In this document: one piece after another, positions 1 through 64,000 of the stretch | How positions within the stretch are numbered: the stretch's first letter is position 1 | How the letters are laid out: the number at the start of each line of letters is the position of its first letter | NCBI GenBank assembly: GCA_044892505.1 | Contig: CM097883.1 | Span: 306,714,001 to 306,778,000, forward strand | Origin: Schmidtea nova | Taxonomy: Eukaryota | Length of the DNA stretch: 64,000 nt | Reading direction: 5' to 3' | Made by a program: the position numbers and the translations under genes | The notes under the pieces: model-generated | Databases searched by the model: none | Told to the model about the DNA's origin: nothing | Seen by the model: the letters and a program-made list of their open reading frames with translations, nothing else

Positions 1-2330
1 TCAATGTGCAAAATGTCGAAGCGGGAGCCTGTGGGGAAAGGGGTGAGCGGTGGTTTGACATGTTTGTGAACTTTATGTTGCTGGCACCCTTGGCACTCAC
101 TTACCAATCGTTTGACGTCTTTGAATAGGGCGTACCAGATGACTTTCTGGCGTAGTAGTGCGTATGTCGATTTGATGCCAGGATCGTGTAGGTTATGAAC
201 TGCGAAAAACGCTTCTTTGCGAAGTGACTCGTGTAGTATGGGGCGTAGCGTGTTGTTAAAAGATGTGTCGTAATGTACACTGTCGATGAGCTTGTGGGAG
301 TTTTTGAAACTGGAAATTTCTTTCTCAGAAGGAGGCGTGGATGAAAGGATGTCTAGCGAGAAGATAGGAGAAAAATAAATTGAGGTTATGATCGCGCGTG
401 AAAGGCAGTCTGCAATGACGTTGTCACCTCCTGCTATGTGTTTGATCACGAATTCAAACGATGATAGAAACTCAAGTTGACGGAATACCCTATTCGATGG
501 ATTTTTCATGGTGAGGCAGTGTAGGAGAGGTTTATGGTCGGTGTATATTGTGAAATGTCTACCCTCTAGGAAGTGTCGGAAATGTTTAACGGCCAGCACG
601 ATGGCTAGTAGTTCTCTGTTGAAGGCACTGTACCTTGTTTCTGCTAATGAGAATTTACGGGAAAAGAATTCGATGGGACGGGAAACGTTGTCTTTAATTT
701 GGTGGAGAACGGCCCCGGCTGCTATGTCTGAGGCGTCGGTGGTTAGAGTGAATGGCAGGTCTTTATGTGGGTAATACAGCGTTGAGATATTAGTCAATGC
801 GTTTTTTACGTTGATGAAGGCCTGATCTGTTTCGTCGGACCATTTTATTATAGCCTTTTTGGGGCCGTGATTGAGTGCTGATAGTGGTGCGGCAATGCGG
901 GACGAGTTTGGGATAAATCTGTGGCAGATGTTTACAGTTCCGAGAAAGCTGCGAAGCTCTGTGACCGTGGACGGTTTGGGAAATGATCGGATAATGTCTA
1001 GCCTTTCTGGTAATGGTTCACATCCGTCTGCTGACAGTATGTGTCCTAGAAAACGGACGCGCGACTTGAAGAATTGACATTTATTAACGCTAATCTGAAG
1101 GTTATTTTTGTCGAGGACTTCAAAAACCTGTATTAACCTTCCTCAGCTCTTCGGGTCATTTTAACCCAAAAATGAATTAATTTTGCTCATAACATTATTT
1201 TTTACAAAAAAATTTTATTGTAAAATATTATTCAGAATGTTGAGTTTGCCAAAGATTTTAATTTTCAGATTAATCTGACATGTATTTTTCGAGATATTTG
1301 AGTTTGAAAATTTTACCATTTTTCTAGGAACCGAGGAAGGTTAAGTCTCTTGTGTGTGAGGACTCGTCAGTAGAAGCGACAATTATATCGTCTAGATATA
1401 CGAAGGTGTGGTTGAGATGTCGGAAGGTGATGTCCATGAAACGTTGGAGTGTTTGTGCGGCATTCCTAAGGCCGAATGGCATGAACAAGTATTCAAAATT
1501 GCCGAAAGGGGTAGTTACGGCTGTTTTGGAACGTCATCTGGATTTACAGGGAACTGATGAAATGCTTTGGCGAGGTCGATCGTTGAAAAGACTTTATTCC
1601 CCGAAAGACGTGAAAAGAGATCCTTAATGAGAGGCATAGGGTAGGCGTCATGAATTGTTACGCTGTTCAATGCTCGAAAATCACCACAAGGGCGGAAGGA
1701 GCCGTCTTTCTTTGTGACTACATGGATAGGGGAAGCCCATGGGGAGGAGGTGCGTCGAATTATGCCTTTGTCTTCGAGTTCGGAAAATTCTAGTTCCACG
1801 GCCTGTCGTCTATTAATAGTCAGAGGCCGGGAACAAGCGCTTTGTGGTGTGCACGGAACAGTGGTGATGAAATGGACGGATTCTTTGCTGGCTACGTGTG
1901 TGGTAGACTTGGTCAGAAGGTTCGGGAAATTTGTGGCGATGACTGATTCTACGTTGTCTGCTGTTAAAGTGATTGTTGTTTTTGGTGACACTATCGCGGA
2001 AACTGGATGAGGGAGTTGATACAGTTTTCTGTTTTTACAGTCGATTTTCACTTCTTCAGTTGTTAAAAAATCGAGGCCTAGAACTGAGAATGTTGTGTCG
2101 GCAATGTAAAATGAGTGAGAGAAGCGTTTAGAAAAGCCGGGAAGGCAAAATTTGATTGTTTTCGTGCCGGAGAGCATTATGTGCGTACCGTTTGCGGCTA
2201 TGGCGGAGGATGAGCAGGGTGTGTCTGCGGTGAAGGTGGTGGGTAGAATTGAATATGACGAGCCTGTGTCTATAAGGAATGTTATTGTGCGTTGCTTGGG
2301 TTGTCCGTATCTTCGAACAGTTCGGCGTTG
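1..2330 (-). pseudogene. pol: pol (protease-RT-RNaseH-integrase N-terminus), disrupted by frameshifts and a MITE
   Basis: ORF 1515-2177 holds the RT N-terminal motifs. The frame continues through YLDD and VNKCQFFK once the MITE is removed. Confidence 0.9.
1137..1340. mobile_element. piggyBac-type MITE (204 bp) inserted in the RT domain
   Basis: TTAA at 1133-1136 and 1341-1344 flank inverted termini CCTTCCTCAG / CCGAGGAAGG, with a subterminal GGGTCATTTTAACCC palindrome. Removing the element plus one TTAA restores RT: HTFVYLDDIIVASTDESSHTRDLIQVFEVLDKNNLQISVNKCQFFK. Confidence 0.9.
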
Positions 2331-2789
2331 ATGGTGAAATTTCCGGGAGTTTTGGTTAAAATTGGTGTGGCCAGGGTTGCCTTGTTTATGGTGGCGGTGG
2401 TAGTTGATGGTGGCTGTGGTAGGGTGTTCGTGTTGTCTGTGGGAATTTCGTCATGAGGAGGGGTGAGCGGTGTTTGTGGCGTTGATAGTAGAGCTTTTAG
2501 TGGTTTTATGAACGTTGATGTTGGTAATGATGCAGGCGGTTCTGAGTATGGTGTTTTTGTTATAGGTCGCGTTTGTGTTTGTGTTGTGCGGGTGTGCTGA
2601 GTGGTGTAGAGAGTTGAGCTGTGCGAAGTAATTGTCGTGTGTGGAGAGTAGTGGTCATGCCTGAAATGGTGTTTGCTGGAGGAGCTGATATTGTGTACGT
2701 TGGACGTGGTTTGCTGTGAGAAGAGGTGTTCACTGGCAGGAAGTCATCGGAGCATCCAGGAATATCCGACGACTCAGTTAGTTTTTTGC

Positions 2790-3907
2790 ATGATGGTAAC
2801 TGGTCGTGTGCCAAGTACATCCATCTATGCACGATTTGGCTTCGTTCTTGAATAGATGGTGGTAGATACAGATTGGAATGACTGGGTTATGAGGGTTGTG
2901 GTATTCGGAAGCGCAACCAATGCAGCATTTCTGTGCATGTTTTTTGAATCGGCTGTGGAAATAGCAAATTAGTGGTACGCTGCTACTGGGTTGTACGTTT
3001 TGTTTTGGTGTTACAGGTGGATGGTTGGGACGTTGTGCTTGCTGTAATGGAGGTGTATAGTTGGAATACTTTGCGACGTTGCGGACGTAGTGGTTTTCGG
3101 GTGAATGTGTTGCGTTGACAATGGGAGATGGCGGTGTGGGGTGTAATTATCAGCGTGCGGTTTATGGGGTTGAAGTGCGTAAATGCGATCAGCTATTTTA
3201 GCAAGATAGTGCGGGTCTTCAGAGTCTACCAATGCGAGGGAGGTTTGTAGATGATATGGAAGTGCGGAGAGGAATTGGTGTTTTAAGATTTGAGTGTTTT
3301 TGGACAGATCTGGAATGGCGGTGTCGTTGGAGCGGGCAATCTGTGCTAGGAACAGGCTTGGTTGTTGTCCTGCGTAATTTTGTGGTTCCAAAAGCTTTGT
3401 GAGAGCTTTAGTTTGTGATGAGGTGTATTTTGACACTATCAGGGATTTGAGATCATCGTACGGGTTGTCTGCGTAAAGCGCGTTGGCTATTTTCGAAGCA
3501 AGCTCGGCTATCAGCTCAGATGGTAGGCTGTCGAGTAAGTAATCGGCACGTGATTTCGGAAAGGAAGACGTGCGCGATTCGAAAATGCGGAACCACGACG
3601 AGGGTGTGCCGTTGGGATCCAAAAAGAACAAAATTGGGCGTGAAGTGGATGAATAAGGCGGTTCTGTAGTGGGTTGGACGCCTCCTTAAACGCGGCAATG
3701 AATTTCTATGATAGCATTAGGTGGAATGTCGGTGAGTGATGAAACTTGGAAACCGTTGTACGTCATGTAAAAATCATTCCTATTAATCAGATGAGAGGTG
3801 GCGATATCGGTGCGCAAATCCGTGAAAATGGGGATTTGGCGTGTTTTTTGGTTGAAGCGCGTTAGGACATATGTTGGGAAAGTGGCGAAAGAATCGTTGT
3901 TGTACAT
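2790..3907 (-). pseudogene. gag: gag with N-terminal ubiquitin-like domain (stop codon at 3686-3688)
   Basis: ORFs 3686-3907 and 3011-3631 are in one frame, separated by a TAA in ...IEIHCRV*GG. The homologous copy at 13700-13740 reads IDIHCRILGG. Confidence 0.8.
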
Positions 3908-4099
3908 GGTGGATTGAGTGGGTTTATTAGCATAGACTTTAATGGGAGAATATAAAAATTGTACAGCATAAAATTCTATAATTATAATAATTATTATATA
4001 TAATATTATGTAATTTAAAAGGAATGCGTATAATAAATAATTAATTAATAGTATAAATTTAAAATATGACTCGCCGTGTGGATGTTGAAGATTGATTAC

Positions 4100-4627
4100 T
4101 TAAGATTGATCATTGAAATATTTGTTTCTTTTGTTATTGCTATTAAATGGCCGATTATTGTAGGAGTTATGCCGATTGTGCTCGTTCGGTTTATTGAATT
4201 CCTGGTGGAAAGAACGCCGGTTTTTTTGATTCACATTGTTGGGCATCAGATTCATCATTGGCCGCGATTTGTGACAACTTGGATCATTATGTTCATTCAT
4301 TTGAGGTCTTTCTTGTCGGAAGTTCCCGGTTGGATTTGCAAATGGAATGTGAGAATTGGGAAATTTTTTGGTAGCCACTTCTCGTGGGTGGCATTTGGCT
4401 TTGCTTATTCAACTGAGCTTGTATGAATTGTAAAGAGCTATCTTCAGCGGAATTTTCTCTAAAACGATTGTTTATTGGAATTATTTGATTCATTTGTTGT
4501 GGTAATTGGTTCCTTTGTTGTGGTAATTGGTTCATTTGTTGTGGCAATTGGTTCATTTGTTGTGGTAATTGATTCATTTGTTGTGGTAATTGGTTCATTT
4601 GCTGTGGTGATTGGTTCATTTGTTGTT
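4100..4627 (-). other. Q/N-rich low-complexity ORF remnant (frameshifted), function unknown
   Basis: Overlapping ORFs 4293-4619 (QQMNQLP repeats) and 4100-4378 (N/R/H-rich). Confidence 0.4.
4485..4627. repeat. 21-bp tandem repeat, ~6.5 units (ttcatttgttgtggtaattgg)
   Basis: Units start at about 4489, 4510, 4531, 4552, 4573, 4594 and 4615. Encodes QQMNQLP on the minus strand. Confidence 0.95.
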
Positions 4628-5029
4628 TTGTAACCAGTCATGTTTGACTGTCATCAGGAGGATTTCTGACACCATTTTAGCAGCTGAAATAAGACAAAAT
4701 AACACTAGAAAATAATTAAACATTTTATTTAAATTCCAATGTAGTTGTTGTCTGGAAACTGATGATCTGTTATTTTGCTTCATAATTTGATGATTCATTA
4801 TTTTGCTTTTGAAATTGATGATTCTTCGTTTTTGAAATAGAGGGGAAAATGTTTACTGCTATGAATTATATATTTTTTTTGATTGATATTTTCTTCTTGC
4901 TTGGTATTTTTTGAATCAGAGAGAAAAGTGCGTTTTTTGGTGATTTAAACAATCCCAGTTTATTTGTATATATAAATTAATATTTGATTTTAATATATAT
5001 AATGATATAATATTTAATTAAATTTCTAT

Positions 5030-5166
5030 NNNNNNNNNNNNNNNNNNNNNNNNNNNNNNNNNNNNNNNNNNNNNNNNNNNNNNNNNNNNNNNNNNNNNNN
5101 NNNNNNNNNNNNNNNNNNNNNNNNNNNNNNNNNNNNNNNNNNNNNNNNNNNNNNNNNNNNNNNNNN
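5030..5166. other. Assembly gap (137 N)
   Basis: Run of n characters. Confidence 1.
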
Positions 5167-6900
5167 TTTTAGTATTTATAATATTTATAATTTTTCATAT
5201 ATAAATTTTAAATTTCGAATTTTATAAAATAATAAACAAATTTTTGATTTATAATTTTTATAATAATAAAAATTTTAATTTATAATTTTACATTCCAATA
5301 TAAGTCTTGATTTATAATTTTTATATTTTAGGAAAATTTTGATTTATAATTTTTATTTTTTAATTTTTTACATAATATATTATCTATAAAAGTTAATTCC
5401 ATTTTTATAACCCAATTCTTTTGGCGATCTTGAGTACTCAAAATTCTAGATCCAATTTTTAGAAGTTTTTATCAATAAGGTTTGCGATTTAGAATATAAA
5501 TTCTACGGAAGATTATCAGGTTTAATCTGCGGACATAATTCGACACAGCATTTCTACTACCCTTCAGGTGGTCATTTACAAGATTTTCATATCTTTGACT
5601 TTCTAATCGACGTTCTTTGAGCGAAAGTGATTTACGAGATGAATGTATATCTTCAATTTATTTTTATCATGTTCGAACATATATGTAGTTGTGAGATTTA
5701 ATATAAATAAAAATAATTACAATATTATAAATAAAATATTCATTTGCGTCTTTGAATACTATATCGCACTTTAAAAAATGTAATAGGATTCTAGACGTTA
5801 AGTTTTGAAAAAGATCCTTGCCCTTGGCCAAGCCACTGTTCCTCATTATGAGATGAAGTGATCATAGATGAGTGGACCTCACCGACGGCGGAAATTTGGG
5901 CTGGCCAGTTACTAACCGAACAGCGATCCACCTAGGCTACTTCCATCAGTACAAGTGCGAGGCCGGACTGATGTCAGAAGGTATGAAAGGGGTTTTAATA
6001 TAAAAAATATATAGATATGCATGTGATAAATAAATAAATAACAATAAAATGATATCAGTTTATTAGAAAATGTGACAAAAATTAAAATGCGAATTTGACT
6101 AGAAATATTATAATTTTCCAAAAAGAATACATATCAAATTAGATCATATAATAATACATAGATGAAGGTTAAAATAAATCAAAATACCTATGGCCGGGTA
6201 GCTACGGCATGATCTTGTGGGCCTTAACAATTCGGAAACAAAATCAAGATTCTTACAAAATGATTTGATCAATGGCTGCAAGTAGCCTTCTTCTCGTATT
6301 ATTTTGGGTAGAGTTCTATTGAGTTATACTGATACACTAGTTGGCAGTAAGAGATTATTTGTTAAATTTCCCTGCTAAAAACCTCAAAATTTTTAGCAAC
6401 AAAATTCCGGTGAAAATTCTGCAAAATTCTGCAACAAATTCTGATAACTTCCATTCTGATGGCAGTATTTATATAATTTTCTGCACGTTATTTCGATTGA
6501 TGTATTAAACCAAATTGTTCCAGAAGGAATTTTCGATTCTTTCAAAATTAAATTTAACAATTTTACACAAAACCAAATTAATATTTTTGCATAAAATTTT
6601 AATAAAACTTTATATAATTTATTTTTAATCCAAAAGTTTACTTTTGAATCAAAACTTTTCTAATTTAGTTTTATTTGTTAAATTTTTAACTAAAACAATT
6701 TTCTTTCATCTTTTTATGAATTTTTAAGATAAAAATCGAAATGTACATCGAAAGATACATATTTACGAAAAATGTCTAAACAGAAATTTTCTTTGATTAA
6801 AAAATCGAAAACGCATAGTAACTTTACTTACATATATAATGCTAAATTACAATATAATGATAATAACGTGCAATAGTAAAAATTTGCATTGGGTTTAGGC
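5167..6900 (+). repeat. Copy A of a multi-kb dispersed repeat (decayed unknown gene or element)
   Basis: Reverse-complement similarity to ~21780-22700 and ~59200-60400. Example: 5760-5850 vs 21845-21940 share aacgtctagaa.cctattacatttt and gacgcaaatgaatattttattt. Encodes PCPWPSH at 5816-5836. Boundaries are approximate. Confidence 0.75.
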
Positions 6901-8404
6901 CGGAAATCATAAAAGTGAATATTATAACATTCCATATATTTCCTAATAGTAGGATCTAAATGACATCGCAAATTCATCTTGACATGGTATTTTCTGTCCG
7001 ATCACAGTAATAATTCCAGTGTTAATCGTTTCAATCTTCCCTCTGTGAAAACATTCCGTTTGTGGAAAATCGATAGGGTTTGACGTTATTTCGGGTGAAA
7101 TATGAGAGAGATCATTCATAGAAACTTTTGTGGACACATCCAAAGTCCCAAGTTAGTCGAACAAAGTATAGACAGGCTGATTGATATACTTCGAGAGGAG
7201 ACTGCCAAAAGGCACTCATAGAAATCAGTGGGTTAAATCTCCAGGGGAAATGTAATTTTTGAAAGCAAAACAATGAATTAATCAGAGGAAATTGGATTGG
7301 AATCTTCCCGTTGACTGAATATTTGTGCGAGAGATCTAAATTAAAAAATTAACAACACCACCAAGTAAAGTCGTACTAACGATCATCGTAAAATTGGGTA
7401 TGAACTAGGCCGTTTGAAATTCCTCTTGAAATCTAAAAATCTAAAAATAAATAAAATCAAGAACTATAATATAATTAAATTTCACCATATTAGGAAACGA
7501 TCAAAAAAATTGCGAGTTGTCAAAATCTGGACGAAAATCCAAAAACACTTTTTATATAGATTTATTCTACTATATTACTGGTAATTAAATGGGGTGGTCT
7601 AGATCTTCAATTTACTAATTTAAATAAGGTTTAAGGACATTTTAGCAATCCCACATAAATTAAAAATAGAAAATATAAGACCCAAATTATAGCATTTACT
7701 GTATAACAACTGTTGCCCTTGCCGACGCCTCGGTGCCAATTTAAAATTTTTAAGTTTTATTTAAATTTAATGTAATGATAAAATCAATTTTACCGTTTTA
7801 CTACAAGGAGACCCATGCCTAATTGAAAATTTTTCACTAAATTAAAAGACATAAAATCTAAAAACTTCCTAATAATAAAATTAGTCTGCAGTAAACAAAA
7901 GTAACAGTAAAATTTCGGCAAATAGCGAGAGTTTTCAATGTCAATGGACCCCGAATTGAATTCTTATAATATGTTTGAGTATGATTTTGTGAATAAAACG
8001 AATACATGGACCATGTTTTGCGTATTTGTGTGATATGACACGTACCAGTTGAATGGAATAATTGATTTTTGATTTGTTTTGTCCTTAAATTGTTAAGATT
8101 GAGTAGAATATTTATATTTAAGACGCCACAAATCGGTTAGAATTGAAACCAGATCCGAATTGGAGACTGATAACGACAAAGGCAGAAAAATCTTGAGAGA
8201 ACTCTTTGACACCCTGGCATTTTTAAGAATGTACGAAGTAATGTTATTTTGCCCGTGGCTAATATATGTATACTTAGATATAATCCTGAAGTGATATATC
8301 AAACTGCTTGTATTTTGTTGTTTACGATGTTTGATTTGAATAAATTAATAAATTCTTATTGATGTATTTTTTTAATTTTAAATTGCTGATTAAAATGAAT
8401 ATCC

Positions 8405-8660
8405 GTAGATAAATCGTTGAAATAATGGACAAAATGGGCATTAAACCTTCTATCGGTAGCCCTTGAACCCATTGTGATGTTCGGTCAATCATAGTTTCGA
8501 TTTTTTGACAGTCACTGTTTGCGGACATCCACCAATTTGTTTCATTACCTACGTTACATTGTAACGGGCAACAAGATGGTTAAAGCTAATGTTTTATTTG
8601 TTGAGTTGTTGATGATGAGCCATAAACGTCAAGGTTATATTGACAATCAACAACCCACCA
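8405..8660. repeat. ~230-250 bp dispersed repeat, copy 1
   Basis: Shares accttctatcgg.agccctt, caatcatagtttcga, gcaacaagatggtt and aacgtcaagg.tatattgac..tcaacaaccca with 17452-17667 and 24630-24883. Confidence 0.85.
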
Positions 8661-9176
8661 TTATAGAAGTAAAATAAAAGTATTTAGGACGAGATTATGA
8701 GTTGACTCAAAGTGATTTATCTATTAGCAACCGGTCTGAGTAAACCACCAACCACAAATCGACAACATTTATAAAAGGTTCGTTTAGTGGGTGTAATGCA
8801 TAACAATTATACCTTACTTTAAAATATCTTAACTTTAATATATTAAATGATGTTGCGTGTATTAAATATTTATAAAATCATTTATGTTTACAGATATTTT
8901 TTCTAGATAATAAACATAATAACAGAAAAGCAAGTCAGAACCATAACAAAATTAGGAAATACTTTGACAATTACTTAACATTTTTCATGATTAATTATAT
9001 AGTGAATCTTAGAAAAAATATTTTAGTAAATAATATGTAGAGTAAAAAGAAAGTTAAATTATTTCTAAACCGAAACTACTAAATTATAAGACTCATTGCC
9101 ATTTTCGCATTTTGTTTAAATTTATGTAAATTGTTGATATTTAAATCGTTATTTATCTGTCTCATTAATTATATTA

Positions 9177-10313
9177 ATGGAAGTCACGAGTACTAATAAA
9201 GACACTGGTAATAAACATTTTAAATTTAAACGAATTTAATATTAAAAAAAAATAAATATAGAGGAAGTTGTTGCCGAAAATTTGCCTACCGAAGAGAGGT
9301 TATCAAAATTAAAATAAATAATTAAAAATTTATTCTTAAACAGTGCAAAAGAAGTCGTCGAATCAGAATGTTTTGATAATGAAACAGAAAAAATTCCCAC
9401 TGAAGAAAATTTTCAAATAAATAACAGTATCGACTATGAAGATGATGATTCTGGTGATGATTTTGCTGTTATTACTAAAACATCTGGAGCTAATGATTCC
9501 AGGTATTTTTTGATAAATAATATTGCTAATTTATCTGTTTTATATAAAGTCCAGCAAAAACTATGTTTAGCATCAAAACAATATCAAATTCACAAATGCA
9601 AAGTAATAATAAAATGGATAATTTTAATAGCAATTAATAAAATGTAGACAATTATAAATTATCCAAAACAGCAGTTGATCTCGACCACCCTGGCAATATT
9701 AACGGCGTTCCAACGATTGACTATGATCTAAGTAAACTAGTTGATGAGTATAAACCATGGAAAAAGCCAGGCGCTGATGTCAGTGATTATTTTAATTACG
9801 GCTTTACCGAGGAAACTTGGCTACTTTATTGTGAAAAACAGAAAACATTGAGATTATCTCAGGAAAATTCAGCATTAAAAACGGTAAATTTTCAAGCCTT
9901 TCTAATTATTGAAATAAATAAAAGATACGTTTATTTTTCATATTAATTGTTATTTTTAATTAAAATTATTAATAATTAGTTAATTTATTCGATTATTTTA
10001 TAAATTAATTGTATTTAATTATGATTTTTTGTTTGGATACTAAGGTAAATCGTACATAACTTTTTGATAATAGCATAAAGGTGAATTTACTTCTTAATGG
10101 CTTTGTAATATACTTCTCTCCGACCGAGAAGAGGATAATTTTTTAACATAAAACATAGGTTTGAAATATATTAACGATATTTCCAAATAGTATATTTATT
10201 TTGAATATTTTTGGTCATACTATTTAATAATGTATGAAATTATCTTTTACCTTCATTTCCATTAAATCGTTGATTTCTATATGATGCAGGATGCGCAGGG
10301 TATTTTAGGAGAG

Positions 10314-10379
<66 letters not shown>

Positions 10380-12825
10380 CTTTGTTATTGAAGGATTCTA
10401 TAAGGACAAGAAATTATTTTTTTTATTATTTTATCCAACAAAGCCGCCTCCAGCTTCAATAATTGATTCTGTGTGACATTGGAATCGTCTACATGTATGA
10501 AATACATGATCATATTGGATATCACCTCTCTCAACAGCGCTCCACACATATTAGTCATTTTTATTGAGGTATGGGGGTTATGGGGCCAAATATTAGAGGT
10601 TATTTGGTCGTGCAAGTCTTTAGCCATCCGCTCCTACGTTACCTGAGGTTTGTGTGATGATTTTGAGTCTTGCTTAAGAACTGAACCCTTTTATTTTGTA
10701 CACAGTCAATTGTAGCCAGCAGAGTTAACTCATTGTGTATACGAATGAGAAGGCATCACGCGCCCTTCATTGTTGACCATACCTAAAACCATGACAGTTG
10801 CTAGGAATTTGGTGCGCATAACATTTGGAACTTTAGAAGGGTTTTTACATAACCATCTGTCATTCCACCTGTTTACTTTCTGATCTTTGTCAAATTTTTA
10901 ATTTGGTTTAAGAGCCTTTTAGATCTGATTACGCGATTTTTTTTCTTTTTCTGACATAAATTGTCATTTTCTCACCACAAAGGACGTATATCTGATCTTT
11001 CATGGACAACATTGTTGATTGTTTCTCCTGTGGCATGGAAATATTTTACAAGTGATCATGTGGATAAATTCAGATGTTCTCATGATGCCAGGGCGTTTGG
11101 TGTGCATTTCACGCCTTGTTACTTGAGATAAGTTTCCATCTACTGCCTGTAACTCTTTGTGAATTTTGTAGACGAAAGATCTGGAGACAAATAAAAATCT
11201 AGAAATTCTTTAATCGCTTTCCTCAGCCTCCTTTAAAGCCGCAAATACATCACGCCATTTCATCCCTCGAGTAAGCTGAGTGTCTACATCCCAACTCCAG
11301 TAAGAAATCGTCGTTTCAATATCGTATTTGAGCTTTCTTAATCAGTATGAATACTTCGATACTATTGATTGTTAAGTGCTAAAAATGTGTTTGTTTGTAA
11401 AAAAAATCACGGTTTTTCACAAGAATACTAAGATTTTTCAGGACATTTGTTCGATGTTGGTATAGGGTGGATTGTTGACCCGGTTAATCATGTTGCGGTT
11501 TCACGATTTTATAATTATAAATAAATTCTATTGCATCTTAAATTTCAAGTAAAAATCAAATTAGACTGGCAGAAGCGGTTTATCTGACGTAAAAAATCTC
11601 ATTAAAAATAAAATATTGTTCATAGCTGAGTGGGCTGCAAAATTTCGGCTACCCGTTAAGTGGCAGCCACATCCACCTCGGGTTCAATAGGACGAATCAC
11701 AAAAACAATAAAGGCGGACTGATCGATGTGATTGGCAGTCAGCAGAGTGAATACAAAAACAAACACAACGAAATGAATATGAGCATGGTGAACAAAATAT
11801 CAACTATCCCAGTGCAGACGGGAAATGTAAATGTAGGCCCAAACCAAACCAGCAATTACATGTCGGGTAGAATTTGTTGACAATAGCGATCTGTTTCCCT
11901 TAATATTCATCTATTTCTACACCACTGTGTAGGGCTGGCCAATCAGGCAATCAATAACACCATATTGAACCCGATAATGTCTGCTGCCATGGCAATGGGA
12001 ATCCTTCCCGGTGCTGGCAGTGTCCAGGTTCTCACAAATCAACCGAATGCCCCAATCGATTCCAAAATGTCCCAGTATAATAATAACATGGACGGAGGCG
12101 TACGCAACAATCACAACTACAATAGCGGGGTCAGTGGCCAAGGCAACTGGAGCAATCAAAACTTTGACCGGTCGAATAGTGTTGATTCAATGCAGTAATC
12201 TTATTAATATCTATCGATTTGATTGATGGTGCGACTTGTCTAGTTCCCACGAGGATTACGACCGGAAGCCTTACATGAAATCGGAACGAAGCAGCCGTCG
12301 AAGTGAACATGAGGAATCTCGGCGTTACAAGTCCAGAGAACGTCGAGATAGAAGGTGAAATGATGATGATAAAAATTTTATAAAAATTAAATCTATTTAT
12401 TTCAGTTCCGAAAGACGCCGCCGGTCCCGAACGAGGAGCAGAGAAAGAGTTCACGCAAAGCACGAGAGAAAGTAAATAAAAAGCAAATTTCAATCATAAG
12501 ATTTAGGAGAACAATTAAAAATGAATTTCTATCATTCAGGCGAAATCGCACTCCGGAAGAGAACCGTCGGCACAGGAAGCACAGTCGCGACCGGCATTCA
12601 TCGGGAGAGAGTGATCGGAAACATCGTCGACATCGGTCCGGTAAACGCCACCGACAATCGCGGTCGCGGTCCTATGAGAATCGGAAAGACCGTCATCAGC
12701 GGAGACACAAATCCCCGGGAGAAGAATCAGGGAAATATAAGGGTTTCAAGGAGGAAACTGACAAGAACGAAACCAATACCGAGAGTAATGTCAAACGGGA
12801 ATTGGAATATCCTAATGCAGATTGA
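9177..12825 (+). CDS. FIP1L1: Pre-mRNA 3'-end-processing factor FIP1, 10 coding exons: 9177-9207, 9262-9298, 9344-9502, 9550-9602, 9648-9883, 11626-11866, 11933-12194, 12244-12354, 12406-12471, 12540-12825
   Basis: Diagnostic Fip1 motif [31 protein letters not shown], an acidic N-terminus and an RS/RE-rich C-terminus. All nine introns are GT-AG and phases are consistent across exons. AATAAA ~25 nt after the TGA. Confidence 0.93.
10315..10376. repeat. (TA)n microsatellite
   Basis: About 31 TA units. Confidence 0.98.
10380..11290 (-). mobile_element. Decayed Tc1/mariner-superfamily transposase (maT/DD37D-like) in Fip1 intron 5
   Basis: Fragments [69 protein letters not shown] and a degenerate WPxNSP region (IWPHNPH). 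Multiple frameshifts. TIRs not resolved. Confidence 0.82.
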
Positions 12826-13294
12826 GTGGTGTTTTTTGTAAATATCTAAATAAAATGCTTCGTTTGTTATTTATCTATCCATTTATACTGCACAAATCTG
12901 TTACACCATATAATGATGAATAAAACAAAATTATAATATAGAAATTGCAAACATTAACTTGTGATGTTATCGGTGTGCTAACAATGAATAACGCTTTTTA
13001 TTATGTGCTAATAAAAGGGTAGGAGAAAATCGAAAACAATAAAAAGACATTACATGTAAAAAATAGATGTTAATTTTATTTATTGCACCCAAAAATAAAT
13101 TTTACTTAAAAAGTTATTGTGTCTACTTTATTTTAATTGTATTAATTCCTGAAATGAAACCAAATTTTAAAGAAAAATGTTTGAAAAAAATATTTTTCAA
13201 CACTCCAGTTTCAGTTTTTGAGATAAAATGAAGAGTAGATATTGAACGTATTTTTTATTATATTATCTCATAAAATTTATTAATTTTATTTTAT

Positions 13295-13441
13295 TATGAG
13301 CATGGTGAACAAAATATCAACTATCCCAGTGCAGACGGGAAATGTAAATGTAGGCCCAAAACAAATCAGCAATTACATGTCGGGTAGAATTTGTTGACAA
13401 TAGCGATCTGTTTCCCTTAATATTCATCAATTTTTACACCA
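13295..13441 (+). repeat. ~147-bp duplicate of Fip1 exon 6 3' part + intron 6 (source 11778-11924)
   Basis: Near-identical run from atgagcatggtgaacaaaatatcaactatcccagtgcagacgg to ctgtttcccttaatattcatc. Confidence 0.95.
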
Positions 13442-15295
13442 TCTACCTCGCCCTTATTCCACATTTAACTGCAATCCGCACCCACATTCAAAAACAAGAG
13501 CCAACCCATTACAATTATTGTTTCCCCACAGCTGCCTCCATTACACCAACCTATATCCTTATACGTTTCAACAACATAATAAGCCAAATCGTTATTACCA
13601 CTGACCTTTACACCGACATTGCCGCCTTCCACATCGATAAAACTTCTTTTTACATACTATGTAACGGTTTCCGGTTTCCTCCGATCACCGAGGTACTACC
13701 AAATTTAATCATAGACATCCATTGTCGCATCCTAGGAGGTGTTCGTACTGCAGCAGAACCATCTTCCTCATTCTGTTTTTTCTAGTCCAAGACGGTACAC
13801 CTTCGTCGTGGTTTCGCATTTTCAAAGCCCACACGTCCTCCTACCCGAAATCACGCGCAGATCATCTCGACAGTTTACATGATGAATTGATATCGGAACT
13901 GGCACCCGAAATCGCTGACTCCCTAGACTCAGAGAATCAATACGAGAACAAAAGCACTCATAAGTTCCAAATACACTTTCTCACAGACACAAGCCCTGTA
14001 AAAAGTACTAGCACCCCAACGTTACGCAGGTCAACAACCGAGTCTATTTTTGGCAGAGATCATTCGCTCTAATGACACCACCATACCTGATATTTCCAAA
14101 AACACAGCTCTTTAAACACCAATTTCTTTCCGCACTTCAATTACACCTACAAACCTCTCTCGCTTTGGTAGACTCTGAAGACCCATACCATCTTGCTTAA
14201 ATAGACGATCGCATTCATGCACTTCAACCCCATAAACCGGCGCCGATATTTACACACCACCCTCATCATCTACCATCGAGAACGCAACACATACACTTGA
14301 TTACCCCTATGCTCGCAACGTTGATAGATATTCCAACAACACATCGCGGTCATATTATGTACAACATCCCAACCATATCACCGTCAAAATAGATTTTACC
14401 ACAACAGATTTAGACACCATGCTCAGAAATGCTGTATCGGTTGCGTGTCCAAATTACGTAAACGTCAGAAGCCAATCATCCCAATGTGCAATCAACATCA
14501 CCTCTACAAGAATGAAGCCAGATCGTTCCTTGACGGATGCACCTGGCGCATACGTGACGTCCATCCTTCAAAAAACTAACCCAGTCCTCCGACATTACTG
14601 GATGCCCCGATGACGTACCGCCAGTGAACTTTCTTTCTCGCAGCCAACCACGTCAAACGCACATACCATCAACTGTGCCAGCAAGCACTATCTCCAAAAC
14701 AACCGCTACCCTCTCCACAGTATTATTTTCTCACACGACACCATCACTAATTCCAATACCAGCACCAACACCAGAACAAGAACCAACCAGCACACTTTGC
14801 ACAACACTAGCAACACCAACAACAACATCACCCGACATACCACACAGAGCACCACTCACATCACTACCAGCAGCAACATTCACAATACCATCAGAAACAC
14901 CACTAACAATACCAGAAGCACCGCTCACCTTTTCCGACGACGAAACTCGCACAGACTACGCACACATTCTACCACAGCCGCCGCAAACCGCATCTTTGTC
15001 TCCACTGTCACCAACACTTATAGTCACCGCAAACAAGGCAACCCTAACTACACTAATTTTAACCAGAACTCCCGTAAACTTCACGATCAACGCCGAACTG
15101 TATGAAGAATACAGCCAGTACAAGCCACGCGTCATAACACTCCGTATAGACTCAGACTCGTCATATTCGATACTACCTACCACCTTCATCGTAGACACAC
15201 CTTGCTTGTCCTCCGAGCTAGACCCGAACGGTACACACATAATGCTCTCCGGTGCAAAAACAATCGGGTTTTGGCCTTCCAGGTTTTTTACTCCG
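13442..15295 (+). mobile_element. Second decayed copy of the small Ty3/Gypsy family (Ubl-gag to protease), 3'-truncated
   Basis: Colinear with 2150-3900 (minus): FYILCNG...HCRILGG, DGTPSSWFRIF, the CxxC gag motifs, a Pro/Thr-rich linker and a degenerate protease (RIDSDSSYSILPTT...NGTHIMLSGAKTI). Homology stops at ~15295. Confidence 0.88.
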
Positions 15296-15483
15296 ACCCT
15301 TGAATCCCGTTTTCGCATTTCACATTTTAAAATACTGTAATAAATTACATATATGTCTATAAAATTAAATTAAATATAGTTATGTATACAAATATTAATC
15401 AGTGTTGTTTAAATTTACAAAAAAAGAGGAGAATTAAAAAATAAACCGACATTTACAAAACTCAAAAGCAAAACAGCAGATTT

Positions 15484-16020
15484 AAAATAGCAGTTTTATT
15501 CAATATTAAGCATCAAGCAAATTCACATTCAAAATATCAGTTTTATTTAATATTAGGCAGCAAGCAAATTCAGATTCAAAATAGCAGTTTTATTCAATAT
15601 TAAGCAGCAAGAAAATTTAGATTCAAATTAGCAGTTTTATTCAATATTAAGCAGCGAGCAAATTCAAAAGCAGTTTTATTCAATATTAAGCAGCAAGCAA
15701 ATTTATATTCAAAATAGCAGTTTTATTCAATATTAGGCAGCAAGCAAATTCAGATTCAAAATAGCAGTTTTATTCAATATTAAGCAGCAAGAAAATTTAG
15801 ATTCAAATTAGCAGTTTTATTCAATATTAAGCAGCGAGCAAATTCAAAAGCAGTTTTATTCAATATTAAGCAGCAAGCAAATTTATATTCAAAATAGCAG
15901 TTTTATTCAATATTAAGCAGCAAGCAAATTTATATTCAAAATAGCAGTTTTACTCAATATTAAGCAGCAAGCAAATTCAAATTCAAAAATAGCAGTTTTA
16001 TTCAATACGAAGAAAGAAGC
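15484..16020. repeat. ~47-bp tandem satellite, ~11-12 units, with a 180-bp higher-order repeat
   Basis: Unit aaaatagcagttttattcaatattaagcagcaagcaaatttagattc. The shortened variant cgagcaaattcaaaagcag recurs at ~15655 and ~15835. Confidence 0.95.
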
Positions 16021-16649
16021 AATTCAAATCGCAACGCGCAGACATTTTTATTTAAATAAATGTTTATTTTTGATAGTAATTTATTTAAGAGTTACTACAT
16101 AGTGTTATTTTTAGAAGTTTTATCGATATCTTCGACCTGGAAACGATCAGGATCCGATTTCCTAATATAATATCTAGTCTAGAATTTGAAAAATAAAAAT
16201 TAAAGTCATAATCTTAACTTAATCTATAAGGTAAAATTAATATAATATTGGACAAACCTACACCGTTGTCGTTACTAAGGCCTCGTTAAAAACATTAAAA
16301 TATAAATATTCAAATTTTCAATACAATTTTCAATACAATTATAAAGGAAGATAGATATTAGAATTAGTATCCAGAGAGAGTTGTAATCTAACTTTTATAC
16401 ACAAAAATATAAAATTGCCAAAAAGCATAAACTTTAATAGTTAATAGGAAGACGGTGGATAAGCTGATTTTCCCCGAACTTAGCTCGTCTTTTACATGTT
16501 CCACCTCCGATCTGAGGAGTGATAATGTGGTGAACATAATCATCAAAGTTTGAAATTAGTTGTATGCTAGAGTGGATCCTTTGTTTGTCTGATTAGATCT
16601 TTAATTTTGGGATAAATGTGTAATAAATGTGATGTACCCCATTTAGACA

Positions 16650-17204
16650 ATGAACTCAGATCAAAAACTGGACTAGACTTTGCGCATGACCATCGAAAAC
16701 ACCAAGCATAATCAACGGGTTGACCTGCCTTTTGCCGATCTAGAGGCAGGGAAATCATCAAACGCGGAGGCATTACAAATCATGACCTCGCACATGGAGA
16801 AGTTCCGAGCCCGTCGCCACGAGATGGAGGCTACGTGGTCAAACAAGGAATGCGTCGATAAATTGAGGAAGCAAAATCAGATGCTGTTGCAGCAAACGAC
16901 AGAAGATTCCATGAGAATGCGTGCCTGTCGAGTAACCACCCGAGAGCAGGTAATTATGATAGCAAAGTTGCAGTCAGAAAGTGATATAATTTCTGCCGTT
17001 CTGTTGAAGACGTTTATCCCAACGCAGGAATTATTCCCAGTGAGGGTTGAGGAGGAAATAATGGTACCTCCTCAACCGGAGAAGGCCAAGGGCTGGAAGC
17101 CCAGCAAAAGTGTGAGGGCATGGCGAAAACGCCATCAGGAAGCTCGCTTGCTGGGAAAATTACGCAAAGAAACAATAGAGACGATAGATATAACACTTTT
17201 ATAA
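16650..17204 (+). pseudogene. Orphan coiled-coil / basic-tail protein gene with premature TAG (16674-16676); paralog of 63303-63875
   Basis: MNSDQKLD*TLRMTIENTKHN aligns with MNPIQQLEEIRTLLLDNARHN. Shared MEKFRAR, MEATWS.KE.VD.L.KQNQ, RACRV and QELFPVRVEEEI. ATG follows atttag-aca; AATAAA at ~17274. Confidence 0.75.
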
Positions 17205-17451
17205 CCCCATGATTTTGTTTTTGTTATTTTATTTGTTGTGACTTTATGTTTGATAATATTCTCATGTACACTCAATAAAAGTTTCTGTATTAATGAATTG
17301 TTTTCTTAACCTTAGAATGCATAACGAGACTGACTGATAATAAAAGATGAATATCTGCCGTAAGGATACTGAATGTGGAATGCTAAAATCAGTTTAATCA
17401 GTATAAACTTGACAAGTTATATGGCAATCTCAGTGAAGAGACAAAAATTGA

Positions 17452-17667
17452 CATTAAACCTTCTATCGGTAGCCCTTGGACCCAGGAGATTTTCGTTCAA
17501 TAATAGTTTCGAATTTTGACGCTCACTGTTTGCGAAGTCTCACCCATTTGTTGCATTACCAGCGTTACATTGTGACGAGCAACAAGATGGTTAATCAAAT
17601 GTCTTGTATGTTGAGTTGTTGATGTGATTATAGCAACGTCAAGGCCATATTGACGGTCAACAACCCA
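17452..17667. repeat. ~230-bp dispersed repeat, copy 2
   Basis: Same conserved blocks as 8405-8660. Confidence 0.85.
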
Positions 17668-19566
17668 TTAATAAGGAAACCCGCGTCAAGGACAATTGAA
17701 TTCAGCATCATGCCATTCAAAGACAGATTTGGTCTAAAAAAGCAGCACTGCAAAATGAGAGGAAAAAATGAATCTAAAAATCTGAAAAATTATTTTCAGC
17801 ATATACATCGCATTTTCTAAAATTCTGCAAAAAACGTATCTTAGTAGTGTTGGTGTGTTGCTGGTGCTTACTTTAGTTGTGTTAATTTGTATTCAAACTT
17901 GGCTATGTTTGCACTGCCACACTTAAAAGGTTTACTGCCCATGTACCCGTAAATACTCTCCACATATACATGTATATGAGAGGCGAATGAGGATCGGCAG
18001 GTGAGCAATTTTACAAAAACTACTCCCGTTACTATCATTTTCGCGGGTTTCCTATCAACGGATAAAAGGTCTTCACTTTATCCAATCTCACCCTTTGTCA
18101 CTGGTCACAAATTGTTCGGGTGCATTTTAACTCTCAATCTCTATGTGCAAAATTAATATACCCTTTGTGTTTATCTTAATATCATTTGAATTATATAAAA
18201 TATAAAGAATTAACTCGATAAAATTGTTGGGGTTGCCTGAACAGGCTTGAAATATAAAGTTAAAAAACACAAAAGCTATGTGCAAATAGATAAAGATACG
18301 AAAATTGGAAAAATTATAATTAATGTGCAATGTTTATCATTCATTCATTACAAACAATATAGCACCACTTTATAACTCTGTGAACAAGAAAAAATCAGTC
18401 GAATTCTTACAAAAATTTGCGTTAACTTCTTCGTCGTATTATCATTGTGAAGTTGGTTAAGTTTTAAGAGTCTTTCTCATCTAATATCGACAAGTCTAAC
18501 TATAAATTTTATCAATCCTTATGAATTTTAACATCATTAAATTGCTTAAATGAGGTCTATCCATGTTTAATTCATGATAAAAATTCTGATTTTATAATTT
18601 AATTTAATGTATTTTTTATCAATTTAAAAAATGCGCTTCTTACGTAACTCAGGTTATGTTGAAAGCGTTATATTTGTTGAATACGCGTTATGAATTTCAA
18701 TTTTAAGAATCACAACAATATTATTATTCAATTCTTATTATAGAAATTTATCCCTAAAATCTAAGTATTGATTTTTTGTTTAAATTTCTCAATTTCTTAT
18801 TCAATTTTTAGATTTGGATTCCTCCCGGTTTGTGTAACTCACCCTACCCCCTTTTATAACCTGGTTGCTAATCACTGTCCGCTGAAACATCTTACCCTCA
18901 TTCAATCCGCCATGATTCATTTAGTCTTTACAAAGTTTAGATCGTCCATGTACAATCTCACCCCTCCAGAAATATTACCCTTGTATGCCGCACCGGTCAA
19001 TGTTGCATCGGGAGGCCCATTTTCGCCCGTCAGGTCAGAAGACCCTCGGGACGTGCTCCTAATCAATTTAGTTCAAAAACATGTGAGAGTTAATAATATA
19101 CAAAATCAAATAACCAACAAAGATTTATACATTTATTTCCAGTTGAGTGTTCCAAAAATTCTCAGAGTTACACTAGTACACAAGATAAAATGGGTGCATA
19201 TCAATGAATTTGACTGCCGTATTTATTCCATTCTAGGTTGATGGTCAGCCAATCAGAATTCTTTTACTGCGTTAATAATGGTTGGTATTTATTTTTAAAT
19301 GGTTTTTAATGTACGGTCATCGATTATTTTCTTATTTAAGTTCATTCATTTAATTTATATTAATTCATTTTTTTCAGATTACTTTTTGATTTGTGACATA
19401 TTCAGGTGATGTTAATAGGGGAATAGTAACCGCCAAGGTTGCTCACCTGCCCTATTGAACTACAATGCTAGATGTATTACCAACATGACAAGCAATTAGA
19501 GGCGAGTCATATGCATCAGCGTGGGTGATGTTTTTATGTTGGCCAGGCTACCCTAATCTCAATATC

Positions 19567-20150
19567 CAGTAAAACCTGTGTTAATCCAACCAACAAACCA
19601 GTATTTTTCTCGTTTATCCTCACGAGAAGCAATTTTTCTACATTTTCTAGAAATGTAGCCGTTGCTTTGATAGTCGCATGACTCTTTTTGCTTCATCTAG
19701 TCCCCTTAATTCTTTTTTCTTCTTTAATATTGTGTAAATAGTCGATGTAGACTTATTATAAAATCTTGCGACGTTGACCACTCACATACCACGTGCGAGC
19801 TTCTCAATGATTTCTTTCTTAACTTCCACCGTAATCATTTTCTTCTTCTTATCACTTTCTTTTTCAACACTTCTTTTTGGGAGCCATGGTTACAGTACTT
19901 TTATCAAAAAATACTCATTAACCACGTTTAGAAAGAAAATAAACAATACTTTGTACGTATGTTGAGTAAATATGTAGAGCACACCGACACCGACCGACTG
20001 CAACCGAACGTGACGGTTGGTAGACATGCGAATACATGTTACTTGTATTACAAGACTTAGCGCGCTTATCAAGTTAAAATTTATTTTAAAAATTTGCTCT
20101 CCTTGTAAAATACTCGCAAACAAAGTCACTCGCAATCCAAGGTTTTACTG
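19567..20150 (-). mobile_element. Internally deleted Tigger/pogo-like DNA transposon (584 bp)
   Basis: Inverted termini CAGTAAAACCT at 19567 (+) and 20150 (-), with TA at 20151-20152. Carries the decayed HTH N-terminus KKMITVEVKKEIIEKLARGM*VVNVARFYNKSTSTIYTILKKK...EKLLLV. Confidence 0.85.
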
Positions 20151-21779
20151 TACTATAATATCAGTGATTATCCGGCAAATTGAACCTGCTCCAAATCGAA
20201 AATGTTATACAAGATTTTCTATATGTACCAATTTTTTATGATCAATAAAGTTTATAGTTTTCCGTTATGTTTTTGGCAATTGAGCATTGTTTTCCACGAT
20301 TGCTGACGATGGCATAGAGTAGGTGATAATCAATGATAACCGTAAATAATAACGAATCCTAACCAACATAAAGTTGAGGAAGGAAAACAAGTTAACCGAG
20401 AAATTTTTCTTTCTTGTTAAACTGGAAATCATATCAAAGTTTAAAATTAGAAAATTAATAAGCGTTTTTTTCTCGCATTCCTTACAAATTTTAGGTCACT
20501 AGCTATTAGAAAACCGTTGCTAGGTTAATAATGCCTCACTAAAATTTTTTAATTTAATTTATAAATTATTTATGTTTTTATTTAAATATTAGGAAAATTA
20601 ATTTTTGTTAATAATAGTACCAACTTACCTTGTCGAACAAATTGGGGATGTTAGCAAATAATAATATAAATTGAAAACAACAACAAATAATTTTTGAATG
20701 CTTCTAATGTTAACTTCCGAGATTATTAAGTTTTCTGTTTTTTTTTGATCCTTTGAAACTTGAGTAATATTGGACTGCGAAATCCACGAACTTTCTAACA
20801 TCACTCGGACCATTTTCGAATTAAATCTTAAATATTTAATGATAGATTAGGTTTAACATAATTGATGTTTTCTTTTATCCGAGAACCTTATCGAATCGAG
20901 TCTTTCGATAGAAGTGGTTGAATGGAAAGATTTCCACGCTTCTTTTATGAATAAAACGTACGAATACTCTTTACTTTTATTATTGAATAACTGGTTCCGT
21001 AAGGTTGATGTCTGCTTGCGGGTAAACTAAACTCCATACCTCTTGTTGTGATTTAGTGCGAATGGGAAATAGAGAATGGAACATAGCCAGTGTTAAAGGT
21101 TAATTTCCGATTGAATCGAGCAATATCATTGAATTGTGTAACCTTCAAACGATCCAAACTCACACCGACTTGTTAACCGAAGTAGTCAAGGACATTTCAC
21201 AGAGTATGTGTAGGTTAAACATTCGACTGTCCGATATGGAGGAGAAGACAGAGCCCAAAGTGATGACAGATAGGATGGAACAATTTCGAAACGTTTTTAG
21301 CAGTGAAATTTTAAAGAGATAAATTTGCTTAAAATCGTTTGAGAAAATTCTCGGAAGGCGAATCTCTCGAAAAATTTCTAGAAATCGTATCCGAACCAAG
21401 TGGAGAAGCTATTTGAATATGTAAGAACCATGAATTTTATGTTATGCAGGCTAGCAAATCATGCCATGTTACCCTGCTGTAGGTATTCTGATTTGATTTT
21501 TCCTTTTTATCCAATGTTTGATAAAGTATTATCTTATGGTAAAATATGTAATGATTATTATAATTTTTCTATTCAAGTTTTAATTTTTACTTTGATCATA
21601 TTTTCTCACAACCTAACATGCTTATATTGATATTCATTTATTTATCATATACATATACATATTTATATTTCTTTGTTATTAAAACTATTTCAATACGTCT
21701 GATGATGGTACACCTTGTTGTTGTACCATCATTAGTCATTTTGGTGAATTATCAGTACGTTGAAGTCCTTTCAACGTTC

Positions 21780-22745
21780 TTATCCATATTTTCATCGAAG
21801 TGGGCGCACACATCCAATCTCGCTTCATCTCATGCCTGGCTATATGAGGAGTAGTGGTTTGGCCAAGCGCAAGGCATGTTCAAAGTAATTAACGTCTAGA
21901 AACCTATTACATTTTTTTGAAATGCGATATGGTATTCGTAGACGCAAATGAATATTTTATTTATCATATTGTAGTTATTTTAATTTATATTAAATCACAT
22001 AGCTCTCACAACTACTTAAAAATGTGAACGTAATAAAATGAATCAAAAATAGACATTCGTTTCGTCAATCGCCTTCGCTCAATAAACGTTATCTTTATTT
22101 TACTATGAAAGAATTCGCAAAGTCGATCAAGAAAATTAAACGTATAAAAACTTGTAAATGAACACTAAAAGAGCAATCGTTGAATTTTTACTCGAAATCG
22201 TGAACCTTATTGATGAAAACTTCTAGGAATTGCATTAAGAATTTTGAATATTAATGATCGCGAAGGAACCAGCTTGAAATTTTTTATATGCCTTATTTTT
22301 AGAAACCCATATATGGAAATTAATTTTTGTAAAAATTTATAATTTTTTTTTTAATTTAATATATAAATTTTTTTAGATTGAATTTTTATTTAGATTGCGA
22401 AATTTTTGGATAAAATTTTACTATTGTTTGAATTTGTGGAATTTCAAATTTGATCATAAAAATAAAAATTTACTTTTATATATATTATATTACGTAAAAA
22501 TCAAAGTATAAAAATTATAAATCGAGATTTTCCTAAAATGTAGAATTATAAATCAAAACTTATATTAGAATGTAAATTATAAATTAAAATTTACTATTAT
22601 TATAAAATGTAAAAATCAGAAATTTTATTATTATATTAAAATTTTTTTTTATTTTATAAAATTCTAAATTTAAAATTTAGTAGAAAATTTTTTTTATAAT
22701 TGATATAGTTATTATCTTAATTCGAAAAATTATATTATATTATAT

Positions 22746-22813
<68 letters not shown>

Positions 22814-23700
22814 TTAAAATATAAAAATTTGAAATCGAAAAATTTATATTATAAAAATAAGAAATTTTAATTATTATATAACTTTGGACAAATTATAAAT
22901 TTAAAATTTGTAGAAAGGATTATAAAAATTATTATTATTTTAATTCGAAAATTATTTTACATATAAATATATATTATTTTATAAATACCCTCACGGTATC
23001 ACGAAAAAAAAATTTTACATCTATCTTTGCAAATCACAACATCCATTTCATCCATTGGTAACATCCATATATAATACCATACAAAAATTCATTCGAACAT
23101 CAACACACATACTATATCGTTTCACTCAATAGTATCTTACTGCATCAAACACCCATAAAATACACACCCAAAATTCATTTGATAACAAGTGTCTGCATCA
23201 TACATCCAGAATTTGCACAAGCATTCACATCCATCATTGAATTCCCTATTTCACCCAACAATCTATTCAACATACAATCACAACAATAGGACATGTATCT
23301 CAAACTTTTAATAGTATACATACACACAAACTTGCAATTAACAATCTACATCACACTTAAAATTCATACATCCATGCAATTTACACCATCTCATTCATTA
23401 TTAAATCACTTGCAGCATACCACATCCAGATAATCACTGTAAAAATTCAACTATCATACACTATCTTCAAGTTATTCCCAACTCCGGACAACCTTAAAAT
23501 GCTATTAGCAATTAGTAACACCTTACCGTGCAAACCATCTTAATTATGCCATCAGCAAGCCATTCATAACCTCAGACATTCATCCTACAGTACCCTGTTC
23601 GAAGTTATAATTGAATTTATTTTCCCTACCTATCAAAACGCATGCATAAGAATAATATCTCATTCACAAATAAAGTTCCTAGAACACTAATGAATTCACC
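21780..23700 (-). repeat. Copy B of the multi-kb dispersed repeat
   Basis: Inverted relative to copy A and direct relative to copy C (22380-23050 vs 60900-61480). PCAWPNH is encoded at 21854-21874 (minus). The C/A-rich tail alignment is loose. Confidence 0.7.
22731..22811. repeat. (TTATA)n/(TA)n microsatellite
   Basis: Read directly from the sequence. Confidence 0.97.
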
Positions 23701-23939
23701 GTACTATTTGTCGTTTAGTCTGAAAATTTCATTGTTACCATATTCTTTGCAATTGTGGATCATAATTTTCCTTTTTACTAATTTCATGCTACTTTTAGAC
23801 TAAAGTCTGAATTTGATAAGATTTATTAAAAAAAATAAAGAAACCAAATATCTCAAACCACTCACAAATCAATAATAAATTTAAGTTTCATTATTATAAA
23901 AAGAAAATTAAAATACCATAAGTAATTTTTATTCATTGA

Positions 23940-24330
23940 TATCATCGACAATAAACACAAATCAAGAAAATCCCAAAATTTCCAAACAAAATTGACGGCC
24001 TCCATTGGCGCATCTGCGGTGATGTGAGCATAGACACCTCCAACAGGGATTTTCTTGCGAGCTTGACAATGCTGGATTCCAACGCCACTATCTCTTTAAA
24101 GTTTTCTAAAATCAAAACTAATTAGATAATTCATCATTATTAAAGTTAACCTTTCAGTAGAATTGGCAGTCGTATTATCCATAGGATTGAATTTAGATCC
24201 TATGACATGGTTGAGGATCCACATCTGGTTCTGGATTTGCCGGCAGTACAGACCTTCCTGGTTCGAATGACCTTTAAAATAGTTATGAAATAAATTAATT
24301 TATAACACTTATCTTACCATTAGTATATTG
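23940..24330 (-). pseudogene. Possible spliced gene remnant of unknown product
   Basis: Two ~45-nt GT-AG intron-like segments (~24274-24318 and ~24107-24151) separate GC-richer blocks. They read ...GHSNQEGLYCRQIQNQMW...TE/RKL*RDSGVGIQHCQARKK with an in-frame stop. Confidence 0.35.
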
Positions 24331-24629
24331 CTTGAATTCCGTTTATTTTATTTTGTATATATTAGAAGATTCAAACAACGAATCTAGTTTTTTTTCCAAT
24401 AATATTATTATTTATGAAATAAAAATTAAAGTTTTAAATTTTTAAATACAGGATTAAAAATTATTCTTAGAAAATGGTTTATTTATTATTTATCATAAAT
24501 TGTAATATTAGCAAATTTAATGTTTTGTTAGTGTTTTTGATGTTTGGAATGATATATTTGGATGCAATAATAAATTTATAGTTATGTAGAACATTTATGT
24601 TGAATTGCCGATAAAATTTTGTTGAATGC

Positions 24630-24883
24630 TTATAGATAAATCATTGAGGAAGGGACAGAATGGGCATTAGACCTTCTATCGGAAGCCCTTGGACCCATGA
24701 GATATTCGGTCAATCATAGTTTCGAATTTTCGACGCTCACTGATTGCGAATACCCCCCCATTTGTTGCATTACCAACGTTACATTGTGACGGGCAACAAG
24801 ATGGTTATTCTAATGTTTTATGTGTGGAGTAGTTGATGAGAGCCATAGCAACGTCAAGGTCATATTGACGATCAACAACCCAC
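24630..24883. repeat. ~230-250 bp dispersed repeat, copy 3
   Basis: Same conserved blocks as 8405-8660. Confidence 0.85.
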
Positions 24884-25624
24884 CAAAGGGATTAAAGAAT
24901 GCCCCAGGAAAAGTCAAAAAATCAAATTTTTCCAAAAACAAATTAAACCCTGTGGCAATCCCCAGCAATAGAATAATTTGATTATTTTGTATAGAAAGCC
25001 TCAAAAGCAATTATCAAAAAAGCGATAAGCTGGAGTTCAGAATCTCCACTATAGTCGAACTTAAAAATTTGTAATTTTTAGTGATAAATCAAAAGCGGCA
25101 GAAACAAAGCCTAAACGAGAACTAAAGGTTAGAGTCAAGATCTAACCAATTTTTTGCGTATCAGAAAGGGAGATTTCCCATTGGGTTACCTAGCCTAACG
25201 CAAGAAGAGTGCAAAGACAATTTTGTAACTTTGTGTAATTAAAATTTGTGTTTCATAAATTTGAGAATAAAGATTATTGTGTTGGGTTTAATTTATTATT
25301 GTCAAAGAAAGAACACATGAGTCAGATATCAATCGACTATTCGTCAATAACCCAACACATGTATGTTTTGCAGGTATGTTAACTTTCACGTAGTTTTCTG
25401 TGTTGATTTATATACATTATCAAAAACAAAAATAAAACCGCAAATTGGACAAAATTCGATTGCCTGAGTAAAAGTCACTTTGGTACAAAAACGAACTTTA
25501 GATCTGAAATCAAATCTTAAAACTCTGATTCCCTCTTTATCCTTTTTTTGTGTTGTACAGTGTTGTAATTTAAATTTAATACCGAGGATCTATTTCAATT
25601 GTGGGCTACACAAATGTAATAAGA

Positions 25625-25930
25625 TCCTGTTTTCATAGTTTAAAAATAACTATAATAGAAGTGTGTAAACCTACATGTTACTCATAATTATTTTGTTTAG
25701 CCATCTTTAAAAAATGACTATCAGGTACGTCTATTTATCAAGATATCTTTTAAGGCTTTTATTTTGATCGTACAATGATATGAGGTTACTATAGAAGCTT
25801 TGAAAGATTATGTTTGTTCTACAATTTTATTTTTATTTAATTTATAAATAATTTTAGGAAATTATGATTTTTTAACGTTTTGGGAATTTACAATGAAAAT
25901 AAGTTAAAAATCATTTTGAACAAATATTTA
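25625..25930. repeat. ~300-bp local duplication (other copy ~27237-27500)
   Basis: Shared tatttatcaagatatcttttaaggctt.tattttgat..tacaatgat and agaagctttgaaag. Confidence 0.8.
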
Positions 25931-26482
25931 TAATAACTATCATTAAATAAGAATTTTATTTTTATTTCTGAATATATATTTTAGAATATACAAAGAAATG
26001 CATTTTTCATTGTCTTGTGCTTGTATTTATAATTTATTATTTCTTCCACTTTGTCTATCAAATAATAAATCTCTTAAACTGTGTAAAGTCAAAATTTAAC
26101 ATCAACGTAAGTTTTCATTTGATATTGGTTATTTTAAACTTATATTATAAAATCTCTTAATTTATAAAAATACGCGTAAGGTTTTAATGGCAATTTCATT
26201 TTGTCTATGTACCACTTTTGTATTACTGTTTATCAGTGTTAAGTACACATTATTGCAAGCCACAACTATTTATCACAGATTTCATCTTATTATTAAACTG
26301 AAATTATTCATTTTTACCTTAATTGGGCTGAAATAAACTTATTCAATATAAATAAAGTAAAAACAATAACAACAGAAATTAAATTATTGTAGCTAATTAA
26401 CAAAATTTCAAATTTGAATTTTAAATATCTGAATTAATATCTATCATTATTCAATATTTGAATTAACAAATTACAAAACAAA

Positions 26483-26872
26483 ATGACAGATCGAAATGAT
26501 ATGATTTTGCCTTTTCATCGCGCTAGAAAGGAGACTATCGAAGCGTGCCACTTCTGTCCGGAAAATAATCCATATGAACGCATACGAGCTTCAAAGCCAA
26601 TGACAACATATGCAGACAGTGCAGTCAATGCCATAATGATGCCTTACAATATGCCGCTAATGCAAAATGTTCTCAATTATCGTGCATTAAATCCTCCAAG
26701 AAATTTAGATTTATTTCATTTTCAGAATCTGTTGCAAAAGCCCGAACCGTGTGCAGTGTGTTTTGGTACAATGAGCGATACGTATATTAAAATGGCGGGT
26801 CGAGACTGTCTGTCTTGTGGTAGAACAATAATGGATAAAGAATGTTCTTCATTTATAAATTGTGAAAAGTAG
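26483..26872 (+). CDS. Intronless 129-aa orphan ORF with CxxC pairs (possible degenerate zinc finger)
   Basis: CHFC, CAVC and CLSC motifs; GC-richer than flanks; AATAAA ~80 nt downstream. No family recognised. Confidence 0.4.
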   Translation: MTDRNDMILPFHRARKETIEACHFCPENNPYERIRASKPMTTYADSAVNAIMMPYNMPLMQNVLNYRALNPPRNLDLFHFQNLLQKPEPCAVCFGTMSDTYIKMAGRDCLSCGRTIMDKECSSFINCEK

Positions 26873-28026
26873 TTTTTCGAATGAAAATACATGCTACATT
26901 CAAGTGTAAAAATCTGCAGACTTTTCAATTTTTCATTAAAAATAACAGTAAATAAAAATCAAATCATTAAAATAAATAACTCAAAAAGTAAAAAGATTGA
27001 TAAATATTTTATAAGCCCCTTGCACGCTTTTAAATAATATTAATATACATTGGGTGACTTTAGTTTACTTATTCCCTCAAAGGGTTAAAAATAATTATGT
27101 AATTATCTGCAAGATCAACATGAATTTAGGGTAATATCGAGTTTTACATGGCCATTTTATTGTGAGAACGAAAATAGTAATGTAATAATTGATAGCTTCT
27201 TATTATGGCTAATGAATTATATATATATATATATACCTGTTTTCGTAGTTTAAAAGTAACTATGATACAAGTAGATGAGTACAGCTACGTTTTACTCATA
27301 GTTACATTGTTAAATTTATTTAATTTATTTAATGTTTCATTTAGAGGTAAGTTTATTTATCAAGATATCTTTTAAGGCTTCTATTTTGATTTTACAATGA
27401 TGAGGTCACTAGAAGCTTTGAAAGTTTATCTATATTCTGCAATATTATTTTGATTTTATATTTGTTAGCTTTTTAGAAAATTATGAATTTTATGAAGAAT
27501 TTTGGAACTATTTTACAATAAACGTAAGTAAAAATATTTTTAAACAATAGTTTATTAATAAAGTAAATTAGTCCCCTAATATTTCCATTATATTTATTAT
27601 AAACTTATTTTTAAATATTTTCTAGGAAATCATGATTCTTTTAACTATTAAGCTTAATTTTTTTATTTCAAACATTGACAAAATATATTTTGTCCTGCAT
27701 TATCTCAGACTTCAAAATAGGCCTAAATTGCAGTGTAAATATTGATGAGTCATGGGCGAGTTTTAAACTGATCTGAATCACGCTAAGGAGCCTGCACCCA
27801 TAACCTTACATAAAAACAGCTAACACACGCATATGCCCCTAACTATTCCCCAACTAGTTAAGTTTGAACTGCATACGGTGGCGAAAAAATGATGAGTAGG
27901 TGAGCTCTGTCACCAAGACTACTGAGGGGTTCGCGCTGCCGATTGAAGTTCTTACGCTAATGCTTACTCCTTCGAGTCTCGTCGTTCCCCTTTTCTATCC
28001 TCATCCTTGTCTGACCTCAATATAAA

Positions 28027-28030
28027 TTAC
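28027..28030. other. Target-site duplication, left copy (TTAC)
   Basis: TTAC directly precedes the left LTR and directly follows the right LTR (57588-57591). Confidence 0.9.
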
Positions 28031-28520
28031 TGCTGGGTTCATGGACGGGTTGGTAAAAATTCAAATGACGGCTAGGGATCTCCCTTCCATGATCATGCAT
28101 AAATAGTCGTAAGTTACACTCGAGCGCCCTTGATTATTTCCCTTGATAACCAAGTTGGTGATGCGCAGGGTGATTAAACAATGAGGGGCAGGTGAGCACT
28201 ATTGCTAGGACTACTCCCCCTTTTTGTTTACGGGTTCACGCGGCCGTAGAAGGACTTACGCAATTATAGTTCTATTGTGTGTGTGAGGTTATGTATTTAC
28301 CATAAAAACAAAAAAAACAAACAAGCAAAACGAAAACTACGAATTTGATAATATTTAAGTCTTTATCGCTACTCCTTTCGTTGGGTGACGGGTAATTTAC
28401 AGTTAATGGTATGAATTATGTAATCGAAGGAAAAATACTTAGGGATTATCAACAACAAAAAAAAAACAAAGACGAGCTAAAATTTAATTAAGTCCACAAT
28501 CTGACATTGCATTCTATCTG

Positions 28521-29156
28521 TCATAGGAATTCCTTGAATATTCCTTCAGGTGGGAACATCTCTGCTAACCACTCGGCTTCCGACATTTCTGCCATCGTGG
28601 TTACTTGTGTCTGCAATTGCTGAGAAAACAGCTTCCTTTGGCGACGGCGCTTGGAGCCGATTCGTTTTCGCTTATTCGGTTTTCCGGCGGGAGTTGGTGC
28701 CGTGGTGGTTTCCACCCGACTCTGCGCTGTTGTTGCCTCGAGTCCATCGGTGTCTGTACTGATTGAGCAGGCCACTTTTTGTTCTCCTACCCAATTCTGG
28801 TAAGTAATGGGTCGGATTTGTGTTTTCAATTCGGACTCGATAAATGAAGTCGTCACCGAATGAAGACATCGGCGCAACTCAATTTTTGTTGCTTCCCATT
28901 CGGTGCGATAATCGTCAGCTGTCCTTTGAGCCCTTTCTGTCCGACTCATTTGCTCCTTCATACGGGCTGGTGCGAACCAGCTGGTCCGTAAATGCTGAAT
29001 CTGAGCTTCTGCCTTGGCTCGTAAGGCTTTCTCTTGGTTTAGCTCCTTCTCCAATGCTCGGCGGATTCTCCACGCCTTGTCCAATTCTCGCTGTTGGCTA
29101 GTTTCCGTCATACTAAATAACAAACCCAATTTATAATGCATCAAATATGTTACCAA
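28521..29156 (-). CDS. LTR-encoded ORF B (coiled coil + basic NLS-like KPNKRKRIGSKRRRQRK); likely start MTETSQ after an acceptor-like ttatttag
   Basis: Intact ORF in both LTRs (also 55126-55761, one T/I difference); GC-richer than its surroundings. Confidence 0.65.
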   Translation of the reverse strand: MVTYLMHYKLGLLFSMTETSQQRELDKAWRIRRALEKELNQEKALRAKAEAQIQHLRTSWFAPARMKEQMSRTERAQRTADDYRTEWEATKIELRRCLHSVTTSFIESELKTQIRPITYQNWVGEQKVACSISTDTDGLEATTAQSRVETTTAPTPAGKPNKRKRIGSKRRRQRKLFSQQLQTQVTTMAEMSEAEWLAEMFPPEGIFKEFL

Positions 29157-29295
29157 GAATTAATATTATCCGTCGAGTGTAAAAATCATATGATTAAATA
29201 AATAGAAATAAATTTAACTAAAACAAACAAAAACACGGATCAACACCATTTAATTTATTGAAATCGTTTAGTTTATAAAAATGTGAATATAATGT

Positions 29296-29796
29296 TTAGT
29301 GGAAAACACTTCGCTTGAGGCCGTGAACGGGAGTAATATGCAACCCGTGATTGACTGGATTTCTTCGGATGTGAGCCATCGAACAGTTTAGTTTGGGGCG
29401 TCCGTGGCACGTTTTCGGTAGGTGATTCGGAATCAACCCGAATTTAAGCAACTTGAGCGGTGAGACATATCCCCAATGGATCACTATCGTTGGATTTCCT
29501 TCGCTGTCTGACACCACTATGATGAACAGAGCTGTCGTCTCCCGGTCTCTTTCGTCCTGAATTTCCCATCCGGGGCCTCCTCGATATACGAGGGTATCCA
29601 ATCCACCGGTCCAAATTGAGAATGGACATTTCTTTCCTAGTTCCCGTCGCCATTTATACATCAACGCATTTAGCGTTCTTAGAAGTTCCGGTGGGAGCGA
29701 CTTCAATTTTTTCTGTTGCGTCCGGATTAGAGGATTTTCGACCCGTGCCACATGACGTTGAGTTGTTAGAAATTCATCCAGTATCGTTGCCTTCAT
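29296..29796 (-). CDS. LTR-encoded ORF A (166 aa, unknown)
   Basis: Intact and identical in both LTRs. The ATG directly follows tttttttccag, a strong 3' splice-site consensus. Confidence 0.6.
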   Translation of the reverse strand: MKATILDEFLTTQRHVARVENPLIRTQQKKLKSLPPELLRTLNALMYKWRRELGKKCPFSIWTGGLDTLVYRGGPGWEIQDERDRETTALFIIVVSDSEGNPTIVIHWGYVSPLKLLKFGLIPNHLPKTCHGRPKLNCSMAHIRRNPVNHGLHITPVHGLKRSVFH

Positions 29797-31303
29797 CTGG
29801 AAAAAAATAATAATGCTAATAAATTTTATTGTGACGAACCCGTAAATTTTGGTGAGACCTGATAAAAAATGCTCGGCTCGTTGATCAATGACAAAGAAAA
29901 TGTGAAAAAGAGGAATAAAAAAATATTTTCCAAACTATTCAATTAACACCGTCGCTATGTACAGCGATCGGAATATTAAAAATTTACCTATTATTACCTG
30001 CGCTATGTACAGCGATCAGGTTACGATTTTATTTATTTAATCAGTAGTGTCGATCCGAATATATCGTTATTTATGTCTAAATTAAACTGTAGTTGGAACG
30101 TCGAAATCGTCTCGGTGTGTCCGGACGTGATTTCGTTCAGCTATGTTGATTCACAAAAATTTGCGTGTATATGAAAAAATCGATCTAGTCGACCTGATAA
30201 TTGATGTTATAGTTTGTTTTCGCCCGTCTGATCGAATGTTAATGTTAACCACTGTCTACAAATCTTACTCGTGTCCTTGTCCCTGCACAACTTTACCGTA
30301 CCGTGAAACTTCCGATAAAATTAAATTAAATAAAGAATACCAATAAAAACTCTGCTCACCATCTTGTGGAACGGTGAAATCCCACATTTACGGCTTGCTC
30401 CCTCGCAGCGTAAGCTACTGAGGAAGTATATTTATTAGATCATAAAATAATGGCATAAGAAAAATAGAGTAATAGTAATAAATTATATTAAATGAAAATA
30501 AAACAAATGGGAATCATGAAACATATCATAAAAATTAATGCAAAATACAATACAACAAAAATTTACTGTTTAAATCCACGATGCAGTGTTCTCCAAAAAT
30601 TTATACAGTATTTATCGTATCAAAGTTGACTATGATAGGTCAGTTCGGTAACTAAGTTGTTAGGTGTGTGTTTTTTTTTATGATTTTTGGATCGGTATTT
30701 ATACTGATCCAGTTGGTCAGATTGACCAATCAGGATCAGGCCGTCCATCAAAGTAATTTTGTTATTTTATTTTAATATAAACCATTTTAAATTTCCGGTT
30801 CAGATTTCTCGCTGGGTGGTCTCGATTTTTTCAAGTAATTAACCAATTAATTGTACTTTTATTTGATTTTATTTGTAATTTTCTTATTTCAGACCCCCAT
30901 ACTGCTCGTTCCCGTGTCAATTTGATTTTCTTCCTTTGCTGGAAATTTAGTAATTATTACTTATTATTTTATTTTGATTTTTAATTTAGGTTTTTTGAAT
31001 GTTTTTTGTGGTTATTATTTGTATTTATTGTTTAAATTAGTACAATATTTTTGTCTTTTTAGACCAATTGGTGGGCCCAACATCACTCGGGGACCCCTAA
31101 AATTGCGTCCCGCAATTAATTATACATATCTACTTATAACATCATACCTAAAAAGTTTTACAGATATACACATAAACACAAAGAAAATCACTTAAGGTGA
31201 TAGAATTTATATACATCATAAGATTTGTCATAGGATAGTTGAATATTATCAGATTATTGTCACAGGATAGTCAAAGGTTCATCAGAAATGTTCACAAAGT
31301 CTA

Positions 31304-31861
31304 TTAGATTCTCTGGCTCGCATTGGGTTGGGTTTGAGTTCTCTCATTGGTTGTAGCTAATTCGTAGTGGGTCTGAATTCGATCTAGATGGTTTCTCATA
31401 CGTCTTTGGGTTCGGTTGTCTCGCCTTGATGTTTGGTTGACGATGGTTTGTTTCTGTTTGAGGATTTTTATCCGGTAGGAGGCAATCAGGATTGTGATTG
31501 CGATGATAGTTACGCTGATTGAGAGGATTATGATGATTGCTATGATCCATTTCTCTTGATATTCTATTTCAGCTTGGGCTAGGCTTTTTATGGGCTCTCT
31601 ACCTTCTTTCAGGGTTTTTCGGGTTTCTTCTAGTTTCAGTTGTTGGTTATCGAAGATTTGTTGGATTTGATGATCTTGATTGTGGGGGTATTTCTGTCGG
31701 AATTCGTTGATTTCTCTAATTACTTCTTCGATTAGTCTGTCTACTTTCTGGTAGATTTTGTCGGGTAGCACTCGTAATTGGGTTTCAGTTAGTTGTAAAT
31801 CTTCTCTCTGTAGGGTAATGGTTATTAATCCTAGGAGTATTGGTATTGCGAGCTTTCTCAT
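31304..31861 (-). CDS. Accessory type-I membrane protein (185 aa)
   Basis: Hydrophobic N-terminus MRKLAIPILLGLITITLQ, helical ectodomain, TM WIIAIIIILSISVTIIAITILIASY and a basic tail. Confidence 0.75.
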   Translation of the reverse strand: MRKLAIPILLGLITITLQREDLQLTETQLRVLPDKIYQKVDRLIEEVIREINEFRQKYPHNQDHQIQQIFDNQQLKLEETRKTLKEGREPIKSLAQAEIEYQEKWIIAIIIILSISVTIIAITILIASYRIKILKQKQTIVNQTSRRDNRTQRRMRNHLDRIQTHYELATTNERTQTQPNASQRI

Positions 31862-31940
31862 TTTCTATCTTTACATAGGAGTCAATACAGCTTGACGCTT
31901 TTTATTTTACATCATCTATTTACAATTGGTTTCCGCTCAT

Positions 31941-32459
31941 TTACACGAGGGTTTCGTTAGGTTCGTGAAAACCTTCGTCTTGAGGTTCCACCTGATTTAT
32001 GGGGAGTGGCATCCATATTACCGTACTCCTCCACATTTCCACTTCCTCTCGGTACGTGTGGGATATCTGGATCTCTTCATCTAATAAGTATTCCAGATAG
32101 TTCGCCTGCTCTGTTAGGGTTTCTATTTGTTTTTCTAGTTCTGCTAATTTTTTCTCTCTCTCTTCTTTCTCTATCATTTCGGTCACTGCTGCTGTGATAC
32201 TTGTTTCCTTTGTGGGTACTGGTTTTTTTGTTAGCTTCTTTCTCAGTTCTTCGTTTTCTTTTGTCAAATTTGTTATGTTCTCTTCATAACTCTGCCTCGT
32301 TTCTTCCAGTCTTTCTTTAGTTCTTTTTAATTCTATTTTCTTCTGGGTAATCACTCCTTGATATCCATTTATGTCTCTTTTCATGTTTTCTTCCTTGTGA
32401 TTCCACATTCCGGTCAGCATACCTTTTAATTGTTCTTGATTGGCTAAATCTTCTCCCAT
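31941..32459 (-). CDS. Accessory coiled-coil protein (172 aa)
   Basis: E/K-rich heptad pattern; same strand and A-rich codon usage as the element. Confidence 0.7.
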   Translation of the reverse strand: MGEDLANQEQLKGMLTGMWNHKEENMKRDINGYQGVITQKKIELKRTKERLEETRQSYEENITNLTKENEELRKKLTKKPVPTKETSITAAVTEMIEKEEREKKLAELEKQIETLTEQANYLEYLLDEEIQISHTYREEVEMWRSTVIWMPLPINQVEPQDEGFHEPNETLV

Positions 32460-32462
32460 TCT

Positions 32463-33002
32463 TTACACTTGGTGAGTTAATTTTTTAATTTTCTTGGCTT
32501 GTTCCCTGATGAATTGTTGTCTTTTCTTACTCCATACTTTATTTGACGCTTCTTGACTGATCTTTTTCCCTAATTCTTCTTTTAATTCATCGATCTCTTT
32601 AAACAGTTTCCAATCATCGCTGTACGCTGTTCGTTCTATTATCTCCCTTGCTTCCTTGTAAGAGTCTTTTGCCTCTTTTTTCCAATATCTTGCTTGTTCT
32701 GTGATTGACTGAATCTTATGGTCTGTTTTTATCTGTTGTCTATCCCTATCCTCTCGTCGCTCTTTCATCATCCCTTTGTAGTATTCGTTTTGTTGTCTTA
32801 GCAGTTTGTAGACTTCTTCTATTTTTTCTCGACTTCTTTGATTCGATTTCTCGGCTTCTCTTAGTGCTTGGGTTTGTCTTTCTAATTCCTCCTGTTTTCG
32901 ATAATAGGCGTGAATCCATATCCCAATCCGCTCCATGTGATTTCTGATCATTTCGTCTTGATGTACGGTTACTTCTTGTAAGGTTACCTCTATATTTCCC
33001 AT
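32463..33002 (-). CDS. Accessory coiled-coil protein (179 aa)
   Basis: E/K/R-rich helical ORF ending 3 nt before the next ORF begins. Confidence 0.7.
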   Translation of the reverse strand: MGNIEVTLQEVTVHQDEMIRNHMERIGIWIHAYYRKQEELERQTQALREAEKSNQRSREKIEEVYKLLRQQNEYYKGMMKERREDRDRQQIKTDHKIQSITEQARYWKKEAKDSYKEAREIIERTAYSDDWKLFKEIDELKEELGKKISQEASNKVWSKKRQQFIREQAKKIKKLTHQV

Positions 33003-33113
33003 TTCTATAATTACAGATAAAAGAATATTTAATCAGTTTTTATTTTTATTGTTTTTGATTATTTGTTATTTCATATTGTTTTATACAGTTTATTTACATG
33101 GTTACTTCCTTCA

Positions 33114-34490
33114 TTACGCCAACCATCCTTTTCTATCTGTTTTCTCATGCCTCTCCATCTCTATGTATAGCGTGTCTGCATATAGTCGCTCCCATAGGTT
33201 TTCTTTCCTTATAAACATTGGTTCTCCTGCTGCTAGTCCGCATTCCGTTGTTGGTTTTTCACTTGTACTCGTATGTTTGTCTGTTTCAAAGAACTTTTCT
33301 ACTGGTTTTCCTATACTTTTGATTCTTATAATGACTCCTACTTTCAAGGGCCATTCTATTAGGTCATCGTATTCTCCTTTACATAACGAGAAGAATATTG
33401 ATACGTGTGTTCCTTGTCCTCTTCCGTCTCCATTTGGGTAGACCTTCAATCTTATTTTAACCCCATTTTTCCATAAATAAAATGGTGGGCTTATTACTGC
33501 TGTTTTCGTCATATTTCTGGCTTCTGCTAGTTTGTCTCTGAAATCTGTTACTTTCCATAGGTAAGGTGCGATTGGTAAGTCCCTTCTTTCGTCAATTTCT
33601 CGTATTAGTTGATTATATTGTATTTTCATTCCTTTTCCTAATTCTTCTATGGCTATTATTTTCTTTTCCATTCTTTCGCGAGTTAGTTCAAACTGCTCTC
33701 TTGTTTCTAGTAGTAAACTCATCATTATCTTATGTGATTCTACTTCTTTTTCTAATTTCTGGATTGTCTGTTCTGTTTCTTTTGTCGTTTCGTTTGTCAT
33801 TTCCACATGCGTTAGTGCTGCTTCTTCCAAGTGTTGTTTCATTGTTTTTCGCGTCCGCTTTTCCTTGCATCCATGCTTGTTATATGGACATTCTCTTGGC
33901 CTTTCGGTACATATTTTCCAATGTTCATGTAACTTTATTTCTTCTGTTATTTCGCAATTGTTTGGACATTTGCTTATATATTGTCTGCATACTTTCTCCT
34001 CTGTTATATTTAAGTGTTCTTCTTCGATTTTTCTCCTTGTTTCTCGAGTTTCACAATACTCGCATGCGATTTCTTCTTCTTTACATTCTTCCTTGTGTTG
34101 TTCTCTCTTCTTTAGAGTTATTGTCTGTTGGCATTTCTCGCATTCGGCTCTCTTTTCCTCGCATTTTTCCATATGGTTTTCCAGATTACTTATTTGTCCT
34201 TGCCATGTACAAGGTGTATTTACGCACTCCGTTGTGGTGCTCATAATTTCTCTTTGGGTTGCTTTGTCCATTCTAGTTTCATCCAACACTATTCTTCCTT
34301 CCTTACATTCTGGGCATGTTGTTATTCCTGTTGCATCTAATTCTTGTATACATTTTGTACATATTCTACATCCACATATCGTTTGTCTGGGTTCTCGCAA
34401 TAAATTATTACATTTTCCGCATGTGAGCCTCTTGCTCCATTTTCTGTTTTCTAATCTCAAGATTTCGATTACCCGTTCATCTCGGTCCAT
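33114..34490 (-). CDS. TRAF-family protein (RING, TRAF zinc fingers, coiled coil, MATH/TRAF-C), intronless, element-encoded
   Basis: RING CGKC...CGCRICTKC...CPEC (Cys in place of the usual His); zinc fingers CxN..C...H...C; MATH motifs YLWKVTDF, SPPFY and VYPNGDGRGQGTHVSIFFSLCKGEYDDLIEWP. Confidence 0.93.
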   Translation of the reverse strand: MDRDERVIEILRLENRKWSKRLTCGKCNNLLREPRQTICGCRICTKCIQELDATGITTCPECKEGRIVLDETRMDKATQREIMSTTTECVNTPCTWQGQISNLENHMEKCEEKRAECEKCQQTITLKKREQHKEECKEEEIACEYCETRETRRKIEEEHLNITEEKVCRQYISKCPNNCEITEEIKLHEHWKICTERPRECPYNKHGCKEKRTRKTMKQHLEEAALTHVEMTNETTKETEQTIQKLEKEVESHKIMMSLLLETREQFELTRERMEKKIIAIEELGKGMKIQYNQLIREIDERRDLPIAPYLWKVTDFRDKLAEARNMTKTAVISPPFYLWKNGVKIRLKVYPNGDGRGQGTHVSIFFSLCKGEYDDLIEWPLKVGVIIRIKSIGKPVEKFFETDKHTSTSEKPTTECGLAAGEPMFIRKENLWERLYADTLYIEMERHEKTDRKGWLA

Positions 34491-34581
34491 TTTCTACAAT
34501 AATATATACATTCGACCTGTCATTTATTTTTGGTTTTCTTGTTTTTATTTTTACATATTTACAGTTTTTCGCTTTATTTAT

Positions 34582-34938
34582 CTATGGCTCATTCGTTGAA
34601 TCTGGTTCCGCTTCGTTGTTTAATCTATTTATTACCCAACTCATCCATCCTTCTTCGGATCCTTCTCTTTCTCCTCGTGTTAAATGGTTTATTTCTATTG
34701 CTTGTCTTTGATTGGTGTTGCTTATCGTTTGATTTTCCCTGGTGAGTTCAGTTATCGCTCTTTGTTGTTCCTCTATTCTGTGTAATTGTTCGAAACAATT
34801 GTTATAACTTTCTGATAGTAACATTTGTTTTTCCGCTAGTTGGTTTTGTAATGAGTTGACTGTTCTTACTAGTAAATCACATTGTGCTTTCCATCTCATA
34901 GCCATAGTTATTTCAGTGGTTTCGTCTTGTTCGGTCAT
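34582..34938 (-). CDS. Accessory coiled-coil protein (118 aa)
   Basis: Heptad pattern; ATG in a TAG-AAA-ATG context. Confidence 0.65.
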   Translation of the reverse strand: MTEQDETTEITMAMRWKAQCDLLVRTVNSLQNQLAEKQMLLSESYNNCFEQLHRIEEQQRAITELTRENQTISNTNQRQAIEINHLTRGEREGSEEGWMSWVINRLNNEAEPDSTNEP

Positions 34939-35063
34939 TTTCTAAATTATATACATCATTTACTTTGCTTTTCTATCTTTTTACAATGTTTATAATATCG
35001 ATACCCATACTATTACGGTAATGCTTTGTTATTTACACTATTATTTACAGTCATAATCCGCCC

Positions 35064-35882
35064 CTATACCATCATTATCGTCTTTTCCTCGTATCGTTCT
35101 TCATCTTCTATTTGTTTCCAGAATTCTTTACCTTTCGTTTTTCTTTGGAATTTTTGCTGTATCTCTTCTGGTATTTCTATTCTTTGCTTCATAATTTTAA
35201 TATCTGGCCATTGTATGTCTGTCGCTTTGTTTCTCCTTCTGTATCTCCAATATATTATCATGCTTGTCGTCATTATCCCATATGTTATTAATATTCCTAT
35301 ACTGATTAGTCCTATTACTGTTTTTCCCCGGTTTGTTGCTTTGATTTTCTTCTGATTCGCTTTTATCTCATTTTGGGTTTGAGCCTCTGGCTTCTTCTCT
35401 TTCTGTATTTGACTCTTGACTTTGTTCATTACTTCTTGGGTAGACCAATGGCGGTTTAGTAGTTGTTTGACGTTATTTTCTTTTGTTCGGTTTTTCATGT
35501 TTCCTGGTTCGATCTGTTGTTGTAGTTTCTCTGAGATCTGATATAATCCGCATTCTGGTTTTTCCGAACCTTTTCGGGTGAAGGTACATATCGCGTATGT
35601 CCTATTTACTTCCATTTTCTTTAATTCGACTTTTTCTTTATTCCCTGTTTCTTTACAGTGGGTTAGGTTACCTTCTTCTCCTTCTGGGTTATGTTTTGTC
35701 CAACATATTCCTTTCACTGTCTGATCAAGTCCTGTTAATGTCAGAGTTCTTTCTGTTTTGGTTAATTCTTTTTCATCGAATTTCAGAATTTCTCCTTTTT
35801 GGAATGTCTTGCACTTTTCTATTCCGGGTTGATCTTCTTGGATTCCTTTCTCCCATATACATATATTTCCTTCTCCGTCCAT
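35064..35882 (-). CDS. True C-terminus of the polyprotein (FN3-like domains, TM, cytoplasmic tail), put out of frame by the duplication/frameshift
   Basis: Repeats the last in-frame 90 aa of ORF 35773-41838, then continues VNRTYAICTF...CGLY and TM TVIGLISIGILITYGIMTTSMIIYW (35247-35321). Confidence 0.85.
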   Translation of the reverse strand: MDGEGNICIWEKGIQEDQPGIEKCKTFQKGEILKFDEKELTKTERTLTLTGLDQTVKGICWTKHNPEGEEGNLTHCKETGNKEKVELKKMEVNRTYAICTFTRKGSEKPECGLYQISEKLQQQIEPGNMKNRTKENNVKQLLNRHWSTQEVMNKVKSQIQKEKKPEAQTQNEIKANQKKIKATNRGKTVIGLISIGILITYGIMTTSMIIYWRYRRRNKATDIQWPDIKIMKQRIEIPEEIQQKFQRKTKGKEFWKQIEDEERYEEKTIMMV

Positions 35883-36289
35883 TTGTATTTCTTGTATTTC
35901 GGTTTCCTTGTTTGTTTGTGGTTCGTCGCTTGTCTGAACTTGGTATGTCCTCTTCCATTTTCTTTAATTCGACTTTTTCTTTATTCCCTGTTTCTTTACA
36001 GTGGGTTAGGTTACCTTCTTCTCCTTCTGGGTTATGTTTTGTCCAACATATTCCTTTCACTGTCTGATCAAGTCCTGTTAATGTCAGAGTTCTTTCTGTT
36101 TTGGTTAATTCTTTTTCATCGAATTTCAGAATTTCTCCTTTTTGGAATGTCTTGCACTTTTCTATTCCGGGTTGATCTTCTTGGATTACTTTCTCCCATA
36201 TACATATATTTCCTTCTCCGTCCATTTGTATTTCTTGTATTTCGGTTTCCTTGTTTGTTTGTGGTTCGTCGCTTGTCTGAACTTGGTAT
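35596..36289. repeat. 348-bp tandem duplication with a 5-bp deletion (attta) near the junction, causing a frameshift
   Basis: tatgtcct-attta-cttccattttc at 35596 versus tatgtcct-cttccattttc at 35944; the copies are otherwise nearly identical. Confidence 0.9.
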
Positions 36290-39200
36290 TCTTTTTGTTC
36301 GTTGTACCATCCCCAGCATATTTTGTTGCTACTCCGGCCTTTTCTCCTTATTGTCATGGCCATTTGTTCTATTGTTATTCCTTTATTGATACGTTTGGAC
36401 ATTGCTAGTATTAACGCTATGCATACGACATCTTGTTGGGGTGATGCTCCTTCTCTCGTGTTAGTTATGCTTCTCTCCCCTTCTCCTGGTTTATCCGTTG
36501 TGTTTCTTATCTGAGTTGCTGGTTGCTCTATTGTGTTTTTGATTTCTTTCTTTGTTGGTTTTACTCTATACCATTCAAGTCTAGGCGTTTCATATTTCTG
36601 GCATACGACTGTCTTAGGTAGCCCCGACTTCTTTTCCTTTTCTATTATGCATATCCGATGCATGGTTCCTCCATCCATTTCTTCTATTCGTACGATATCC
36701 TGGTCGGATTTTCTGATTATGCATTTTAGTGGGTTATTTTCTCCAATTGGTTCATCTTCTCTATACCAACATATTTTCTCGACTTCCTGGACATTTATTA
36801 CTTTTATCCCTGTCTGTGGGTTTATTGCTTCTTCCCTATTAATTAATGTCAATATTATTGTTAGACCCAACCATTTTGAACTCTGCGGTAGGCTTCTGGT
36901 CCGCCTTTCATATTTTTCCTCTTCGCCTTTAATCTCTTTTATTTCCTTGTCTTTGTTGTTTATTCCTAGTTTTCCGCTTTTCGCTTCTTTCTTATTTGGT
37001 TCTTCTCGTGCTCTTTCTTCTAGTATTTCTACTCCATGGCTTGTATTATCTATATTTATCCATTGGGTTACCGATTTCTTTGGGTTTATCTTGCGTATCC
37101 ATATAGCTGATAACGCGATTATTACTGGTATGATTGCTGTTAATATTCCTAAGCCGATTAGTTCTTTAATTTCTTTATTCTCGTCTGTTTGTATAGGTTC
37201 GCTTTGGTTGAACATTATTCCGTATTGTCCCTTTAGTTTTCTCATTAATTGTTCCCGTTCTTCTTGTTTTCTTTTGACTTCTTTGATAACTTCTTCGGGT
37301 GTCCATTTTGCTTGAGGGTCGATTATTATTTTTTCTGCGTCCATTTGTTCATTCGTTTGGCTTAGTTCCCTGAATTCGAGTTTCCTTGTTATTCCTTTTG
37401 ATGTCGCGTTTACTGGTGTATAGTAGGTTTCGCATCTTTCTTGTTGGTTTCCTAGTGCGTCCATTATTTCTATTGCGCATACTTCATACTCGCTATTAAA
37501 TTGTAGTTTTTCGATCTTGATTTCTTTATTTGTTTTTCTGCATTCTCTTGATTGTCTTCTTATATGTTTCTGTACTATTATCCAACATATTTCTAATGTT
37601 TTATTCTCTATTTTCCATAATGTTAGAGTTGCTGATGTTTTTCTCTCGGGTTTCGTCGTAACTTCTTGGTTTGTTGGTTGTTTATTGTTTTTAAAGGTAG
37701 TGGTGTACTTCGGTTTTCCTTTGTTTCGTTGTTTCCTTCTGTTTTTCTGTGTTAACGTTTTAGTTCTTGTTCCGGATGAAGTGGTGTATATTCCGCATTC
37801 TAGGTCGTTTATCGTTATCTGATCATTTTTCTTTACCAAACATATTTCGTAAGTTTGTTTCCTTTCTAAACCTTTTATTTGTATCGTCGTTGCTCCTGTG
37901 CTTGTTCGACATTGTGGTGTCTTTCTTTCATTCGTCTCTTTTTCGTACTTCCTCCAGCATACTCCTTTCACATTTGGTTCTATTTCTTTTATTTCTAATG
38001 TTATGTTTAGTTTCTGCTTGATTTGTTTATTTCTCTTTCTCGTTCTCCTTCTGAACTTTATTACTTCTCCAGGTTGGAATGTTTTACATTTTGTGGTACC
38101 TTTCTTGTTTGTCTCTTTTTCTAGTAGGCATAGTTTGTACGTCTTATCTGCTTTTACTTCGGATATTTTAATTACTTTATTCGTTGTTGGTTTTCGACTT
38201 TTCCTTATTTCGTTTACGCCGATTTCCTCGTTGTTTCTCGCCCAACATTTTATGTTAGTATTCTGTGTATCTTCTACTTCTGTTATTGTCATAGTTTCAA
38301 TTTCTATTCCTTCCTCTAATCGTTTTATCATTATTAGTATGAGTGCTAAACATAATACTTCCATTTGGTAAGACACTCTTTCGGTTTCGTTTGTGGCGAC
38401 TCTTGCTTCAGGCCTCTCTATTGTAATTCGTATAGTTGGTGTTGTTTGCTTATCTATTGCCTGGGGTTTGTTGTTTTCTGTTCCCTGTGTCTCTGTCCTT
38501 CCACATTTTCCGATGATGTAATCTCCTTTGGGTGACTGTTGTATTGTCATGGCTGCTTTAGGTGTTTGGTATTTTGCACATGCGATTGTGTTGTGTGATC
38601 TTGGATGCTTTTGTTTTCTAACGGTGCATATTTTGTACCAGGTATTTAGATCTAGGTCGTTGATCTCTATGATTTCTTGCTCGTGTTTTGAGATTCTGCA
38701 ATCCATCGGTCTATTTTGTTCCGTGATTTTGTCCTTTTTTGACCAACATACTCGTTCGATTCCTTTTGCGTTTTTTATTTGTATTATTGCCCTTTCTTCA
38801 CATGTCATTCCTTGACTTGGATTAATTAACGTTAAAATCACTGTTAATAATAGTAATTCTGGTTTGAAGAATGGTTTTATGGTTGATTTATAACCTGTTC
38901 TTTGGGTGTCATTTTTATCTCCTTGGTCGTTTTTTCCTGGTTCTCCATCTTCATCTCTTTGTTTTTCGTCTTCATTTTTCTTTTCTTCCTTGTCTCGTTT
39001 CTTGTCTTTTCTCTCGTTTTCTTCTTTATCGGGTGGTTCGTGATCGTTTGAATTTTCTGAGTTGTTACCGTCGTCACTATCTGTATTGTCATCTTCCCCT
39101 GGCTCGTCGAAAATGTCGTCCTCGACATTGATTTCTTCTATTAGTTTCGCATACGCTAATGTCGTTAGATTACTTGCCTCAAACTCTTGTGTTTCTACCT

Positions 39201-41871
39201 GTTCTGGTATTACTTTGTTAGTGGATTTATATTCTAAGATTTCCTTTTTGGCCTTGATCCAATTGTTGATGTATGTCTTCATCAACTCTTTCCATTTGCC
39301 TGTGTACTTTTCTTCCTTCGGGCTGGTTGTGATCCTTAAATCCTTTCTTTCCATAAACATCTTCAATATCTCTGGCCATTTATACGTTATTAAGGCACTT
39401 CTTATGCACCAATTTTGGTTATGTTCTGTAAACTCATTAATCCTGAATGCTGGTTCGTTAGTATTCGGATTTATCCACGTAAGTATTGCTTCTGTTAGTT
39501 CGACATTATGCATCATTGTTAGTACACTGGTTTTCCTGACCGTATCAGTTAGGTAATCTATTTCTTCCTGATTTGAGATTGTTTTAATGAAGTTGACCAT
39601 TTCCCAATTATGTGTTAGTAATGCTACATCCAGAATTGAATTTTCTTTATCTGTCTTTCCGGTAAGTCCTGCACCTGCTTTGTATAGTTCTTCCAACACT
39701 TTTGTTTTCGTTTTGGCCCTTGCTGCAAATATCATGAGTGTATCTCCTTTCTCGTCTACCATATTCATGTTGCTTCCGCAGTTTAGCATTATTCGTGCAA
39801 TTTCCATTACTCTTCTATCTTTGCCATTTCGTAAAGCTCTATGTATGGGCATTATTCCGTCCTTTGGTAGTAAAAATGTTACTGGCATCTCCTTTTTTAT
39901 ATTCGTTATATCGTTACCATTGTATGTTCCTTTTGCGTATGCGTGTACTTTTTCAACTAAGGCACCGAGTATTTCTAATGCGTGTTGACAATTCTCGAAT
40001 TCTGGTAGCAACTCCTTTGCTTTTTCTTGTATCGCATCTAGTCTAGCTTGGTATGGTGCTTCTGCTTTGAAGAGTGGTGTGAGTTTCTTGTTACTTTCTC
40101 TTTCTTTTCTCTCCAAAACCTGTTTGCATTTTTCGGGGTGGTTTAGGGTTTTTACTAGTTCTTCATACTCATTTATTATCGTCTGGTATTTCTCGTTAAA
40201 ATTGTTTATGTCTTTGTATGTTATTAGTTTATCCAGCGGTTTCGCACACCATTTCCTAATCTTGTTGAATAAGGCTTCCTTCTCTTTATCAAATTTGTGT
40301 TCCTCTTCATTCTTTGTGATGTATATGTTTCCTCTGTCCAGTAAGGTTAGTAATGTCTTTGGATCGCAAATAAATTTCAAAAGGTATCTTAACAACGCGT
40401 TTTGTCCTTCGCTGTATACTTCGTTTATGTCTAAGACCCATGTATCCTCTTCTGGTCGTTTCCATTCGATTAACTTACGGATCGTATTACATTTGCCAAT
40501 TTTGATTGCCTCTTTGATAAGGTCTCCTTTTATTAATTCGTCTATTTCCCACGTGGAGTTTGCTATTATATATTCCAACATAAGTTGGTGAGAACTCCAT
40601 ATCGCGTGATTTAGCACTGTTTTATCTTCTCTATCTCGTTCTGTCCAACTGAAACGGGCTTTTATCAACAGATCTACCATTTCTTTATCTGCTTGGTAGA
40701 TGGCTGCTGTCATTAATGGAGTTTCCTGTTCACGATTCCCAACGTCTAGGTTTTGGTTTGTTTCTTTTGCGATTTTCAAGAATTCTTTTGCTCTTTCAAT
40801 GTTTTTACACTGAATCGCATTATGTAGGGCTGGTTGTCCTCCTACATCTTTTAATAAGAGTATTTCAGGGATTTTTATCAATAATTCAGAAATAATTGGT
40901 TCGGTTGGTAATCCTTGTGCGTAACGGCTAATTATGTGTCTAATGTCCCTTGATATGCCTGCTTCGTCTCTAACATGCCATCTTCCCATTATTTCTCTCG
41001 CCTTCAATAGGATTTCTTTATTTCTGATTTCTTTTTGCCTTATTTCTGTTTTGTCGTCTTCGCTGGTGTTTGCTCTGAGCATGTTTATCCTGGCTGTTTG
41101 TGATCTGGTTATTATTCGATTCTCTGGTGTTGTAGTTATCGTTTTAGGCACCTTCTTACATCTGCAGGTGTTTACATATATGGGTCGTATTAATGGTCGG
41201 TTTATTAGCTTAACTTTGGCATTATTGTCCTTTTTGTATATAATTTCATAAGGTCCTCTTCCAGGTCTTTGGAGTTTCTTAACCGTTCCTGGTATTATTT
41301 CGGGAGTTTCTATTATCACCCAGTCTCCTGGTTTTAGGTCGTTCGCTTTAACGTTTTTCTTCTGGTCGTGTAAGTCCTTATAACTTTCCTGATAAAATTT
41401 AATGTTGAGTTCTGCCGTTTTCCATATTTCCTGCATTCTTTCTTTGAATTTGGTTACGTAGTCGTCATCTTCCATATATTGCGATAATGGTGGCTGATAC
41501 TCTAAATCTATGGGCATGTTGCATTCTCTTCCATACATGAGTTGAAACGGGCTTAGTTTTGTTGCTGCATGTATCGACATTCGGTATGCCATTAAACATA
41601 ATTTTATGTATTCGTCCCAATCAGTTTGGTGTCTGCTGACATAGTTGGATAGCATTCTAATCAATGTACCATTGAATCTCTCTGTTTGTCCATTCGTTTG
41701 TGGGTGATATGGTGAAGTTCTCAATTTTGCTATTCTGAAATAGTTTGTCACCTCGTTCAATAACTCACTCATAAAATTAGTTCCTTGGTCTGTGAGTATT
41801 TGTTTTGGAGTTCCGTATCTGCAACATATTTCTTCCACTAGAATTTTTGCTACGGTTTTTGCTTTTTGGTC
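35773..41871 (-). CDS. pol: Polyprotein part 2: integrase core + GPY/F, ankyrin repeats (two clusters, ~40460-40850 and ~39300-39860), acidic linker, duplicated FN3-like membrane cassettes; same frame as part 1 after a TAA
   Basis: TDQG-35-E (GQTERFNG) and GPYEII. ANK-like PALHNAIQ, TPLMTAAIY, PIHRALRNG and DTLMIFAARA. Hydrophobic segments at 38809-38862, 38317-38358, 37099-37161, 36826-36873 and 36388-36429. Confidence 0.92.
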   Translation of the reverse strand, partial: DQKAKTVAKILVEEICCRYGTPKQILTDQGTNFMSELLNEVTNYFRIAKLRTSPYHPQTNGQTERFNGTLIRMLSNYVSRHQTDWDEYIKLCLMAYRMSIHAATKLSPFQLMYGRECNMPIDLEYQPPLSQYMEDDDYVTKFKERMQEIWKTAELNIKFYQESYKDLHDQKKNVKANDLKPGDWVIIETPEIIPGTVKKLQRPGRGPYEIIYKKDNNAKVKLINRPLIRPIYVNTCRCKKVPKTITTTPENRIITRSQTARINMLRANTSEDDKTEIRQKEIRNKEILLKAREIMGRWHVRDEAGISRDIRHIISRYAQGLPTEPIISELLIKIPEILLLKDVGGQPALHNAIQCKNIERAKEFLKIAKETNQNLDVGNREQETPLMTAAIYQADKEMVDLLIKARFSWTERDREDKTVLNHAIWSSHQLMLEYIIANSTWEIDELIKGDLIKEAIKIGKCNTIRKLIEWKRPEEDTWVLDINEVYSEGQNALLRYLLKFICDPKTLLTLLDRGNIYITKNEEEHKFDKEKEALFNKIRKWCAKPLDKLITYKDINNFNEKYQTIINEYEELVKTLNHPEKCKQVLERKERESNKKLTPLFKAEAPYQARLDAIQEKAKELLPEFENCQHALEILGALVEKVHAYAKGTYNGNDITNIKKEMPVTFLLPKDGIMPIHRALRNGKDRRVMEIARIMLNCGSNMNMVDEKGDTLMIFAARAKTKTKVLEELYKAGAGLTGKTDKENSILDVALLTHNWEMVNFIKTISNQEEIDYLTDTVRKTSVLTMMHNVELTEAILTWINPNTNEPAFRINEFTEHNQNWCIRSALITYKWPEILKMFMERKDLRITTSPKEEKYTGKWKELMKTYINNWIKAKKEILEYKSTNKVIPEQVETQEFEASNLTTLAYAKLIEEINVEDDIFDEPGEDDNTDSDDGNNSENSNDHEPPDKEENERKDKKRDKEEKKNEDEKQRDEDGEPGKNDQGDKNDTQRTGYKSTIKPFFKPELLLLTVILTLINPSQGMTCEERAIIQIKNAKGIERVCWSKKDKITEQNRPMDCRISKHEQEIIEINDLDLNTWYKICTVRKQKHPRSHNTIACAKYQTPKAAMTIQQSPKGDYIIGKCGRTETQGTENNKPQAIDKQTTPTIRITIERPEARVATNETERVSYQMEVLCLALILIMIKRLEEGIEIETMTITEVEDTQNTNIKCWARNNEEIGVNEIRKSRKPTTNKVIKISEVKADKTYKLCLLEKETNKKGTTKCKTFQPGEVIKFRRRTRKRNKQIKQKLNITLEIKEIEPNVKGVCWRKYEKETNERKTPQCRTSTGATTIQIKGLERKQTYEICLVKKNDQITINDLECGIYTTSSGTRTKTLTQKNRRKQRNKGKPKYTTTFKNNKQPTNQEVTTKPERKTSATLTLWKIENKTLEICWIIVQKHIRRQSRECRKTNKEIKIEKLQFNSEYEVCAIEIMDALGNQQERCETYYTPVNATSKGITRKLEFRELSQTNEQMDAEKIIIDPQAKWTPEEVIKEVKRKQEEREQLMRKLKGQYGIMFNQSEPIQTDENKEIKELIGLGILTAIIPVIIALSAIWIRKINPKKSVTQWINIDNTSHGVEILEERAREEPNKKEAKSGKLGINNKDKEIKEIKGEEEKYERRTRSLPQSSKWLGLTIILTLINREEAINPQTGIKVINVQEVEKICWYREDEPIGENNPLKCIIRKSDQDIVRIEEMDGGTMHRICIIEKEKKSGLPKTVVCQKYETPRLEWYRVKPTKKEIKNTIEQPATQIRNTTDKPGEGERSITNTREGASPQQDVVCIALILAMSKRINKGITIEQMAMTIRRKGRSSNKICWGWYNEQKEYQVQTSDEPQTNKETEIQEIQMDGEGNICIWEKVIQEDQPGIEKCKTFQKGEILKFDEKELTKTERTLTLTGLDQTVKGICWTKHNPEGEEGNLTHCKETGNKEKVELKKMEEDIPSSDKRRTTNKQGNRNTRNTNGRRRKYMYMGERNPRRSTRNRKVQDIPKRRNSEIR

Positions 41872-44800
41872 TTACATGGCAAATGCTTCCGGGAATTTCG
41901 TCAGGTAATCCGTTATTACCAGTATATAAATATTTCCGTTTAAACTTTCTGGTAATGGTCCTATTACGTCCATTGCTATAGTTGTCATTGGTTCTGCTGG
42001 TATTGGCATTGGTTGTAGTGGGTTTTTCCATTTCTTCCCACTATCCTTTCTAGTTGCGCAAGTTAGACAATTTTTAATCCATTCTTTTATATCTTCTTCC
42101 ATTGTTCGCCAATAATATTTCTGTCTCATCCGATTTATTGTCTTTTTCTCTGACATATGACCTCCTAATTTCCCATCGTGGTATTGGATCATTATCTCTT
42201 TCCTTCTGTTTTCCGGTAAACACATCAGCCTCTTTTCACCGTCTTGTATCAATAACCATCCTTTATTTATTATATATCGATGTTGATATTTTCCTATATG
42301 TTCCTTTAATTCTTTGTTATCTTTGAGTACCTCCATATTTCGAGATGTTAGGAACTCTATGATCTGTCCTAACTCTCTGTCTTCCTGTTGATCTTTCTTT
42401 AACTCACTAAAATCCAAATCTTCCGCTATTAACACACAAATTCGTTGTACATCAGGATCGGTTAGTTCTGGAAATGTCAGTCTTGACATACAATCTGCAT
42501 TCGCATTCGCTCTTCCTGTTTTAAATTTTATGTCTGGTGAGTACTCCTGTAGCTGCATTGCCCATCGCATTAATCTACTGGATGTTTCCTTATGCTGTCC
42601 TAACCATACAAGCGGTTGGTGATCTGTTGTTATGCAGATGATGTGTCCCCATAATAAATATTTAAAGTGTTTAATTGCTAGTATAATTGCTAATGCTTCT
42701 CGTTCTGTCACCGAGTAATTTTTTTCGTGCTTTTTGAATGTCCGGCTATAATATCCGATTACCCGTTCTTTTCCTTCGTCGTCGTATTGTCCTAATACTG
42801 CTCCTGCTGCATATCCGCTTGCATCTGTTGCAAGTAAAAATGGCTTCTTGAAGTCTGGGTGTACCAATATGGGTGCAGTTATCAGTTTATCTCTCAACTT
42901 TTCAAAGGCTGTTTGTTGTTCATCTCCCCATATGAATGATACATCTTTCTTTACCAGTTCCTGTATAGGCTTTGCGATTCCGGCGTAATCTTTTATAAAC
43001 TTTCTATAGTATCCACATAATCCGAGAAATTCTTGTATTTGGGTTATTGTTTTTGGTACTGGACATTCTTTTACTTTGTCGATATTTCTAGGATCCGGTT
43101 CTTTTCCTTTTGCTGACACTATGTGTCCTAAAAATGTTACTTTCTCTTTAGCCCAATCACATTTGGATGGCTTGAGTTTTAACTTCCATTGTCTAAGTCT
43201 AACGAATACATCTCGAATATCTTGTATGTGTTGTTCGAATGTACCAGAGTAAATTAATAAATCGTCTATGTAGACCATACACTGCTTTATTCCATGGGTG
43301 ACGAAATTCATGCATCTCTGAAATGATGCTGGTGCGTTTGTTAGTCCAAATGGCATCTTTCGAAATTGGTATAAGTCTCTACCGATGGTAAAGGCAGTTT
43401 TCTCTTTATCTTCTTCCTTCATTTTTATTTGCCAGTATCCGCTTTTCAGATCTAGTGATGTAAAATATGCTGCTCCCTGTAATGTTAGTAGCATTTCGTT
43501 GATGTCTGGTAATGGGTAAGTATCTCGTTTTGTCACTGTATTCAATCTTCGATAATCTATGCAGAATCTCTGTGTTCCGTCTTTCTTCTTTACCATTACT
43601 ACTGGAAATTGCCAGGGTGAACAACTTGGTTCGATCACTTCTGCATCCAACATTTTCTTCACTTCTGTTTCTGCTACTGCTTTCTGTGCTTCTGCTAATT
43701 TGTATGGTCTTAATGCAATTGGTGTTTCGTCGGTTAATGGTATCGTATGTAACGTGACATCACATGTTCCTAGATCCAAATCGGATGCTGCAAATATATC
43801 CTTATACTCCATCAAAAGTTTTTCTAACTGCTTCCTTTGATCTTCATTTAGTAGTTCACTATCAATATTCCACGTTGGTTCTTTATCTTTCTCTGCTCCT
43901 TCTATTGGTAGTTCGATATCCATCATTGGGGTTAGTTTGCCTAATCTTTCGTTTTCGTAGATTATTTTATCCTCCTCGTCGAAATTTACTACGTTTATTG
44001 GGATTTCTCCATCATCGTTTATGTTAACTAGTCCTCTTGCCATTGGCAACGCTTTTCTTTTCTCGAATCTCTTACTTGGTTCGAAAATCATATCCCCTTG
44101 GATTGTCGGATCTATTTTTACGTAACATATTTTCTCCTTTCTTGCGGGTATTATCATTTGCTTTGAACTTGTCACTTTGGCTTCTATTGCGCATATTTGT
44201 CCTGTGCGATCCTTTAGTCTCATTGTTCCGAGGTCGATTACAATCTCTTTAAATAGTGCTGGCATCAAATCTGTTCCGATAATGCAAGGTACGCTTAATG
44301 CTGGTATGACAGCTACGTACGTATCGATTTCCGTGTTTAAATGGCGTATTTTTACCCACCATCTTCCTGCTACTTCTACAACTTCTTTGCTACATGCAAT
44401 TACATGGACGTTTGTCCTTTCTATTTCTCGTCTTTGCTCTTGCGGTATCCATTTGATGTCGATGGCGGACATGTTTGCTCCCGTGTCTATCATTGCTTCG
44501 ATTTCCCTTCCGTTAATCTCTATTGTCGTGGTTAATACTGGACCTGTGTTTGATGACATTACTGCGATCGTGTGTGTATCCCCTTGTGGATCTACGCTTC
44601 TACATCTTCTCATTTTATAATCTTCTGGTATCATGGGGTATACATTTGTCATTGGCATCATTTGCATCGTGCCATTTTTTCCTCCTTGTAGTGGTTCTTG
44701 ATACATGGTTGGTGGAGGTGCGTAACATTTCCATGCGTCGGCTGGATTCTTTTCGATGTATTGTGGTGCTTGGTTCTTATACACTTGTCCTCCCTTATAG

Positions 44801-47800
44801 TCGTCATCGTCGTCATCGTCGTCACTTGAATCATTTTGGGTTTTATATCCTTTCATCCTCTCCCACAGTCCTTTTCTTTCTTTCTTGAGCTGTTGTCTTG
44901 CTTGTTCGTCATTCATTATCTTTTTAAATTTTCGTCCTACTTCTTCATCTGTTCTCTTCATTTTTGCTAATATCTTAAGGAGTCTTTTTATTCGGTGGAT
45001 ATCTTTTGAGTGACCGTGTAACACCATTGTTTTCGCAAGGAATGGTAAAAATCCTACTACCATTTTCCAATTCACTCTCTTTTCTCTCTTGTAGATATCG
45101 AAACACGCTAACATTTGCGTTATTATCACTCTGACGATTTGTATTATTAATATAACCCCCAGTATTCCCGCCATCATTTGTCCAAATATCAGGAATCTTC
45201 CCCACATTGCTTTCATCATATTTTCTGTGGCTTTCTTGAAATGTGCTGGTGACAACAACAGTTCATAATTCGGTCCTTCTCGATAATCCGTTCCTCCCGT
45301 TATTGTTACGATATTTGATAGTAATGCTTCTCTTCTTGCCGGGAATAATATATTCTGCCTTGCTGCTTCTAAATCCTTTGGACTATATATTCCGTTGTTT
45401 GAGACATCTACGTCGCTGAATTGCCTATCCTTTGACAATTGCATTAGCTCGAATTCTCTTGGTGCTATCACTTCGGATCTTCCTGGGAACATAACCCATT
45501 TACCATCTGGTTTCTGATAGAGCGGTCCGTACGCATTACTACAGTTAAATGGATTTGGTTCAAACCCTGGTGGATTGATGATTCTCGTCACTGGTTGAAC
45601 GTATCGTACTTTTCCTTTGTAATCGATTTCTAACTCATTTGTACAGGTTCCAGGTTTCAACTGCGTTGTTGCTGCTAGCGACGCGTGTGTCTTTTCACAA
45701 ATGTATACATACATTGCTTCTCCAACCACTCTTCCGAAATGTCCTTCTCTTAGTGGTAATAATGGCATCGCGCTATCTGGATTCGTAATCGCTACGGCCA
45801 ACTTTGTCTTTAATATTTCTCGATTCAGTATACAATCATTGTTTATCAGATCGTAGTACACTTTTTGTAATGAGGCTTGTCCTCTATGAAATAGGAAATC
45901 CATTTTATTATTCACATACAGGTGTAGTTTGATATCCATTGTGTCGATTTTGGGTTTCGCATTTGGCACTTCTTGTTTTGACACATATATTCCTGGGTAA
46001 TTCGTTTCGTATACCGTTGTACTACACTTAAGGGTTGCTTTCCCTTTTATGAATCTCATTCCCACATCCTGATTTGTGGTTATCAACACTGTTGGTGTGG
46101 CTCTCATCTCTATCCTTTTTTCTCTCTGATCTGGTTTCAGTTGTCTTTTATTCTCCAAAGCTTCCTTGAGATGCTTCGCTCTAGCTTTGTCGTCATCGTC
46201 TTCTTCCTGGAACGTTTTTCCTTGAATTTCGTCGAACTGTGCTCCTTGTAGCAGTTGTAATTGACATTCGTTCACCTTTGGTTTGTATACTAATGTTGAC
46301 ATTCCCGTTTGACACATGCTCCTGTCGATTTTACACATGGATAACGTTTTCATTTCCCCCGTTGTTGGTTCGAAGAATGCTTCGTAGCTTTTTAGTTCGA
46401 CTATATACGTATCCATCACCACTAAGTTGGTTGCGAGTGTTCCGAACATCGGGTAGGTTTCTCCTTGACAATATCCTTCTCCTCCCGTAATCCGTCCAGC
46501 TACATAGTACGTCTGTTGCATCATCATTCCTGGCTTTCCTTTTATCTTGATTTTATCTCTTGTTGTTACTTCTCCATGTTTAAACAGTGCTTCGCAGTCT
46601 TCTCCTTGTAACACGATTGGTTCTCTTTCCGTTCCTGGCATGACGATTGCTGAATAATGTCCTCTCCCGCAGTAGAATGCGAATCTCGTCTTCTGCACCT
46701 TACATTCATTTACCATTGTCTTTATGAGTTCTGCTTCTTGATACACGTGGTACCATTGTTCCTTTTTAATCTTTTGCAACTCTACTGGAGTTGCATCTTT
46801 GCATTGCTCCGTGCCTCTCAATGAATACTTTTCTCCTAACTTAATTTGGTCGCAATCAAACACTTCGAACGCTGTTGCGCTATCGGTGCTAATCATCCAT
46901 ATCAACATCATCATTATTATAGAACTCAAATTCATTGATGACTTCGCGTTTCTTGTTCCTGCTTGTTCTTTTCCTAACTCTTCCAATATTTTTTCGAATT
47001 TCTTTTTCATATTCTTGGCTTGTGTTTTCTTCTGGTTAGTTTTTATAAATGTTTCCCATCCGCCATTGTTAATGACGTAGGGTTCTATTTCTTTAGATAT
47101 AATCTTTGCGGTATTTTTTATGTGTCTTTCCAACGCAGTGGGTTTTGGTCGACCTCTACTCAGTGTTAGTAGGTTGTAGATATTGTACGCAATAGCTATT
47201 ACGTATTTGTTATCTGTTTCCGCTCCTTCTGTCAATTTCTTTATTAACGTAGTGGTTCCTTGCCAGTCTAAATGATTTGACTTCGTCTTTTCTTTTATGA
47301 ATTCCGGTAAGATGGGTGCAATTGCGCTGTGCAATGACTTCGCCTTTTCGCTTATCTCAGTTATGCGCCAGTATTTTTTCAATTCCGGATCAATTATTGC
47401 CAATATTTCCATTATTGTTTTTGATATCCATTCCTCACCTTGACATATTGGTGTTGTCTCTTTTTCTTTTATCTCCGCGATTTTATTTAATTTCTTTAAA
47501 CATACTTCCCATTGATCTTGTCTCTTTTCATCTTTATTTCTGATGACTACATTTGCCGGATCTGTCTTGGGTCTACCTCGAGGTCGTCTATCCATTCCTG
47601 TACCCGTTTCCACAAATCTTGTTGCTCGTCCGGTTTCTTCCGTAACATCTCTTGGTTCGTTAGCTCTTTCTTCCAACCATCTTTCCATTTCTTGTGTTAA
47701 TCGTACATTTTCGACATTCGCTCCTCTTGTTTCGTCTTCCGTCAAATCGTTTACTTCTTCTATTATTATCTCTTCTTCGACTTCTGTTTCTCCGGTGTTG

Positions 47801-50800
47801 GTTACTTGTACTGTCGTAGGTAATTCTTGTATTCTTTCGAAAATGTTATCGTCTTTTTCCTTTGTTAGTTCGGTTAATTCTTCTATCATATCGTCGCTGT
47901 CTGTTAAAATTTCGTCCACGTCGTATGGTTGTGGTGGAGTCATTTCTCTATTCCCTCTGGGTGTTGTCTCAGATCGTCTTGAACTTGTCCCTGGCGTTGG
48001 TACTGATTTCATCGGGCTCGGCGTACTTATACTTCCGTGTGGTTTATGGTTTTCTTCTTTACGTTTTAATGGTTGACCTGCTATTGCTTCTACTGTCAAG
48101 GTATTCATGAGATCTAGTTGTGCTGGCGTTATTCCGATTTCCAAACTGTTATCTAATGATCGTCCTTGGTGTTGTAAATGGAATGGTGGTTCGTATCTCA
48201 ATTTCTTTTTAATATCTCGAATTTTTTCTGCTATTCCTACCCACAATTCTTCCTTATCCTTGTTTGGATATATTATTCTTAAATGCACTTTTTGTGGAAT
48301 TTCCTGCGAGAATTCTTGATTTCTCCATTTCCTAATTACGTGGTCTAGTTGTTCCGGGCACCACTCGTTAACTCTTTTATATTCTGCGATTGCCTTTGCC
48401 ACTTTACGCAAGCATGTTATATCTTCTCCATTAACCACGAAAAAATCTGCGAGACCTTTTATTATTTTTCTCTTACCGTGCGCATTAGTTTTTAATAATT
48501 CGACAAATTCCTCCGTTTTTTGCTTTTCCTTTTCTAACCATATGGCCACTGTTTCTGGTCCATCTAGGTCTATTGGCGTGGCTTTCCTTGTCACCATGCA
48601 AACCCTTCTCATTTCCGGTTCGCAGTCATATTCCATTCCTCTTTCATATTCTTCTTCATATTCCCCTTCCTTTGGTACCCAACATTTTCCTTTCTCGTTC
48701 CATTGTTTTTCTACGGGTGTTCGTCTTTGTCTGTTGAGATTGAGTTCTTCTAATACATTTTCCCACTCTGGCCAAATTCGCCAATTTCGATAGATGTCTA
48801 CTATTTGTTGTAATTTGCGCACAACTTCTTTCCGTCGTTCCCGTTCTCTTTTCTCATCTTTAGCAGTTTCTCTGGGTGTATCGTCCATTCTGATAACGTG
48901 GATGGTTTGGTGATTATCCCATATACCGATTTTATATAGTCGTCTCTCATCGTGATCCCATAATACATGTTCGTTATATTGTATGATTATGTCGTCTTCC
49001 CATTCGTCTTCTGGTTCTCTTTGCACTAGTGTCTCGTTGATGACATTTATTAATTCTTTAATGGTGCAATCCGCTACTACTTCAATTTCTTTGGTGTCTT
49101 CATTAGGCAATTCCACTGAAATTTTTAGATCTGTTATTTTCCCTTGTCTGAACATTGTTTTTCCCATTTTTGCGATTAATTTGTCGTGTGAGATTTGTGA
49201 CCATCTCGTATGACTTGTGTCACGTATGCACTCAATACATTGTTTCAATTTCTCGTATTCGCTTCTCATTAACTCCTTTCTATGTTTTTTGACTTGTGGT
49301 ATGATTTGCTCTATCAGGGAATTTAGATTCTTTCGTAAGACTCGTTCTTTCTCGTATTCTAACCGAGGTTTTATTCTCCTTTCAAAGCACGTGTTTGCTT
49401 CCCTTGCAACTTCTTGTAGGTTCTCTTCTTCCTTCTCATCACATATTGATAACAGAGTTATTTCTCCTGGCCATATACCTGTTTCTACTAAGTGCGTTCT
49501 TTTCTTTACGAGTCTATTCTGCGAATAGATGAATTTGTTTTTATATGAGCTCCCTAGTCTATCCTCTACCCATCTGTAGATATCGTCTGTAAATGGAGTT
49601 TTGATCCAGATTCTTGGTGTAGATGTATTTATTATTATTGAGATGGTGTAATTGAGGAGTGGTTCCTCTATTAATTTCCCTACGTATCGATTTAACATGT
49701 CCACTTCCCGATCTTGTAACCATTCTTTGTAGTTCATTTGTAGTAATGCTTTCATGAATTTCCGATATTGTTTCTTGTCCATGAACTCTTCGTTATATAT
49801 TACTTCTAGCGAGTTATCTAGTAATTTCTGGATTTCATCTACTTTTATCTGTGTAGGTTCTGAGGTCTTTATTACTTTTATCTCTTTGTTTTCGTCTTCG
49901 GATTCGTTTAATATGTCTCCTGCTAGGCTACTGATGTCGCTATCTTCTTCCTCATCGGAAAACTCTCTGGCGGTATTTCTTAACATTTTAATATGTGCTA
50001 TTTGGTTCGTTTCTCCTTGTATATTCTTCGTTGGTTCTGGTTCGTTTTTGTCAATCTCTGGTGTTGGTTCCCTCTTGTCCTCTATTACTTCGACTTTTCT
50101 CATTTTCTTCTCCAACTCGTCTATCTCTTTCAAACGTCTTCTTATCATTTTTCCTTTAAATATTCGACTGATTCGGGTTTCGCGACGCACTGGTGGTGGA
50201 ATTTCTTCTGATTCTATTTCTTTGATTCTCATCACATTTCTTTTTGTCTCTGTTACTCCCATGTTTTCCCATATATCCGTTAATTTCAATTTTACTGATG
50301 GTGCATCTCCTATTTGTAAGAACGCTTCTCTGGGCAGTTTCGTTACTCCTGGAATCATCTGGTTTACTTTATTGAATAGTATTTCCACCTTTTCTTTTGC
50401 GTTATATTGGAATCGAAACACATGGTCGTTGGGCATGATTACCATCATTCCTTTTTTCCAAATTTTCCTTCTCTCTTCTTGGTTTATCTTAGTTTCCTCT
50501 TCCTTTTCTACTTCTTTTTCTACTTTCTCATCTTTTTGTACTATTTCTTTTCCACTTTCGTTGTCGGCTGAATTCATTTCTAGTGTGGTTTCTTTTTCGC
50601 GAGTATCTGTTTGGTTTGTTGCTCTTAGCATGTTGATTCTTAGAGGTTGTCGCTCTCTTTCTTGTTGTTTTTGTTCGTCTTCTCTTTGTATTCTTGCCCA
50701 TTCCTGAGCGTGTCGTGCTTGACTTTCTCGATTCAATCGTTCGTTTTCGCTTTCTATTTTTCTCATCATGCTAATTTGTTGTTGGTTGGTTTGCGGATTC

Positions 50801-52302
50801 CCTCTCGTCGTATTGTTTATAAGTTCCGTCAATCTTTGAACTTCTTGCATCAAATGTATTTCTTTGGTGGTAGTTTTGTTCTGATTATTGTTATTATTGG
50901 CTTGTTGGTTTCCATAATCTTGTCGATTTGCAGTATTTGTTTGATTTCCGTAATTTGGTCGGTTTCCGTTGTTCTGCCAATTTCCTCGTTGATTACCTTT
51001 TTGTCCGCAATTCCTTGAGTAGTGACCAGGTCGTCCGCAATTAAAACAGATTATCGTAGAACATCTACTCTCCGAGTGTCCTTTAACTCCACATTTTCCG
51101 CAATTCAAATTTTGATAGCATTCTTGCTGCCAATGTCCCAATTTTCCACATGTTTTACATTGTTTTGTTTGTCCTTGAGGATTGTAATTGTTTTGGTTTC
51201 TAAAGTTTTGCACTTTATTTCCTTCGTTCCTTCGTTGAGGGGGTGGTCGGTTTAATTGTTGCGAATTTGGAATGTGATTGTTGAGATTTACTTCTGGTTC
51301 GGTTTGCGCCGTGTCCATGGCCAAATAAATTCTACCCTCACTTCCTATCATATGCAGTTCGAATCTGTTAGCTGTTTCTAGTGCTTGGTCTAAGGTTTTA
51401 CATCCTTGGCATCCCACTTGTGCTCTTATGTCGGGTCTTCTTAGTCCTCCTATGAAGATAGCTGCCATTAACTCCTCGTTTATTGGACCTCCATCCTTGA
51501 ATACCGATTTTGCTAATTTTTTCAGTTCGCTCGCGTATACCGCATTAGATTCATTCATCTTTTGTTTCCTCATTGAAAATTCTATGAATGCTTCGCTTAG
51601 CACTTTATTTATCCCAAATGTTTGTTGGAAAAAGTCCTTTATCGCTGGCCAGTCTGCAGGTGGATTTGTACCGTTTTTTGCTTCCAAATATAGGTCCAAT
51701 GCGCTATCTTTCAAATATAACTGTATTCTACTTGCTGTTGTCTCAGCTTTCCATTTGCATACTTCCACAAATATGCCAAATTCCTTTAAAAAAATTTCTA
51801 ATTTACTCGCATCTCCGTTAAACGGTTCTCCTGAAAATTTATCCTTTATTTCTTCTCTTGGTTCACCCATTTCAATTCCGCTGTCTTGAGTTATTTTACT
51901 TTCGTTTCCTCTTGTTTCTAGTTCGTTGTTATGTTCGTCTTCTGTTCCACTCGAGCTTGAATCGCTTTCAGTTTCTCTTATTACTACGTTATCTGATATT
52001 ATACTTTCGTTATCACTCTCGTTGGTTTCTACCTCTGGTTCTACCTCGTTTTCTACTTCTTCGATATTATCGTTGTTAGTTTCGTCGCTTTCTATTTCGC
52101 TTGTTTGGTTCTCCTTGGGTTCCGCTTGGTTCTCTTTGTTACTTGAGCTGTTGCTTACTACTGACAATTTATCGTTTTCGATAATTGATTTATCTCTTAT
52201 TATTTTCCTCGCTTTACTCCCTTGTGGGTTTTTGTGGTTATCTTTGCCGGCTTTCTGCTTTTTTGTTGGCTTTATTGCGACACTCTTTGCTCCTTTTCTC
52301 AA
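41872..52302 (-). CDS. gag-pol: Polyprotein part 1 (3476 aa): Gag - Ubl-like - Bcl-2-like - glycoprotein - protease - RT - RNase H - integrase N-terminus
   Basis: Capsid-like PFNGD...FLKEF (~51330-51845); three CCHC knuckles (51007-51160); DTG (44479-44487); YIDD (43261-43272); LATDASGYAAGAVL, TDHQPL and NANADCMSR; HHCC (H..GGH...CLTC). First in-frame ATG at 51870. Confidence 0.96.
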   Translation of the reverse strand: MRKGAKSVAIKPTKKQKAGKDNHKNPQGSKARKIIRDKSIIENDKLSVVSNSSSNKENQAEPKENQTSEIESDETNNDNIEEVENEVEPEVETNESDNESIISDNVVIRETESDSSSSGTEDEHNNELETRGNESKITQDSGIEMGEPREEIKDKFSGEPFNGDASKLEIFLKEFGIFVEVCKWKAETTASRIQLYLKDSALDLYLEAKNGTNPPADWPAIKDFFQQTFGINKVLSEAFIEFSMRKQKMNESNAVYASELKKLAKSVFKDGGPINEELMAAIFIGGLRRPDIRAQVGCQGCKTLDQALETANRFELHMIGSEGRIYLAMDTAQTEPEVNLNNHIPNSQQLNRPPPQRRNEGNKVQNFRNQNNYNPQGQTKQCKTCGKLGHWQQECYQNLNCGKCGVKGHSESRCSTIICFNCGRPGHYSRNCGQKGNQRGNWQNNGNRPNYGNQTNTANRQDYGNQQANNNNNQNKTTTKEIHLMQEVQRLTELINNTTRGNPQTNQQQISMMRKIESENERLNRESQARHAQEWARIQREDEQKQQERERQPLRINMLRATNQTDTREKETTLEMNSADNESGKEIVQKDEKVEKEVEKEEETKINQEERRKIWKKGMMVIMPNDHVFRFQYNAKEKVEILFNKVNQMIPGVTKLPREAFLQIGDAPSVKLKLTDIWENMGVTETKRNVMRIKEIESEEIPPPVRRETRISRIFKGKMIRRRLKEIDELEKKMRKVEVIEDKREPTPEIDKNEPEPTKNIQGETNQIAHIKMLRNTAREFSDEEEDSDISSLAGDILNESEDENKEIKVIKTSEPTQIKVDEIQKLLDNSLEVIYNEEFMDKKQYRKFMKALLQMNYKEWLQDREVDMLNRYVGKLIEEPLLNYTISIIINTSTPRIWIKTPFTDDIYRWVEDRLGSSYKNKFIYSQNRLVKKRTHLVETGIWPGEITLLSICDEKEEENLQEVAREANTCFERRIKPRLEYEKERVLRKNLNSLIEQIIPQVKKHRKELMRSEYEKLKQCIECIRDTSHTRWSQISHDKLIAKMGKTMFRQGKITDLKISVELPNEDTKEIEVVADCTIKELINVINETLVQREPEDEWEDDIIIQYNEHVLWDHDERRLYKIGIWDNHQTIHVIRMDDTPRETAKDEKRERERRKEVVRKLQQIVDIYRNWRIWPEWENVLEELNLNRQRRTPVEKQWNEKGKCWVPKEGEYEEEYERGMEYDCEPEMRRVCMVTRKATPIDLDGPETVAIWLEKEKQKTEEFVELLKTNAHGKRKIIKGLADFFVVNGEDITCLRKVAKAIAEYKRVNEWCPEQLDHVIRKWRNQEFSQEIPQKVHLRIIYPNKDKEELWVGIAEKIRDIKKKLRYEPPFHLQHQGRSLDNSLEIGITPAQLDLMNTLTVEAIAGQPLKRKEENHKPHGSISTPSPMKSVPTPGTSSRRSETTPRGNREMTPPQPYDVDEILTDSDDMIEELTELTKEKDDNIFERIQELPTTVQVTNTGETEVEEEIIIEEVNDLTEDETRGANVENVRLTQEMERWLEERANEPRDVTEETGRATRFVETGTGMDRRPRGRPKTDPANVVIRNKDEKRQDQWEVCLKKLNKIAEIKEKETTPICQGEEWISKTIMEILAIIDPELKKYWRITEISEKAKSLHSAIAPILPEFIKEKTKSNHLDWQGTTTLIKKLTEGAETDNKYVIAIAYNIYNLLTLSRGRPKPTALERHIKNTAKIISKEIEPYVINNGGWETFIKTNQKKTQAKNMKKKFEKILEELGKEQAGTRNAKSSMNLSSIIMMMLIWMISTDSATAFEVFDCDQIKLGEKYSLRGTEQCKDATPVELQKIKKEQWYHVYQEAELIKTMVNECKVQKTRFAFYCGRGHYSAIVMPGTEREPIVLQGEDCEALFKHGEVTTRDKIKIKGKPGMMMQQTYYVAGRITGGEGYCQGETYPMFGTLATNLVVMDTYIVELKSYEAFFEPTTGEMKTLSMCKIDRSMCQTGMSTLVYKPKVNECQLQLLQGAQFDEIQGKTFQEEDDDDKARAKHLKEALENKRQLKPDQREKRIEMRATPTVLITTNQDVGMRFIKGKATLKCSTTVYETNYPGIYVSKQEVPNAKPKIDTMDIKLHLYVNNKMDFLFHRGQASLQKVYYDLINNDCILNREILKTKLAVAITNPDSAMPLLPLREGHFGRVVGEAMYVYICEKTHASLAATTQLKPGTCTNELEIDYKGKVRYVQPVTRIINPPGFEPNPFNCSNAYGPLYQKPDGKWVMFPGRSEVIAPREFELMQLSKDRQFSDVDVSNNGIYSPKDLEAARQNILFPARREALLSNIVTITGGTDYREGPNYELLLSPAHFKKATENMMKAMWGRFLIFGQMMAGILGVILIIQIVRVIITQMLACFDIYKREKRVNWKMVVGFLPFLAKTMVLHGHSKDIHRIKRLLKILAKMKRTDEEVGRKFKKIMNDEQARQQLKKERKGLWERMKGYKTQNDSSDDDDDDDDYKGGQVYKNQAPQYIEKNPADAWKCYAPPPTMYQEPLQGGKNGTMQMMPMTNVYPMIPEDYKMRRCRSVDPQGDTHTIAVMSSNTGPVLTTTIEINGREIEAMIDTGANMSAIDIKWIPQEQRREIERTNVHVIACSKEVVEVAGRWWVKIRHLNTEIDTYVAVIPALSVPCIIGTDLMPALFKEIVIDLGTMRLKDRTGQICAIEAKVTSSKQMIIPARKEKICYVKIDPTIQGDMIFEPSKRFEKRKALPMARGLVNINDDGEIPINVVNFDEEDKIIYENERLGKLTPMMDIELPIEGAEKDKEPTWNIDSELLNEDQRKQLEKLLMEYKDIFAASDLDLGTCDVTLHTIPLTDETPIALRPYKLAEAQKAVAETEVKKMLDAEVIEPSCSPWQFPVVMVKKKDGTQRFCIDYRRLNTVTKRDTYPLPDINEMLLTLQGAAYFTSLDLKSGYWQIKMKEEDKEKTAFTIGRDLYQFRKMPFGLTNAPASFQRCMNFVTHGIKQCMVYIDDLLIYSGTFEQHIQDIRDVFVRLRQWKLKLKPSKCDWAKEKVTFLGHIVSAKGKEPDPRNIDKVKECPVPKTITQIQEFLGLCGYYRKFIKDYAGIAKPIQELVKKDVSFIWGDEQQTAFEKLRDKLITAPILVHPDFKKPFLLATDASGYAAGAVLGQYDDEGKERVIGYYSRTFKKHEKNYSVTEREALAIILAIKHFKYLLWGHIICITTDHQPLVWLGQHKETSSRLMRWAMQLQEYSPDIKFKTGRANANADCMSRLTFPELTDPDVQRICVLIAEDLDFSELKKDQQEDRELGQIIEFLTSRNMEVLKDNKELKEHIGKYQHRYIINKGWLLIQDGEKRLMCLPENRRKEIMIQYHDGKLGGHMSEKKTINRMRQKYYWRTMEEDIKEWIKNCLTCATRKDSGKKWKNPLQPMPIPAEPMTTIAMDVIGPLPESLNGNIYILVITDYLTKFPEAFAM
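44800..46935 (-). other. env: Envelope-like glycoprotein domain within the polyprotein (chuvirus/Jingchuvirales-G-like)
   Basis: Signal-like MNLSSIIMMMLIWMISTDSATA (46870-46935), then FEVFDC...SLRGTEQC, a Cys-rich ectodomain, DCILNREILKTKLAVAITNP...GRVVGEAMYVYIC and a TM at 45100-45195. The motif pattern matches my recollection of chuvirus-type glycoproteins; not confirmed by search. Confidence 0.8.
47040..47510 (-). other. Bcl-2-like helical domain within the polyprotein
   Basis: BH2-like IEPYVINNGGWETF (47047-47090); weaker BH1-like NHLDWQGTTTLI upstream. Confidence 0.55.
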
Positions 52303-52891
52303 CTGGATTACTTTTATATTATCAATTTTCTTGTCCTATCTATTATCGTTTTTCTGATTCTTCTTGTTGCTTGATTGATTTGATTGATTTGTATATCTAA
52401 AATACAAAGGTCCTCAACGATACCTTATTGTTATCGTCGCGCTTTTATTCCCTTTCTTTCGGGATTACTTATTACTGGGTTTTCATTATTTCCCATTCCC
52501 AGATTCCCCTTTATTTTTAGTCTATTTAAATTATCTATAGACTGGTCACAATTATCTATTTATGTCGTAATAATTATCTATGTTTTATCAAATCCATTAC
52601 TTTTCCCACAGTTTCCCAATTTATTGGTCGCTCGAGCGCTCTAATTCCCTGAGTCTTTCTGACTCGTTTATCATTTCTATTCATTATTCTCTGATAGCGA
52701 TCGTTTTACTCATTCTGCCGGTTGCTCCGGTCAGCCCAAATTTTTACTATTCTCCTTGCATGCTTTATTTAAGGTTGCATAATCAGCTTTACTCGCATTT
52801 CTTAACTACTAGTGCGCACTATTCTAAATCTCGTCGACGATTACACTATGGGTCTATATTACTATTTATCCGGATATCTCTATAATCCACT

Positions 52892-53111
52892 ATGGCTCTT
52901 TTGGCCTCAATTTTATATCTCACATGGCTCTATTGGCCTCATTTTACTATCTCAAATGGCTCTATTGGCCTCAATTTAATATCTCACATGGCTCTATTGG
53001 CCTTAATTTAATATCTCACATGGCTCTATTGGCCTTAATTTAATATCTCACATGGCTCTATTGGCCTTAATTTAATATCTCACTGGCTCTATTGGCCTCA
53101 AATTAATCTCT
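52892..53111. repeat. 32-bp tandem repeat x7 in the element 5' leader
   Basis: atggctctattggcct(c/t)aatttaatatctcac at 52892, 52924, 52956, 52988, 53020, 53052 and ~53084. Confidence 0.95.
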
Positions 53112-53155
53112 CCATAACGCCTAGCTAGGTCATTCAATAAGGCTCGTTGGCCTCA

Positions 53156-53270
53156 ACCCTTTTTTTCAAGGGACAAACCGCTAATAACCCTTTGTTTCAA
53201 GGGACAACTCTAATAACCCTTTGTTTCAAGGGACAAATCTCCTAACCCTTTGTTTCAAGGGACAAACCTC
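53156..53270. repeat. ~29-30 bp repeat x4, each with hairpin-forming CCCTT-N6-AAGGG, in the 5' leader
   Basis: aaccctttgtttcaagggaca at ~53156, 53186, 53215 and 53244. Confidence 0.9.
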
Positions 53271-53747
53271 GTATAACTTTACTTAACCGGTTAATCACAA
53301 TTCCCTACTTCGCTAGCGATTAAAATTTCTCAGCTGAGTTATAACTACTTCTATGCGAGCTGACTATGCACCTTTTATTCTCTCAAAATTGTCATTTATC
53401 TCTTTATTCTATCATAACTAATTCCTGATCAGTCTGCTTCAACTTTTTATTTATTTTTCTCTATGCGCGCTTTACTCCATCGAGATTTCCCCATCTTTCT
53501 CCCCAACCACAATATACAAAAAGATCGCGTTGGTCTATTAATGCAGGATGTGGTGATCAATCACATCACAAAAACTTTCCAACATTTGCGATGGGCCCCT
53601 TTCTATATACTTGACTAGGTTGATCAATTGGTACCCCTCAATGGATTCTTATCGGACTACTTTGCAGTAGCTCAAAAATTATTTAAATACAATGATTGTT
53701 CCCATGATTCACCATTCGACATTTTACTAATCAACTCTAAACATTTA

Positions 53748-54251
53748 TTACAAATAAACTATAATTTTTTCATTCACAGTAAAGTTGCACATCGGACACC
53801 GGTCACGCTTGTTGGCACAGTTCTTACAAAAACGGAGATGTCCGCAAGGTAAAAACATAATTTGTATTTCGTTGTTTTCACATATATAGCACTGTCGGTA
53901 TTTTTTCGCTGCTTCTACCCCTTGCGCCCTCCATCGATTGTATGTTGGGGTTAATTGTTGTTCTATTTGTCTGCATCTAATGTTTAGCTCCGCATTCTCT
54001 AGTCGTGCTCGGTACCATTTGTAGCGGGTTTTTATGTCGATTTTACTTGTTCTTTCTGTTATCTTTATTAATTCATCTGTTTCTTCGGTCTGTGTTGTGG
54101 GTTCTTGAAATTCAATTTCTCTAAATCGGTTTATTTTCTTGCCAATTGTTGCTAATGTTTCGTTTTCTGTGTTGAGAAATTCTTCGATTTCTTTCAGTTT
54201 TTCCTCCATTTGCTGAATAAATAATCGTTTTAACTTTGTTGTTTTTATCAT
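53748..54251 (-). CDS. Leader ORF: coiled coil + C-terminal C3HC4 RING (IAP/MDM2/Neuralized type), no BIR seen
   Basis: CYICENNEIQIMFLPCGHLRFCKNCANKRDRCPMCNFTVNEKIIVYL at the extreme C-terminus. Confidence 0.88.
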   Translation of the reverse strand: MIKTTKLKRLFIQQMEEKLKEIEEFLNTENETLATIGKKINRFREIEFQEPTTQTEETDELIKITERTSKIDIKTRYKWYRARLENAELNIRCRQIEQQLTPTYNRWRAQGVEAAKKYRQCYICENNEIQIMFLPCGHLRFCKNCANKRDRCPMCNFTVNEKIIVYL

Positions 54252-54254
54252 TTT

Positions 54255-54362
54255 TAAAGTAGTAATATGTCTCGTTTTGTGAATTTAATATTTATTTAAA
54301 GTAGTAATATGTTTCGTTTTGTGAATTTAATATTTATTTAAAGTAGTAATATGTTTCGTTTT
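54255..54362. repeat. 42-bp tandem repeat x2.6 directly upstream of the RING ORF
   Basis: taaagtagtaatatgt(c/t)tcgttttgtgaatttaatatttatt at 54255, 54297 and 54339. Confidence 0.92.
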
Positions 54363-54604
54363 GCATCTTTTAGGGTTTATTTACTCTCCCCGTGTTTCCG
54401 AAAATTGTCGTCCCGACAAATTGTTTATGCATGCATTCGATTTTTATATCTTTACTTTTATTTGCTGTTGTGTTTGTTGTTTATTTTTGTACATCATTTA
54501 GATTTAATTACCAATTTTCTGTTTTTATTAAATTTATTCACACGACACGAGCACTTTAAACTTCTCTGCAGATTTTTCATTCACCTTTTTCCGATAAAAC
54601 GAAG

Positions 54605-54625
54605 CAAATCCCGGCTGAGCCCCCA
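54605..54625 (-). promoter_or_regulatory. Primer-binding site, tRNA-Pro type
   Basis: TGGGGGCTCAGCCGGGATTTG lies 6 nt inside the 5' LTR. It differs at 2 of 18 positions from the canonical tRNA-Pro PBS TGGGGGCTCGTCCGGGAT. Confidence 0.88.
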
Positions 54626-55125
54626 AATTTATGCTGGGTTCATGGACGGGTTGGTAAAAATTCAAATGACGGCTAGGGATCTCCCATCCATGATCATGCA
54701 TAAATAGTCGTAAGTTACACTCGAGCGCCCTTGATTATTTCCCTTGATAACCAAGTTGGTGATGCGCAGGGTGATTAAACAATGAGGGGCAGGTGAGCAC
54801 TATTGCTAGGACTACTCCCCCTTTTTGTTTACGGGTTCACGCGGCCGTAGAAGGACTTACGCAATTATAGTTCTATTGTGTGTGTGTGTGAGGTTATGTA
54901 TTTACCATAAAAACAAAAAAAACAAACAAGCAAAACGAAAACTACGAATTTGATAATATTTAAGTCTTTATCGCTACTCCTTTCGTTGGGTGACGGGTAA
55001 TTTACAGTTAATGGTATGAATTATGTAATCGAAGGAAAAATACTTAGGGATTATCAACAACAAAAAAAAAACAAAGACGAGCTAAAATTTAATTAAGTCC
55101 ACAATCTGACATTGCATTCTATCTG

Positions 55126-55761
55126 TCATAGGAATTCCTTGAATATTCCTTCAGGTGGGAACATCTCTGCTAACCACTCGGCTTCCGACATTTCTGCCAT
55201 CGTGGTTACTTGTGTCTGCAATTGCTGAGAAAACAGCTTCCTTTGGCGACGGCGCTTGGAGCCGATTCGTTTTCGCTTATTCGGTTTTCCGGCGGGAGTT
55301 GGTGCCGTGGTGGTTTCCACCCGACTCTGCGCTGTTATTGCCTCGAGTCCATCGGTGTCTGTACTGATTGAGCAGGCCACTTTTTGTTCTCCTACCCAAT
55401 TCTGGTAAGTAATGGGTCGGATTTGTGTTTTCAATTCGGACTCGATAAATGAAGTCGTCACCGAATGAAGACATCGGCGCAACTCAATTTTTGTTGCTTC
55501 CCATTCGGTGCGATAATCGTCAGCTGTCCTTTGAGCCCTTTCTGTCCGACTCATTTGCTCCTTCATACGGGCTGGTGCGAACCAGCTGGTCCGTAAATGC
55601 TGAATCTGAGCTTCTGCCTTGGCTCGTAAGGCTTTCTCTTGGTTTAGCTCCTTCTCCAATGCTCGGCGGATTCTCCACGCCTTGTCCAATTCTCGCTGTT
55701 GGCTAGTTTCCGTCATACTAAATAACAAACCCAATTTATAATGCATCAAATATGTTACCAA
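55126..55761 (-). CDS. LTR ORF B, 5' LTR copy
   Basis: Same as 28521-29156. Confidence 0.6.
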   Translation of the reverse strand: MVTYLMHYKLGLLFSMTETSQQRELDKAWRIRRALEKELNQEKALRAKAEAQIQHLRTSWFAPARMKEQMSRTERAQRTADDYRTEWEATKIELRRCLHSVTTSFIESELKTQIRPITYQNWVGEQKVACSISTDTDGLEAITAQSRVETTTAPTPAGKPNKRKRIGSKRRRQRKLFSQQLQTQVTTMAEMSEAEWLAEMFPPEGIFKEFL

Positions 55762-55900
55762 GAATTAATATTATCCGTCGAGTGTAAAAATCATATGATT
55801 AAATAAATAGAAATAAATTTAACTAAAACAAACAAAAACACGGATCAACACCATTTAATTTATTGAAATCGTTTAGTTTATAAAAATGTGAATATAATGT

Positions 55901-56401
55901 TTAGTGGAAAACACTTCGCTTGAGGCCGTGAACGGGAGTAATATGCAACCCGTGATTGACTGGATTTCTTCGGATGTGAGCCATCGAACAGTTTAGTTTG
56001 GGGCGTCCGTGGCACGTTTTCGGTAGGTGATTCGGAATCAACCCGAATTTAAGCAACTTGAGCGGTGAGACATATCCCCAATGGATCACTATCGTTGGAT
56101 TTCCTTCGCTGTCTGACACCACTATGATGAACAGAGCTGTCGTCTCCCGGTCTCTTTCGTCCTGAATTTCCCATCCGGGGCCTCCTCGATATACGAGGGT
56201 ATCCAATCCACCGGTCCAAATTGAGAATGGACATTTCTTTCCTAGTTCCCGTCGCCATTTATACATCAACGCATTTAGCGTTCTTAGAAGTTCCGGTGGG
56301 AGCGACTTCAATTTTTTCTGTTGCGTCCGGATTAGAGGATTTTCGACCCGTGCCACATGACGTTGAGTTGTTAGAAATTCATCCAGTATCGTTGCCTTCA
56401 T
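55901..56401 (-). CDS. LTR ORF A, 5' LTR copy
   Basis: Same as 29296-29796. Confidence 0.55.
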   Translation of the reverse strand: MKATILDEFLTTQRHVARVENPLIRTQQKKLKSLPPELLRTLNALMYKWRRELGKKCPFSIWTGGLDTLVYRGGPGWEIQDERDRETTALFIIVVSDSEGNPTIVIHWGYVSPLKLLKFGLIPNHLPKTCHGRPKLNCSMAHIRRNPVNHGLHITPVHGLKRSVFH

Positions 56402-57587
56402 CTGGAAAAAAATAATAATGCTAATAAATTTTATTGTGACGAACCCGTAAATTTTGGTGAGACCTGATAAAAAATGCTCGGCTCGTTGATCAATGACAAA
56501 AAAATGTGAAAAAGAGGAATAAAAAAATATTTTCCAAACTATTCAATTAACACCGTCGCTATGTACAGCGATCGGAATATTAAAAATTTACCTATTATTA
56601 CCTGCGCTATGTACAGCGATCAGGTTACGATTTTATTTATTTAATCAGTAGTGTCGATCCGAATATATCGTTATTTATGTCTAAATTAAACTGTAGTTGG
56701 AACGTCGAAATCGTCTCGGTGTGTCCGGACGTGATTTCGTTCAGCTATGTTGATTCACAAAAATTTGCGTGTATATGAAAAAATCGATCTAGTCGACCTG
56801 ATAATTGATGTTATAGTTTGTTTTCGCCCGTCTGATCGAATGTTAATGTTAACCACTGTCTACAAATCTTACTCGTGTCCTTGTCCCTGCACAACTTTAC
56901 CGTACCGTGAAACTTCCGATAAAATTAAATTAAATAAAGAATACCAATAAAAACTCTGCTCACCATCTTGTGGAACGGTGAAATCCCACATTTACGGCTT
57001 GCTCCCTCGCAGCGTAAGCTACTGAGGAAGTATATTTATTAGATCATAAAATAATGGCATAAGAAAAATAGAGTTTAAATCCACGATGCAGTGTTCTCCA
57101 AAAATTTATACAGTATTTATCGTATCAAAGTTGACTATGATAGGTCAGTTCGGTAACTAAGTTGTTAGGTGTGTGTTTTTTTTTATGATTTTTGGATCGG
57201 TATTTATACTGATCCAGTTGGTCAGATTGACCAATCAGGATCAGGCCGTCCATCAAAGTAATTTTGTTATTTTATTTTAATATAAACCATTTTAAATTTC
57301 CGGTTCAGATTTCTCGCTGGGTGGTCTCGATTTTTTCAAGTAATTAACCAATTAATTGTACTTTTATTTGATTTTATTTGTAATTTTCTTATTTCAGACC
57401 CCCATACTGCTCGTTCCCGTGTCAATTTGATTTTCTTCCTTTGCTGGAAATTTAGTAATTATTACTTATTATTTTATTTTGATTTTTAATTTAGGTTTTT
57501 TGAATGTTTTTTGTGGTTATTATTTGTATTTATTGTTTAAATTAGTACAATATTTTTGTCTTTTTAGACCAATTGGTGGGCCCAACA

Positions 57588-57591
57588 TTAC
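57588..57591. other. Target-site duplication, right copy (TTAC)
   Basis: Matches 28027-28030. Confidence 0.9.
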
Positions 57592-58152
57592 TAATTTTCG
57601 GTAACTCTTTTAATCTTAACAAACACTAACTTAATAGGCATTTATACTTTGACTTGAGAAAAAATTTAACACCCATATTATTTAACTAAAAAATTTATTC
57701 GCATTAAAATAAAATAATTTCGTCTAAGAGTTCGAGTGCCGTTAATTCGTTTAAATGATCCACTTGGGTTGCTAGTTGTCTGGCGAAATCACACTTCCGT
57801 CGTCTTTGTTTCGAACCCAACCTTCGTTTTCTCATTCAGCCCAGCGGTTTAGTTAAGGTATTTGATGGTGAATGAGGGACGCCCGGCAGCGTAGGTGCTG
57901 GTTTTGATGAACCGGAAATCAGACCAAAGTATTCTGATTTTTGGTGTGGTTGCCGATTCATCAATTTTATTTTTGTTTCCTCGCTTTTAATTTTATGTAA
58001 TCTTACAAATAAATTTAATAATACTTCGTTGTGTTCCGGTGGTCGAAAGTTGTGTTGCTTGGCAACTGCATTTGTGTACGGGGAATTGAAACTGTGAATT
58101 GAACTCTCATTTTGAATTTGATCTACCGGACTATATTTGGAAATATTTATTT

Positions 58153-58947
58153 TTAAAATACACGGAACGTTGTATTTATTTGGCTCCAGGGAACTTTAAT
58201 GTCATCGTTTATTAATTCTAATGAGGTAAATTTGAGCGTTTTGGAATATTTATTATGGAATAAGACCATACAGTTTATGAAAATAGAATGTCGGTATATA
58301 AATATTGTTCTTTCCGGGGATAATTTCAATTGAGACAGATACTGGGGAGTCGTCGCAACATAGCATGATTTTATTGACCAGTATTTATTATTATCATCAT
58401 TGCAAATGATACAATAATCATCTTCTTTATCAGTAAACTGTTTGAAGAATGTTGTGAAAACTGTATCACCAGCAGAATTGGAGGAACAGTAATCCTGGTG
58501 CACAATCGAAAATATGTCAATGAGGGTTCTATTGTTTGTTATTATTGACAGATAAAGTGGAGTACTGATGGGTACTTCGCAATCATTAATTGAGATCAGA
58601 TTGCGCATCAGAATATATCTTACCATTCCTTCTTCCCCATCGATTACGGCGATATGCAGCTGATTATAACCTGCTTTGTATTCAGTCTGCAAGAAGCCAT
58701 TTCTCTTCTCTAATATTTGTCTAATTTCTCCCACTGCTTTAGATAAGTCATGTTGCTCCAATTTATAAACTTTTTTAATCATGAAATCGAAAAATTTAAT
58801 TCTATTTTCAACGGCAGAGATCTCCAAAAGTAAATGACCACTTTGTGCAGTGAAATCATTAATTGCTTTAACTGGACAATTAGCAGTAAAATATTCAAAT
58901 TGATTTGAAAGTAAAAATTGATCAAGCATTATTAAATAGTGAGACAA
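58153..58947 (-). CDS. Intronless ankyrin-repeat-containing ORF (264 aa)
   Basis: GYNQLHIAVIDGEEGMVRYIL and STPLYLSIITNNRTLIDIF resemble two ankyrin repeats. Confidence 0.55.
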   Translation of the reverse strand: MSHYLIMLDQFLLSNQFEYFTANCPVKAINDFTAQSGHLLLEISAVENRIKFFDFMIKKVYKLEQHDLSKAVGEIRQILEKRNGFLQTEYKAGYNQLHIAVIDGEEGMVRYILMRNLISINDCEVPISTPLYLSIITNNRTLIDIFSIVHQDYCSSNSAGDTVFTTFFKQFTDKEDDYCIICNDDNNKYWSIKSCYVATTPQYLSQLKLSPERTIFIYRHSIFINCMVLFHNKYSKTLKFTSLELINDDIKVPWSQINTTFRVF

Positions 58948-59199
58948 ATAATATCAAGTAACTTGTTGGGCCAAAACGCAATTTGTTTTAATACAGCGAT
59001 AACCCCATAGGTAGAGAACGCGCAAGATTCCATTTTTAACCCTAGCATCCATTAAAAATCCAACAATTAAGTGGAAAACACCAAAAGGTGAAGTGGAATC
59101 AAAACACATCAACCGGTAGAGTACGCGCTAGCTGCGCATTTGTAAGTCTTTTCACTGAAATCTCGAGAAAAATTAAAAGCAGAATGTTTGAAAGTTAGA

Positions 59200-62050
59200 A
59201 TAGGCGAAAAATTCATTGAAAATGCCCATAAAGAACAGAATTTTTTCATAAACCTTCAGTACAGAAAAATTAACAAAATTTTAGAAGAAAATTGTGATTT
59301 TATCACAGAATTTCACATTCAACAATAGAAAGAATTAACATTGATCGAAATATCATAAATTAAATCAAATCGAACAAATTTCGATTCAAACATAAAAATT
59401 TTGAATTAAATTAAATTATTTATGGTCTATAAAAAATTATTATACAAAAATATGGAATTAATTTTCGGAATATCATTAGAATTAATTTAGAAAAAATTAA
59501 GAGAAAATTCTAGAACAATTTGTTTTATTGCACTAGTGAAGATAGCGAAAAATGGATGGTATATATACCGCCATCAAAATGGAACTTCTCAGAATTTGTA
59601 AAAAAAATTTTCGATTTAAAAATCTAAATTCTACTTCAGAAGAAAACTTAATTTAAATTCTACTTCAGAAGAAAACTTAATTTAAGAGAATTTTTGTGAG
59701 AATCGTGTGAGAATTTTGTCCAGAATTTCAGAATTTGTGGAAGAATATCAGAATTTGTGGAAGAATATCAGAATTTGTGGAAGAATTTCAGAATTTGTGG
59801 AAGAATACCAGAATTTGAGAATTTGTGAATTTCAGAATTTGAGAATTTGCGGTAGAATTTGTAGAATTTTCTAGAAAATTGAACTTAATTTCAGAATTTA
59901 ATTTTCCGAAGAATATAAACGTAAGGGTTAATTGGATTGATTATTATTATTATTTTATTGGGATTGGAATGGTCGTTTATCATGCCTAACGATCCTTCCA
60001 TTCCTCGCCTTTTCTCATATAATATGTTATTTATTATTTTATTAATCATGTAATCTTATATTATTAAAATATTTAATGATTAGTTTTTATTAATTTTTCT
60101 TGTTAAAATTTTTGTTACAAATTCCCAACACATTCAGAAAATCTCATTGCAAGTAGCAAATTACATCAAATTATGAAAAATAAATAATTTTTTTTTCTCC
60201 CATATCTTCTGACGATCCGTCCAGCCTTGCGTTGTGCGGATCTGTTAGTAGCCTGGGTGGATCGTTGTCTGATTGGTAATCGGCCAGCCCATATTTCCAC
60301 TTTAAGGTGAGGCTCATACATCCATAATCACGTCATCCCAACTGGGGAATCGTGGTATGGCCAAGAGCAAGGATTTGTTATACTAATGATCGTTATTATA
60401 ATAGAGTAGTATATTATCATTATTTTACATAAGCAATTTCGTAATACAACATAACATTTTCCAATTCATGTCTTGAAATCTAAAATAGGAAATATTATTG
60501 AATAAAATCGACTCGTACTCACCTTCACCTTCACACTCTCAACAACGATCATCTTATGTGAAAAACGCAAGAAAAATGGAAGCTAATGTCTAAAAGAAAA
60601 TTGTTCGAAGTAATGCTCAAGCTAGGGTAACGATCATGAAATGAAACGAATTGTGAAACAAGTATTGATTTGATCTGAATTAAACCCATTATTGTCTAAA
60701 TAAGTTTCTCCAGTGAACCTTGTTTTCGAGAGCCTGAAGTTCCTAAGTGAAGCGTCCCGAAAAAATTCGCGCGCACTTTAGTTGGGAAATTCATGCTCAA
60801 CGAAACCGAAATTCATTTTGCTCGATATCGAAAAATATTCTTTGAGGAATTTATAACTTATTTTAATTTTAATTTTTTTCAGTATATAAAACTTTTTAGG
60901 TTGAATGCTTATTTGGATTTCGAAATTTATGGATAAAAATTTATTATAATGTGGATTTCATTTTGATCAAAAATTAAAAATTGACTTTTTATTATATTGA
61001 AAAATTTTTATAATGAAAAATTGTAAACCAAAACTTTCCTAATACTGTTATTATATAAAAGATTTGATCATTTTATAAAATCCCAGAGAATTTGCAAATC
61101 AAAAGTTATATCAAACCCCATAAAATTTATAGATCGAAATTTTATTATTATATTAATAGTTTTTATTATTTTATAAAAATCTGAATTCGAGATTTTATAG
61201 AAAAATTTTTGATCTATTCTTAAAGTATAAAAATTTAAATTCAAATCGACATTATAAAAATTATAAATTTTATCGTTATTTGATTTTCATAGAAATTTTA
61301 AACTTAAAAATTTGTAAAAAGCATTATAAAAATTATTATTATTATTTTAATTTAAAAAGTATTATTATTATTTTAATGCTAAAAATATTTTATATAATTT
61401 ATAAATAGCATATTATAACTACCCCCACGATATCTCAAAATCATAATACATCCCTAATTGCAAAAAATTACCCCCTTTCCATTAAATAGCATCATCCATA
61501 CTAATACACAAGCAACCTCTAATTAAAATACAATATACACACATACACAGTGTCATTCAATAACATTCAACAATCATATACACACCAGCAAACCATACCA
61601 AAATTCCACACAGACATGCTAGTTAGAATCGTACGTCTAACCACACTCACGAGCACTCAATTGTTTTCAGTCACCCGTCATAGAATCGCACGCAAACACG
61701 ATAACAATACAATCATCCAAACCTATAGTAATATTACACTCAATCGTACGATCTTACCTCACTCATCAATAAATCATTTGTTTTACATCCAACCTACTGA
61801 TCAACACTCCAACACATACGATCACACAAACAGATATCCATAATAGACCTAACCGGATATAGACGCCTACAAACTTGCACCCCGAACGTCCATGTCATCC
61901 TCATTCGAATCACCCTTAAAAAATTTAAGACAAACACGTTGTTATAAATCGCCAAACTTATACACAAATCTAATCCCAGGAGGATTACGAAAGAAAAGGT
62001 AAAATAAAAGGGAGTAAAATTATTAATTAACACATGATACAAGAATAAAC
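59200..62050 (-). repeat. Copy C of the multi-kb dispersed repeat
   Basis: 60200-60375 matches the reverse complement of 5810-5995 (agtagcct.ggtggatcg, ggccagccca.atttcc, tggccaag.gcaaggat). 59565-59600 matches the reverse complement of ~6440-6475. PCSWPYH at 60352-60372 (minus). Confidence 0.72.
59625..59870. repeat. Minisatellites: 30-bp x2 and ~20-bp cagaatttgtggaagaatat arrays
   Basis: Read directly from the sequence. Confidence 0.85.
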
Positions 62051-63302
62051 TAAGCATAAGAAAAATTTATTAAATAACAACTTAAATTAATTAAGGTAAA
62101 CCTAATGTACTGACAATAAAGGTGATTGTTGATTTTTTTTTTGGTCTCGTAATTAGATCCAATTCGTTTCACCAGTTGAATATTTGAACGGAGATGTGGT
62201 CCAACAATGTAATCCGAACTCCCTAACGAGGGTTAAATCATATTGTGGTAAAGGAAAAAGGAGAAATTCCCTTTTATTCATTCAATCATAAGATAGGCGG
62301 TTACAGAGAAGATCTGTTTGAAAACCGCGAAATGACATTGTTGAACAGAGACTGAATTGAAATTGAATAGAGATTGAGATGGAGATTGAAATGGAAGGTG
62401 AAATTCAATCATCACTCCTGTGAATTGCACTGCGAGTTCTCTTCAATTTTTTGTTTTGAAATTTTCGGATAATAAATTACGAGATCTGCAAGTTTTTTTT
62501 TTGGAAAGATCTTCACTCTGGTAATTCCCCTCGACTAGTTGACTGGATATCGAGACCTAAATCCTGAAAATGTTATTACCCAAACGAAATAGAATAAATT
62601 ACTGGTATGTTCGTTGAATTGGCAGAAATCCGCTTCCTAAAAATAGCTATCAAAAATCAATAATCATAATGTGAACTTTAAATTGTTATAATAAAAATTA
62701 TCCAATAGAAATCAAGGAAAATTTGCTTACTCGTTTATATAGTTTTCTTCTTTTAAGGGGGAACAGCCTTGTTTTCAAGGGTATCCGGACTAGATTTGAA
62801 TTTCCTAAATTAAAATTTAAGTTAGAATCTGAAAATATAGGAATTAGCTAAAATTAATAAATTAATAGATTATAATTAAATTAAATTTACCAAATATTTA
62901 GGCAGCTTATGTGGATACCGTTGTTAAGGCCTCGGTGAAAATTTAAATATAAATTTATTGAAAATTTTAAAAATAAAATTCATAAAATTTCCATTAAAAT
63001 AGCAAGTTAGACATTAGGTATAGGGGATTAAACATCATAACGTGAGTTTTTAATGAAAAGAAAAGTCCAAAAAATCGAAATTTTTCAATCAATAGGGCCT
63101 TTAAACACAAATAATTAAAATCAAACACTGACGGATAAAGATTTTTCTTTTGATTCCCGAATTGAGGCTCGATGGGCATGCCCACGGAAGATTCGTGGTC
63201 AAATATGTGTTTTATTAAATTTTCATGAATGATGATATATGTTGAAATTGTTGTGCAGTAACTATGCTCGACATGTACTAAATGCTTGCATAATTTTAGA
63301 AA

Positions 63303-63875
63303 ATGAACCCGATACAACAGCTCGAAGAGATACGCACATTACTTCTCGACAACGCGAGACATAACAAGAAGGTCGATGCCCGTTTGGCCGAACTAGAAGC
63401 CAAAGGCGCATCCAACTCAGACGCACTCCAGCTAATGACCAGCCGAATGGAGAAATTCCGGGCCCGCTGTCGCAAAATGGAAGCGACATGGTCCGATAAG
63501 GAGACGGTAGACCGGCTGAAGAAGCAGAATCAGCTGCTAATGCAACAGGCCGCCGAGGATGCAATGAGATTGCGGGCGTGTCGGGTTGCAATGCGAGAAC
63601 AGGAACTCGTAAACCAAAAACTACAGGTAGATAGTGGCATCATCGCGGCCATACTACCGAAACCTCAACCTCCACCTCAAGAACTGTTCCCGGTGAGGGT
63701 GGAGGAGGAAATCACAGCAGCAGCGGCTCCGACCAAGCCAAAACGATGGAGGCCCAGTAAAGGAACGAGGGCCAGAAATAAGCGCCGTCAAGAAGCCCGA
63801 GTGCTAGGCCAATTGAGGGTCGAGGCCTCGAAAATCGGTGATTTAACCATTGACCTGACTAATGCACGTTTTTGA
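63303..63875 (+). CDS. Intact orphan coiled-coil / basic-tail protein (190 aa)
   Basis: GC-rich intact ORF with ATG in a ttttag-AAA-ATG context and AATAAA just after the stop. Paralog at 16650-17204. Confidence 0.75.
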   Translation: MNPIQQLEEIRTLLLDNARHNKKVDARLAELEAKGASNSDALQLMTSRMEKFRARCRKMEATWSDKETVDRLKKQNQLLMQQAAEDAMRLRACRVAMREQELVNQKLQVDSGIIAAILPKPQPPPQELFPVRVEEEITAAAAPTKPKRWRPSKGTRARNKRRQEARVLGQLRVEASKIGDLTIDLTNARF

Positions 63876-64000
63876 GTGAACTTGTAATAAATGTCGTTAT
63901 TTTTATGCTATAATTATAAGTTTTCAATTAGTTTTCTTTTGTGTGATTGAATGGGGATAAAGATAAAAATAAAAACACTCAAATAAATTGATTGATTAAT

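Follow-up and report, generated by a model that had tools for sequence, protein, structure and literature searches.

The window analysed here, a 64,000-nt stretch of Schmidtea nova DNA, carries on its minus strand a Burro-like Ty3/Gypsy retroelement of 29,557 bp (28031-57587), with exact boundaries and TG...CA ends. The insertion is young, its breakage is specific to this copy, and the family to which it belongs is multicopy and has recently spread; every ORF of the element is under purifying selection. We consider it likely that the family works like a complex retrovirus, with one self-cleaved polyprotein and separately processed accessory mRNAs. Paired 3-kb LTRs, a TTAC target-site duplication (TSD) and a tRNA-Pro primer-binding site (PBS) had been put forward in the original prediction, and all are present:

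57588..57591, no strand: TTAC TSD (4 bp) on the 5' side of the element
54632..57587, minus strand: 5' LTR of 2,956 bp, without 99 bp present in the 3' LTR and in sister LTRs
57200..57240, minus strand: CCAAT-like and TATA boxes at LTR ~+350 and ~+378, in 19/19 sister LTRs examined
54605..54625, minus strand: PBS, a perfect 21-nt complement of the host tRNA-Pro(TGG) gene 3' end plus CCA
31083..31104, minus strand: conserved stretch before the 3' LTR, at the place expected of a polypurine tract; not purine-only, with the motif in 17/18 sisters
28031..31082, minus strand: 3' LTR of 3,052 bp
28027..28030, no strand: TTAC TSD on the 3' side of the element, given on the plus strand

The two LTRs of this copy show 2 mismatches in 2,952 aligned columns, with three indels of 4, 1 and 99 bp. 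Mining the host assembly for sister copies, as had been suggested, returned 179 exact LTR-PBS junctions genome-wide. LTR pairs diverging by 0-0.29% and flanked by 4-bp TSDs were found in 13 of the 18 sisters examined, that is, in all 13 that were resolved, and the 6-nt spacer between LTR and PBS is identical in these 13. Direct LTRs, a TSD, a tRNA PBS and the order protease (PR)-RT-RNase H-integrase together place the element in Ty3/Gypsy (Metaviridae). The family has two LTR types, whose mutual similarity stops just past the CCAAT-like/TATA region, and transcription is predicted to start near LTR +402. An ankyrin-like ORF at 58153-58953 lies outside the element and is no part of it.

The main frame runs from 52335 to 41872 (3,487 codons) and, after an in-frame stop, from 41871 to 35773 (2,032 codons); past a tandem duplication, the tail is read in another frame as far as 35064. 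Its parts are as follows:

51871..52326, minus strand: AUG-less start segment, with a candidate AUU start in the context AAA-AUU-G
51000..51870, minus strand: Gag capsid region and three CCHC zinc knuckles (Pfam zf-CCHC E 7e-7; weak gag match E 0.016; dN/dS 0.05)
46966..49158, minus strand: cargo between gag and env (dN/dS 0.06-0.10)
45111..46932, minus strand: Env, with a signal-like segment, a gB/mononegavirus-type fusion ectodomain and a transmembrane helix, in frame before the protease
41139..44529, minus strand: PR, RT, RNase H and integrase (Pfam and catalytic motifs), the integrase core being cut by the in-frame stop at 41872-41874
39564..40839, minus strand: ankyrin repeats after integrase, in two stretches (Pfam Ank_2 E 2.9e-14; dN/dS 0.13)
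37095..38862, minus strand: FN3-like cassette 1, with a signal-like segment, one domain, a hydrophobic segment, three domains and a transmembrane helix (dN/dS 0.22)
35064..36880, minus strand: FN3-like cassette 2, with three domains and a transmembrane helix, its frame broken in the window copy (dN/dS 0.35-0.37)
35609..36289, no strand: frame-shifting tandem duplication of 343 bp, found in the window copy alone

The integrase stop is absent at that codon in 9/9 sisters, and the duplicated region is single-copy in all 19 sisters that hold it (20 examined). Because of these two lesions the window copy is defective, and a whole integrase is not encodable; the element had been called complete, which is true of its structure but not of its coding capacity. 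A single main frame of about 5,600 aa had been reconstructed. Among the 150 best-scoring matches, 32 have single frames of 5,641-5,736 codons free of stops (counted by hand; sister comparisons are not mutually independent). The Burro-type polyprotein of ~5,000 aa, which has gag and CCHC knuckles at its start, is found in the family and broken in the window copy.

As in Burro, the main frame includes env, placed after gag and before the protease: PF24664 falls at aa 2075-2416, ahead of the protease at aa 2603. The Env region matches Pfam Monjiviricetes_fusion at E 1.5e-70, and its signal segment, ectodomain and anchor are kept (hydropathy), with a dN/dS of 0.05 across 4 sisters. The earlier description of the element as virus-like, enveloped and of Ty3/Gypsy type, its accessory genes being real, is supported. 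The RT-RNase H matches listed (n=120) are 42-55% identical. Within the cargo there are two weak assignments, a ubiquitin-like region (~48856-49158; Ubiquitin_4, E 0.09) and a Bcl-2-like region (46966-47538; a Bcl-xL BH2-like stretch, E 0.1) at the place expected from Burro; the fold model of the latter (pLDDT 51) is too poor to use and gave no fold match. A profile search of the post-protease region returned no match, dUTPase-like or other; the Burro paper used HHpred for its ubiquitin/SUMO-like and dUTPase-like domains. A ribosomal S18 match (E 0.004) was treated as chance.

The polyprotein terminates in seven FN3-like domains arranged in two membrane cassettes. The fn3 assignment is carried by 14 of 15 scanned profile hits, and a structure model (pLDDT 81) recovers FN3 domains throughout the top of a fold search, with a best Z of 7.5, a score that the fold tool warns may reflect a common arrangement. 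For the second hydrophobic segment of each cassette, the membrane topology is ambiguous. A search for homologues of cassette 1 gave none at E 0.001, which is no proof of novelty.

At its other end, the polyprotein begins in a segment that lacks AUG and is nonetheless open in 19/19 copies, with AAAATTGA invariant. Its indels are all in-frame and its dN/dS is 0.38, which together suggest that it is translated; the conserved AUG-less start is probably the AUU. As a main reading we rejected donation of the polyprotein AUG by a spliced leader at the TAG that precedes the frame, because TAA stands there in 5/18 sisters and the sequence upstream is purine-rich.

Around the main frame are the leader and the accessory genes:

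55901..56401 (3' copy ~29296-29796), minus strand: LTR ORF b, 166 aa, open in 17/18 sisters (pairwise dN/dS 0.08-0.34)
55126..55716 (3' copy ~28521-29111), minus strand: LTR ORF a, 196 aa, coiled-coil-like and containing a basic stretch (KRKR), open in 17/18 sisters (pairwise dN/dS 0.08-0.16)
53748..54209, minus strand: RING accessory ORF, coiled coil and IAP-type RING, 153 aa (167 aa if an ATG upstream is used; dN/dS 0.16)
52336..53747, minus strand: non-coding 1.4-kb leader that holds tandem repeats of 32 bp and 29 bp and, ~65 nt ahead of the main frame, an acceptor-like site
34582..34938, minus strand: A1, 118 aa, coiled-coil-like, open in 18/20 sisters (dN/dS 0.06)
33114..34490, minus strand: full-length, intronless TRAF, 458 aa, with RING, zinc fingers, coiled coil and MATH (Pfam MATH_2 E 9.5e-21; dN/dS 0.10)
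32463..33002, minus strand: A3, 179 aa, coiled-coil-like, open in 18/20 sisters (dN/dS 0.09)
31941..32459, minus strand: A4, 172 aa, coiled-coil-like, starting 3 nt past the A3 stop, open in 19/20 sisters (dN/dS 0.10)
31304..31861, minus strand: A5, 185 aa, with a hydrophobic N-terminus and one transmembrane-like segment (by eye), open in 18/20 sisters (dN/dS 0.24)

The accessory ORFs, six of them internal and two in each LTR, had been described beforehand as lying on one strand of A-rich composition; all are on the minus strand, where the interior is 44% A. Across the accessory ORFs dN/dS is 0.06-0.24, and for the LTR ORFs it is 0.08-0.34 in pairwise comparison; for the latter, means of 0.84 and 2.56 were discarded as artefacts, because dS is saturated between the two LTR types. 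The two LTR genes form a swappable cassette. The RING accessory ORF matches Pfam zf-C3HC4_3 (E 2.5e-12) and the cIAP2/XIAP RING (E 3.5e-11), and a Pfam scan found no BIR domain in any scanned element ORF. The TRAF is 23-26% identical to animal TRAFs over most of its length. Coiled-coil Pfam matches on A1-A5 were treated as chance. LTR ORF a has no Pfam match; LTR ORF b has no family and no usable Pfam or Atlas match, which again does not prove novelty.

Candidate expression signals accompany these genes. A YAG stands 0-3 nt ahead of 7/8 accessory ATGs against 60/569 other ATGs (p 1.6e-6), and TGTAHATA occurs 8 times in the 627 nt of five 3' spacers against 0 in 22 kb of coding sequence (shuffle mean 0.42); both motifs were picked post hoc, and two of the eight accessory starts were taken as the frame's second ATG. 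A YAG-type context also precedes both ORFs of the second LTR type (4 copies printed), where the DNA is unalignable to that of the window. Strict YAG is kept by A4 in only 2/19 sisters and by A5 in 3/19, with AG in 18/19 and 19/19, and A4 has no TGTAHATA; therefore not every ORF fits the signal scheme. The acceptor-like site before the main frame is present in 18/18 sisters. A GTAAGT within the last 240 nt of the LTR was dropped as a splice donor because it is not conserved, being lost in 10/18 sisters. A search for spliced retrocopies with one gapped pattern, the join at this GTAAGT, gave 4 matches, none resembling the element, and four runs (contigs of unknown kind) covering all 30 bins of 28031-48000 gave no interpretable splice joints.

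Complex vertebrate retroviruses (foamy viruses, lentiviruses, MMTV) carry accessory genes at the 3' end and within the LTR, use alternative acceptors and are primed by tRNA. By analogy, the accessory genes at the 3' end and in the LTR of this element, and its tRNA priming, resemble theirs. What sets it apart from those viruses is a Pol of Ty3/Gypsy type, an Env of gB type within the polyprotein, and LTR genes whose apparent position is downstream of the predicted start of transcription. In the mechanism that we favour, transcription would begin near LTR +402, and since the start is predicted there, both LTR genes would be inside the transcript. A polyprotein of ~5,650 aa would be begun at the near-cognate AUU. 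The element protease would cut it at I/V-x-M-hydrophobic sites, which recur along it, and signal peptidase would cut it at the signal segments that it contains; the products would be Gag, the cargo domains, Env, Pol, the ankyrin modules and the FN3-like surface proteins. The eight accessory ORFs would be reached through splice acceptors just ahead of their ATGs, joined either to a donor that closely follows the PBS or, by trans-splicing, to the host spliced leader. The TRAF, IAP-type RING, Bcl-2-like and ankyrin modules may then damp host death and immune signalling, and Env and the FN3 proteins may aid particle transfer among cells of one animal.

For the origin of the accessory mRNAs there is another explanation, which we regard as possible, though doubtful: these genes would constitute an operon that host spliced-leader trans-splicing resolves, each spacer providing a UGUA 3'-end signal and a leader acceptor. 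Four 3' spacers measure 79-125 nt, near the ~100-bp spacing reported for Macrostomum operons (PMC8629364), no donor common to both LTR types was found before the first acceptor, upstream of ORF b, and the Gypsy element Cer1 offers a precedent in its SL1-trans-spliced subgenomic mRNA (PMC3315495). Yet the spacers show no significant excess of AATAAA (7 observed, 4.5 on average after shuffling, p 0.14), a retrovirus-like donor candidate lies past the PBS, ~47 nt past the LTR, in 16/18 sisters, and efficient internal cleavage would presumably compete with full-length genomic RNA.

It is rather unlikely, in our view, that the family copies itself only intracellularly and retains Env, FN3 and cargo because of how they act on the host cell (survival, adhesion, mutualism), not to make infectious particles. 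The IAP-like cargo of Burro1 reportedly protects the stem cells of planarians (Lee et al. 2026, summarised in PMC13465017), and particles are unreported in the literature passages covered. The low dN/dS of Env among dispersed copies, with all three of its parts kept, argues against such a restriction, as purifying selection is expected if Env serves the element's own spread. Finally, that the interior is a mis-joined mosaic or a nest of several elements and host genes, named at the outset as what would overturn the reading, deserves practically no credence: the window copy does combine a stop, a duplication and very mixed domain content, but the reading is refuted by sister 3' stretches that are colinear across the FN3 tail in 19/20 cases, with one internal deletion, and by natural single frames of ~5,650 codons, and the flanks are near-identical LTRs with a TSD.

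The retrovirus-like reading has to be set against what is described for Burro. In the Burro section of Arkhipova and Yushenova 2019 (PMC6431247), which already proposes that Burro elements are integrated proviruses, the ORF is 4,873-5,140 aa long and has an in-frame env that separates gag from pol, besides ankyrins and cargo of the TRAF/IAP/BCL2 kind. Burro1-4 and GYPSM1 of Schmidtea mediterranea and a Burro-like element of Dugesia tigrina share with the present element a size of ~30 kb, multi-kb LTRs, accessory ORFs and a giant ORF, along with gag and its three CCHC knuckles, an in-frame env between cargo and protease, PR-RT-RH-IN, ankyrins and TRAF/RING cargo (PMC6431247). At 29,557 bp and with LTRs of 2,956 and 3,052 bp, our element falls in the range of the Burro giants (~25-30 kb, multi-kb LTRs). 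The suspected relation to Burro is supported, as is the caution that size alone might not be new. The size, in-frame envelope, core layout and anti-death cargo are already known for Burro and are not new. The differences, relative to that same account, are a longer frame (~5,650 aa), a TRAF that is a full-length gene downstream of the polyprotein rather than a MATH inside it or an upstream ORF, and a RING without BIR (PMC6431247). Burro1/GYPSM1 in the strict sense has BIR (B-IAP) and a MATH inside ORF1; since the Pfam scan found no BIR in the scanned ORFs and no MATH in the main frame, we do not file the element as Burro1.

A second point of comparison comes from six GAG-ENV-POL elements of S. 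mediterranea, Smed_errantivirus_1-6 (HSV/gB-type errantiviruses; Chary and Hayashi, PMC13524379), whose gene order and Env type are those found here, namely a gB-type Env between gag and a Ty3/Gypsy pol in many intact copies. By eye, the Env ectodomain is closest to that of Smed_errantivirus_5 (~40% identical over ~190 positions, hand count; PMC13524379), a likeness that, with the layout, is consistent with a planarian host. The rows covered for these elements give no tRNA type and no LTR coordinates, the main text mentions neither ankyrin nor Burro, and the passages covered do not treat accessory genes (PMC13524379). Cer1 of C. elegans makes a spliced, partly SL1-trans-spliced subgenomic mRNA beside unspliced genomic RNA; it has a ~8-kb transcript and one spliced product, established by experiment, whereas the eight acceptors here are candidates (PMC3315495).

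The suggestion that the architecture is largely new therefore fails, its core layout being published for Burro (PMC6431247) and the S. mediterranea elements (PMC13524379). A described family with the same full architecture had been named as what would remove the novelty; within the literature searched, this is so for the core layout but not for the FN3 tail, the two-gene LTR cassette, the accessory acceptor sites, the UGUAHAUA spacers and the AUG-less start, none of which is mentioned in the Burro section of PMC6431247, although Grohme 2018 or Lee 2026 may annotate FN3, LTR ORFs or transcripts.

A bolder generalization, which we hold to be quite unlikely as a whole, is that Burro-type elements are complex invertebrate retroviruses that would express accessory genes through the host spliced-leader operon machinery, throttle their polyprotein by a non-AUG start, exchange a transcribed LTR cassette and use a captured FN3 attachment or decoy protein beside a gB-type fusogen. 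How a dozen proteins are expressed, and what fills the unannotated half of the polyprotein, are questions left by the Burro review (PMC6431247). A young family with many open copies allows exact predictions in reply: the transcription start, eight acceptors, a candidate donor, the AUU, the protease sites and the FN3 surface module. Should particles exist, a model of stem cells and regeneration in which Burro1 reportedly affects stem-cell survival would harbour a complex enveloped retrovirus-like agent.

The element is real and striking in structure, and its kind is already known. As the original prediction described, it has paired 3-kb LTRs (2,956 and 3,052 bp), a flanking TTAC duplication and a tRNA-Pro primer-binding site (PBS), and all six internal accessory ORFs and the two ORFs in each LTR are present on the same strand as the main frame. 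It ends in TG...CA; over 2,952 aligned columns its LTRs show 2 substitutions, and three indels (4, 1 and 99 bp) also separate them. The PBS, 6 bases past the 5′ LTR, is a perfect 21-nt complement of the 3′ end of tRNA-Pro(TGG) plus CCA, the tRNA gene being from the same genome. These tRNA genes form a long tandem array of 308-bp period (stretch L074; G000:C1, from about 459.61 Mb), and the tRNA-end pattern has 906 matches genome-wide. The element and the other features of the window are as follows.

57587 to 28031, minus strand: the element, 29,557 bp
54626-54631: LTR-PBS spacer of 6 nt, conserved among sisters (other family copies in the same genome)
31083-31104: plain polypurine tract absent, an absence conserved in sisters
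57900-58963: different repeat (about 1.06 kb) flanking the element; copies elsewhere number at least 39, at 85-96% identity, and its 266-codon frame weakly matches ankyrin
1515-4600, minus strand: decayed fragment of a smaller Gypsy-like element, with DUF7041 gag, protease and RT matches
13546-15288, plus strand: second decayed fragment of that element, 69% like the first
15478-16007: tandem array outside the element, 47-bp unit, 180-bp higher-order period

The spacer and the missing polypurine tract hint that the ends are processed, or the plus strand primed, in an unusual way.

Mining the assembly, a check proposed at the outset, recovered many sister copies colinear with the window. A search for the 30-nt LTR-PBS junction gave 179 exact genomic matches (reversed control, 0), and among 18 sisters checked at both ends, all 13 that were resolved carry 4-bp target-site duplications (TSDs), with LTR pairs 0-0.29% diverged; the other five had one end outside the stretches fetched. 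Twenty sisters follow the same order as the window across their 3′ stretches, one of them with a large internal deletion. The sister L044 has an internal deletion of 4.5 kb that begins in the FN3 tail and ends within TRAF, but it retains a TSD and LTRs only 0.1% diverged. In the window, the main frame runs for 3,487 open codons to a single stop and for a further 2,032 beyond it, and a 343-bp tandem duplication throws its tail into another frame. The duplication is present in none of 19 sisters holding that region, and the stop at this integrase codon in none of nine, one of which stops two codons further. Among the top 150 hits to one tail domain, a hand count gave 32 in stop-free frames of 5,641-5,736 codons, in line with the predicted main frame of ~17 kb (about 5,600 aa reconstructed). 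Given the colinear sisters, TSDs and long frames, the layout belongs to the family and the window copy is a recent but defective member, so that the 'complete' element of the original prediction is complete in structure, ends and TSD, but not in coding.

The polyprotein opens with an acidic AUG-less segment, a gag with three CCHC knuckles and about 1,300 aa of cargo, and continues through Env, PR, RT, RNase H, integrase and ankyrin repeats to the tail. In all 19 copies the frame is open for 155-197 codons upstream of the usual first AUG (one sister has an earlier AUG). The segment varies in length only by multiples of three; the leader has many 1-nt indels. An invariant AAAATTGA opens the segment, and an AUU start would be the simplest reading. 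The cargo's ubiquitin-like and Bcl-2-like regions, though weakly supported as such, are under selection. Env comprises a signal-like segment, a fusion ectodomain (PF24664, E 1.5e-70) and a transmembrane helix, with dN/dS of 0.05 against four sisters. An I/V-x-M-hydrophobic word, picked after the sequence was viewed, occurs five times against 0.7 in shuffles and is likely the element's protease site.

The tail consists of seven repeated C-W...C...C domains, which are FN3-like by profile search, Atlas and structure model. A profile built from the repeats retrieved 35 proteins with E of 0.001 or less, with fn3 in 14 of the 15 scanned; all ten Atlas matches listed were fn3, with scores below 0.9; and a one-repeat model (pLDDT 81, six strands) matches FN3 domains, at best with Z 7.5 and rmsd 2.5 over 72 residues. 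The repeats fall into two cassettes, each of which also has a transmembrane helix and signal-like segments; dN/dS there is 0.22-0.37.

The accessory set comprises an IAP-type RING, with no BIR domain found beside it in the element's scanned ORFs, a full intronless TRAF, one small membrane-like ORF and three ORFs that look like coiled coils. Of 20 sisters, 18-19 keep each of the five 3′ ORFs open, and the RING ORF is open in 18 of 18; dN/dS across the set is 0.06-0.24. Each LTR ORF is open in 17 of 18 sisters at pairwise dN/dS of 0.08-0.34, so both are real genes. They exist in two deeply diverged versions within otherwise close elements. The two LTR types have 400 nt in common at the start and 230 nt at the end; across types, blastn aligns little of the intervening 2.4 kb (28261-30675 and 54860-57180 in the window, compared with the sister stretches L031-L068), and the interiors are 89-96% alike. 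Both types retain the two ORFs at saturated dS, which suggests that the two-gene cassette is swapped as a module.

All 19 sister LTRs have a CCAAT-like box at about +350 and a TATA box at about +378, and likeness between LTR types stops about 25 nt past the TATA box; from these positions, transcription is predicted to start near +402, which would place both LTR genes inside the transcript. Of 18 sisters, 16 have a donor-like site downstream of the PBS. A YAG 0-3 nt before the ATG, with a T-rich run, marks seven of eight accessory starts against 60 of 569 other ATGs; this acceptor-like context is found in all sisters for RING, A1, TRAF and A3, recurs in the second LTR type and is weak for A4 and A5. 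A4, which starts 3 nt past the end of A3, could be reached through reinitiation. The 3′ spacers, 627 nt in all, contain TGTAHATA eight times and the 22 kb of coding sequence not once; the motif is retained upstream of A1, TRAF, A3 and A5 in each sister whose start was located. The motif is the Pumilio element, and it includes the UGUA recognised by the 3′-end factor CFIm; either protein may be its reader here.

The element is not Burro1 itself, as no BIR was found in its scanned ORFs and no MATH in its main frame. The suspected Burro relation is otherwise supported: the element has the testable features of the Burro group and probably works like Burro, and it also has those of the GAG-ENV-POL errantiviruses. 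Burro/GYPSM1 has the same core layout, with an in-frame env called the first case and integrated proviruses proposed (PMC6431247). PMC13524379 describes six gB-type GAG-ENV-POL elements in S. mediterranea, and the window's Env resembles that of number 5 when compared by eye. Two further papers cover control of BURRO1 expression by PIWI (PMC8532177) and a summary of Lee et al. 2026 on the BIR-RING cargo of Burro1 (PMC13465017). The core layout is thus already described; the FN3 tail, LTR genes and expression signals were not found in the literature searched on Burro, retrotransposon FN3, LTR trans-splicing and non-AUG gypsy gag (most subscription papers being outside the scope of that search). 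What the element newly provides is an identity for the tail of the polyprotein, along with an expression plan specific enough to test.

Follow-up and report, generated by a model that had tools for sequence, protein, structure and literature searches.

The window, a 64,000-nucleotide stretch of the Schmidtea nova genome, contains a giant Gypsy retroelement of the Burro type that was inserted recently and is broken in this copy; every one of its cargo modules is under purifying selection. The TRAF, IAP-type RING, ankyrin, ubiquitin-like (Ubl) and Bcl-2-like modules likely act on host ubiquitin and cell-death signalling, so that cells expressing the element survive to replicate it; this reading is given a probability of roughly 0.55. 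All the modules lie on the minus strand of a single 29.6-kb LTR element (28031-57587, 29,557 bp) and are located in Table 1.

Table 1. Features of the retroelement, numbered from the first letter of the window.
Feature	Position	Strand	Details
3' LTR	28031..31082	-	3,052 bp
Three accessory ORFs	31304..33002	-	two coiled-coil, one with signal peptide and TM segment
TRAF accessory ORF	33114..34490	-	full-length, intronless; RING, zinc fingers, coiled coil, MATH
Accessory coiled-coil ORF	34582..34938	-	dN/dS 0.11
Cys-Trp repeats	35259..38868	-	seven, ~85 aa each, weakly FN3-like; signal-like and TM segments
Ankyrin cluster 2	39262..39894	-	E 6e-5, under cut-off; dN/dS 0.12
Ankyrin cluster 1	40312..41034	-	polyprotein frame, after integrase; Ank_2 E 7e-11; dN/dS 0.12
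Protease, RT (YIDD), RNase H, integrase	41092..44559	-	Gypsy order
env	45013..46935	-	in frame, between Bcl-2-like domain and protease; signal peptide 46873-46935, TM segment
Bcl-2-like domain	46981..47463	-	BH2-like GGWETF in 25/25; BH1 NWGR absent; dN/dS 0.08 (biased downward)
PRGRP motif, presumably AT-hook-like	47565..47591	-	in 24/25 sequences; also in sister family C
Ubl 3	48061..48312	-	ubiquitin-like beta-grasp fold (modelled); dN/dS 0.02
Ubl 2, putative	48871..49158	-	weak, Ubiquitin_4 E 0.08; dN/dS 0.05
Ubl 1, putative	50221..50472	-	unconfirmed; dN/dS 0.26
Gag	51007..51870	-	first Met, capsid-like region, three CCHC knuckles
RING accessory ORF	53748..54209	-	153 aa; predicted helical N-part, C-terminal IAP-type C3HC4 RING, tail IVYL
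Primer-binding site	54606..54625	-	complementary to 3' end of this genome's tRNA-Pro(TGG)
5' LTR	54632..57587	-	2,956 bp, TG...CA; two ~212-aa ORFs

Structure of the element and comparison with Burro

The two LTRs show 2 mismatches over 2,952 aligned bases, plus indels, and a 4-bp target-site duplication, TTAC, flanks the element on both sides. The two ORFs of the 5' LTR gave no informative Pfam match. The capsid-like region of Gag matched Retrotran_gag_2 weakly (E 0.0095), and env was identified as a Monjiviricetes fusion glycoprotein (PF24664, E 4e-73, match span 44986-46938). A 111-aa stretch between the protease and RT, in the place of the dUTPase-like region of Burro, had no Pfam match and a dN/dS of 0.03. 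The Cys-Trp repeats matched FN3 at E 0.05-0.8, below every cut-off.

The family encodes a single huge ORF, a polyprotein of ~5,650 aa, and frames of at least 5,600 aa were reported for ~35 of 150 copies among the matches listed (counted by eye). The window copy's version is split by an in-frame stop within the integrase (41872-41874), which was present in none of 22 other copies, and its Cys-Trp repeat region is broken by a 343-bp tandem duplication (35609-36289) that was present in none of 21. YAG was found 1-3 nt ahead of the ATG in five of the six accessory ORFs versus 45 of 539 internal ATGs, a pattern picked post hoc.

Planarian Burro elements have been published with the order gag-Ubl-Bcl2-env-pol and with ankyrin, TRAF and BIR cargo, and their interference with apoptosis and ubiquitination has already been suggested (PMC6431247 section 7, covering Burro1/GYPSM1 and Burro2-4 of Schmidtea mediterranea and the Dugesia tigrina Burro, after Jurka 2007 and Grohme 2018). 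The cargo finding and the survival idea, as first stated in the initial annotation, are a repeat of that description and hypothesis. The window element is, like Burro, an LTR element of ~30 kb (internal regions in Burro reach 25 kb) and shares with it a single very large ORF with three CCHC knuckles, the succession of Ubl, BCL2-like domain, in-frame mononegavirus-like env and PR-RT-RH-IN, and the ankyrins, TRAF and coiled coils. It differs in that its family is without BIR, in the length of the ORF (~5,650 aa versus 4,873 and 5,140 aa) and in its FN3-like membrane repeats, a feature that PMC6431247 section 7 does not mention for Burro. Here a full-length TRAF gene lies downstream of the polyprotein, whereas published Burro carries MATH within ORF1 or, in D. 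tigrina, has an accessory ORF upstream. Burro membership is judged from architecture, which agrees item by item with the published description. Homologues of the Ubl-Bcl2 region were found in none of 2,469 scored candidates (proteins of 1,917-6,103 aa) and in none of 1.84 billion representatives. The literature searched did not describe ORFs with a RING alone, FN3-like repeats or non-autonomous families of Burro, though Lee 2026 and Grohme 2018 may do so.

Identity of the cargo domains

The modules reported in the initial annotation were confirmed as an observation and their interpretation was partly supported. The IAP-type RING was recovered with Pfam zf-C3HC4_3 (E 2e-12), and its top PDB matches were cIAP2, XIAP and cIAP1 (E 3.5e-11 to 1.3e-9). 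All eight zinc ligands were present in 23/23 sequences and the hydrophobic, aromatic tail was retained in 22 of 23 rows, the other row being gapped. The ORF likely starts at the Met at 54209, rather than at 54251 as annotated, because a stop occurs at codon 14 in 16 of 22 copies.

The Burro1 B-IAP, which combines BIR and RING, has been reported to protect stem cells as a host-transposon mutualism (Lee et al., Dev Cell 2026, as related in the available part of PMC13465017). The ORF at 53748-54251 was considered as a B-IAP ortholog and rejected, as it consists of a RING alone, without BIR. None of 11 ORFs searched matched BIR in Pfam, no BIR motif was present in a six-frame reading, and the BIR region of the sister family found nothing better than E 3.0 in the window element. 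At the sister family's site there is no space for a BIR gene, the end of TRAF and the next-ORF probe being separated by 117-135 bp in 21/21 copies. The BIR-RING gene of this genome sits in that sister family (L008; Pfam BIR E 4e-17). Because the window family is without BIR, its RING is not the Burro1 BIR-RING protein.

The claimed TRAF proved to be full length (Pfam MATH_2 E 9.5e-21; PDB TRAF3 E 4e-23), and the features that define the family (RING, zinc fingers, coiled coil and TRAF-type MATH) were all found in the ORF. Both claimed ankyrin clusters were recovered, the second under the cut-off. The proposed IkB mimicry was not supported: the 18 PDB matches for cluster 1 included no IkB, Bcl-3 or p105, and S. 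mediterranea is described, in the available part of PMC13563047, as having no clear NF-kB homolog and only seven divergent RHD factors. Our RHD search was blank while a T-box control gave signal; this blank does not equate to absence of RHD, because the seven S. mediterranea genes are divergent.

The Bcl-2-like region (~47041-47358) had no Pfam Bcl-2 match, reached only E 0.09 against Bcl-xL and gave nothing usable in the ESM Atlas. A Bcl-2 profile was built from nine genome stretches whose short frames matched Pfam Bcl-2 and which are presumably host genes; it selected exactly ~47041-47358 (E 3e-5, 20.2 bits versus a best of 8.2 in 500 shuffles). The equivalent position in a sister family clears the Pfam Bcl-2 cut-off (34.4 versus 31.4 bits), and the family C Bcl-2 profile matched the window region at E 0.02 only. 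Foldseek with a model from element-only rows returned Bcl-xL/Bcl-2 (E 5e-3 to 1e-2) where pLDDT was <50; the single-sequence fold was poor (pLDDT 47), and its VIA search gave only generic helical matches (best Z 6.4). The Bcl-2-like identity is supported by profile and fold, with modest scores and a low-confidence model. The BH1 motif NWGR lines the BH3 groove of pro-survival Bcl-2 proteins; the aligned position here reads ETDNKYV. In families A and C the domain sits after Gag and before the signal peptide of env; this peptide follows the BH2-like motif by ~40 residues in two families. In the BIR-bearing family the domain was found in 0/19.

Among the claimed Ubl domains, Ubl3 is supported by a beta-grasp model (pLDDT ~70; Z 9.3 versus ubiquitin, rmsd 2.0, 71 aligned), while the calls of Ubl1, which had no match of its own in the Pfam search, and Ubl2 are weak. 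The ESM Atlas lead for Ubl2 and Ubl3 combined scored 0.82-0.87. PDB phmmer searches with Ubl3 or Ubl2 singly did not find ubiquitin; a joint Ubl profile did (E 8e-5), and was not counted for Ubl1 or Ubl2 because it included the clearer family C Ubl. The profiles of Ubl1-3 did not detect one another. Conjugation of ubiquitin-like modifiers needs a C-terminal GG, which is absent from all three, and judged by sequence they would be at most integral Ubl domains.

Selection on the cargo and a non-autonomous relative

Selection was assessed in 24 genomic copies (21-25 sequences per module) picked out of the top 150 matches to the Bcl-2-like protein, a choice that biases the dN/dS of that protein downward. 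The dN/dS of all modules was 0.02-0.26, versus 0.42-0.97 in 12 non-coding control readings, with TRAF at 0.13 (0.10-0.17) and the RING ORF at 0.18 (0.13-0.26). Pooled cargo variants comprised 151 N and 347 S when shared versus 202 N and 189 S when private (p 1.2e-10). The two conditions under which the initial annotation would have been refuted, failure of the profile searches and neutral decay among copies, did not refute it: the cargo is real and is not decaying neutrally. That the domains are captured passengers in neutral drift would fit the breakage of the window copy at two places and the two weak Ubl calls, but is largely refuted by upper 95% bounds of dN/dS of <=0.45 in 8/8 modules and by 0-1 stops in 20-24 copies per module (the RING leader excepted), and is considered very improbable. 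As RING and TRAF are separate ORFs, pressure to keep the pol frame open cannot account for their conservation. The initial annotation mapped the modules to one host process; selection alone does not establish this, because linkers without a named domain are equally constrained (dN/dS 0.06-0.12). The direct test of purifying selection on each cargo module is a modest addition to the published description.

A non-autonomous relative of 23 kb, present at high copy number, was identified outside the window; gag, env, RT and integrase were not found in it. Its cargo is still constrained (dN/dS: TRAF 0.16, BIR-RING 0.19, RING 0.21, ankyrin 0.13) and it also keeps protease and Ubl; the separate RING gene is retained in this family, which additionally carries the BIR-RING gene. 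The Bcl-2-like domain is gone along with gag and env (19/19). The LTRs of the window and non-autonomous families share a 33-nt match only, and therefore a helper relation between the two is not demonstrated. It is tentatively suggested, as a possibility more doubtful than probable, that Burro cargo is a modular toolkit divided among co-resident families, in which the autonomous window family shed BIR-IAP and the 23-kb relative is a cargo-only satellite in very many recent copies, which would depend on a helper element and spread because it protects its carrier cells. Should this non-autonomous family with its retained cargo be confirmed, selection on host-directed cargo would be separable from selection on replication, and family-specific RNAi would be a clean test of transposon-host mutualism.

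Proposed role of the cargo and alternative readings

Under the survival reading, the element's protease and signal peptidase would both process the polyprotein, the signal peptide of env may also anchor the Bcl-2-like domain in the membrane, and RING, TRAF and the other small ORFs would probably be expressed from spliced RNAs. In host TRAF/IAP signalling, TRAF could serve as adaptor and RING as E3 ligase. Poxvirus ankyrin and vBcl-2 proteins, polydnavirus vankyrins and baculovirus IAPs are captured domains in genetic parasites. The same domain classes have been captured here; unlike the viral counterparts, they sit in a retroelement polyprotein or in separate short ORFs and lack an IkB-family match and BIR. 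The direction of the effect, survival, is borrowed by analogy from Burro1, where it is credited to BIR, the domain missing in the window family. The two systems share a Burro-type element, an IAP-type RING and the proposed benefit, and differ in that B-IAP is BIR plus RING and the window ORF RING-only, so far as B-IAP is described in the available part of PMC13465017; the earlier claim of host-cell survival has a reported precedent in stem cells for the related Burro1, where the effect rests on that BIR-RING protein. Because a successful BIR-less family exists, B-IAP mutualism cannot be the sole reason for cargo retention. The survival reading is favoured by the Burro architecture, the dN/dS of the modules, the constrained cargo of the family without RT, integrase, env and gag, the YAG sites, and the increased cell death that follows TRAF RNAi in planarians (available part of PMC7586133). 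Against it stand the missing BIR and NWGR, the constrained linkers and the lack of the Bcl-2-like domain in the BIR-bearing family, together with reports that BURRO1 RNA is enriched in the intestine and becomes derepressed in differentiated cells, and that the smedwi-2 phenotype was not relieved by BURRO1 RNAi (both from the available part of PMC8532177).

The polyprotein modules may instead serve the particle cycle, with the Bcl-2-like bundle and signal anchor tethering Gag to membranes near env, the Ubl domains and ankyrins providing scaffolds for processing or assembly, and contact with the host left to TRAF and RING alone. The position of the Bcl-2-like domain between Gag and the env signal peptide, its loss with gag and env, the missing NWGR and the linkers constrained like cargo all argue for this, but Ubl, protease and ankyrins are retained where gag and env were not found, and fold and BH2 motif match host Bcl-2 proteins; we regard it as unlikely. 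Damping of innate or stress signalling, rather than apoptosis, through TRAF and IkB-mimicking ankyrin decoys appears distinctly improbable. Some poxviral proteins with a Bcl-2 fold block TLR signalling, a full TRAF is under selection, and the FN3-like membrane repeats could, weakly, be receptor decoys; TRAF genes are also induced downstream of planarian TBK1 (available part of PMC13563047). This is countered by the lack of IkB-family matches and of a clear NF-kB homolog noted above, and by ankyrins that sit within a polyprotein. Polydnavirus vankyrins, by comparison, are free proteins.

Fragments of cIAP that comprise the RING alone increase the turnover of other IAPs. The RING-only protein might likewise antagonise IAPs, or act as a dominant-negative E3 by dimerising with the IAP RINGs of the host or of a sister family, in which case the set would tune death or even promote it; we think there is little chance of this. 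It would agree with an IAP-type RING and conserved hydrophobic aromatic tail without BIR, although a RING on its own might just as well direct ubiquitin to a pro-death target via its predicted helical N-part. The separate RING gene kept even alongside the BIR-RING gene is also consistent with such an antagonist.

The element, its copies and its relation to Burro

The modules that the initial annotation had assembled into one cell-survival and innate-damping set lie within a single LTR element. Alignment of its LTRs (2,956 and 3,052 bp, TG...CA) shows indels and 2 mismatches over 2,952 bases, a TTAC target duplication is present on both flanks and the primer-binding site matches tRNA-Pro(TGG) of the same genome. 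Genes for this tRNA form a long 308-bp tandem array, and the tRNA-Pro(TGG) search pattern gave 899 matches across the genome. In the coding direction a RING ORF comes first, then a polyprotein and then five accessory ORFs, among them a full TRAF. In the polyprotein, a Gag that has three CCHC knuckles precedes up to three Ubl domains, an AT-hook-like motif and a Bcl-2-like domain. Next come an in-frame glycoprotein of the fusion type (PF24664, E 4e-73) and the protease, RT, RNase H and integrase, and last two ankyrin clusters followed by Cys-Trp repeats that are accompanied by membrane segments.

Close copies in the genome number at least 150 (the best 150 of 1,169 candidates were scored), of which ∼35, counted by eye, were reported with frames of at least 5,600 aa. 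Two defects interrupt the window copy, a stop in the integrase (0/22 other copies) and a 343-bp duplication (0/21).

Burro elements are described as carrying MATH/TRAF, BIR, ankyrin, BCL2-like and Ubi2/SUMO-like motifs, with an in-frame env that lies after BCL2 and before protease, and interference with apoptosis and ubiquitination has already been proposed for them (PMC6431247, section 7). BURRO1 was found to be derepressed in differentiated cells, notably intestinal ones (PMC8532177). By architecture alone, the named Burro elements being compared by description only, the window element is classed as Burro-type, with real and conserved cargo. The initial idea was partly right and already published.

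Positions of the element and associated features (window positions; G000:C1, contig coordinates elsewhere in the same genome)
Feature	Position	Strand	Remarks
LTR element	28031-57587	minus	29,557 bp; encloses the annotated interval 33114-54251
ORFs in one LTR	28521-29934		two of ∼212 aa; no informative Pfam match
ORFs in other LTR	55126-56542		two of ∼212 aa; no informative Pfam match
Accessory ORF	31304-31864		frame differs from 11/20 copies
Accessory ORF	32463-33032		frame differs from 18/20 copies
Polyprotein end	35259-38868		duplicated unit: signal-like segment, FN3-like repeat, signal-like segment, 2-3 repeats, TM; fastest-evolving part (dN/dS 0.09-0.49)
BH2-like motif to env signal peptide	46873-47060
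Leader tandem array	52860-53280		units in the two arrays 32, 29 and 42 bp
Leader tandem array	54253-54363
Outside region	1-4400
Outside region	13500-15300
tRNA-Pro(TGG) array	G000:C1:459608206-459656577		stretch L127
BIR-bearing copy	G000:C1:54613523-54636811		23 kb, LTR to LTR

Identity of and selection on the cargo

The module calls held for TRAF, the IAP-type RING and ankyrin cluster 1, which were above curated cut-offs or gave strong PDB matches, for ankyrin cluster 2, which was clear, yet under the cut-off, and for Ubl3, a predicted ubiquitin fold (Z 9.3, rmsd 2.0, 71 aligned). Support for Ubl2 was weak, and Ubl1 was unconfirmed by domain and profile searches of the window sequence. The Bcl-2-like domain of the window copy had no hit in Pfam or in the ESM Atlas; its identity is supported by four lines that agree. 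The top PDB match was Bcl-xL (E 0.09). A profile built from nine stretches of the same genome, presumed to be host Bcl-2 genes, selected residues 1660-1765 only, among ∼5,500 polyprotein residues, 12 bits above the best of 500 shuffles. The equivalent position in family C, a compact sister family, was above the Pfam cut-off, and a model from element-only rows, of low confidence in the Bcl-2 part, gave Bcl-2/Bcl-xL and ubiquitin-like folds as top Foldseek matches, none with E < 0.001. The BH2-like GGW was kept in 25/25 sequences, and the BH1 position reads ETDNKYV. Family C encodes gag-Ubl-AT-hook-Bcl2-env-pol in 3,060-3,080 aa, followed by an ORF of ∼830-870 aa with no Pfam match, between LTRs of ∼1.1 kb; ankyrin and TRAF had no match within the stretches examined.

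For dN/dS, the best 150 were sampled at intervals of six rows (6 to 144), giving 24 copies as three separate stretches each, which were mapped module by module onto the window (20-24 copies per module) and compared over all pairs with codon bootstrap; the ranking of these copies by likeness to the Bcl-2-like protein calls for caution. Values were 0.18 (0.13-0.26) for RING, 0.26 (0.14-0.45), 0.05 and 0.02 for Ubl1, Ubl2 and Ubl3, 0.08 (0.05-0.12) for the Bcl-2-like domain, 0.12 and 0.12 for the ankyrin clusters, 0.13 (0.10-0.17) for TRAF, 0.06 for env and 0.02 for RT. Twelve readings in the non-coding leader gave 0.42-0.97, with intervals including 1 in ten, against 0.02-0.26 for the cargo. Amino-acid changes were also rarer among shared than private variants (151/347 vs 202/189, p 1.2e-10). 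On these sequence comparisons neutral decay, the test set beforehand, is refuted, and a neutral cargo is scarcely credible. Unnamed linkers were constrained equally (0.06-0.12), so these data show function rather than one function common to all modules. Leader divergence among copies (∼0.03-0.06) was much smaller than the synonymous divergence of the ORFs, and the leader therefore also seems constrained.

A BIR-bearing sister family

No BIR was detected in the window family by Pfam, tblastn or motif, and in 21/21 copies there was no room for one after TRAF. This absence matters because the sole functional result reported for Burro cargo concerns a BIR-RING protein (PMC13465017). BIR genes are many in the genome, mostly as 399-aa frames (best 150 of 1,295 candidates scored), and both loci looked at belong to a sister family, immediately after TRAF. 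The RING-only ORF of the window family has its own upstream counterpart in the BIR-bearing family (27% over 158 aa), which makes it a separate gene rather than a clipped IAP.

The BIR-bearing family appears to be non-autonomous. The one copy spanned from LTR to LTR (3.1-kb LTRs, 99.8% identical) had no match to gag, env, RT or integrase, with queries that find the family C RT at E 1e-78, and no frame >1,197 aa occurred at that place among the best 150 of 2,954 candidate copies. In 19 copies sampled at about every eighth row, each seen over 10 kb only, the same short junctions were present in all (Ubl-protease after 46 bp, protease-ankyrin after 253-271 bp) and gag, Bcl-2, env, RT, RNase H and integrase had no match in any; TRAF was found in 13 and missing from 6, and BIR-RING was found in 13. 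Cargo dN/dS was 0.08-0.21 overall (TRAF 0.16, BIR-RING 0.19, RING 0.21, ankyrin 0.13), with 0.31 for protease and 0.46 for the Ubl region. Such constraint is the best sign of cargo selection apart from replication, in divergence that may partly predate the deletions or stem from recombination with an unseen parent. LTR comparison identified no helper element, and no description of a non-autonomous Burro-type family was found in the literature searched, which did not include the primary Burro papers.

Proposed action of the cargo

The polyprotein would be made from genomic RNA started in the 5' LTR. By means of the signal and TM segments, env would cross the ER membrane and pol and ankyrins would come back to the cytosolic side, the Gag-Ubl-Bcl2 part presumably being left anchored by the env signal peptide. 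Family C has the same layout; in both, this peptide lies ∼40 residues after the BH2-like motif, at the place expected for the tail anchor of a Bcl-2 protein. The accessory ORFs are probably expressed from spliced RNAs, since YAG stands 1-3 nt before the start codon in 5/6 vs 45/539 in the background, a post hoc pattern. TRAF may act as adaptor and RING as E3 in host signalling.

Survival of the expressing cells is the likeliest net effect (probability roughly 0.55). In planarians, survival signalling via TRAF is documented (PMC7586133). That the cargo serves particle assembly is unlikely, and that the RING-only protein is an IAP antagonist is very unlikely. Damping of innate signalling is rather improbable. 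The ankyrins had been proposed as IkB mimics, and this part of the initial idea gained no positive support, IkB-family proteins making up 0/18 PDB matches of cluster 1. Searching the genome for RHD gave no match, and a T-box control gave 18; the blank is not read as absence, because a 2026 paper (PMC13563047) describes for S. mediterranea seven RHD genes, all divergent, and no clear homolog of NF-kB.

The two coiled-coil accessory ORFs of the window element match a single 527-aa ORF of the BIR-bearing family. Outside the element, two inverted, G/C-skewed regions with ORFs are 69% identical.

Follow-up and report, generated by a model that had tools for sequence, protein, structure and literature searches.

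What purpose might be served by two blocks of cysteine-rich domains, each beginning and ending with hydrophobic segments, at the end of the pol frame of a retrotransposon? The locus that raises this question lies in a 64,000-nt stretch of Schmidtea nova DNA (hereafter the window, to which all coordinates refer), and a first-pass annotation had interpreted it as two ancient copies of an FN3-like membrane-protein cassette from which internal signal peptides release several surface proteins. The motifs quoted in support of that interpretation are all present where it placed them, on the minus strand. Our results suggest that most of the element's closest relatives also have a surface protein at this position, pointing to an additional component, of envelope or immune-modulating type, that has been overlooked.

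The cassettes reside in a whole Ty3/gypsy element of 29.6 kb (28031..57587, minus strand), assigned to this group by its LTRs, its target-site duplication and the order PR-RT-RH-IN. Its ends, which were set manually from the printed sequence context, are TG...CA and are flanked by a 4-bp target-site duplication (TTAC). The 5′ LTR (54632..57587) and the 3′ LTR (28031..31082), both on the minus strand, contain blocks with identities of 99.6% and 99.8%, and the former is followed by a primer-binding site that resembles tRNA-Pro. A first frame (41872..52335, minus strand) encodes Gag, with its first ATG at 51870 and CCHC knuckles, followed by 1280 aa without a Pfam match, a signal, a class III fusogen (PF24664, E 5e-70 by Pfam) and a TM helix, and then PR, RT, RH and the N-terminal part of integrase, terminating at an in-frame TAA (41872-41874). 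The remainder of integrase, ankyrin repeats and an acidic linker follow at 38875..41871 (minus strand), in the same frame as module 1 of the cassette. The proposal that the cassette sits at the end of pol thus stands in the sense that it closes the coding frame of an element ordered Gag–class III fusogen–Pol–ankyrin; the ~750 residues of ankyrin repeats and acidic linker that intervene after integrase had gone unrecorded. From the ATG at 51870 to 35773, the frame comprises ~5370 codons with one internal stop. A separate TRAF-like ORF with RING, zf-TRAF and MATH domains (33114..34493, minus strand) is carried as cargo of the same element.

This organization recalls Burro, a giant planarian Ty3/gypsy element that, in the portions of the review available (PMC6431247), is likewise ~30 kb long, with one huge frame in which a fusogen of mononegavirus-like type separates Gag from PR, and with ankyrin, RING and MATH/TRAF cargo; the S. 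nova element has the same ~30-kb length, a ~5000-aa frame with Env inside, and all of these cargo types. BIR, BCL2-like, SUMO-like and dUTPase domains were not detected in it by Pfam, several of which have been detected in the literature by HHpred only, and none of the 120 matches listed is a named Burro protein. Those portions of the Burro review do not mention fibronectin, immunoglobulin or signal peptides, and use "transmembrane" only for Terminons. Gene order and fusogen class, with a class III fusogen bearing a signal and a TM between Gag and PR, are also shared with the GAG-ENV-POL errantiviruses that have an HSV/gB-type Env and occur in Nematoda, Bryozoa and Platyhelminthes (PMC13524379). 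The main text of that study contains no mention of fibronectin, ankyrin, TRAF or attachment, and the post-integrase domain discussed in its available portions is a chromodomain. The intact ORFs of errantiviruses are not found in the S. nova copy, represented by this single 64-kb window, in which integrase is interrupted by a stop.

Each module is built to the same plan, and all of the following features are on the minus strand. Module 1 begins with an internal signal-like peptide (38809..38874) having a basic n-region, an 11-residue h-region and an S-Q-G c-region, and continues with domain A1 (38551..38808), a mid-module hydrophobic segment that resembles a signal paralogue (H2, 38326..38358), domains B1 (38050..38304), C1 (37759..38016) and D1 (37402..37647), a conserved stalk motif, WTPEEV (37273..37305), and TM helix 1 (37102..37158; KD 2.56, with basic residues on the C-side). 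Module 2 comprises a signal-like peptide (36826..36891), A2 (36574..36828), H2 (36397..36429), B2 (36121..36378), C2 (35526..35762, in the 35064-35963 frame), the stalk motif WSTQEV (35415..35447), TM helix 2 (35253..35318; KD 1.95, with a basic cluster after it) and a cytosolic tail (35064..35252) that ends in Val-stop, presumably a PDZ-ligand or ER-export-like terminus.

That the modules are two copies of one unit is confirmed by an alignment of module 1 with the first part of module 2, in which 297 columns are 31% identical (E 2e-42), and by a Smith-Waterman score of 439 against a maximum of 81 in 200 shuffles; the helix-TM-tail parts score 76, with a shuffled maximum of 60 (n = 1000). The dipeptide CW occurs seven times in the 960 cassette residues, whereas 20,000 shuffles averaged 0.47 occurrences and never exceeded 4. 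Domains in like positions pair best (z = 26.9 for A1-A2, 21.1 for B1-B2 and 13.8 for C1-C2, the remaining 18 pairs ranging from 2.5 to 10.6), and the module duplication is therefore later than the duplication of the domains. The cysteine pattern ascribed to about seven domains holds at its core, the C, W, C and C of the CW…C…C frame being invariant in 7/7, but is looser than originally worded: its second Cys is missing from both B domains, and the strict expression matches only 5/7.

The FN3-like fold proposed for these repeats is supported by structure models of two of the seven domains, C1 and D1 (pLDDT 78 and 80), both of which are predicted to form six-stranded sandwiches; A1 is FN3-like by homology. 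In an extended D1 model, built from an alignment of 7 rows, residues 1-12 have pLDDT <50, and six strands are present in both models. Best structural matches reach Z 7.6 (rmsd 2.4, 72 aligned) and Z 8.3 (rmsd 2.3, 72 aligned), values that are middling for an FN3 fold; the matches listed are FN3-containing chains, among which the FN3 types, including interferon-receptor chains, are tied. As modelled, the cassette domains share with FN3 (PF00041; Dscam, LAR, interferon-receptor type) a B-C-C′-E-F-G sandwich and a tyrosine-corner-like L...Y, and share with bacterial FN3-like repeats a CW in strand C, but they differ from PF00041 in having no strand A in either model and extra Cys pairs, and in falling below all Pfam cut-offs. 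None of the seven passes the Pfam fn3-clan cut-off, A1 giving weak sub-threshold hints of Interfer-bind/Fn3_ELFN. If the fold holds, an FN3-like domain that lacks strand A and carries additional cysteines would be of structural interest in itself.

Neither Foldseek with the C1 and D1 models nor BFVD returned a match at E 0.001, module 1 had none in the PDB, and a search of 5554 candidates of 363-1155 aa gave none at E 0.01. A domain profile run over 1.84 billion representatives yielded 35 matches, none at E 1e-10 and all summed from weak repeats, and the cassette thus has no close homologue; 34 of the 35 carry a Pfam fn3-type match, mostly in bacterial-type architectures. A later score of 22.3 bits (versus 6.7) for module 1, obtained with a profile built from these matches, is circular and was discounted.

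By hydropathy and charge alone, signal 1, TM1 and TM2 have the character expected of type I glycoproteins. In signal 2, position -3 is occupied by Glu, an unfavourable residue for signal peptidase cleavage. The predicted topology alternates correctly through the Env signal, Env TM, signal 1, TM1, signal 2 and TM2, and basic residues lie on the expected sides of these segments, except that TM2 has them on both. The H2 segments, at 11-12 residues and <1.6 in 19-residue hydropathy, were also considered as TM helices and rejected by their length and by topology, since a membrane crossing at H2 would break the alternation between cytosol and lumen. Net charge before them is -1 and 0, in comparison with +3 before both module signals, and is positive before the signals of 14/15 relatives. 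Release of several proteins by internal signals is therefore upheld in part: a signal-like segment with a basic n-region precedes each module and two TM helices are present, but release at mid-module is doubtful, and because the H2 segments lack a basic n-region the cassette probably yields two proteins, not several.

We then asked what the relatives of this element carry behind integrase. In the RT tree, the S. nova element sits on a long branch (0.94) within a clade containing 16 relatives (support 100/99). A post-integrase signal-like segment with a later TM helix is present in 13/16 of these, kin whose tails amount to fewer than 13 independent events, versus 2/96 other Pols, and 2 more of the 16 have an Ig domain there; the slot for a signal, an ectodomain and a TM after Pol is thus conserved across the clade. 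Neither of the two outside Pols has an upstream fusogen domain, and one carries a rhabdovirus-G fusion domain in the tail slot. Gag-Env-Pol elements outside the clade (P0143 and P0150) have no such tail, which makes it a trait of the clade. Within the clade, P0102 lacks a tail, and in P0126 and P0131 there is just a hydrophobic C-terminal end. A single open frame runs from Pol into the tail in the relatives. A search of the Env region gained only 2 further proteins.

The ectodomain varies by subclade, with one repeat family in 10 tails, Ig in 2 and a short Cys-rich type in 2. After removal of one spurious row (the P0111 tail) from the repeat alignment, the repeat family was recovered in leave-subclade-out searches at 8.5-22.7 bits, against ≤5.3 for shuffled sequences, with the exception of P0106. 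The S. nova domains are not detectably homologous to this repeat (hhalign 13.8 versus a shuffled maximum of 12.6, and every HMM domain E-value >0.3), so the case for the same protein across the clade is made from position and architecture. Assignment of the relatives' repeat to FN3 is no more than a lead: P0141 gives an Atlas value of 0.86, an hhalign match to FN3 covers 18 columns and is influenced by domain picking, and a bacterial FN3 profile scores ≤3.5 bits on the relatives' tails.

The S. nova copy bears two lesions, both missing from the first-pass annotation. A 343-bp tandem duplication (35609..36289) with one internal mismatch splits module 2 over two frames, the frame changing beyond the duplication. 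The other is the TAA within integrase, at the equivalent of which the relatives are open. Because the stop codon is a TAA, and because of that open frame in the relatives, programmed readthrough at 41872 was rejected, and this stop leaves the S. nova copy unable to produce the cassette as a Pol extension.

In an unbroken element, the cassette would be translated as the C-terminal end of one polyprotein. Gag would remain cytosolic, the signal of the fusogen would direct the fusogen to the ER, and its TM would bring PR-RT-IN-ankyrin back to the cytosol; the next internal signal would then place the FN3-like domains in the lumen, where signal peptidase would release them from Pol, and a TM would anchor them with a short tail in the cytosol. 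Doubling of this unit in S. nova (TM1, tail, signal 2 and module 2) would give two type I proteins, of 4 and 3 domains. Flavi-, alpha- and bunyaviruses use comparable internal signals to free more than one type I glycoprotein from a single polyprotein cleaved by signal peptidase, and paramyxo- and herpesviruses have separate attachment and fusion proteins. By analogy, the first group resembles the release proposed here and the second offers a precedent for another glycoprotein beside the fusogen; no sequence or fold relation to these viruses was found, and the S. nova cassette differs in lying behind the integrase of a reverse-transcribing element.

The tails provide a further feature that is frequent in the clade. 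A C-terminal Val is present in 10/16 relatives versus 5/104 others, as it is in module 2, and an S/T-x-V/I/L terminus in 7/16 versus 0/104. The terminal Val may, by way of PDZ scaffolds or ER export, bring the last protein to budding sites or cell contacts; a precedent is the tail of HTLV-1 Env, which is reported to carry YXXphi and PDZ motifs, binding of Dlg promoting fusion at cell contacts (PMC3185783). We favour, at slightly less than an even chance, the reading that the cassette is the form taken in S. nova by a second, type I glycoprotein that is conserved in one clade of giant Gag-Env-Pol Ty3/gypsy elements, is released from the polyprotein by signal peptidase and serves as an adhesin or attachment partner for spread. 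Its role in attachment is our guess: made 1:1 with Gag and Env, the protein could bind a host surface molecule so that the fusogen can act, an argument from stoichiometry that is weakened by the presence in the same polyprotein of ankyrin repeats, which are probably regulatory. More speculatively, the whole clade of giant invertebrate elements might have a two-component envelope like that of paramyxo- and herpesviruses. A conserved class III fusogen would precede Pol, while the receptor-binding glycoprotein, with an ectodomain (strand-A-less FN3-like, Ig or Cys-rich) that can be exchanged, would be released from the Pol end and steered by PDZ interactions to cell junctions, the slot being doubled in S. 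nova. A prediction of the complex between the Env ectodomain and domains B-D scored 0.00, but was run without alignments and with an uncertain partner fold, and counts neither way.

The main rival, possible but on balance improbable, keeps the same processing and topology but has the protein modulate immunity or signalling in the infected cell, acting with the TRAF, RING and ankyrin cargo as a decoy for, or mimic of, receptors of the cytokine type. FN3-like repeats, a TM and a Tyr-containing tail are the layout of a receptor, YxxPhi occurs in the tails of 8/13 relatives, and both the interferon-receptor chains among the tied fold matches and the weak hints in A1 would suit such a role; the tie over all FN3 types, by the same token, indicates no function. 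Variable copy number and fast change also recall adenovirus E3 CR1 and cytomegalovirus RL11 proteins, with their duplicated beta-sandwich domains in variable copy number, TM and motif-bearing tail. Those domains, however, are Ig-type and are encoded by separate genes of DNA viruses. Viral decoys are frequently secreted and separately encoded, whereas the cassette protein appears anchored and forms part of the structural polyprotein, the immune-type TRAF and RING cargo being in separate ORFs. Retention of the slot across the clade with unrelated ectodomains suits a generic need better than a single ligand.

It is unlikely that the modules are instead expressed from spliced or internally started RNAs, with every hydrophobic segment, including H2, acting as an N-terminal signal to give several proteins. 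The H2 segments do have signal-like sequences and lie at a signal-like distance from the following CW, a Met immediately precedes that of module 1, the downstream ORFs have acceptor-like starts, and an acceptor-like AG at 38858 follows 9/15 pyrimidines (only 3/329 candidate sites have ≥10). Those pyrimidines, however, are Phe codons; no nearby Met precedes either module signal (the nearest upstream of module 1 is ~140 residues distant) or the H2 of module 2, Met lies ≤16 residues upstream of the h-region in only 5/15 relatives, and their frame is open from Pol into the tail. Superinfection exclusion, through occupation or down-modulation of the receptor for the element's own fusogen, would fit the surface location and the frequency of receptor interference among retroviruses, but that is normally exerted by Env itself and nothing observed links the cassette domains to the Env receptor, making this reading very improbable. 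A functionless captured host fragment, or a pattern arising by chance in A-rich DNA, is least credible and already largely refuted: the element is 48-49% A, no close homologue of the cassette was found and the copy is broken twice, yet at 31% identity the two modules have retained their Cys/Trp frame, signals and TMs, the modelled folds are confident, the slot is clade-wide, and base composition is similar in the rest of the element.

Env-bearing retrotransposons have so far been regarded as elements with a single surface protein. The additional glycoprotein proposed here, conserved downstream of integrase, would be a concrete candidate for target-cell choice or for handling host immunity, making the receptor question testable, and the long "Pol" tails of such elements would prove to be mis-annotated. 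Extra membrane proteins of Ty3/gypsy elements are represented, in the available portions of the sources, by rotifer Vesta ORF3 (PMC5408684) and Drosophila sORF2 (PMC11952523), short separate ORFs that replace Env; unlike the cassette, these are not described there as FN3-like, fused to Pol or additional to a fusogen. The S. nova element itself also has a separate small ORF with a signal-like start and a TM (31304..31864, minus strand), a third candidate membrane protein.

The two Cys-rich cassettes on the minus strand at the end of the coding frame, module 1 (~36960-38862) and module 2 (~35064-36873), align with 31% identity across 297 columns and a score of 439, compared with at most 81 in 200 shuffles. 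The relatedness proposed in the first-pass annotation is thus real, and the modules are paralogous. A C, W, C, C series is common to all seven domains (A1-D1 in module 1, A2-C2 in module 2), and CW was counted seven times, versus a shuffled maximum of four (20,000 shuffles). Because A1-A2, B1-B2 and C1-C2 are the best three of 21 domain pairs, the domains duplicated before the modules did.

The FN3-like fold claimed for these domains was upheld. C1 and D1, modelled from seven-row alignments (mean pLDDT 77.9 and 79.7, respectively), each form six strands; against 48,161 chains, their best matches were fibronectin (Z 7.6) and sDscam FNIII1 (Z 8.3), both middling, and the matches listed are FN3-containing chains. 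These structural alignments mostly begin near residue 10-15 of the target domain, corresponding to strand B. FN3 clusters ranked first in the Atlas (0.90, with a low recognition score), and 34 of 35 weak matches from a domain profile search carry an fn3-type Pfam match, with CW aligned to the motif that bacterial FN3-like repeats have in strand C. Against this, Foldseek yielded no match to either model at E 0.001, and none of the seven domains passed the Pfam cut-off. The domains are FN3-like and probably lack strand A, an assignment made for five of the seven by homology alone.

The annotation also envisaged several proteins released by internal signals. Within the cassette, a 19-residue hydropathy of at least 1.6 is reached only by TM1 and TM2, the transmembrane (TM) helices of the two modules. 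Net charge ahead of the h-region is +3 for signals 1 and 2, the signal-like peptide of each module, versus -1 and 0 for the H2 segments, the short mid-module hydrophobic stretches. Cytosol/lumen alternation is correct over the Env signal, Env TM, signal 1, TM1, signal 2 and TM2, and is broken if H2 is counted as a crossing. Given this break and the difference in charge, two released proteins are more likely than four. As H2 resembles signals 1 and 2 in sequence and spacing, it may be what is left of a unit of signal plus domain that was duplicated, and would now enter the lumen.

The modules reside in a 29.6-kb LTR element (28031-57587, minus strand), whose near-identical LTR blocks (99.6% and 99.8%), TG...CA termini and TTAC target-site duplication indicate recent insertion. 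According to Pfam, one reading phase encodes Gag zinc knuckles, a Monjiviricetes-type fusogen (E 5e-70), protease, RT, RNase H, integrase and ankyrin repeats, with RING and TRAF in ORFs apart from this main frame. The element fits the planarian Burro elements as described in PMC6431247, and shares the GAG-ENV-POL order given in PMC13524379. An in-frame TAA inside the integrase (41872-41874, minus strand), where relatives are open, and a 343-bp tandem duplication (35609-36289), which shifts the end of module 2 into another frame, could each be either a mutation or an assembly error.

An RT search, of which the best 120 of 352 matches were listed, supplied 28 sequences for a tree with the window (20 best unnamed or contig-derived, three further unnamed, five named outgroups). 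The window, on a long branch, falls in a clade with 16 polyproteins (support 100/99). After the integrase, an 11-residue signal-like stretch, followed by a TM no fewer than 80 residues further on, occurs in 13 of these 16, compared with two of the 96 integrase-bearing matches among the 104 others listed (two of 42 when only those with tails of at least 250 aa are counted), many of these controls being chimeric gene models from one arachnid. A C-terminal Val, as in module 2, ends 10 of the 16 versus 5 of the 104, and an S/T-x-V/I/L terminus 7 of the 16 versus none of the 104; the clade members are kin, such that the slot and Val counts overstate independence. Two clade members beyond those 13 combine a signal with an Ig domain (E 4e-8 and 1.5e-5) and a hydrophobic C-terminal end, and one has no tail. 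In leave-subclade-out tests, one repeat family is common to the tails of ten relatives; a short Cys-rich domain occurs in two tails, and that of P0106 was placed in none of the repeat, Ig or Cys-rich groups. FN3 identity of the relatives' repeat is only a lead, and a sequence link between it and the window's domains was looked for and not found. Extra aspartic-protease-like domains follow Env and/or the integrase in P0102, P0106, P0110, P0112, P0118, P0122, P0125, P0129 and P0141. The elements P0149 and P0152 carry a chromodomain and, joined in frame behind the integrase, a signal-TM protein, that of P0149 having a rhabdovirus-G fusion domain.

The cassette is a real feature, and elements of this known kind have apparently not been described in such a form. 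Among the papers listed by our literature search, none describes a glycoprotein of FN3 or Ig type encoded at the C-terminal end of Pol in elements of this sort, although the original Burro paper, its supplements or Repbase entries might mention such tails. Conservation of the slot across the clade raises the interest of the cassette.

Comparison systems for its function include paramyxoviruses, herpesviruses, adenovirus E3 and RL11, with the PDZ classes and the -3/-1 rule as general background. The slot probably encodes a second type I glycoprotein, which signal peptidase would free from the polyprotein end. Once released, this protein might serve adhesion or attachment, aiding fusogen-driven spread. 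We favor this role, tentatively, because the protein is encoded in the structural polyprotein, because the slot is kept while the ectodomain changes, and because its tail resembles that of HTLV-1 Env, which engages Dlg through a PDZ motif at sites of cell contact (PMC3185783). A close rival, albeit itself somewhat unlikely, is that the glycoprotein modulates immunity, as would be suggested by its layout, which is like that of a receptor, and by the element's cargo of TRAF, RING and ankyrin. Expression of the modules from a spliced RNA, rather than by release from the polyprotein, is improbable, and superinfection exclusion more so. That the cassette is a relic seems least credible of all.

Downstream of the main frame, minus-strand ATGs at 34938, 34490, 33002, 32459 and 31861 open five tightly packed ORFs, each preceded by a TGTA...AG-A(1-3)-ATG-like motif, the repetition of which suggests a polycistronic tail processed via cis- or trans-splicing. 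The minus strand of the element carries a full TRAF-like gene with RING, zf-TRAF, coiled coil and MATH (33114-34493), an ORF with a RING finger that lies between gag and the 5′ LTR (53748-54284), and a small ORF with a signal-like start, a helical-looking body and a TM (31304-31864), for which BLAST revealed no relation to the modules. The ~1280 residues between Gag and Env (47002-50835, minus strand) had no Pfam match at E 0.01. Each LTR contains two open frames of ~212 codons (28521-29159 and 29296-29934, and again at 55126-56542, minus strand) with no credible Pfam match, and the leader region holds tandem arrays with units of 32, 29 and 42 bp (52892-53266, 54253-54363). Elsewhere in the window, an unrelated gypsy-type element is present as two decayed copies in inverted orientation (3-4100, minus strand; 13770-15290, plus strand), and there are two similar-looking plus-strand coiled-coil ORFs (16677-17204 and 63300-63875). 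The latter have no Pfam match, resemble by eye the LTR frame at 28521-29159, and possibly represent LTRs of related elements.

Follow-up and report, generated by a model that had tools for sequence, protein, structure and literature searches.

The window analysed here, a stretch of 64,000 nucleotides, contains a complete LTR retrotransposon on its minus strand (Table 1), which is a young, multi-copy, giant Gypsy element of the Burro type. The two LTRs share 99.6-99.8% identity, and the PBS-like stretch that follows the 5' LTR may resemble tRNA-Pro primer sites; a tRNA gene, sought for comparison with it, was found nowhere in the window. The initial annotation had described a signal-like segment, an ectodomain of ~560 aa, a TM, a tail and a DTG protease in one frame, and this is borne out. 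An ORF of 3487 codons from stop to stop (41872-52335, with amino acids numbered from position 52335) encodes, in this order, Gag, a Bcl-2-like domain, an internal signal, the 563-aa ectodomain, the TM and PR-RT-RH-IN, with zero in-frame stops between Gag and RT. A plus-strand reading was rejected for its many stops.

Table 1. Features of the element in the window.
Feature	Positions	Strand	Evidence or remarks
Whole Gypsy LTR element	28031..57587	-	29,557 bp, TG...CA ends, 4-bp TSD
5' LTR	54632..57587	-	about 2.96 kb; PBS-like stretch directly after
Accessory RING ORF, upstream of gag	53748..54284	-	zf-C3HC4_3 E 2.5e-12
Gag: first Met (aa 156), capsid-like region, three CCHC knuckles	51007..51870	-	
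Possible ubiquitin/SUMO-like domain	48886..49134	-	Pfam Ubiquitin_4 E 0.055, below cut-off, weak
Bcl-2-like helical domain, aa about 1634-1771	47023..47436	-	profile and model matches
Internal signal-peptide-like segment, aa 1801-1822	46870..46935	-	hydropathy
Predicted class III (gB-like) fusion glycoprotein ectodomain, aa 1823-2385, 563 aa	45181..46869	-	PF24664 and model
TM helix, aa 2387-2405	45121..45177	-	KD19 2.55; basic stretch next
Second, weaker hydrophobic segment	45019..45075	-	KD19 1.29, two Lys
Env cytoplasmic tail and linker, acidic run, to about aa 2593	44557..45018	-	
Aspartic protease, DTG at aa 2617-2619	44257..44529	-	RVP E 5e-7
RT, RNase H, integrase zinc finger, integrase core start	41872..43593	-	
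Same frame past the stop: rest of integrase, ankyrin repeats	35773..41871	-	rve, Ank_2
Further signal-like segments	38871-38809, 36876-36826	-	hydropathy
Downstream TM	37158-37102	-	hydropathy
Accessory TRAF-like ORF: RING, zf-TRAF, MATH	33114..34493	-	MATH_2 E 1e-20
3' LTR	28031..31082	-	about 3.05 kb

Twenty sister copies, picked among the 40 scored of 894 candidates, were fetched for comparison. In all 20, no Met other than the one at aa 156 precedes the capsid motif in the open frame, and Gag itself is matched by Pfam zf-CCHC (E 7e-7) and weakly by Retrotran_gag_2 (E 0.017). Six in-frame slippery-like heptamers, at which a frameshift might yield Gag alone, were counted on this A-rich strand without a control. 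At the other end of the frame, the order PR-RT-RH-IN with RT_RNaseH and Integrase_H2C2 matches is of the Ty3/gypsy type, and no Pao-type Pfam family, as the mark of a BEL/Pao Gag-Pol, was found at E values up to 1. The spacer between PR and RT gave no Pfam match, a dUTPase-like domain included, and a BIR had no match in the ten ORFs scanned.

The end of the ORF at 41872, as initially annotated, is a true stop of this copy (41872-41874, within the integrase) and not of the family, given that all 18 sister copies reaching this place are open there, the other two of the 20 falling short of it. The stop is thus private to the copy studied here, and the family polyprotein continues for about 2000 codons, through a region in which FN3-like repeats reach only E 0.33 with Pfam FN3. 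From the first Met, the polyprotein has ~5300 codons with one stop in this copy, and eight of the 20 sister copies carry neither a stop nor a net frame change from aa about 450 to 5460.

The fusion of env to its neighbours has also been retained beyond this copy. Nineteen of the 20 sister copies, the comparison by which the in-frame fusion was to be judged, keep a single open frame all the way from the Bcl-2-like domain to the protease, and the same domain order is found in two other subfamilies of the same genome. Env and protease lie on one chain in 12 of 20 database proteins scanned, and the absence of stops at both env junctions is kept in relatives of 29-40% identity. An assembly artefact or an accident of a single copy is ruled out by the 19 open copies together with these distant relatives. 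The pN/pS ratios, obtained by simple counting against the copy studied here from copies that are not independent, are 0.03 for the ectodomain, 0.02 for the signal and 0.03 for RT-RH, as against 0.15-0.23 for the linkers between Gag and env and the Bcl-2-like domain. Judged by these ratios, env is under purifying selection and conserved like RT, which rules it out as dead cargo, and an intact env does not itself demonstrate the production of particles.

The proposal of a chuvirus-like glycoprotein held up in profile and structure searches. The ectodomain scores 236.6 bits with Pfam PF24664 (Monjiviricetes_fusion; cut-off 27, E 5e-70). Its model (pLDDT 90) retrieves chu-like G (E 1e-40) and herpes gB (E 5e-13) with Foldseek, the top rows being chu-like, with other groups close behind. 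The identification as a chuvirus-like, predicted fusion glycoprotein of the class III, gB type is thereby supported. The description of the ectodomain as Cys-rich stands as an enrichment, albeit a modest one (14 Cys, 2.5% vs 1.5% elsewhere). It has one N-glycosylation sequon, and a furin-like R-x-K/R-R site at 46125-46114 is kept in 20 of 20 copies.

Upstream of the ectodomain, the signal-like segment has small residues at -3 and -1, with a predicted signal peptidase site before aa 1823, and shows two variants among the 20 copies. It was compared in 18 proteins with sequence upstream of env (the copy studied here, two loci and 15 database proteins), in all of which the 11-mer before a conserved Y/F-D-C outscores every window further upstream in hydropathy. 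Its position matches that of the N-terminal signal of 13 stand-alone glycoproteins. The Bcl-2-like domain closes with a BH2-like GGW motif, some 45 residues ahead of this signal. A three-sequence profile of the domain matches Bcl-xL (E 6e-4), and its model, of low confidence (mean pLDDT 48), has Bcl-2 family members as its best Foldseek rows (E 1e-3 at best) and as its top 18 VIA rows (Z 9.2, rmsd 2.8, 116 aligned). By eye, seven of the 18 proteins show a GGW motif close to the signal, which limits the reading of this domain as part of a Bcl-2 anchor to some lineages.

Given these features, the element is probably best explained as one of the Burro type in which a predicted gB-like Env lies in frame between Gag and Pol, and whose polyprotein would be threaded across the ER membrane and cleaved by signal peptidase. 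The internal signal would halt in the membrane with its N-terminus cytosolic, and the ectodomain would pass into the lumen. Signal peptidase would then cut before aa 1823, and here the split proposed at the outset keeps its predicted site and conserved signal, but the Gag half would not be set free, because the cut signal would be retained as its C-terminal membrane anchor. Gag, linker and Bcl-2-like domain would thus stay anchored at the place where Bcl-2 proteins have their tail anchor. The hepatitis C virus core and the flavivirus capsid are likewise anchored by a cut signal. The TM would bring the chain back to the cytosol, where PR-RT-RH-IN would begin on the Env tail, so that both halves would face the cytosol on one membrane and the element's own protease might free capsid, NC, PR, RT and IN, either before or after particle closure.

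The side of the membrane on which Pol lies is decisive for such a scheme, and a second crossing by the weaker hydrophobic segment, which would leave the protease luminal in the Env-bearing form, is very improbable. This segment is conserved (W-K-x-x-x-G-x-x-P-F-L-A-K/R), helical in the model and reaches KD19 values of 1.5-1.7 in some relatives, but its helix is kinked, with a central Pro in addition to the low hydropathy and two Lys listed in Table 1. With three truncated proteins dropped from the comparison, the KD19 of the first TM is 1.8-2.6, and that of the second segment is 1.0-1.7 in 16 proteins out of 18 and lower, at 0.3 and 0.5, in the other two. All 14 stand-alone glycoproteins compared, with their short tails, equally have a segment of similar strength (0.9-1.8) behind the TM. 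The stretch between TM and second segment has a KD19 of -0.1 and a KREKR run, and the 45 residues past the TM hold 9 K/R vs 3 D/E. The second segment is therefore expected to rest in the cytosolic leaflet and not to span the membrane, and since it is weak, charged and shared with stand-alone glycoproteins, the protease and Pol are likely cytosolic on the basis of hydropathy and charge. PR, RT and IN are moreover under strong selection, and the LTR identity indicates a recent transposition and with it a working, non-luminal Pol. The non-luminal protease of the initial annotation thus agrees, by hydropathy, with a conserved signal and one strong TM. None of the three adverse results named there appeared, namely a glycoprotein without viral similarity, sister copies with the segment missing or out of frame, and a luminal protease, the last as judged by hydropathy. 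Quite unlikely as well is a leaky internal signal, by which some chains would remain fully cytosolic as a Gag...Pol precursor for intracellular transposition, while translocated chains would provide Env. The core in this copy is short and Met-rich, near the low end of the range across proteins (KD11 2.5, range 2.2-3.7), and sits some 1650 residues down the chain; most relatives, however, have stronger cores, and an unfolded 560-aa disulfide domain amid Gag and Pol would make a poor precursor.

The single DNA frame may instead serve separate messages, which we consider unlikely; splicing past env would yield ordinary Gag-Pol, and Env or Env-Pol would come from a message that is either spliced or started internally. 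The env of Drosophila gypsy is spliced, and separate messages would solve the problem of stoichiometry. The signal of the copy studied here opens with a Met, donor-like words are found at 48476 and 48339, and foamy virus Pol is made from a spliced message (PMC7828637). A Met within 15 residues before the signal core is, however, present in only eight of the 18 proteins, which means that no private start codon has been conserved, and a crude scan of this A-rich strand met with no strong acceptor-like site, the best having 9/18 pyrimidines ahead of the signal and 10/18 in the tail. Among the joints listed from four runs of unrecorded kind, which consist of contigs of a single study, none skips env, a result that speaks neither for nor against splicing. 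Nor would separate messages need stop-free junctions, yet both are kept in the relatives described above. A more plausible variant, with an appreciable though minor chance, accepts the threading as proposed, but has the protease free Pol at the ER, so that Pol would be packaged through RNA or Gag contacts in a foamy-like manner and the tether would play no part in packaging. Candidate protease sites flank PR, at the tail end (aa about 2590-2594, about 25 residues before the catalytic Asp) and at aa about 2714, with others at the RH/IN border and where IN ends, and of these the site in the tail could release Pol ahead of packaging. Foamy Pol is packaged by a complex of Gag, genome and Pol (PMC7828637). 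The site motif was defined post hoc, which inflates its 11 matches vs 2.9 in shuffles, and it found no support as a general feature, with strict, core and loose forms in 0, 1 and 6 of 14 relatives, the loose form against a background of 0.30. This variant shares the signal, the cut and the return through the TM with the threading explanation, and differs in timing alone.

The fullest form of the threading explanation would be an assembly in the style of a flavivirus polyprotein rather than of a retrovirus, in which the Env signal is the tail anchor of the Bcl-2-like domain and the Env tail carries the whole of Pol into the budding particle, capsid, fusogen and enzymes being tethered to the membrane in 1:1:1 proportion without recourse to frameshift, readthrough or a Gag-Pol fusion. 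This form is put forward tentatively and is rather doubtful. Against the threading explanation as such, a 1:1:1 output of Gag, Env and Pol would be unusual, and Env trimers would gather three proteases, which might activate them early.

The layout itself is already in print, and the novelty implied for an in-frame gag-env-pol order falls away. In the planarian Burro elements, env lies in frame between gag and pol (PMC6431247), and Burro/GYPSM1 shares with the element described here a length of about 30 kb, one huge polyprotein ORF of about 5000 aa, a Gag with three CCHC, a BCL2-like domain directly ahead of the in-frame env and then PR-RT-RH-IN, as well as ankyrins and MATH_TRAF_C and RING cargo. 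Its env has mononegavirus glycoprotein matches. A ubiquitin/SUMO-like domain, a dUTPase-like domain between PR and RT and a BIR domain also belong to the Burro type, for which the outcomes here are the weak Ubiquitin_4 match and the negative searches described above. In the present element the TRAF-like gene has an ORF of its own downstream of the polyprotein, but it lies within ORF1 in S. mediterranea and in an upstream ORF in D. tigrina (PMC6431247), and the affinity of env was given there as gypsy Env (HHpred, 96.7%), whereas the fold searches here point to class III gB. The Burro-type family has a reported effect on planarian stem cells (PMC13465017, citing another study). Elements of GAG-ENV-POL order and gB type are also described from Platyhelminthes, Nematoda and Bryozoa (PMC13524379), and these HSV/gB-type errantiviruses have in common with the present element a Ty3/gypsy pol, a gB-type env before pol and many near-identical copies. 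Here, too, a gB-type ectodomain lies between signal and TM. Comparison by eye finds short motifs common to this env and the ectodomain of Smed_errantivirus_5, and another family of the genome that is close to Smed_errantivirus_1 (PMC13524379). This likeness and the architecture would fit a planarian host. As the architecture is already known, what the locus contributes is one more, young member of the family rather than a new system.

What is added here is the conserved signal-like segment before env (18/18) and the weakness of the second segment. The Burro account in the accessible text of PMC6431247 gives no topology or processing model, and the main text of PMC13524379, as far as it is accessible, uses neither "in-frame" nor "polyprotein" and does not discuss the release or packaging of Pol. 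In the accessible literature, signal-peptidase processing of gag-env-pol elements was found neither proposed nor tested; Sacco et al. 2022, Grohme et al. 2018 and the Burro1 B-IAP study may cover processing.

Among other systems, the chu-like and Monjiviricetes glycoproteins belong to the same Pfam family and give the best structural matches, but their identity in the top structural rows is only 13-20%, and they are encoded by stand-alone genes, with the signal at the N-terminus. Anakin is a BEL/Pao element with a chuvirus G (PMC7642597), whereas the element here is Gypsy. The Atlas virus of hookworm likewise has Gag, Pol and Env in one stop-free polyprotein, but is a Belpaovirus of Gag-Pol-Env order with a class II, phlebovirus-like fusogen, and meets no topology problem because its Pol stays fused to Gag (PMC9094657). 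The foamy viruses share a Pol that is not a plain Gag-Pol fusion and an Env signal region retained in the membrane with a cytosolic N-terminus, and differ in their separate Pol and Env messages, their class I Env and their lack of a covalent link between Gag and signal (PMC7828637). The conserved internal signal and the single strong TM render testable how a retroelement with an env wedged between gag and pol may build a particle; if Pol does ride on Env, its packaging route would be distinct from both the Gag-Pol fusion and the RNA-based packaging of foamy viruses.

The initial annotation had placed a chuvirus-like envelope glycoprotein in frame between Gag and protease, and translation of the minus strand confirmed that a single frame holds Gag through integrase, with Pfam matches to PF24664 Monjiviricetes_fusion (E 5e-70), RVP, RVT_1, RT_RNaseH and Integrase_H2C2. 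The element ends in TG...CA and is bordered by a 4-bp target duplication, its LTRs (~3 kb each) being 99.6-99.8% identical to each other.

Features of the element and its polyprotein (window coordinates; amino acids counted from 52335, minus strand)
Feature	Position	Strand	Basis
Whole element	28031-57587	minus	LTRs, ends, target duplication
Polyprotein ORF, 3487 codons	41872-52335	minus	translation
Gag, three CCHC knuckles	start Met 156	minus	translation
Long charged linker	between Gag and hydrophobic segment	minus	translation
Hydrophobic segment	aa 1801-1822	minus	translation
Domain of 563 aa, 14 Cys	after hydrophobic segment	minus	translation
TM	aa 2387-2405	minus	translation
Tail, ~190 aa	between TM and protease	minus	translation
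DTG protease, RT, RNase H, integrase	after tail	minus	translation
Furin-like site, ectodomain loop	46125-46114	minus	
Two more signal-like segments, one TM; same frame, downstream of integrase and ankyrins	35773-38900	minus	
Cys/Trp repeats resembling FN3; in frame beyond integrase and ankyrins	35773-38900	minus	
~340-base stretch duplicated (99.7%) where the polyprotein ORF ends	35609-36289		
Accessory TRAF-like ORF	33114-34493	minus	
Accessory RING ORF	53748-54284	minus	
Small ORF, two hydrophobic segments	31304-31864	minus	

The glycoprotein assignment was borne out by an AlphaFold model of aa 1823-2445 built from 110 sequences (mean pLDDT 90), whose top-ranked viral models in Foldseek were chu-like virus glycoproteins (E 1e-40). 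Of the solved structures, herpesvirus gB headed the Foldseek ranking (E 5e-13, TM-score ~0.35-0.40), and the sequence profile matched gB as well (E 0.002). The predicted ectodomain fold is that of a class III fusogen, with putative fusion activity. The furin-like site (R-x-K/R-R) was kept in 20/20 sister copies and was not seen at the equivalent place in the other family compared.

A 3-kb query spanning the env region found 894 candidate copies in the source genome, 40 of which were scored (full length, 96-100% identity) and 20 of these compared. Sister copies lacking the segment or carrying it out of frame had been named as the case against the fusion, and the stretch from the Bcl-2-like domain to the protease was open in one frame in 19/20, that from aa ~446 in 16/20. 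The integrase stop (41872-41874) is private to the window copy, the place being open in all 18 copies that cover it, and eight of the 20 have neither stop nor net frame change over aa ~450-5460. By simple counting against the window copy, pN/pS came to 0.02 for the signal, 0.03 for the ectodomain, PR and RT-RH alike, 0.08 for TM plus tail, and 0.15-0.23 for the linkers and Bcl-2-like domain, figures which are descriptive only because the copies are related; constraint on env is as tight as that on RT. Synonymous divergence from the sister copies within the ORF was 0.19-0.21 in pol, about twice that of env (0.11), and lowest (0.04) near the ubiquitin-like domain, for which recombination between subfamilies may be the source. 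Four env-region matches ~33 kb apart (C1, about 590.85-590.96 Mb) may be copies of the element in tandem.

Two further subfamilies in the source genome (mutual identity 72%) keep the order Bcl-2-like GGW motif, basic stretch, signal, env, TM and protease. In a database of 1.84 billion representatives, 939 matches were obtained (E up to 0.001), the best being long polyproteins (29-40% identity) and the weaker ones (20-29%) mostly stand-alone glycoproteins of ~650 aa; 12 of 20 proteins scanned join env and protease in one chain, three of them with Gag or CCHC upstream. Several D-T/S-G aspartic-protease motifs follow env in the related polyproteins P0152 (6), P0004 (3), P0006 (3), P0003 (2) and P0015 (2). 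Another relative, P0008 (HBK71150.1), carries the label of a Flavobacteriaceae genome-bin protein but has the env-PR-RT-IN make-up of a Gypsy polyprotein, and is likely eukaryotic contamination of that bin.

Regarding assembly, the reading that we consider probable is that the chain would be threaded co-translationally through the membrane and cut by signal peptidase at the internal signal, leaving both halves tethered to one membrane until the element's own protease frees them. The topology of this route finds comparative support here, from sequence: an 11-residue hydrophobic core precedes a conserved Y/F-D-C and outscores every window further upstream in 18/18 proteins with upstream sequence, and the N-terminal signal of 13 stand-alone glycoproteins occupies the same place. 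A leaky internal signal appears very unlikely. A Met lies within 15 residues before the core in only 8/18 proteins, and separate spliced messages would be an unlikely source of the products of this single frame. A protease in the lumen, expected if the segment after the TM were a second true TM, a case named in the initial annotation, is highly improbable; in the window protein KREKR follows the TM, and the second segment (KD19 1.29, two Lys, one Pro), with a counterpart of like strength in 14/14 stand-alone glycoproteins, is read by hydropathy as a membrane-surface helix. Recent transposition of an element with a single ORF is a further argument for a cytosolic Pol, and the signal-like segments and TM beyond the integrase would set Pol between two membrane anchors.

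A route in which Pol is released early and packaged by way of RNA, differing from threading with later release in timing only, is somewhat unlikely, and the boldest reading, that Pol is carried in on Env and Gag anchored by Env's signal, is more doubtful. A short candidate protease-site motif, defined after the fact, has 11 occurrences in the ORF, where shuffled sequence gives 2.9. They lie where the capsid ends, behind NC, on either flank of PR and at the border of RH and IN, and none falls in the ectodomain. In 14 relatives outside those used for its definition, it failed to pick out the site ahead of PR (strict 0/14, core 1/14, loose 6/14; backgrounds 0.01, 0.05 and 0.30), and it may serve as a lead only.

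The C-terminal anchor of Bcl-2 proteins occupies a position matching the signal here, about 45 residues beyond BH2, so that the Gag-Bcl-2 precursor released by the signal peptidase cut would be tail-anchored. A profile built from three sequences matches Bcl-xL at its BH2 end (E 6e-4), and a low-confidence model (mean pLDDT 48) gave a weak Foldseek match to Bcl-2 proteins (E 1e-3). The first 18 VIA rows for this model were likewise Bcl-2 proteins (Z 9.2, rmsd 2.8, 116 aligned), a Z possible by chance for helical domains. Since a GGW motif close to the signal can be made out in only 7/18 proteins, the tail-anchored precursor would hold for part of the group.

The in-frame env locus is real and functionally constrained, and its layout belongs to an already described kind, to which it adds a member: PMC13524379 documents elements of the order GAG-ENV-POL, their env being gB-type, from Nematoda, Bryozoa and Platyhelminthes, with S. 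mediterranea accounting for six. Beyond this known architecture, the locus bears on the assembly route, and no published account of gag-env-pol chain processing was found in a literature coverage incomplete for relevant work. Anakin is described in PMC7642597, Burro expression and a role in stem cells in PMC13465017 and PMC8532177, and a hookworm belpaovirus with a single Gag-Pol-Env polyprotein in PMC9094657; PMC7828637 offers parallels between the proposed route and foamy viruses.
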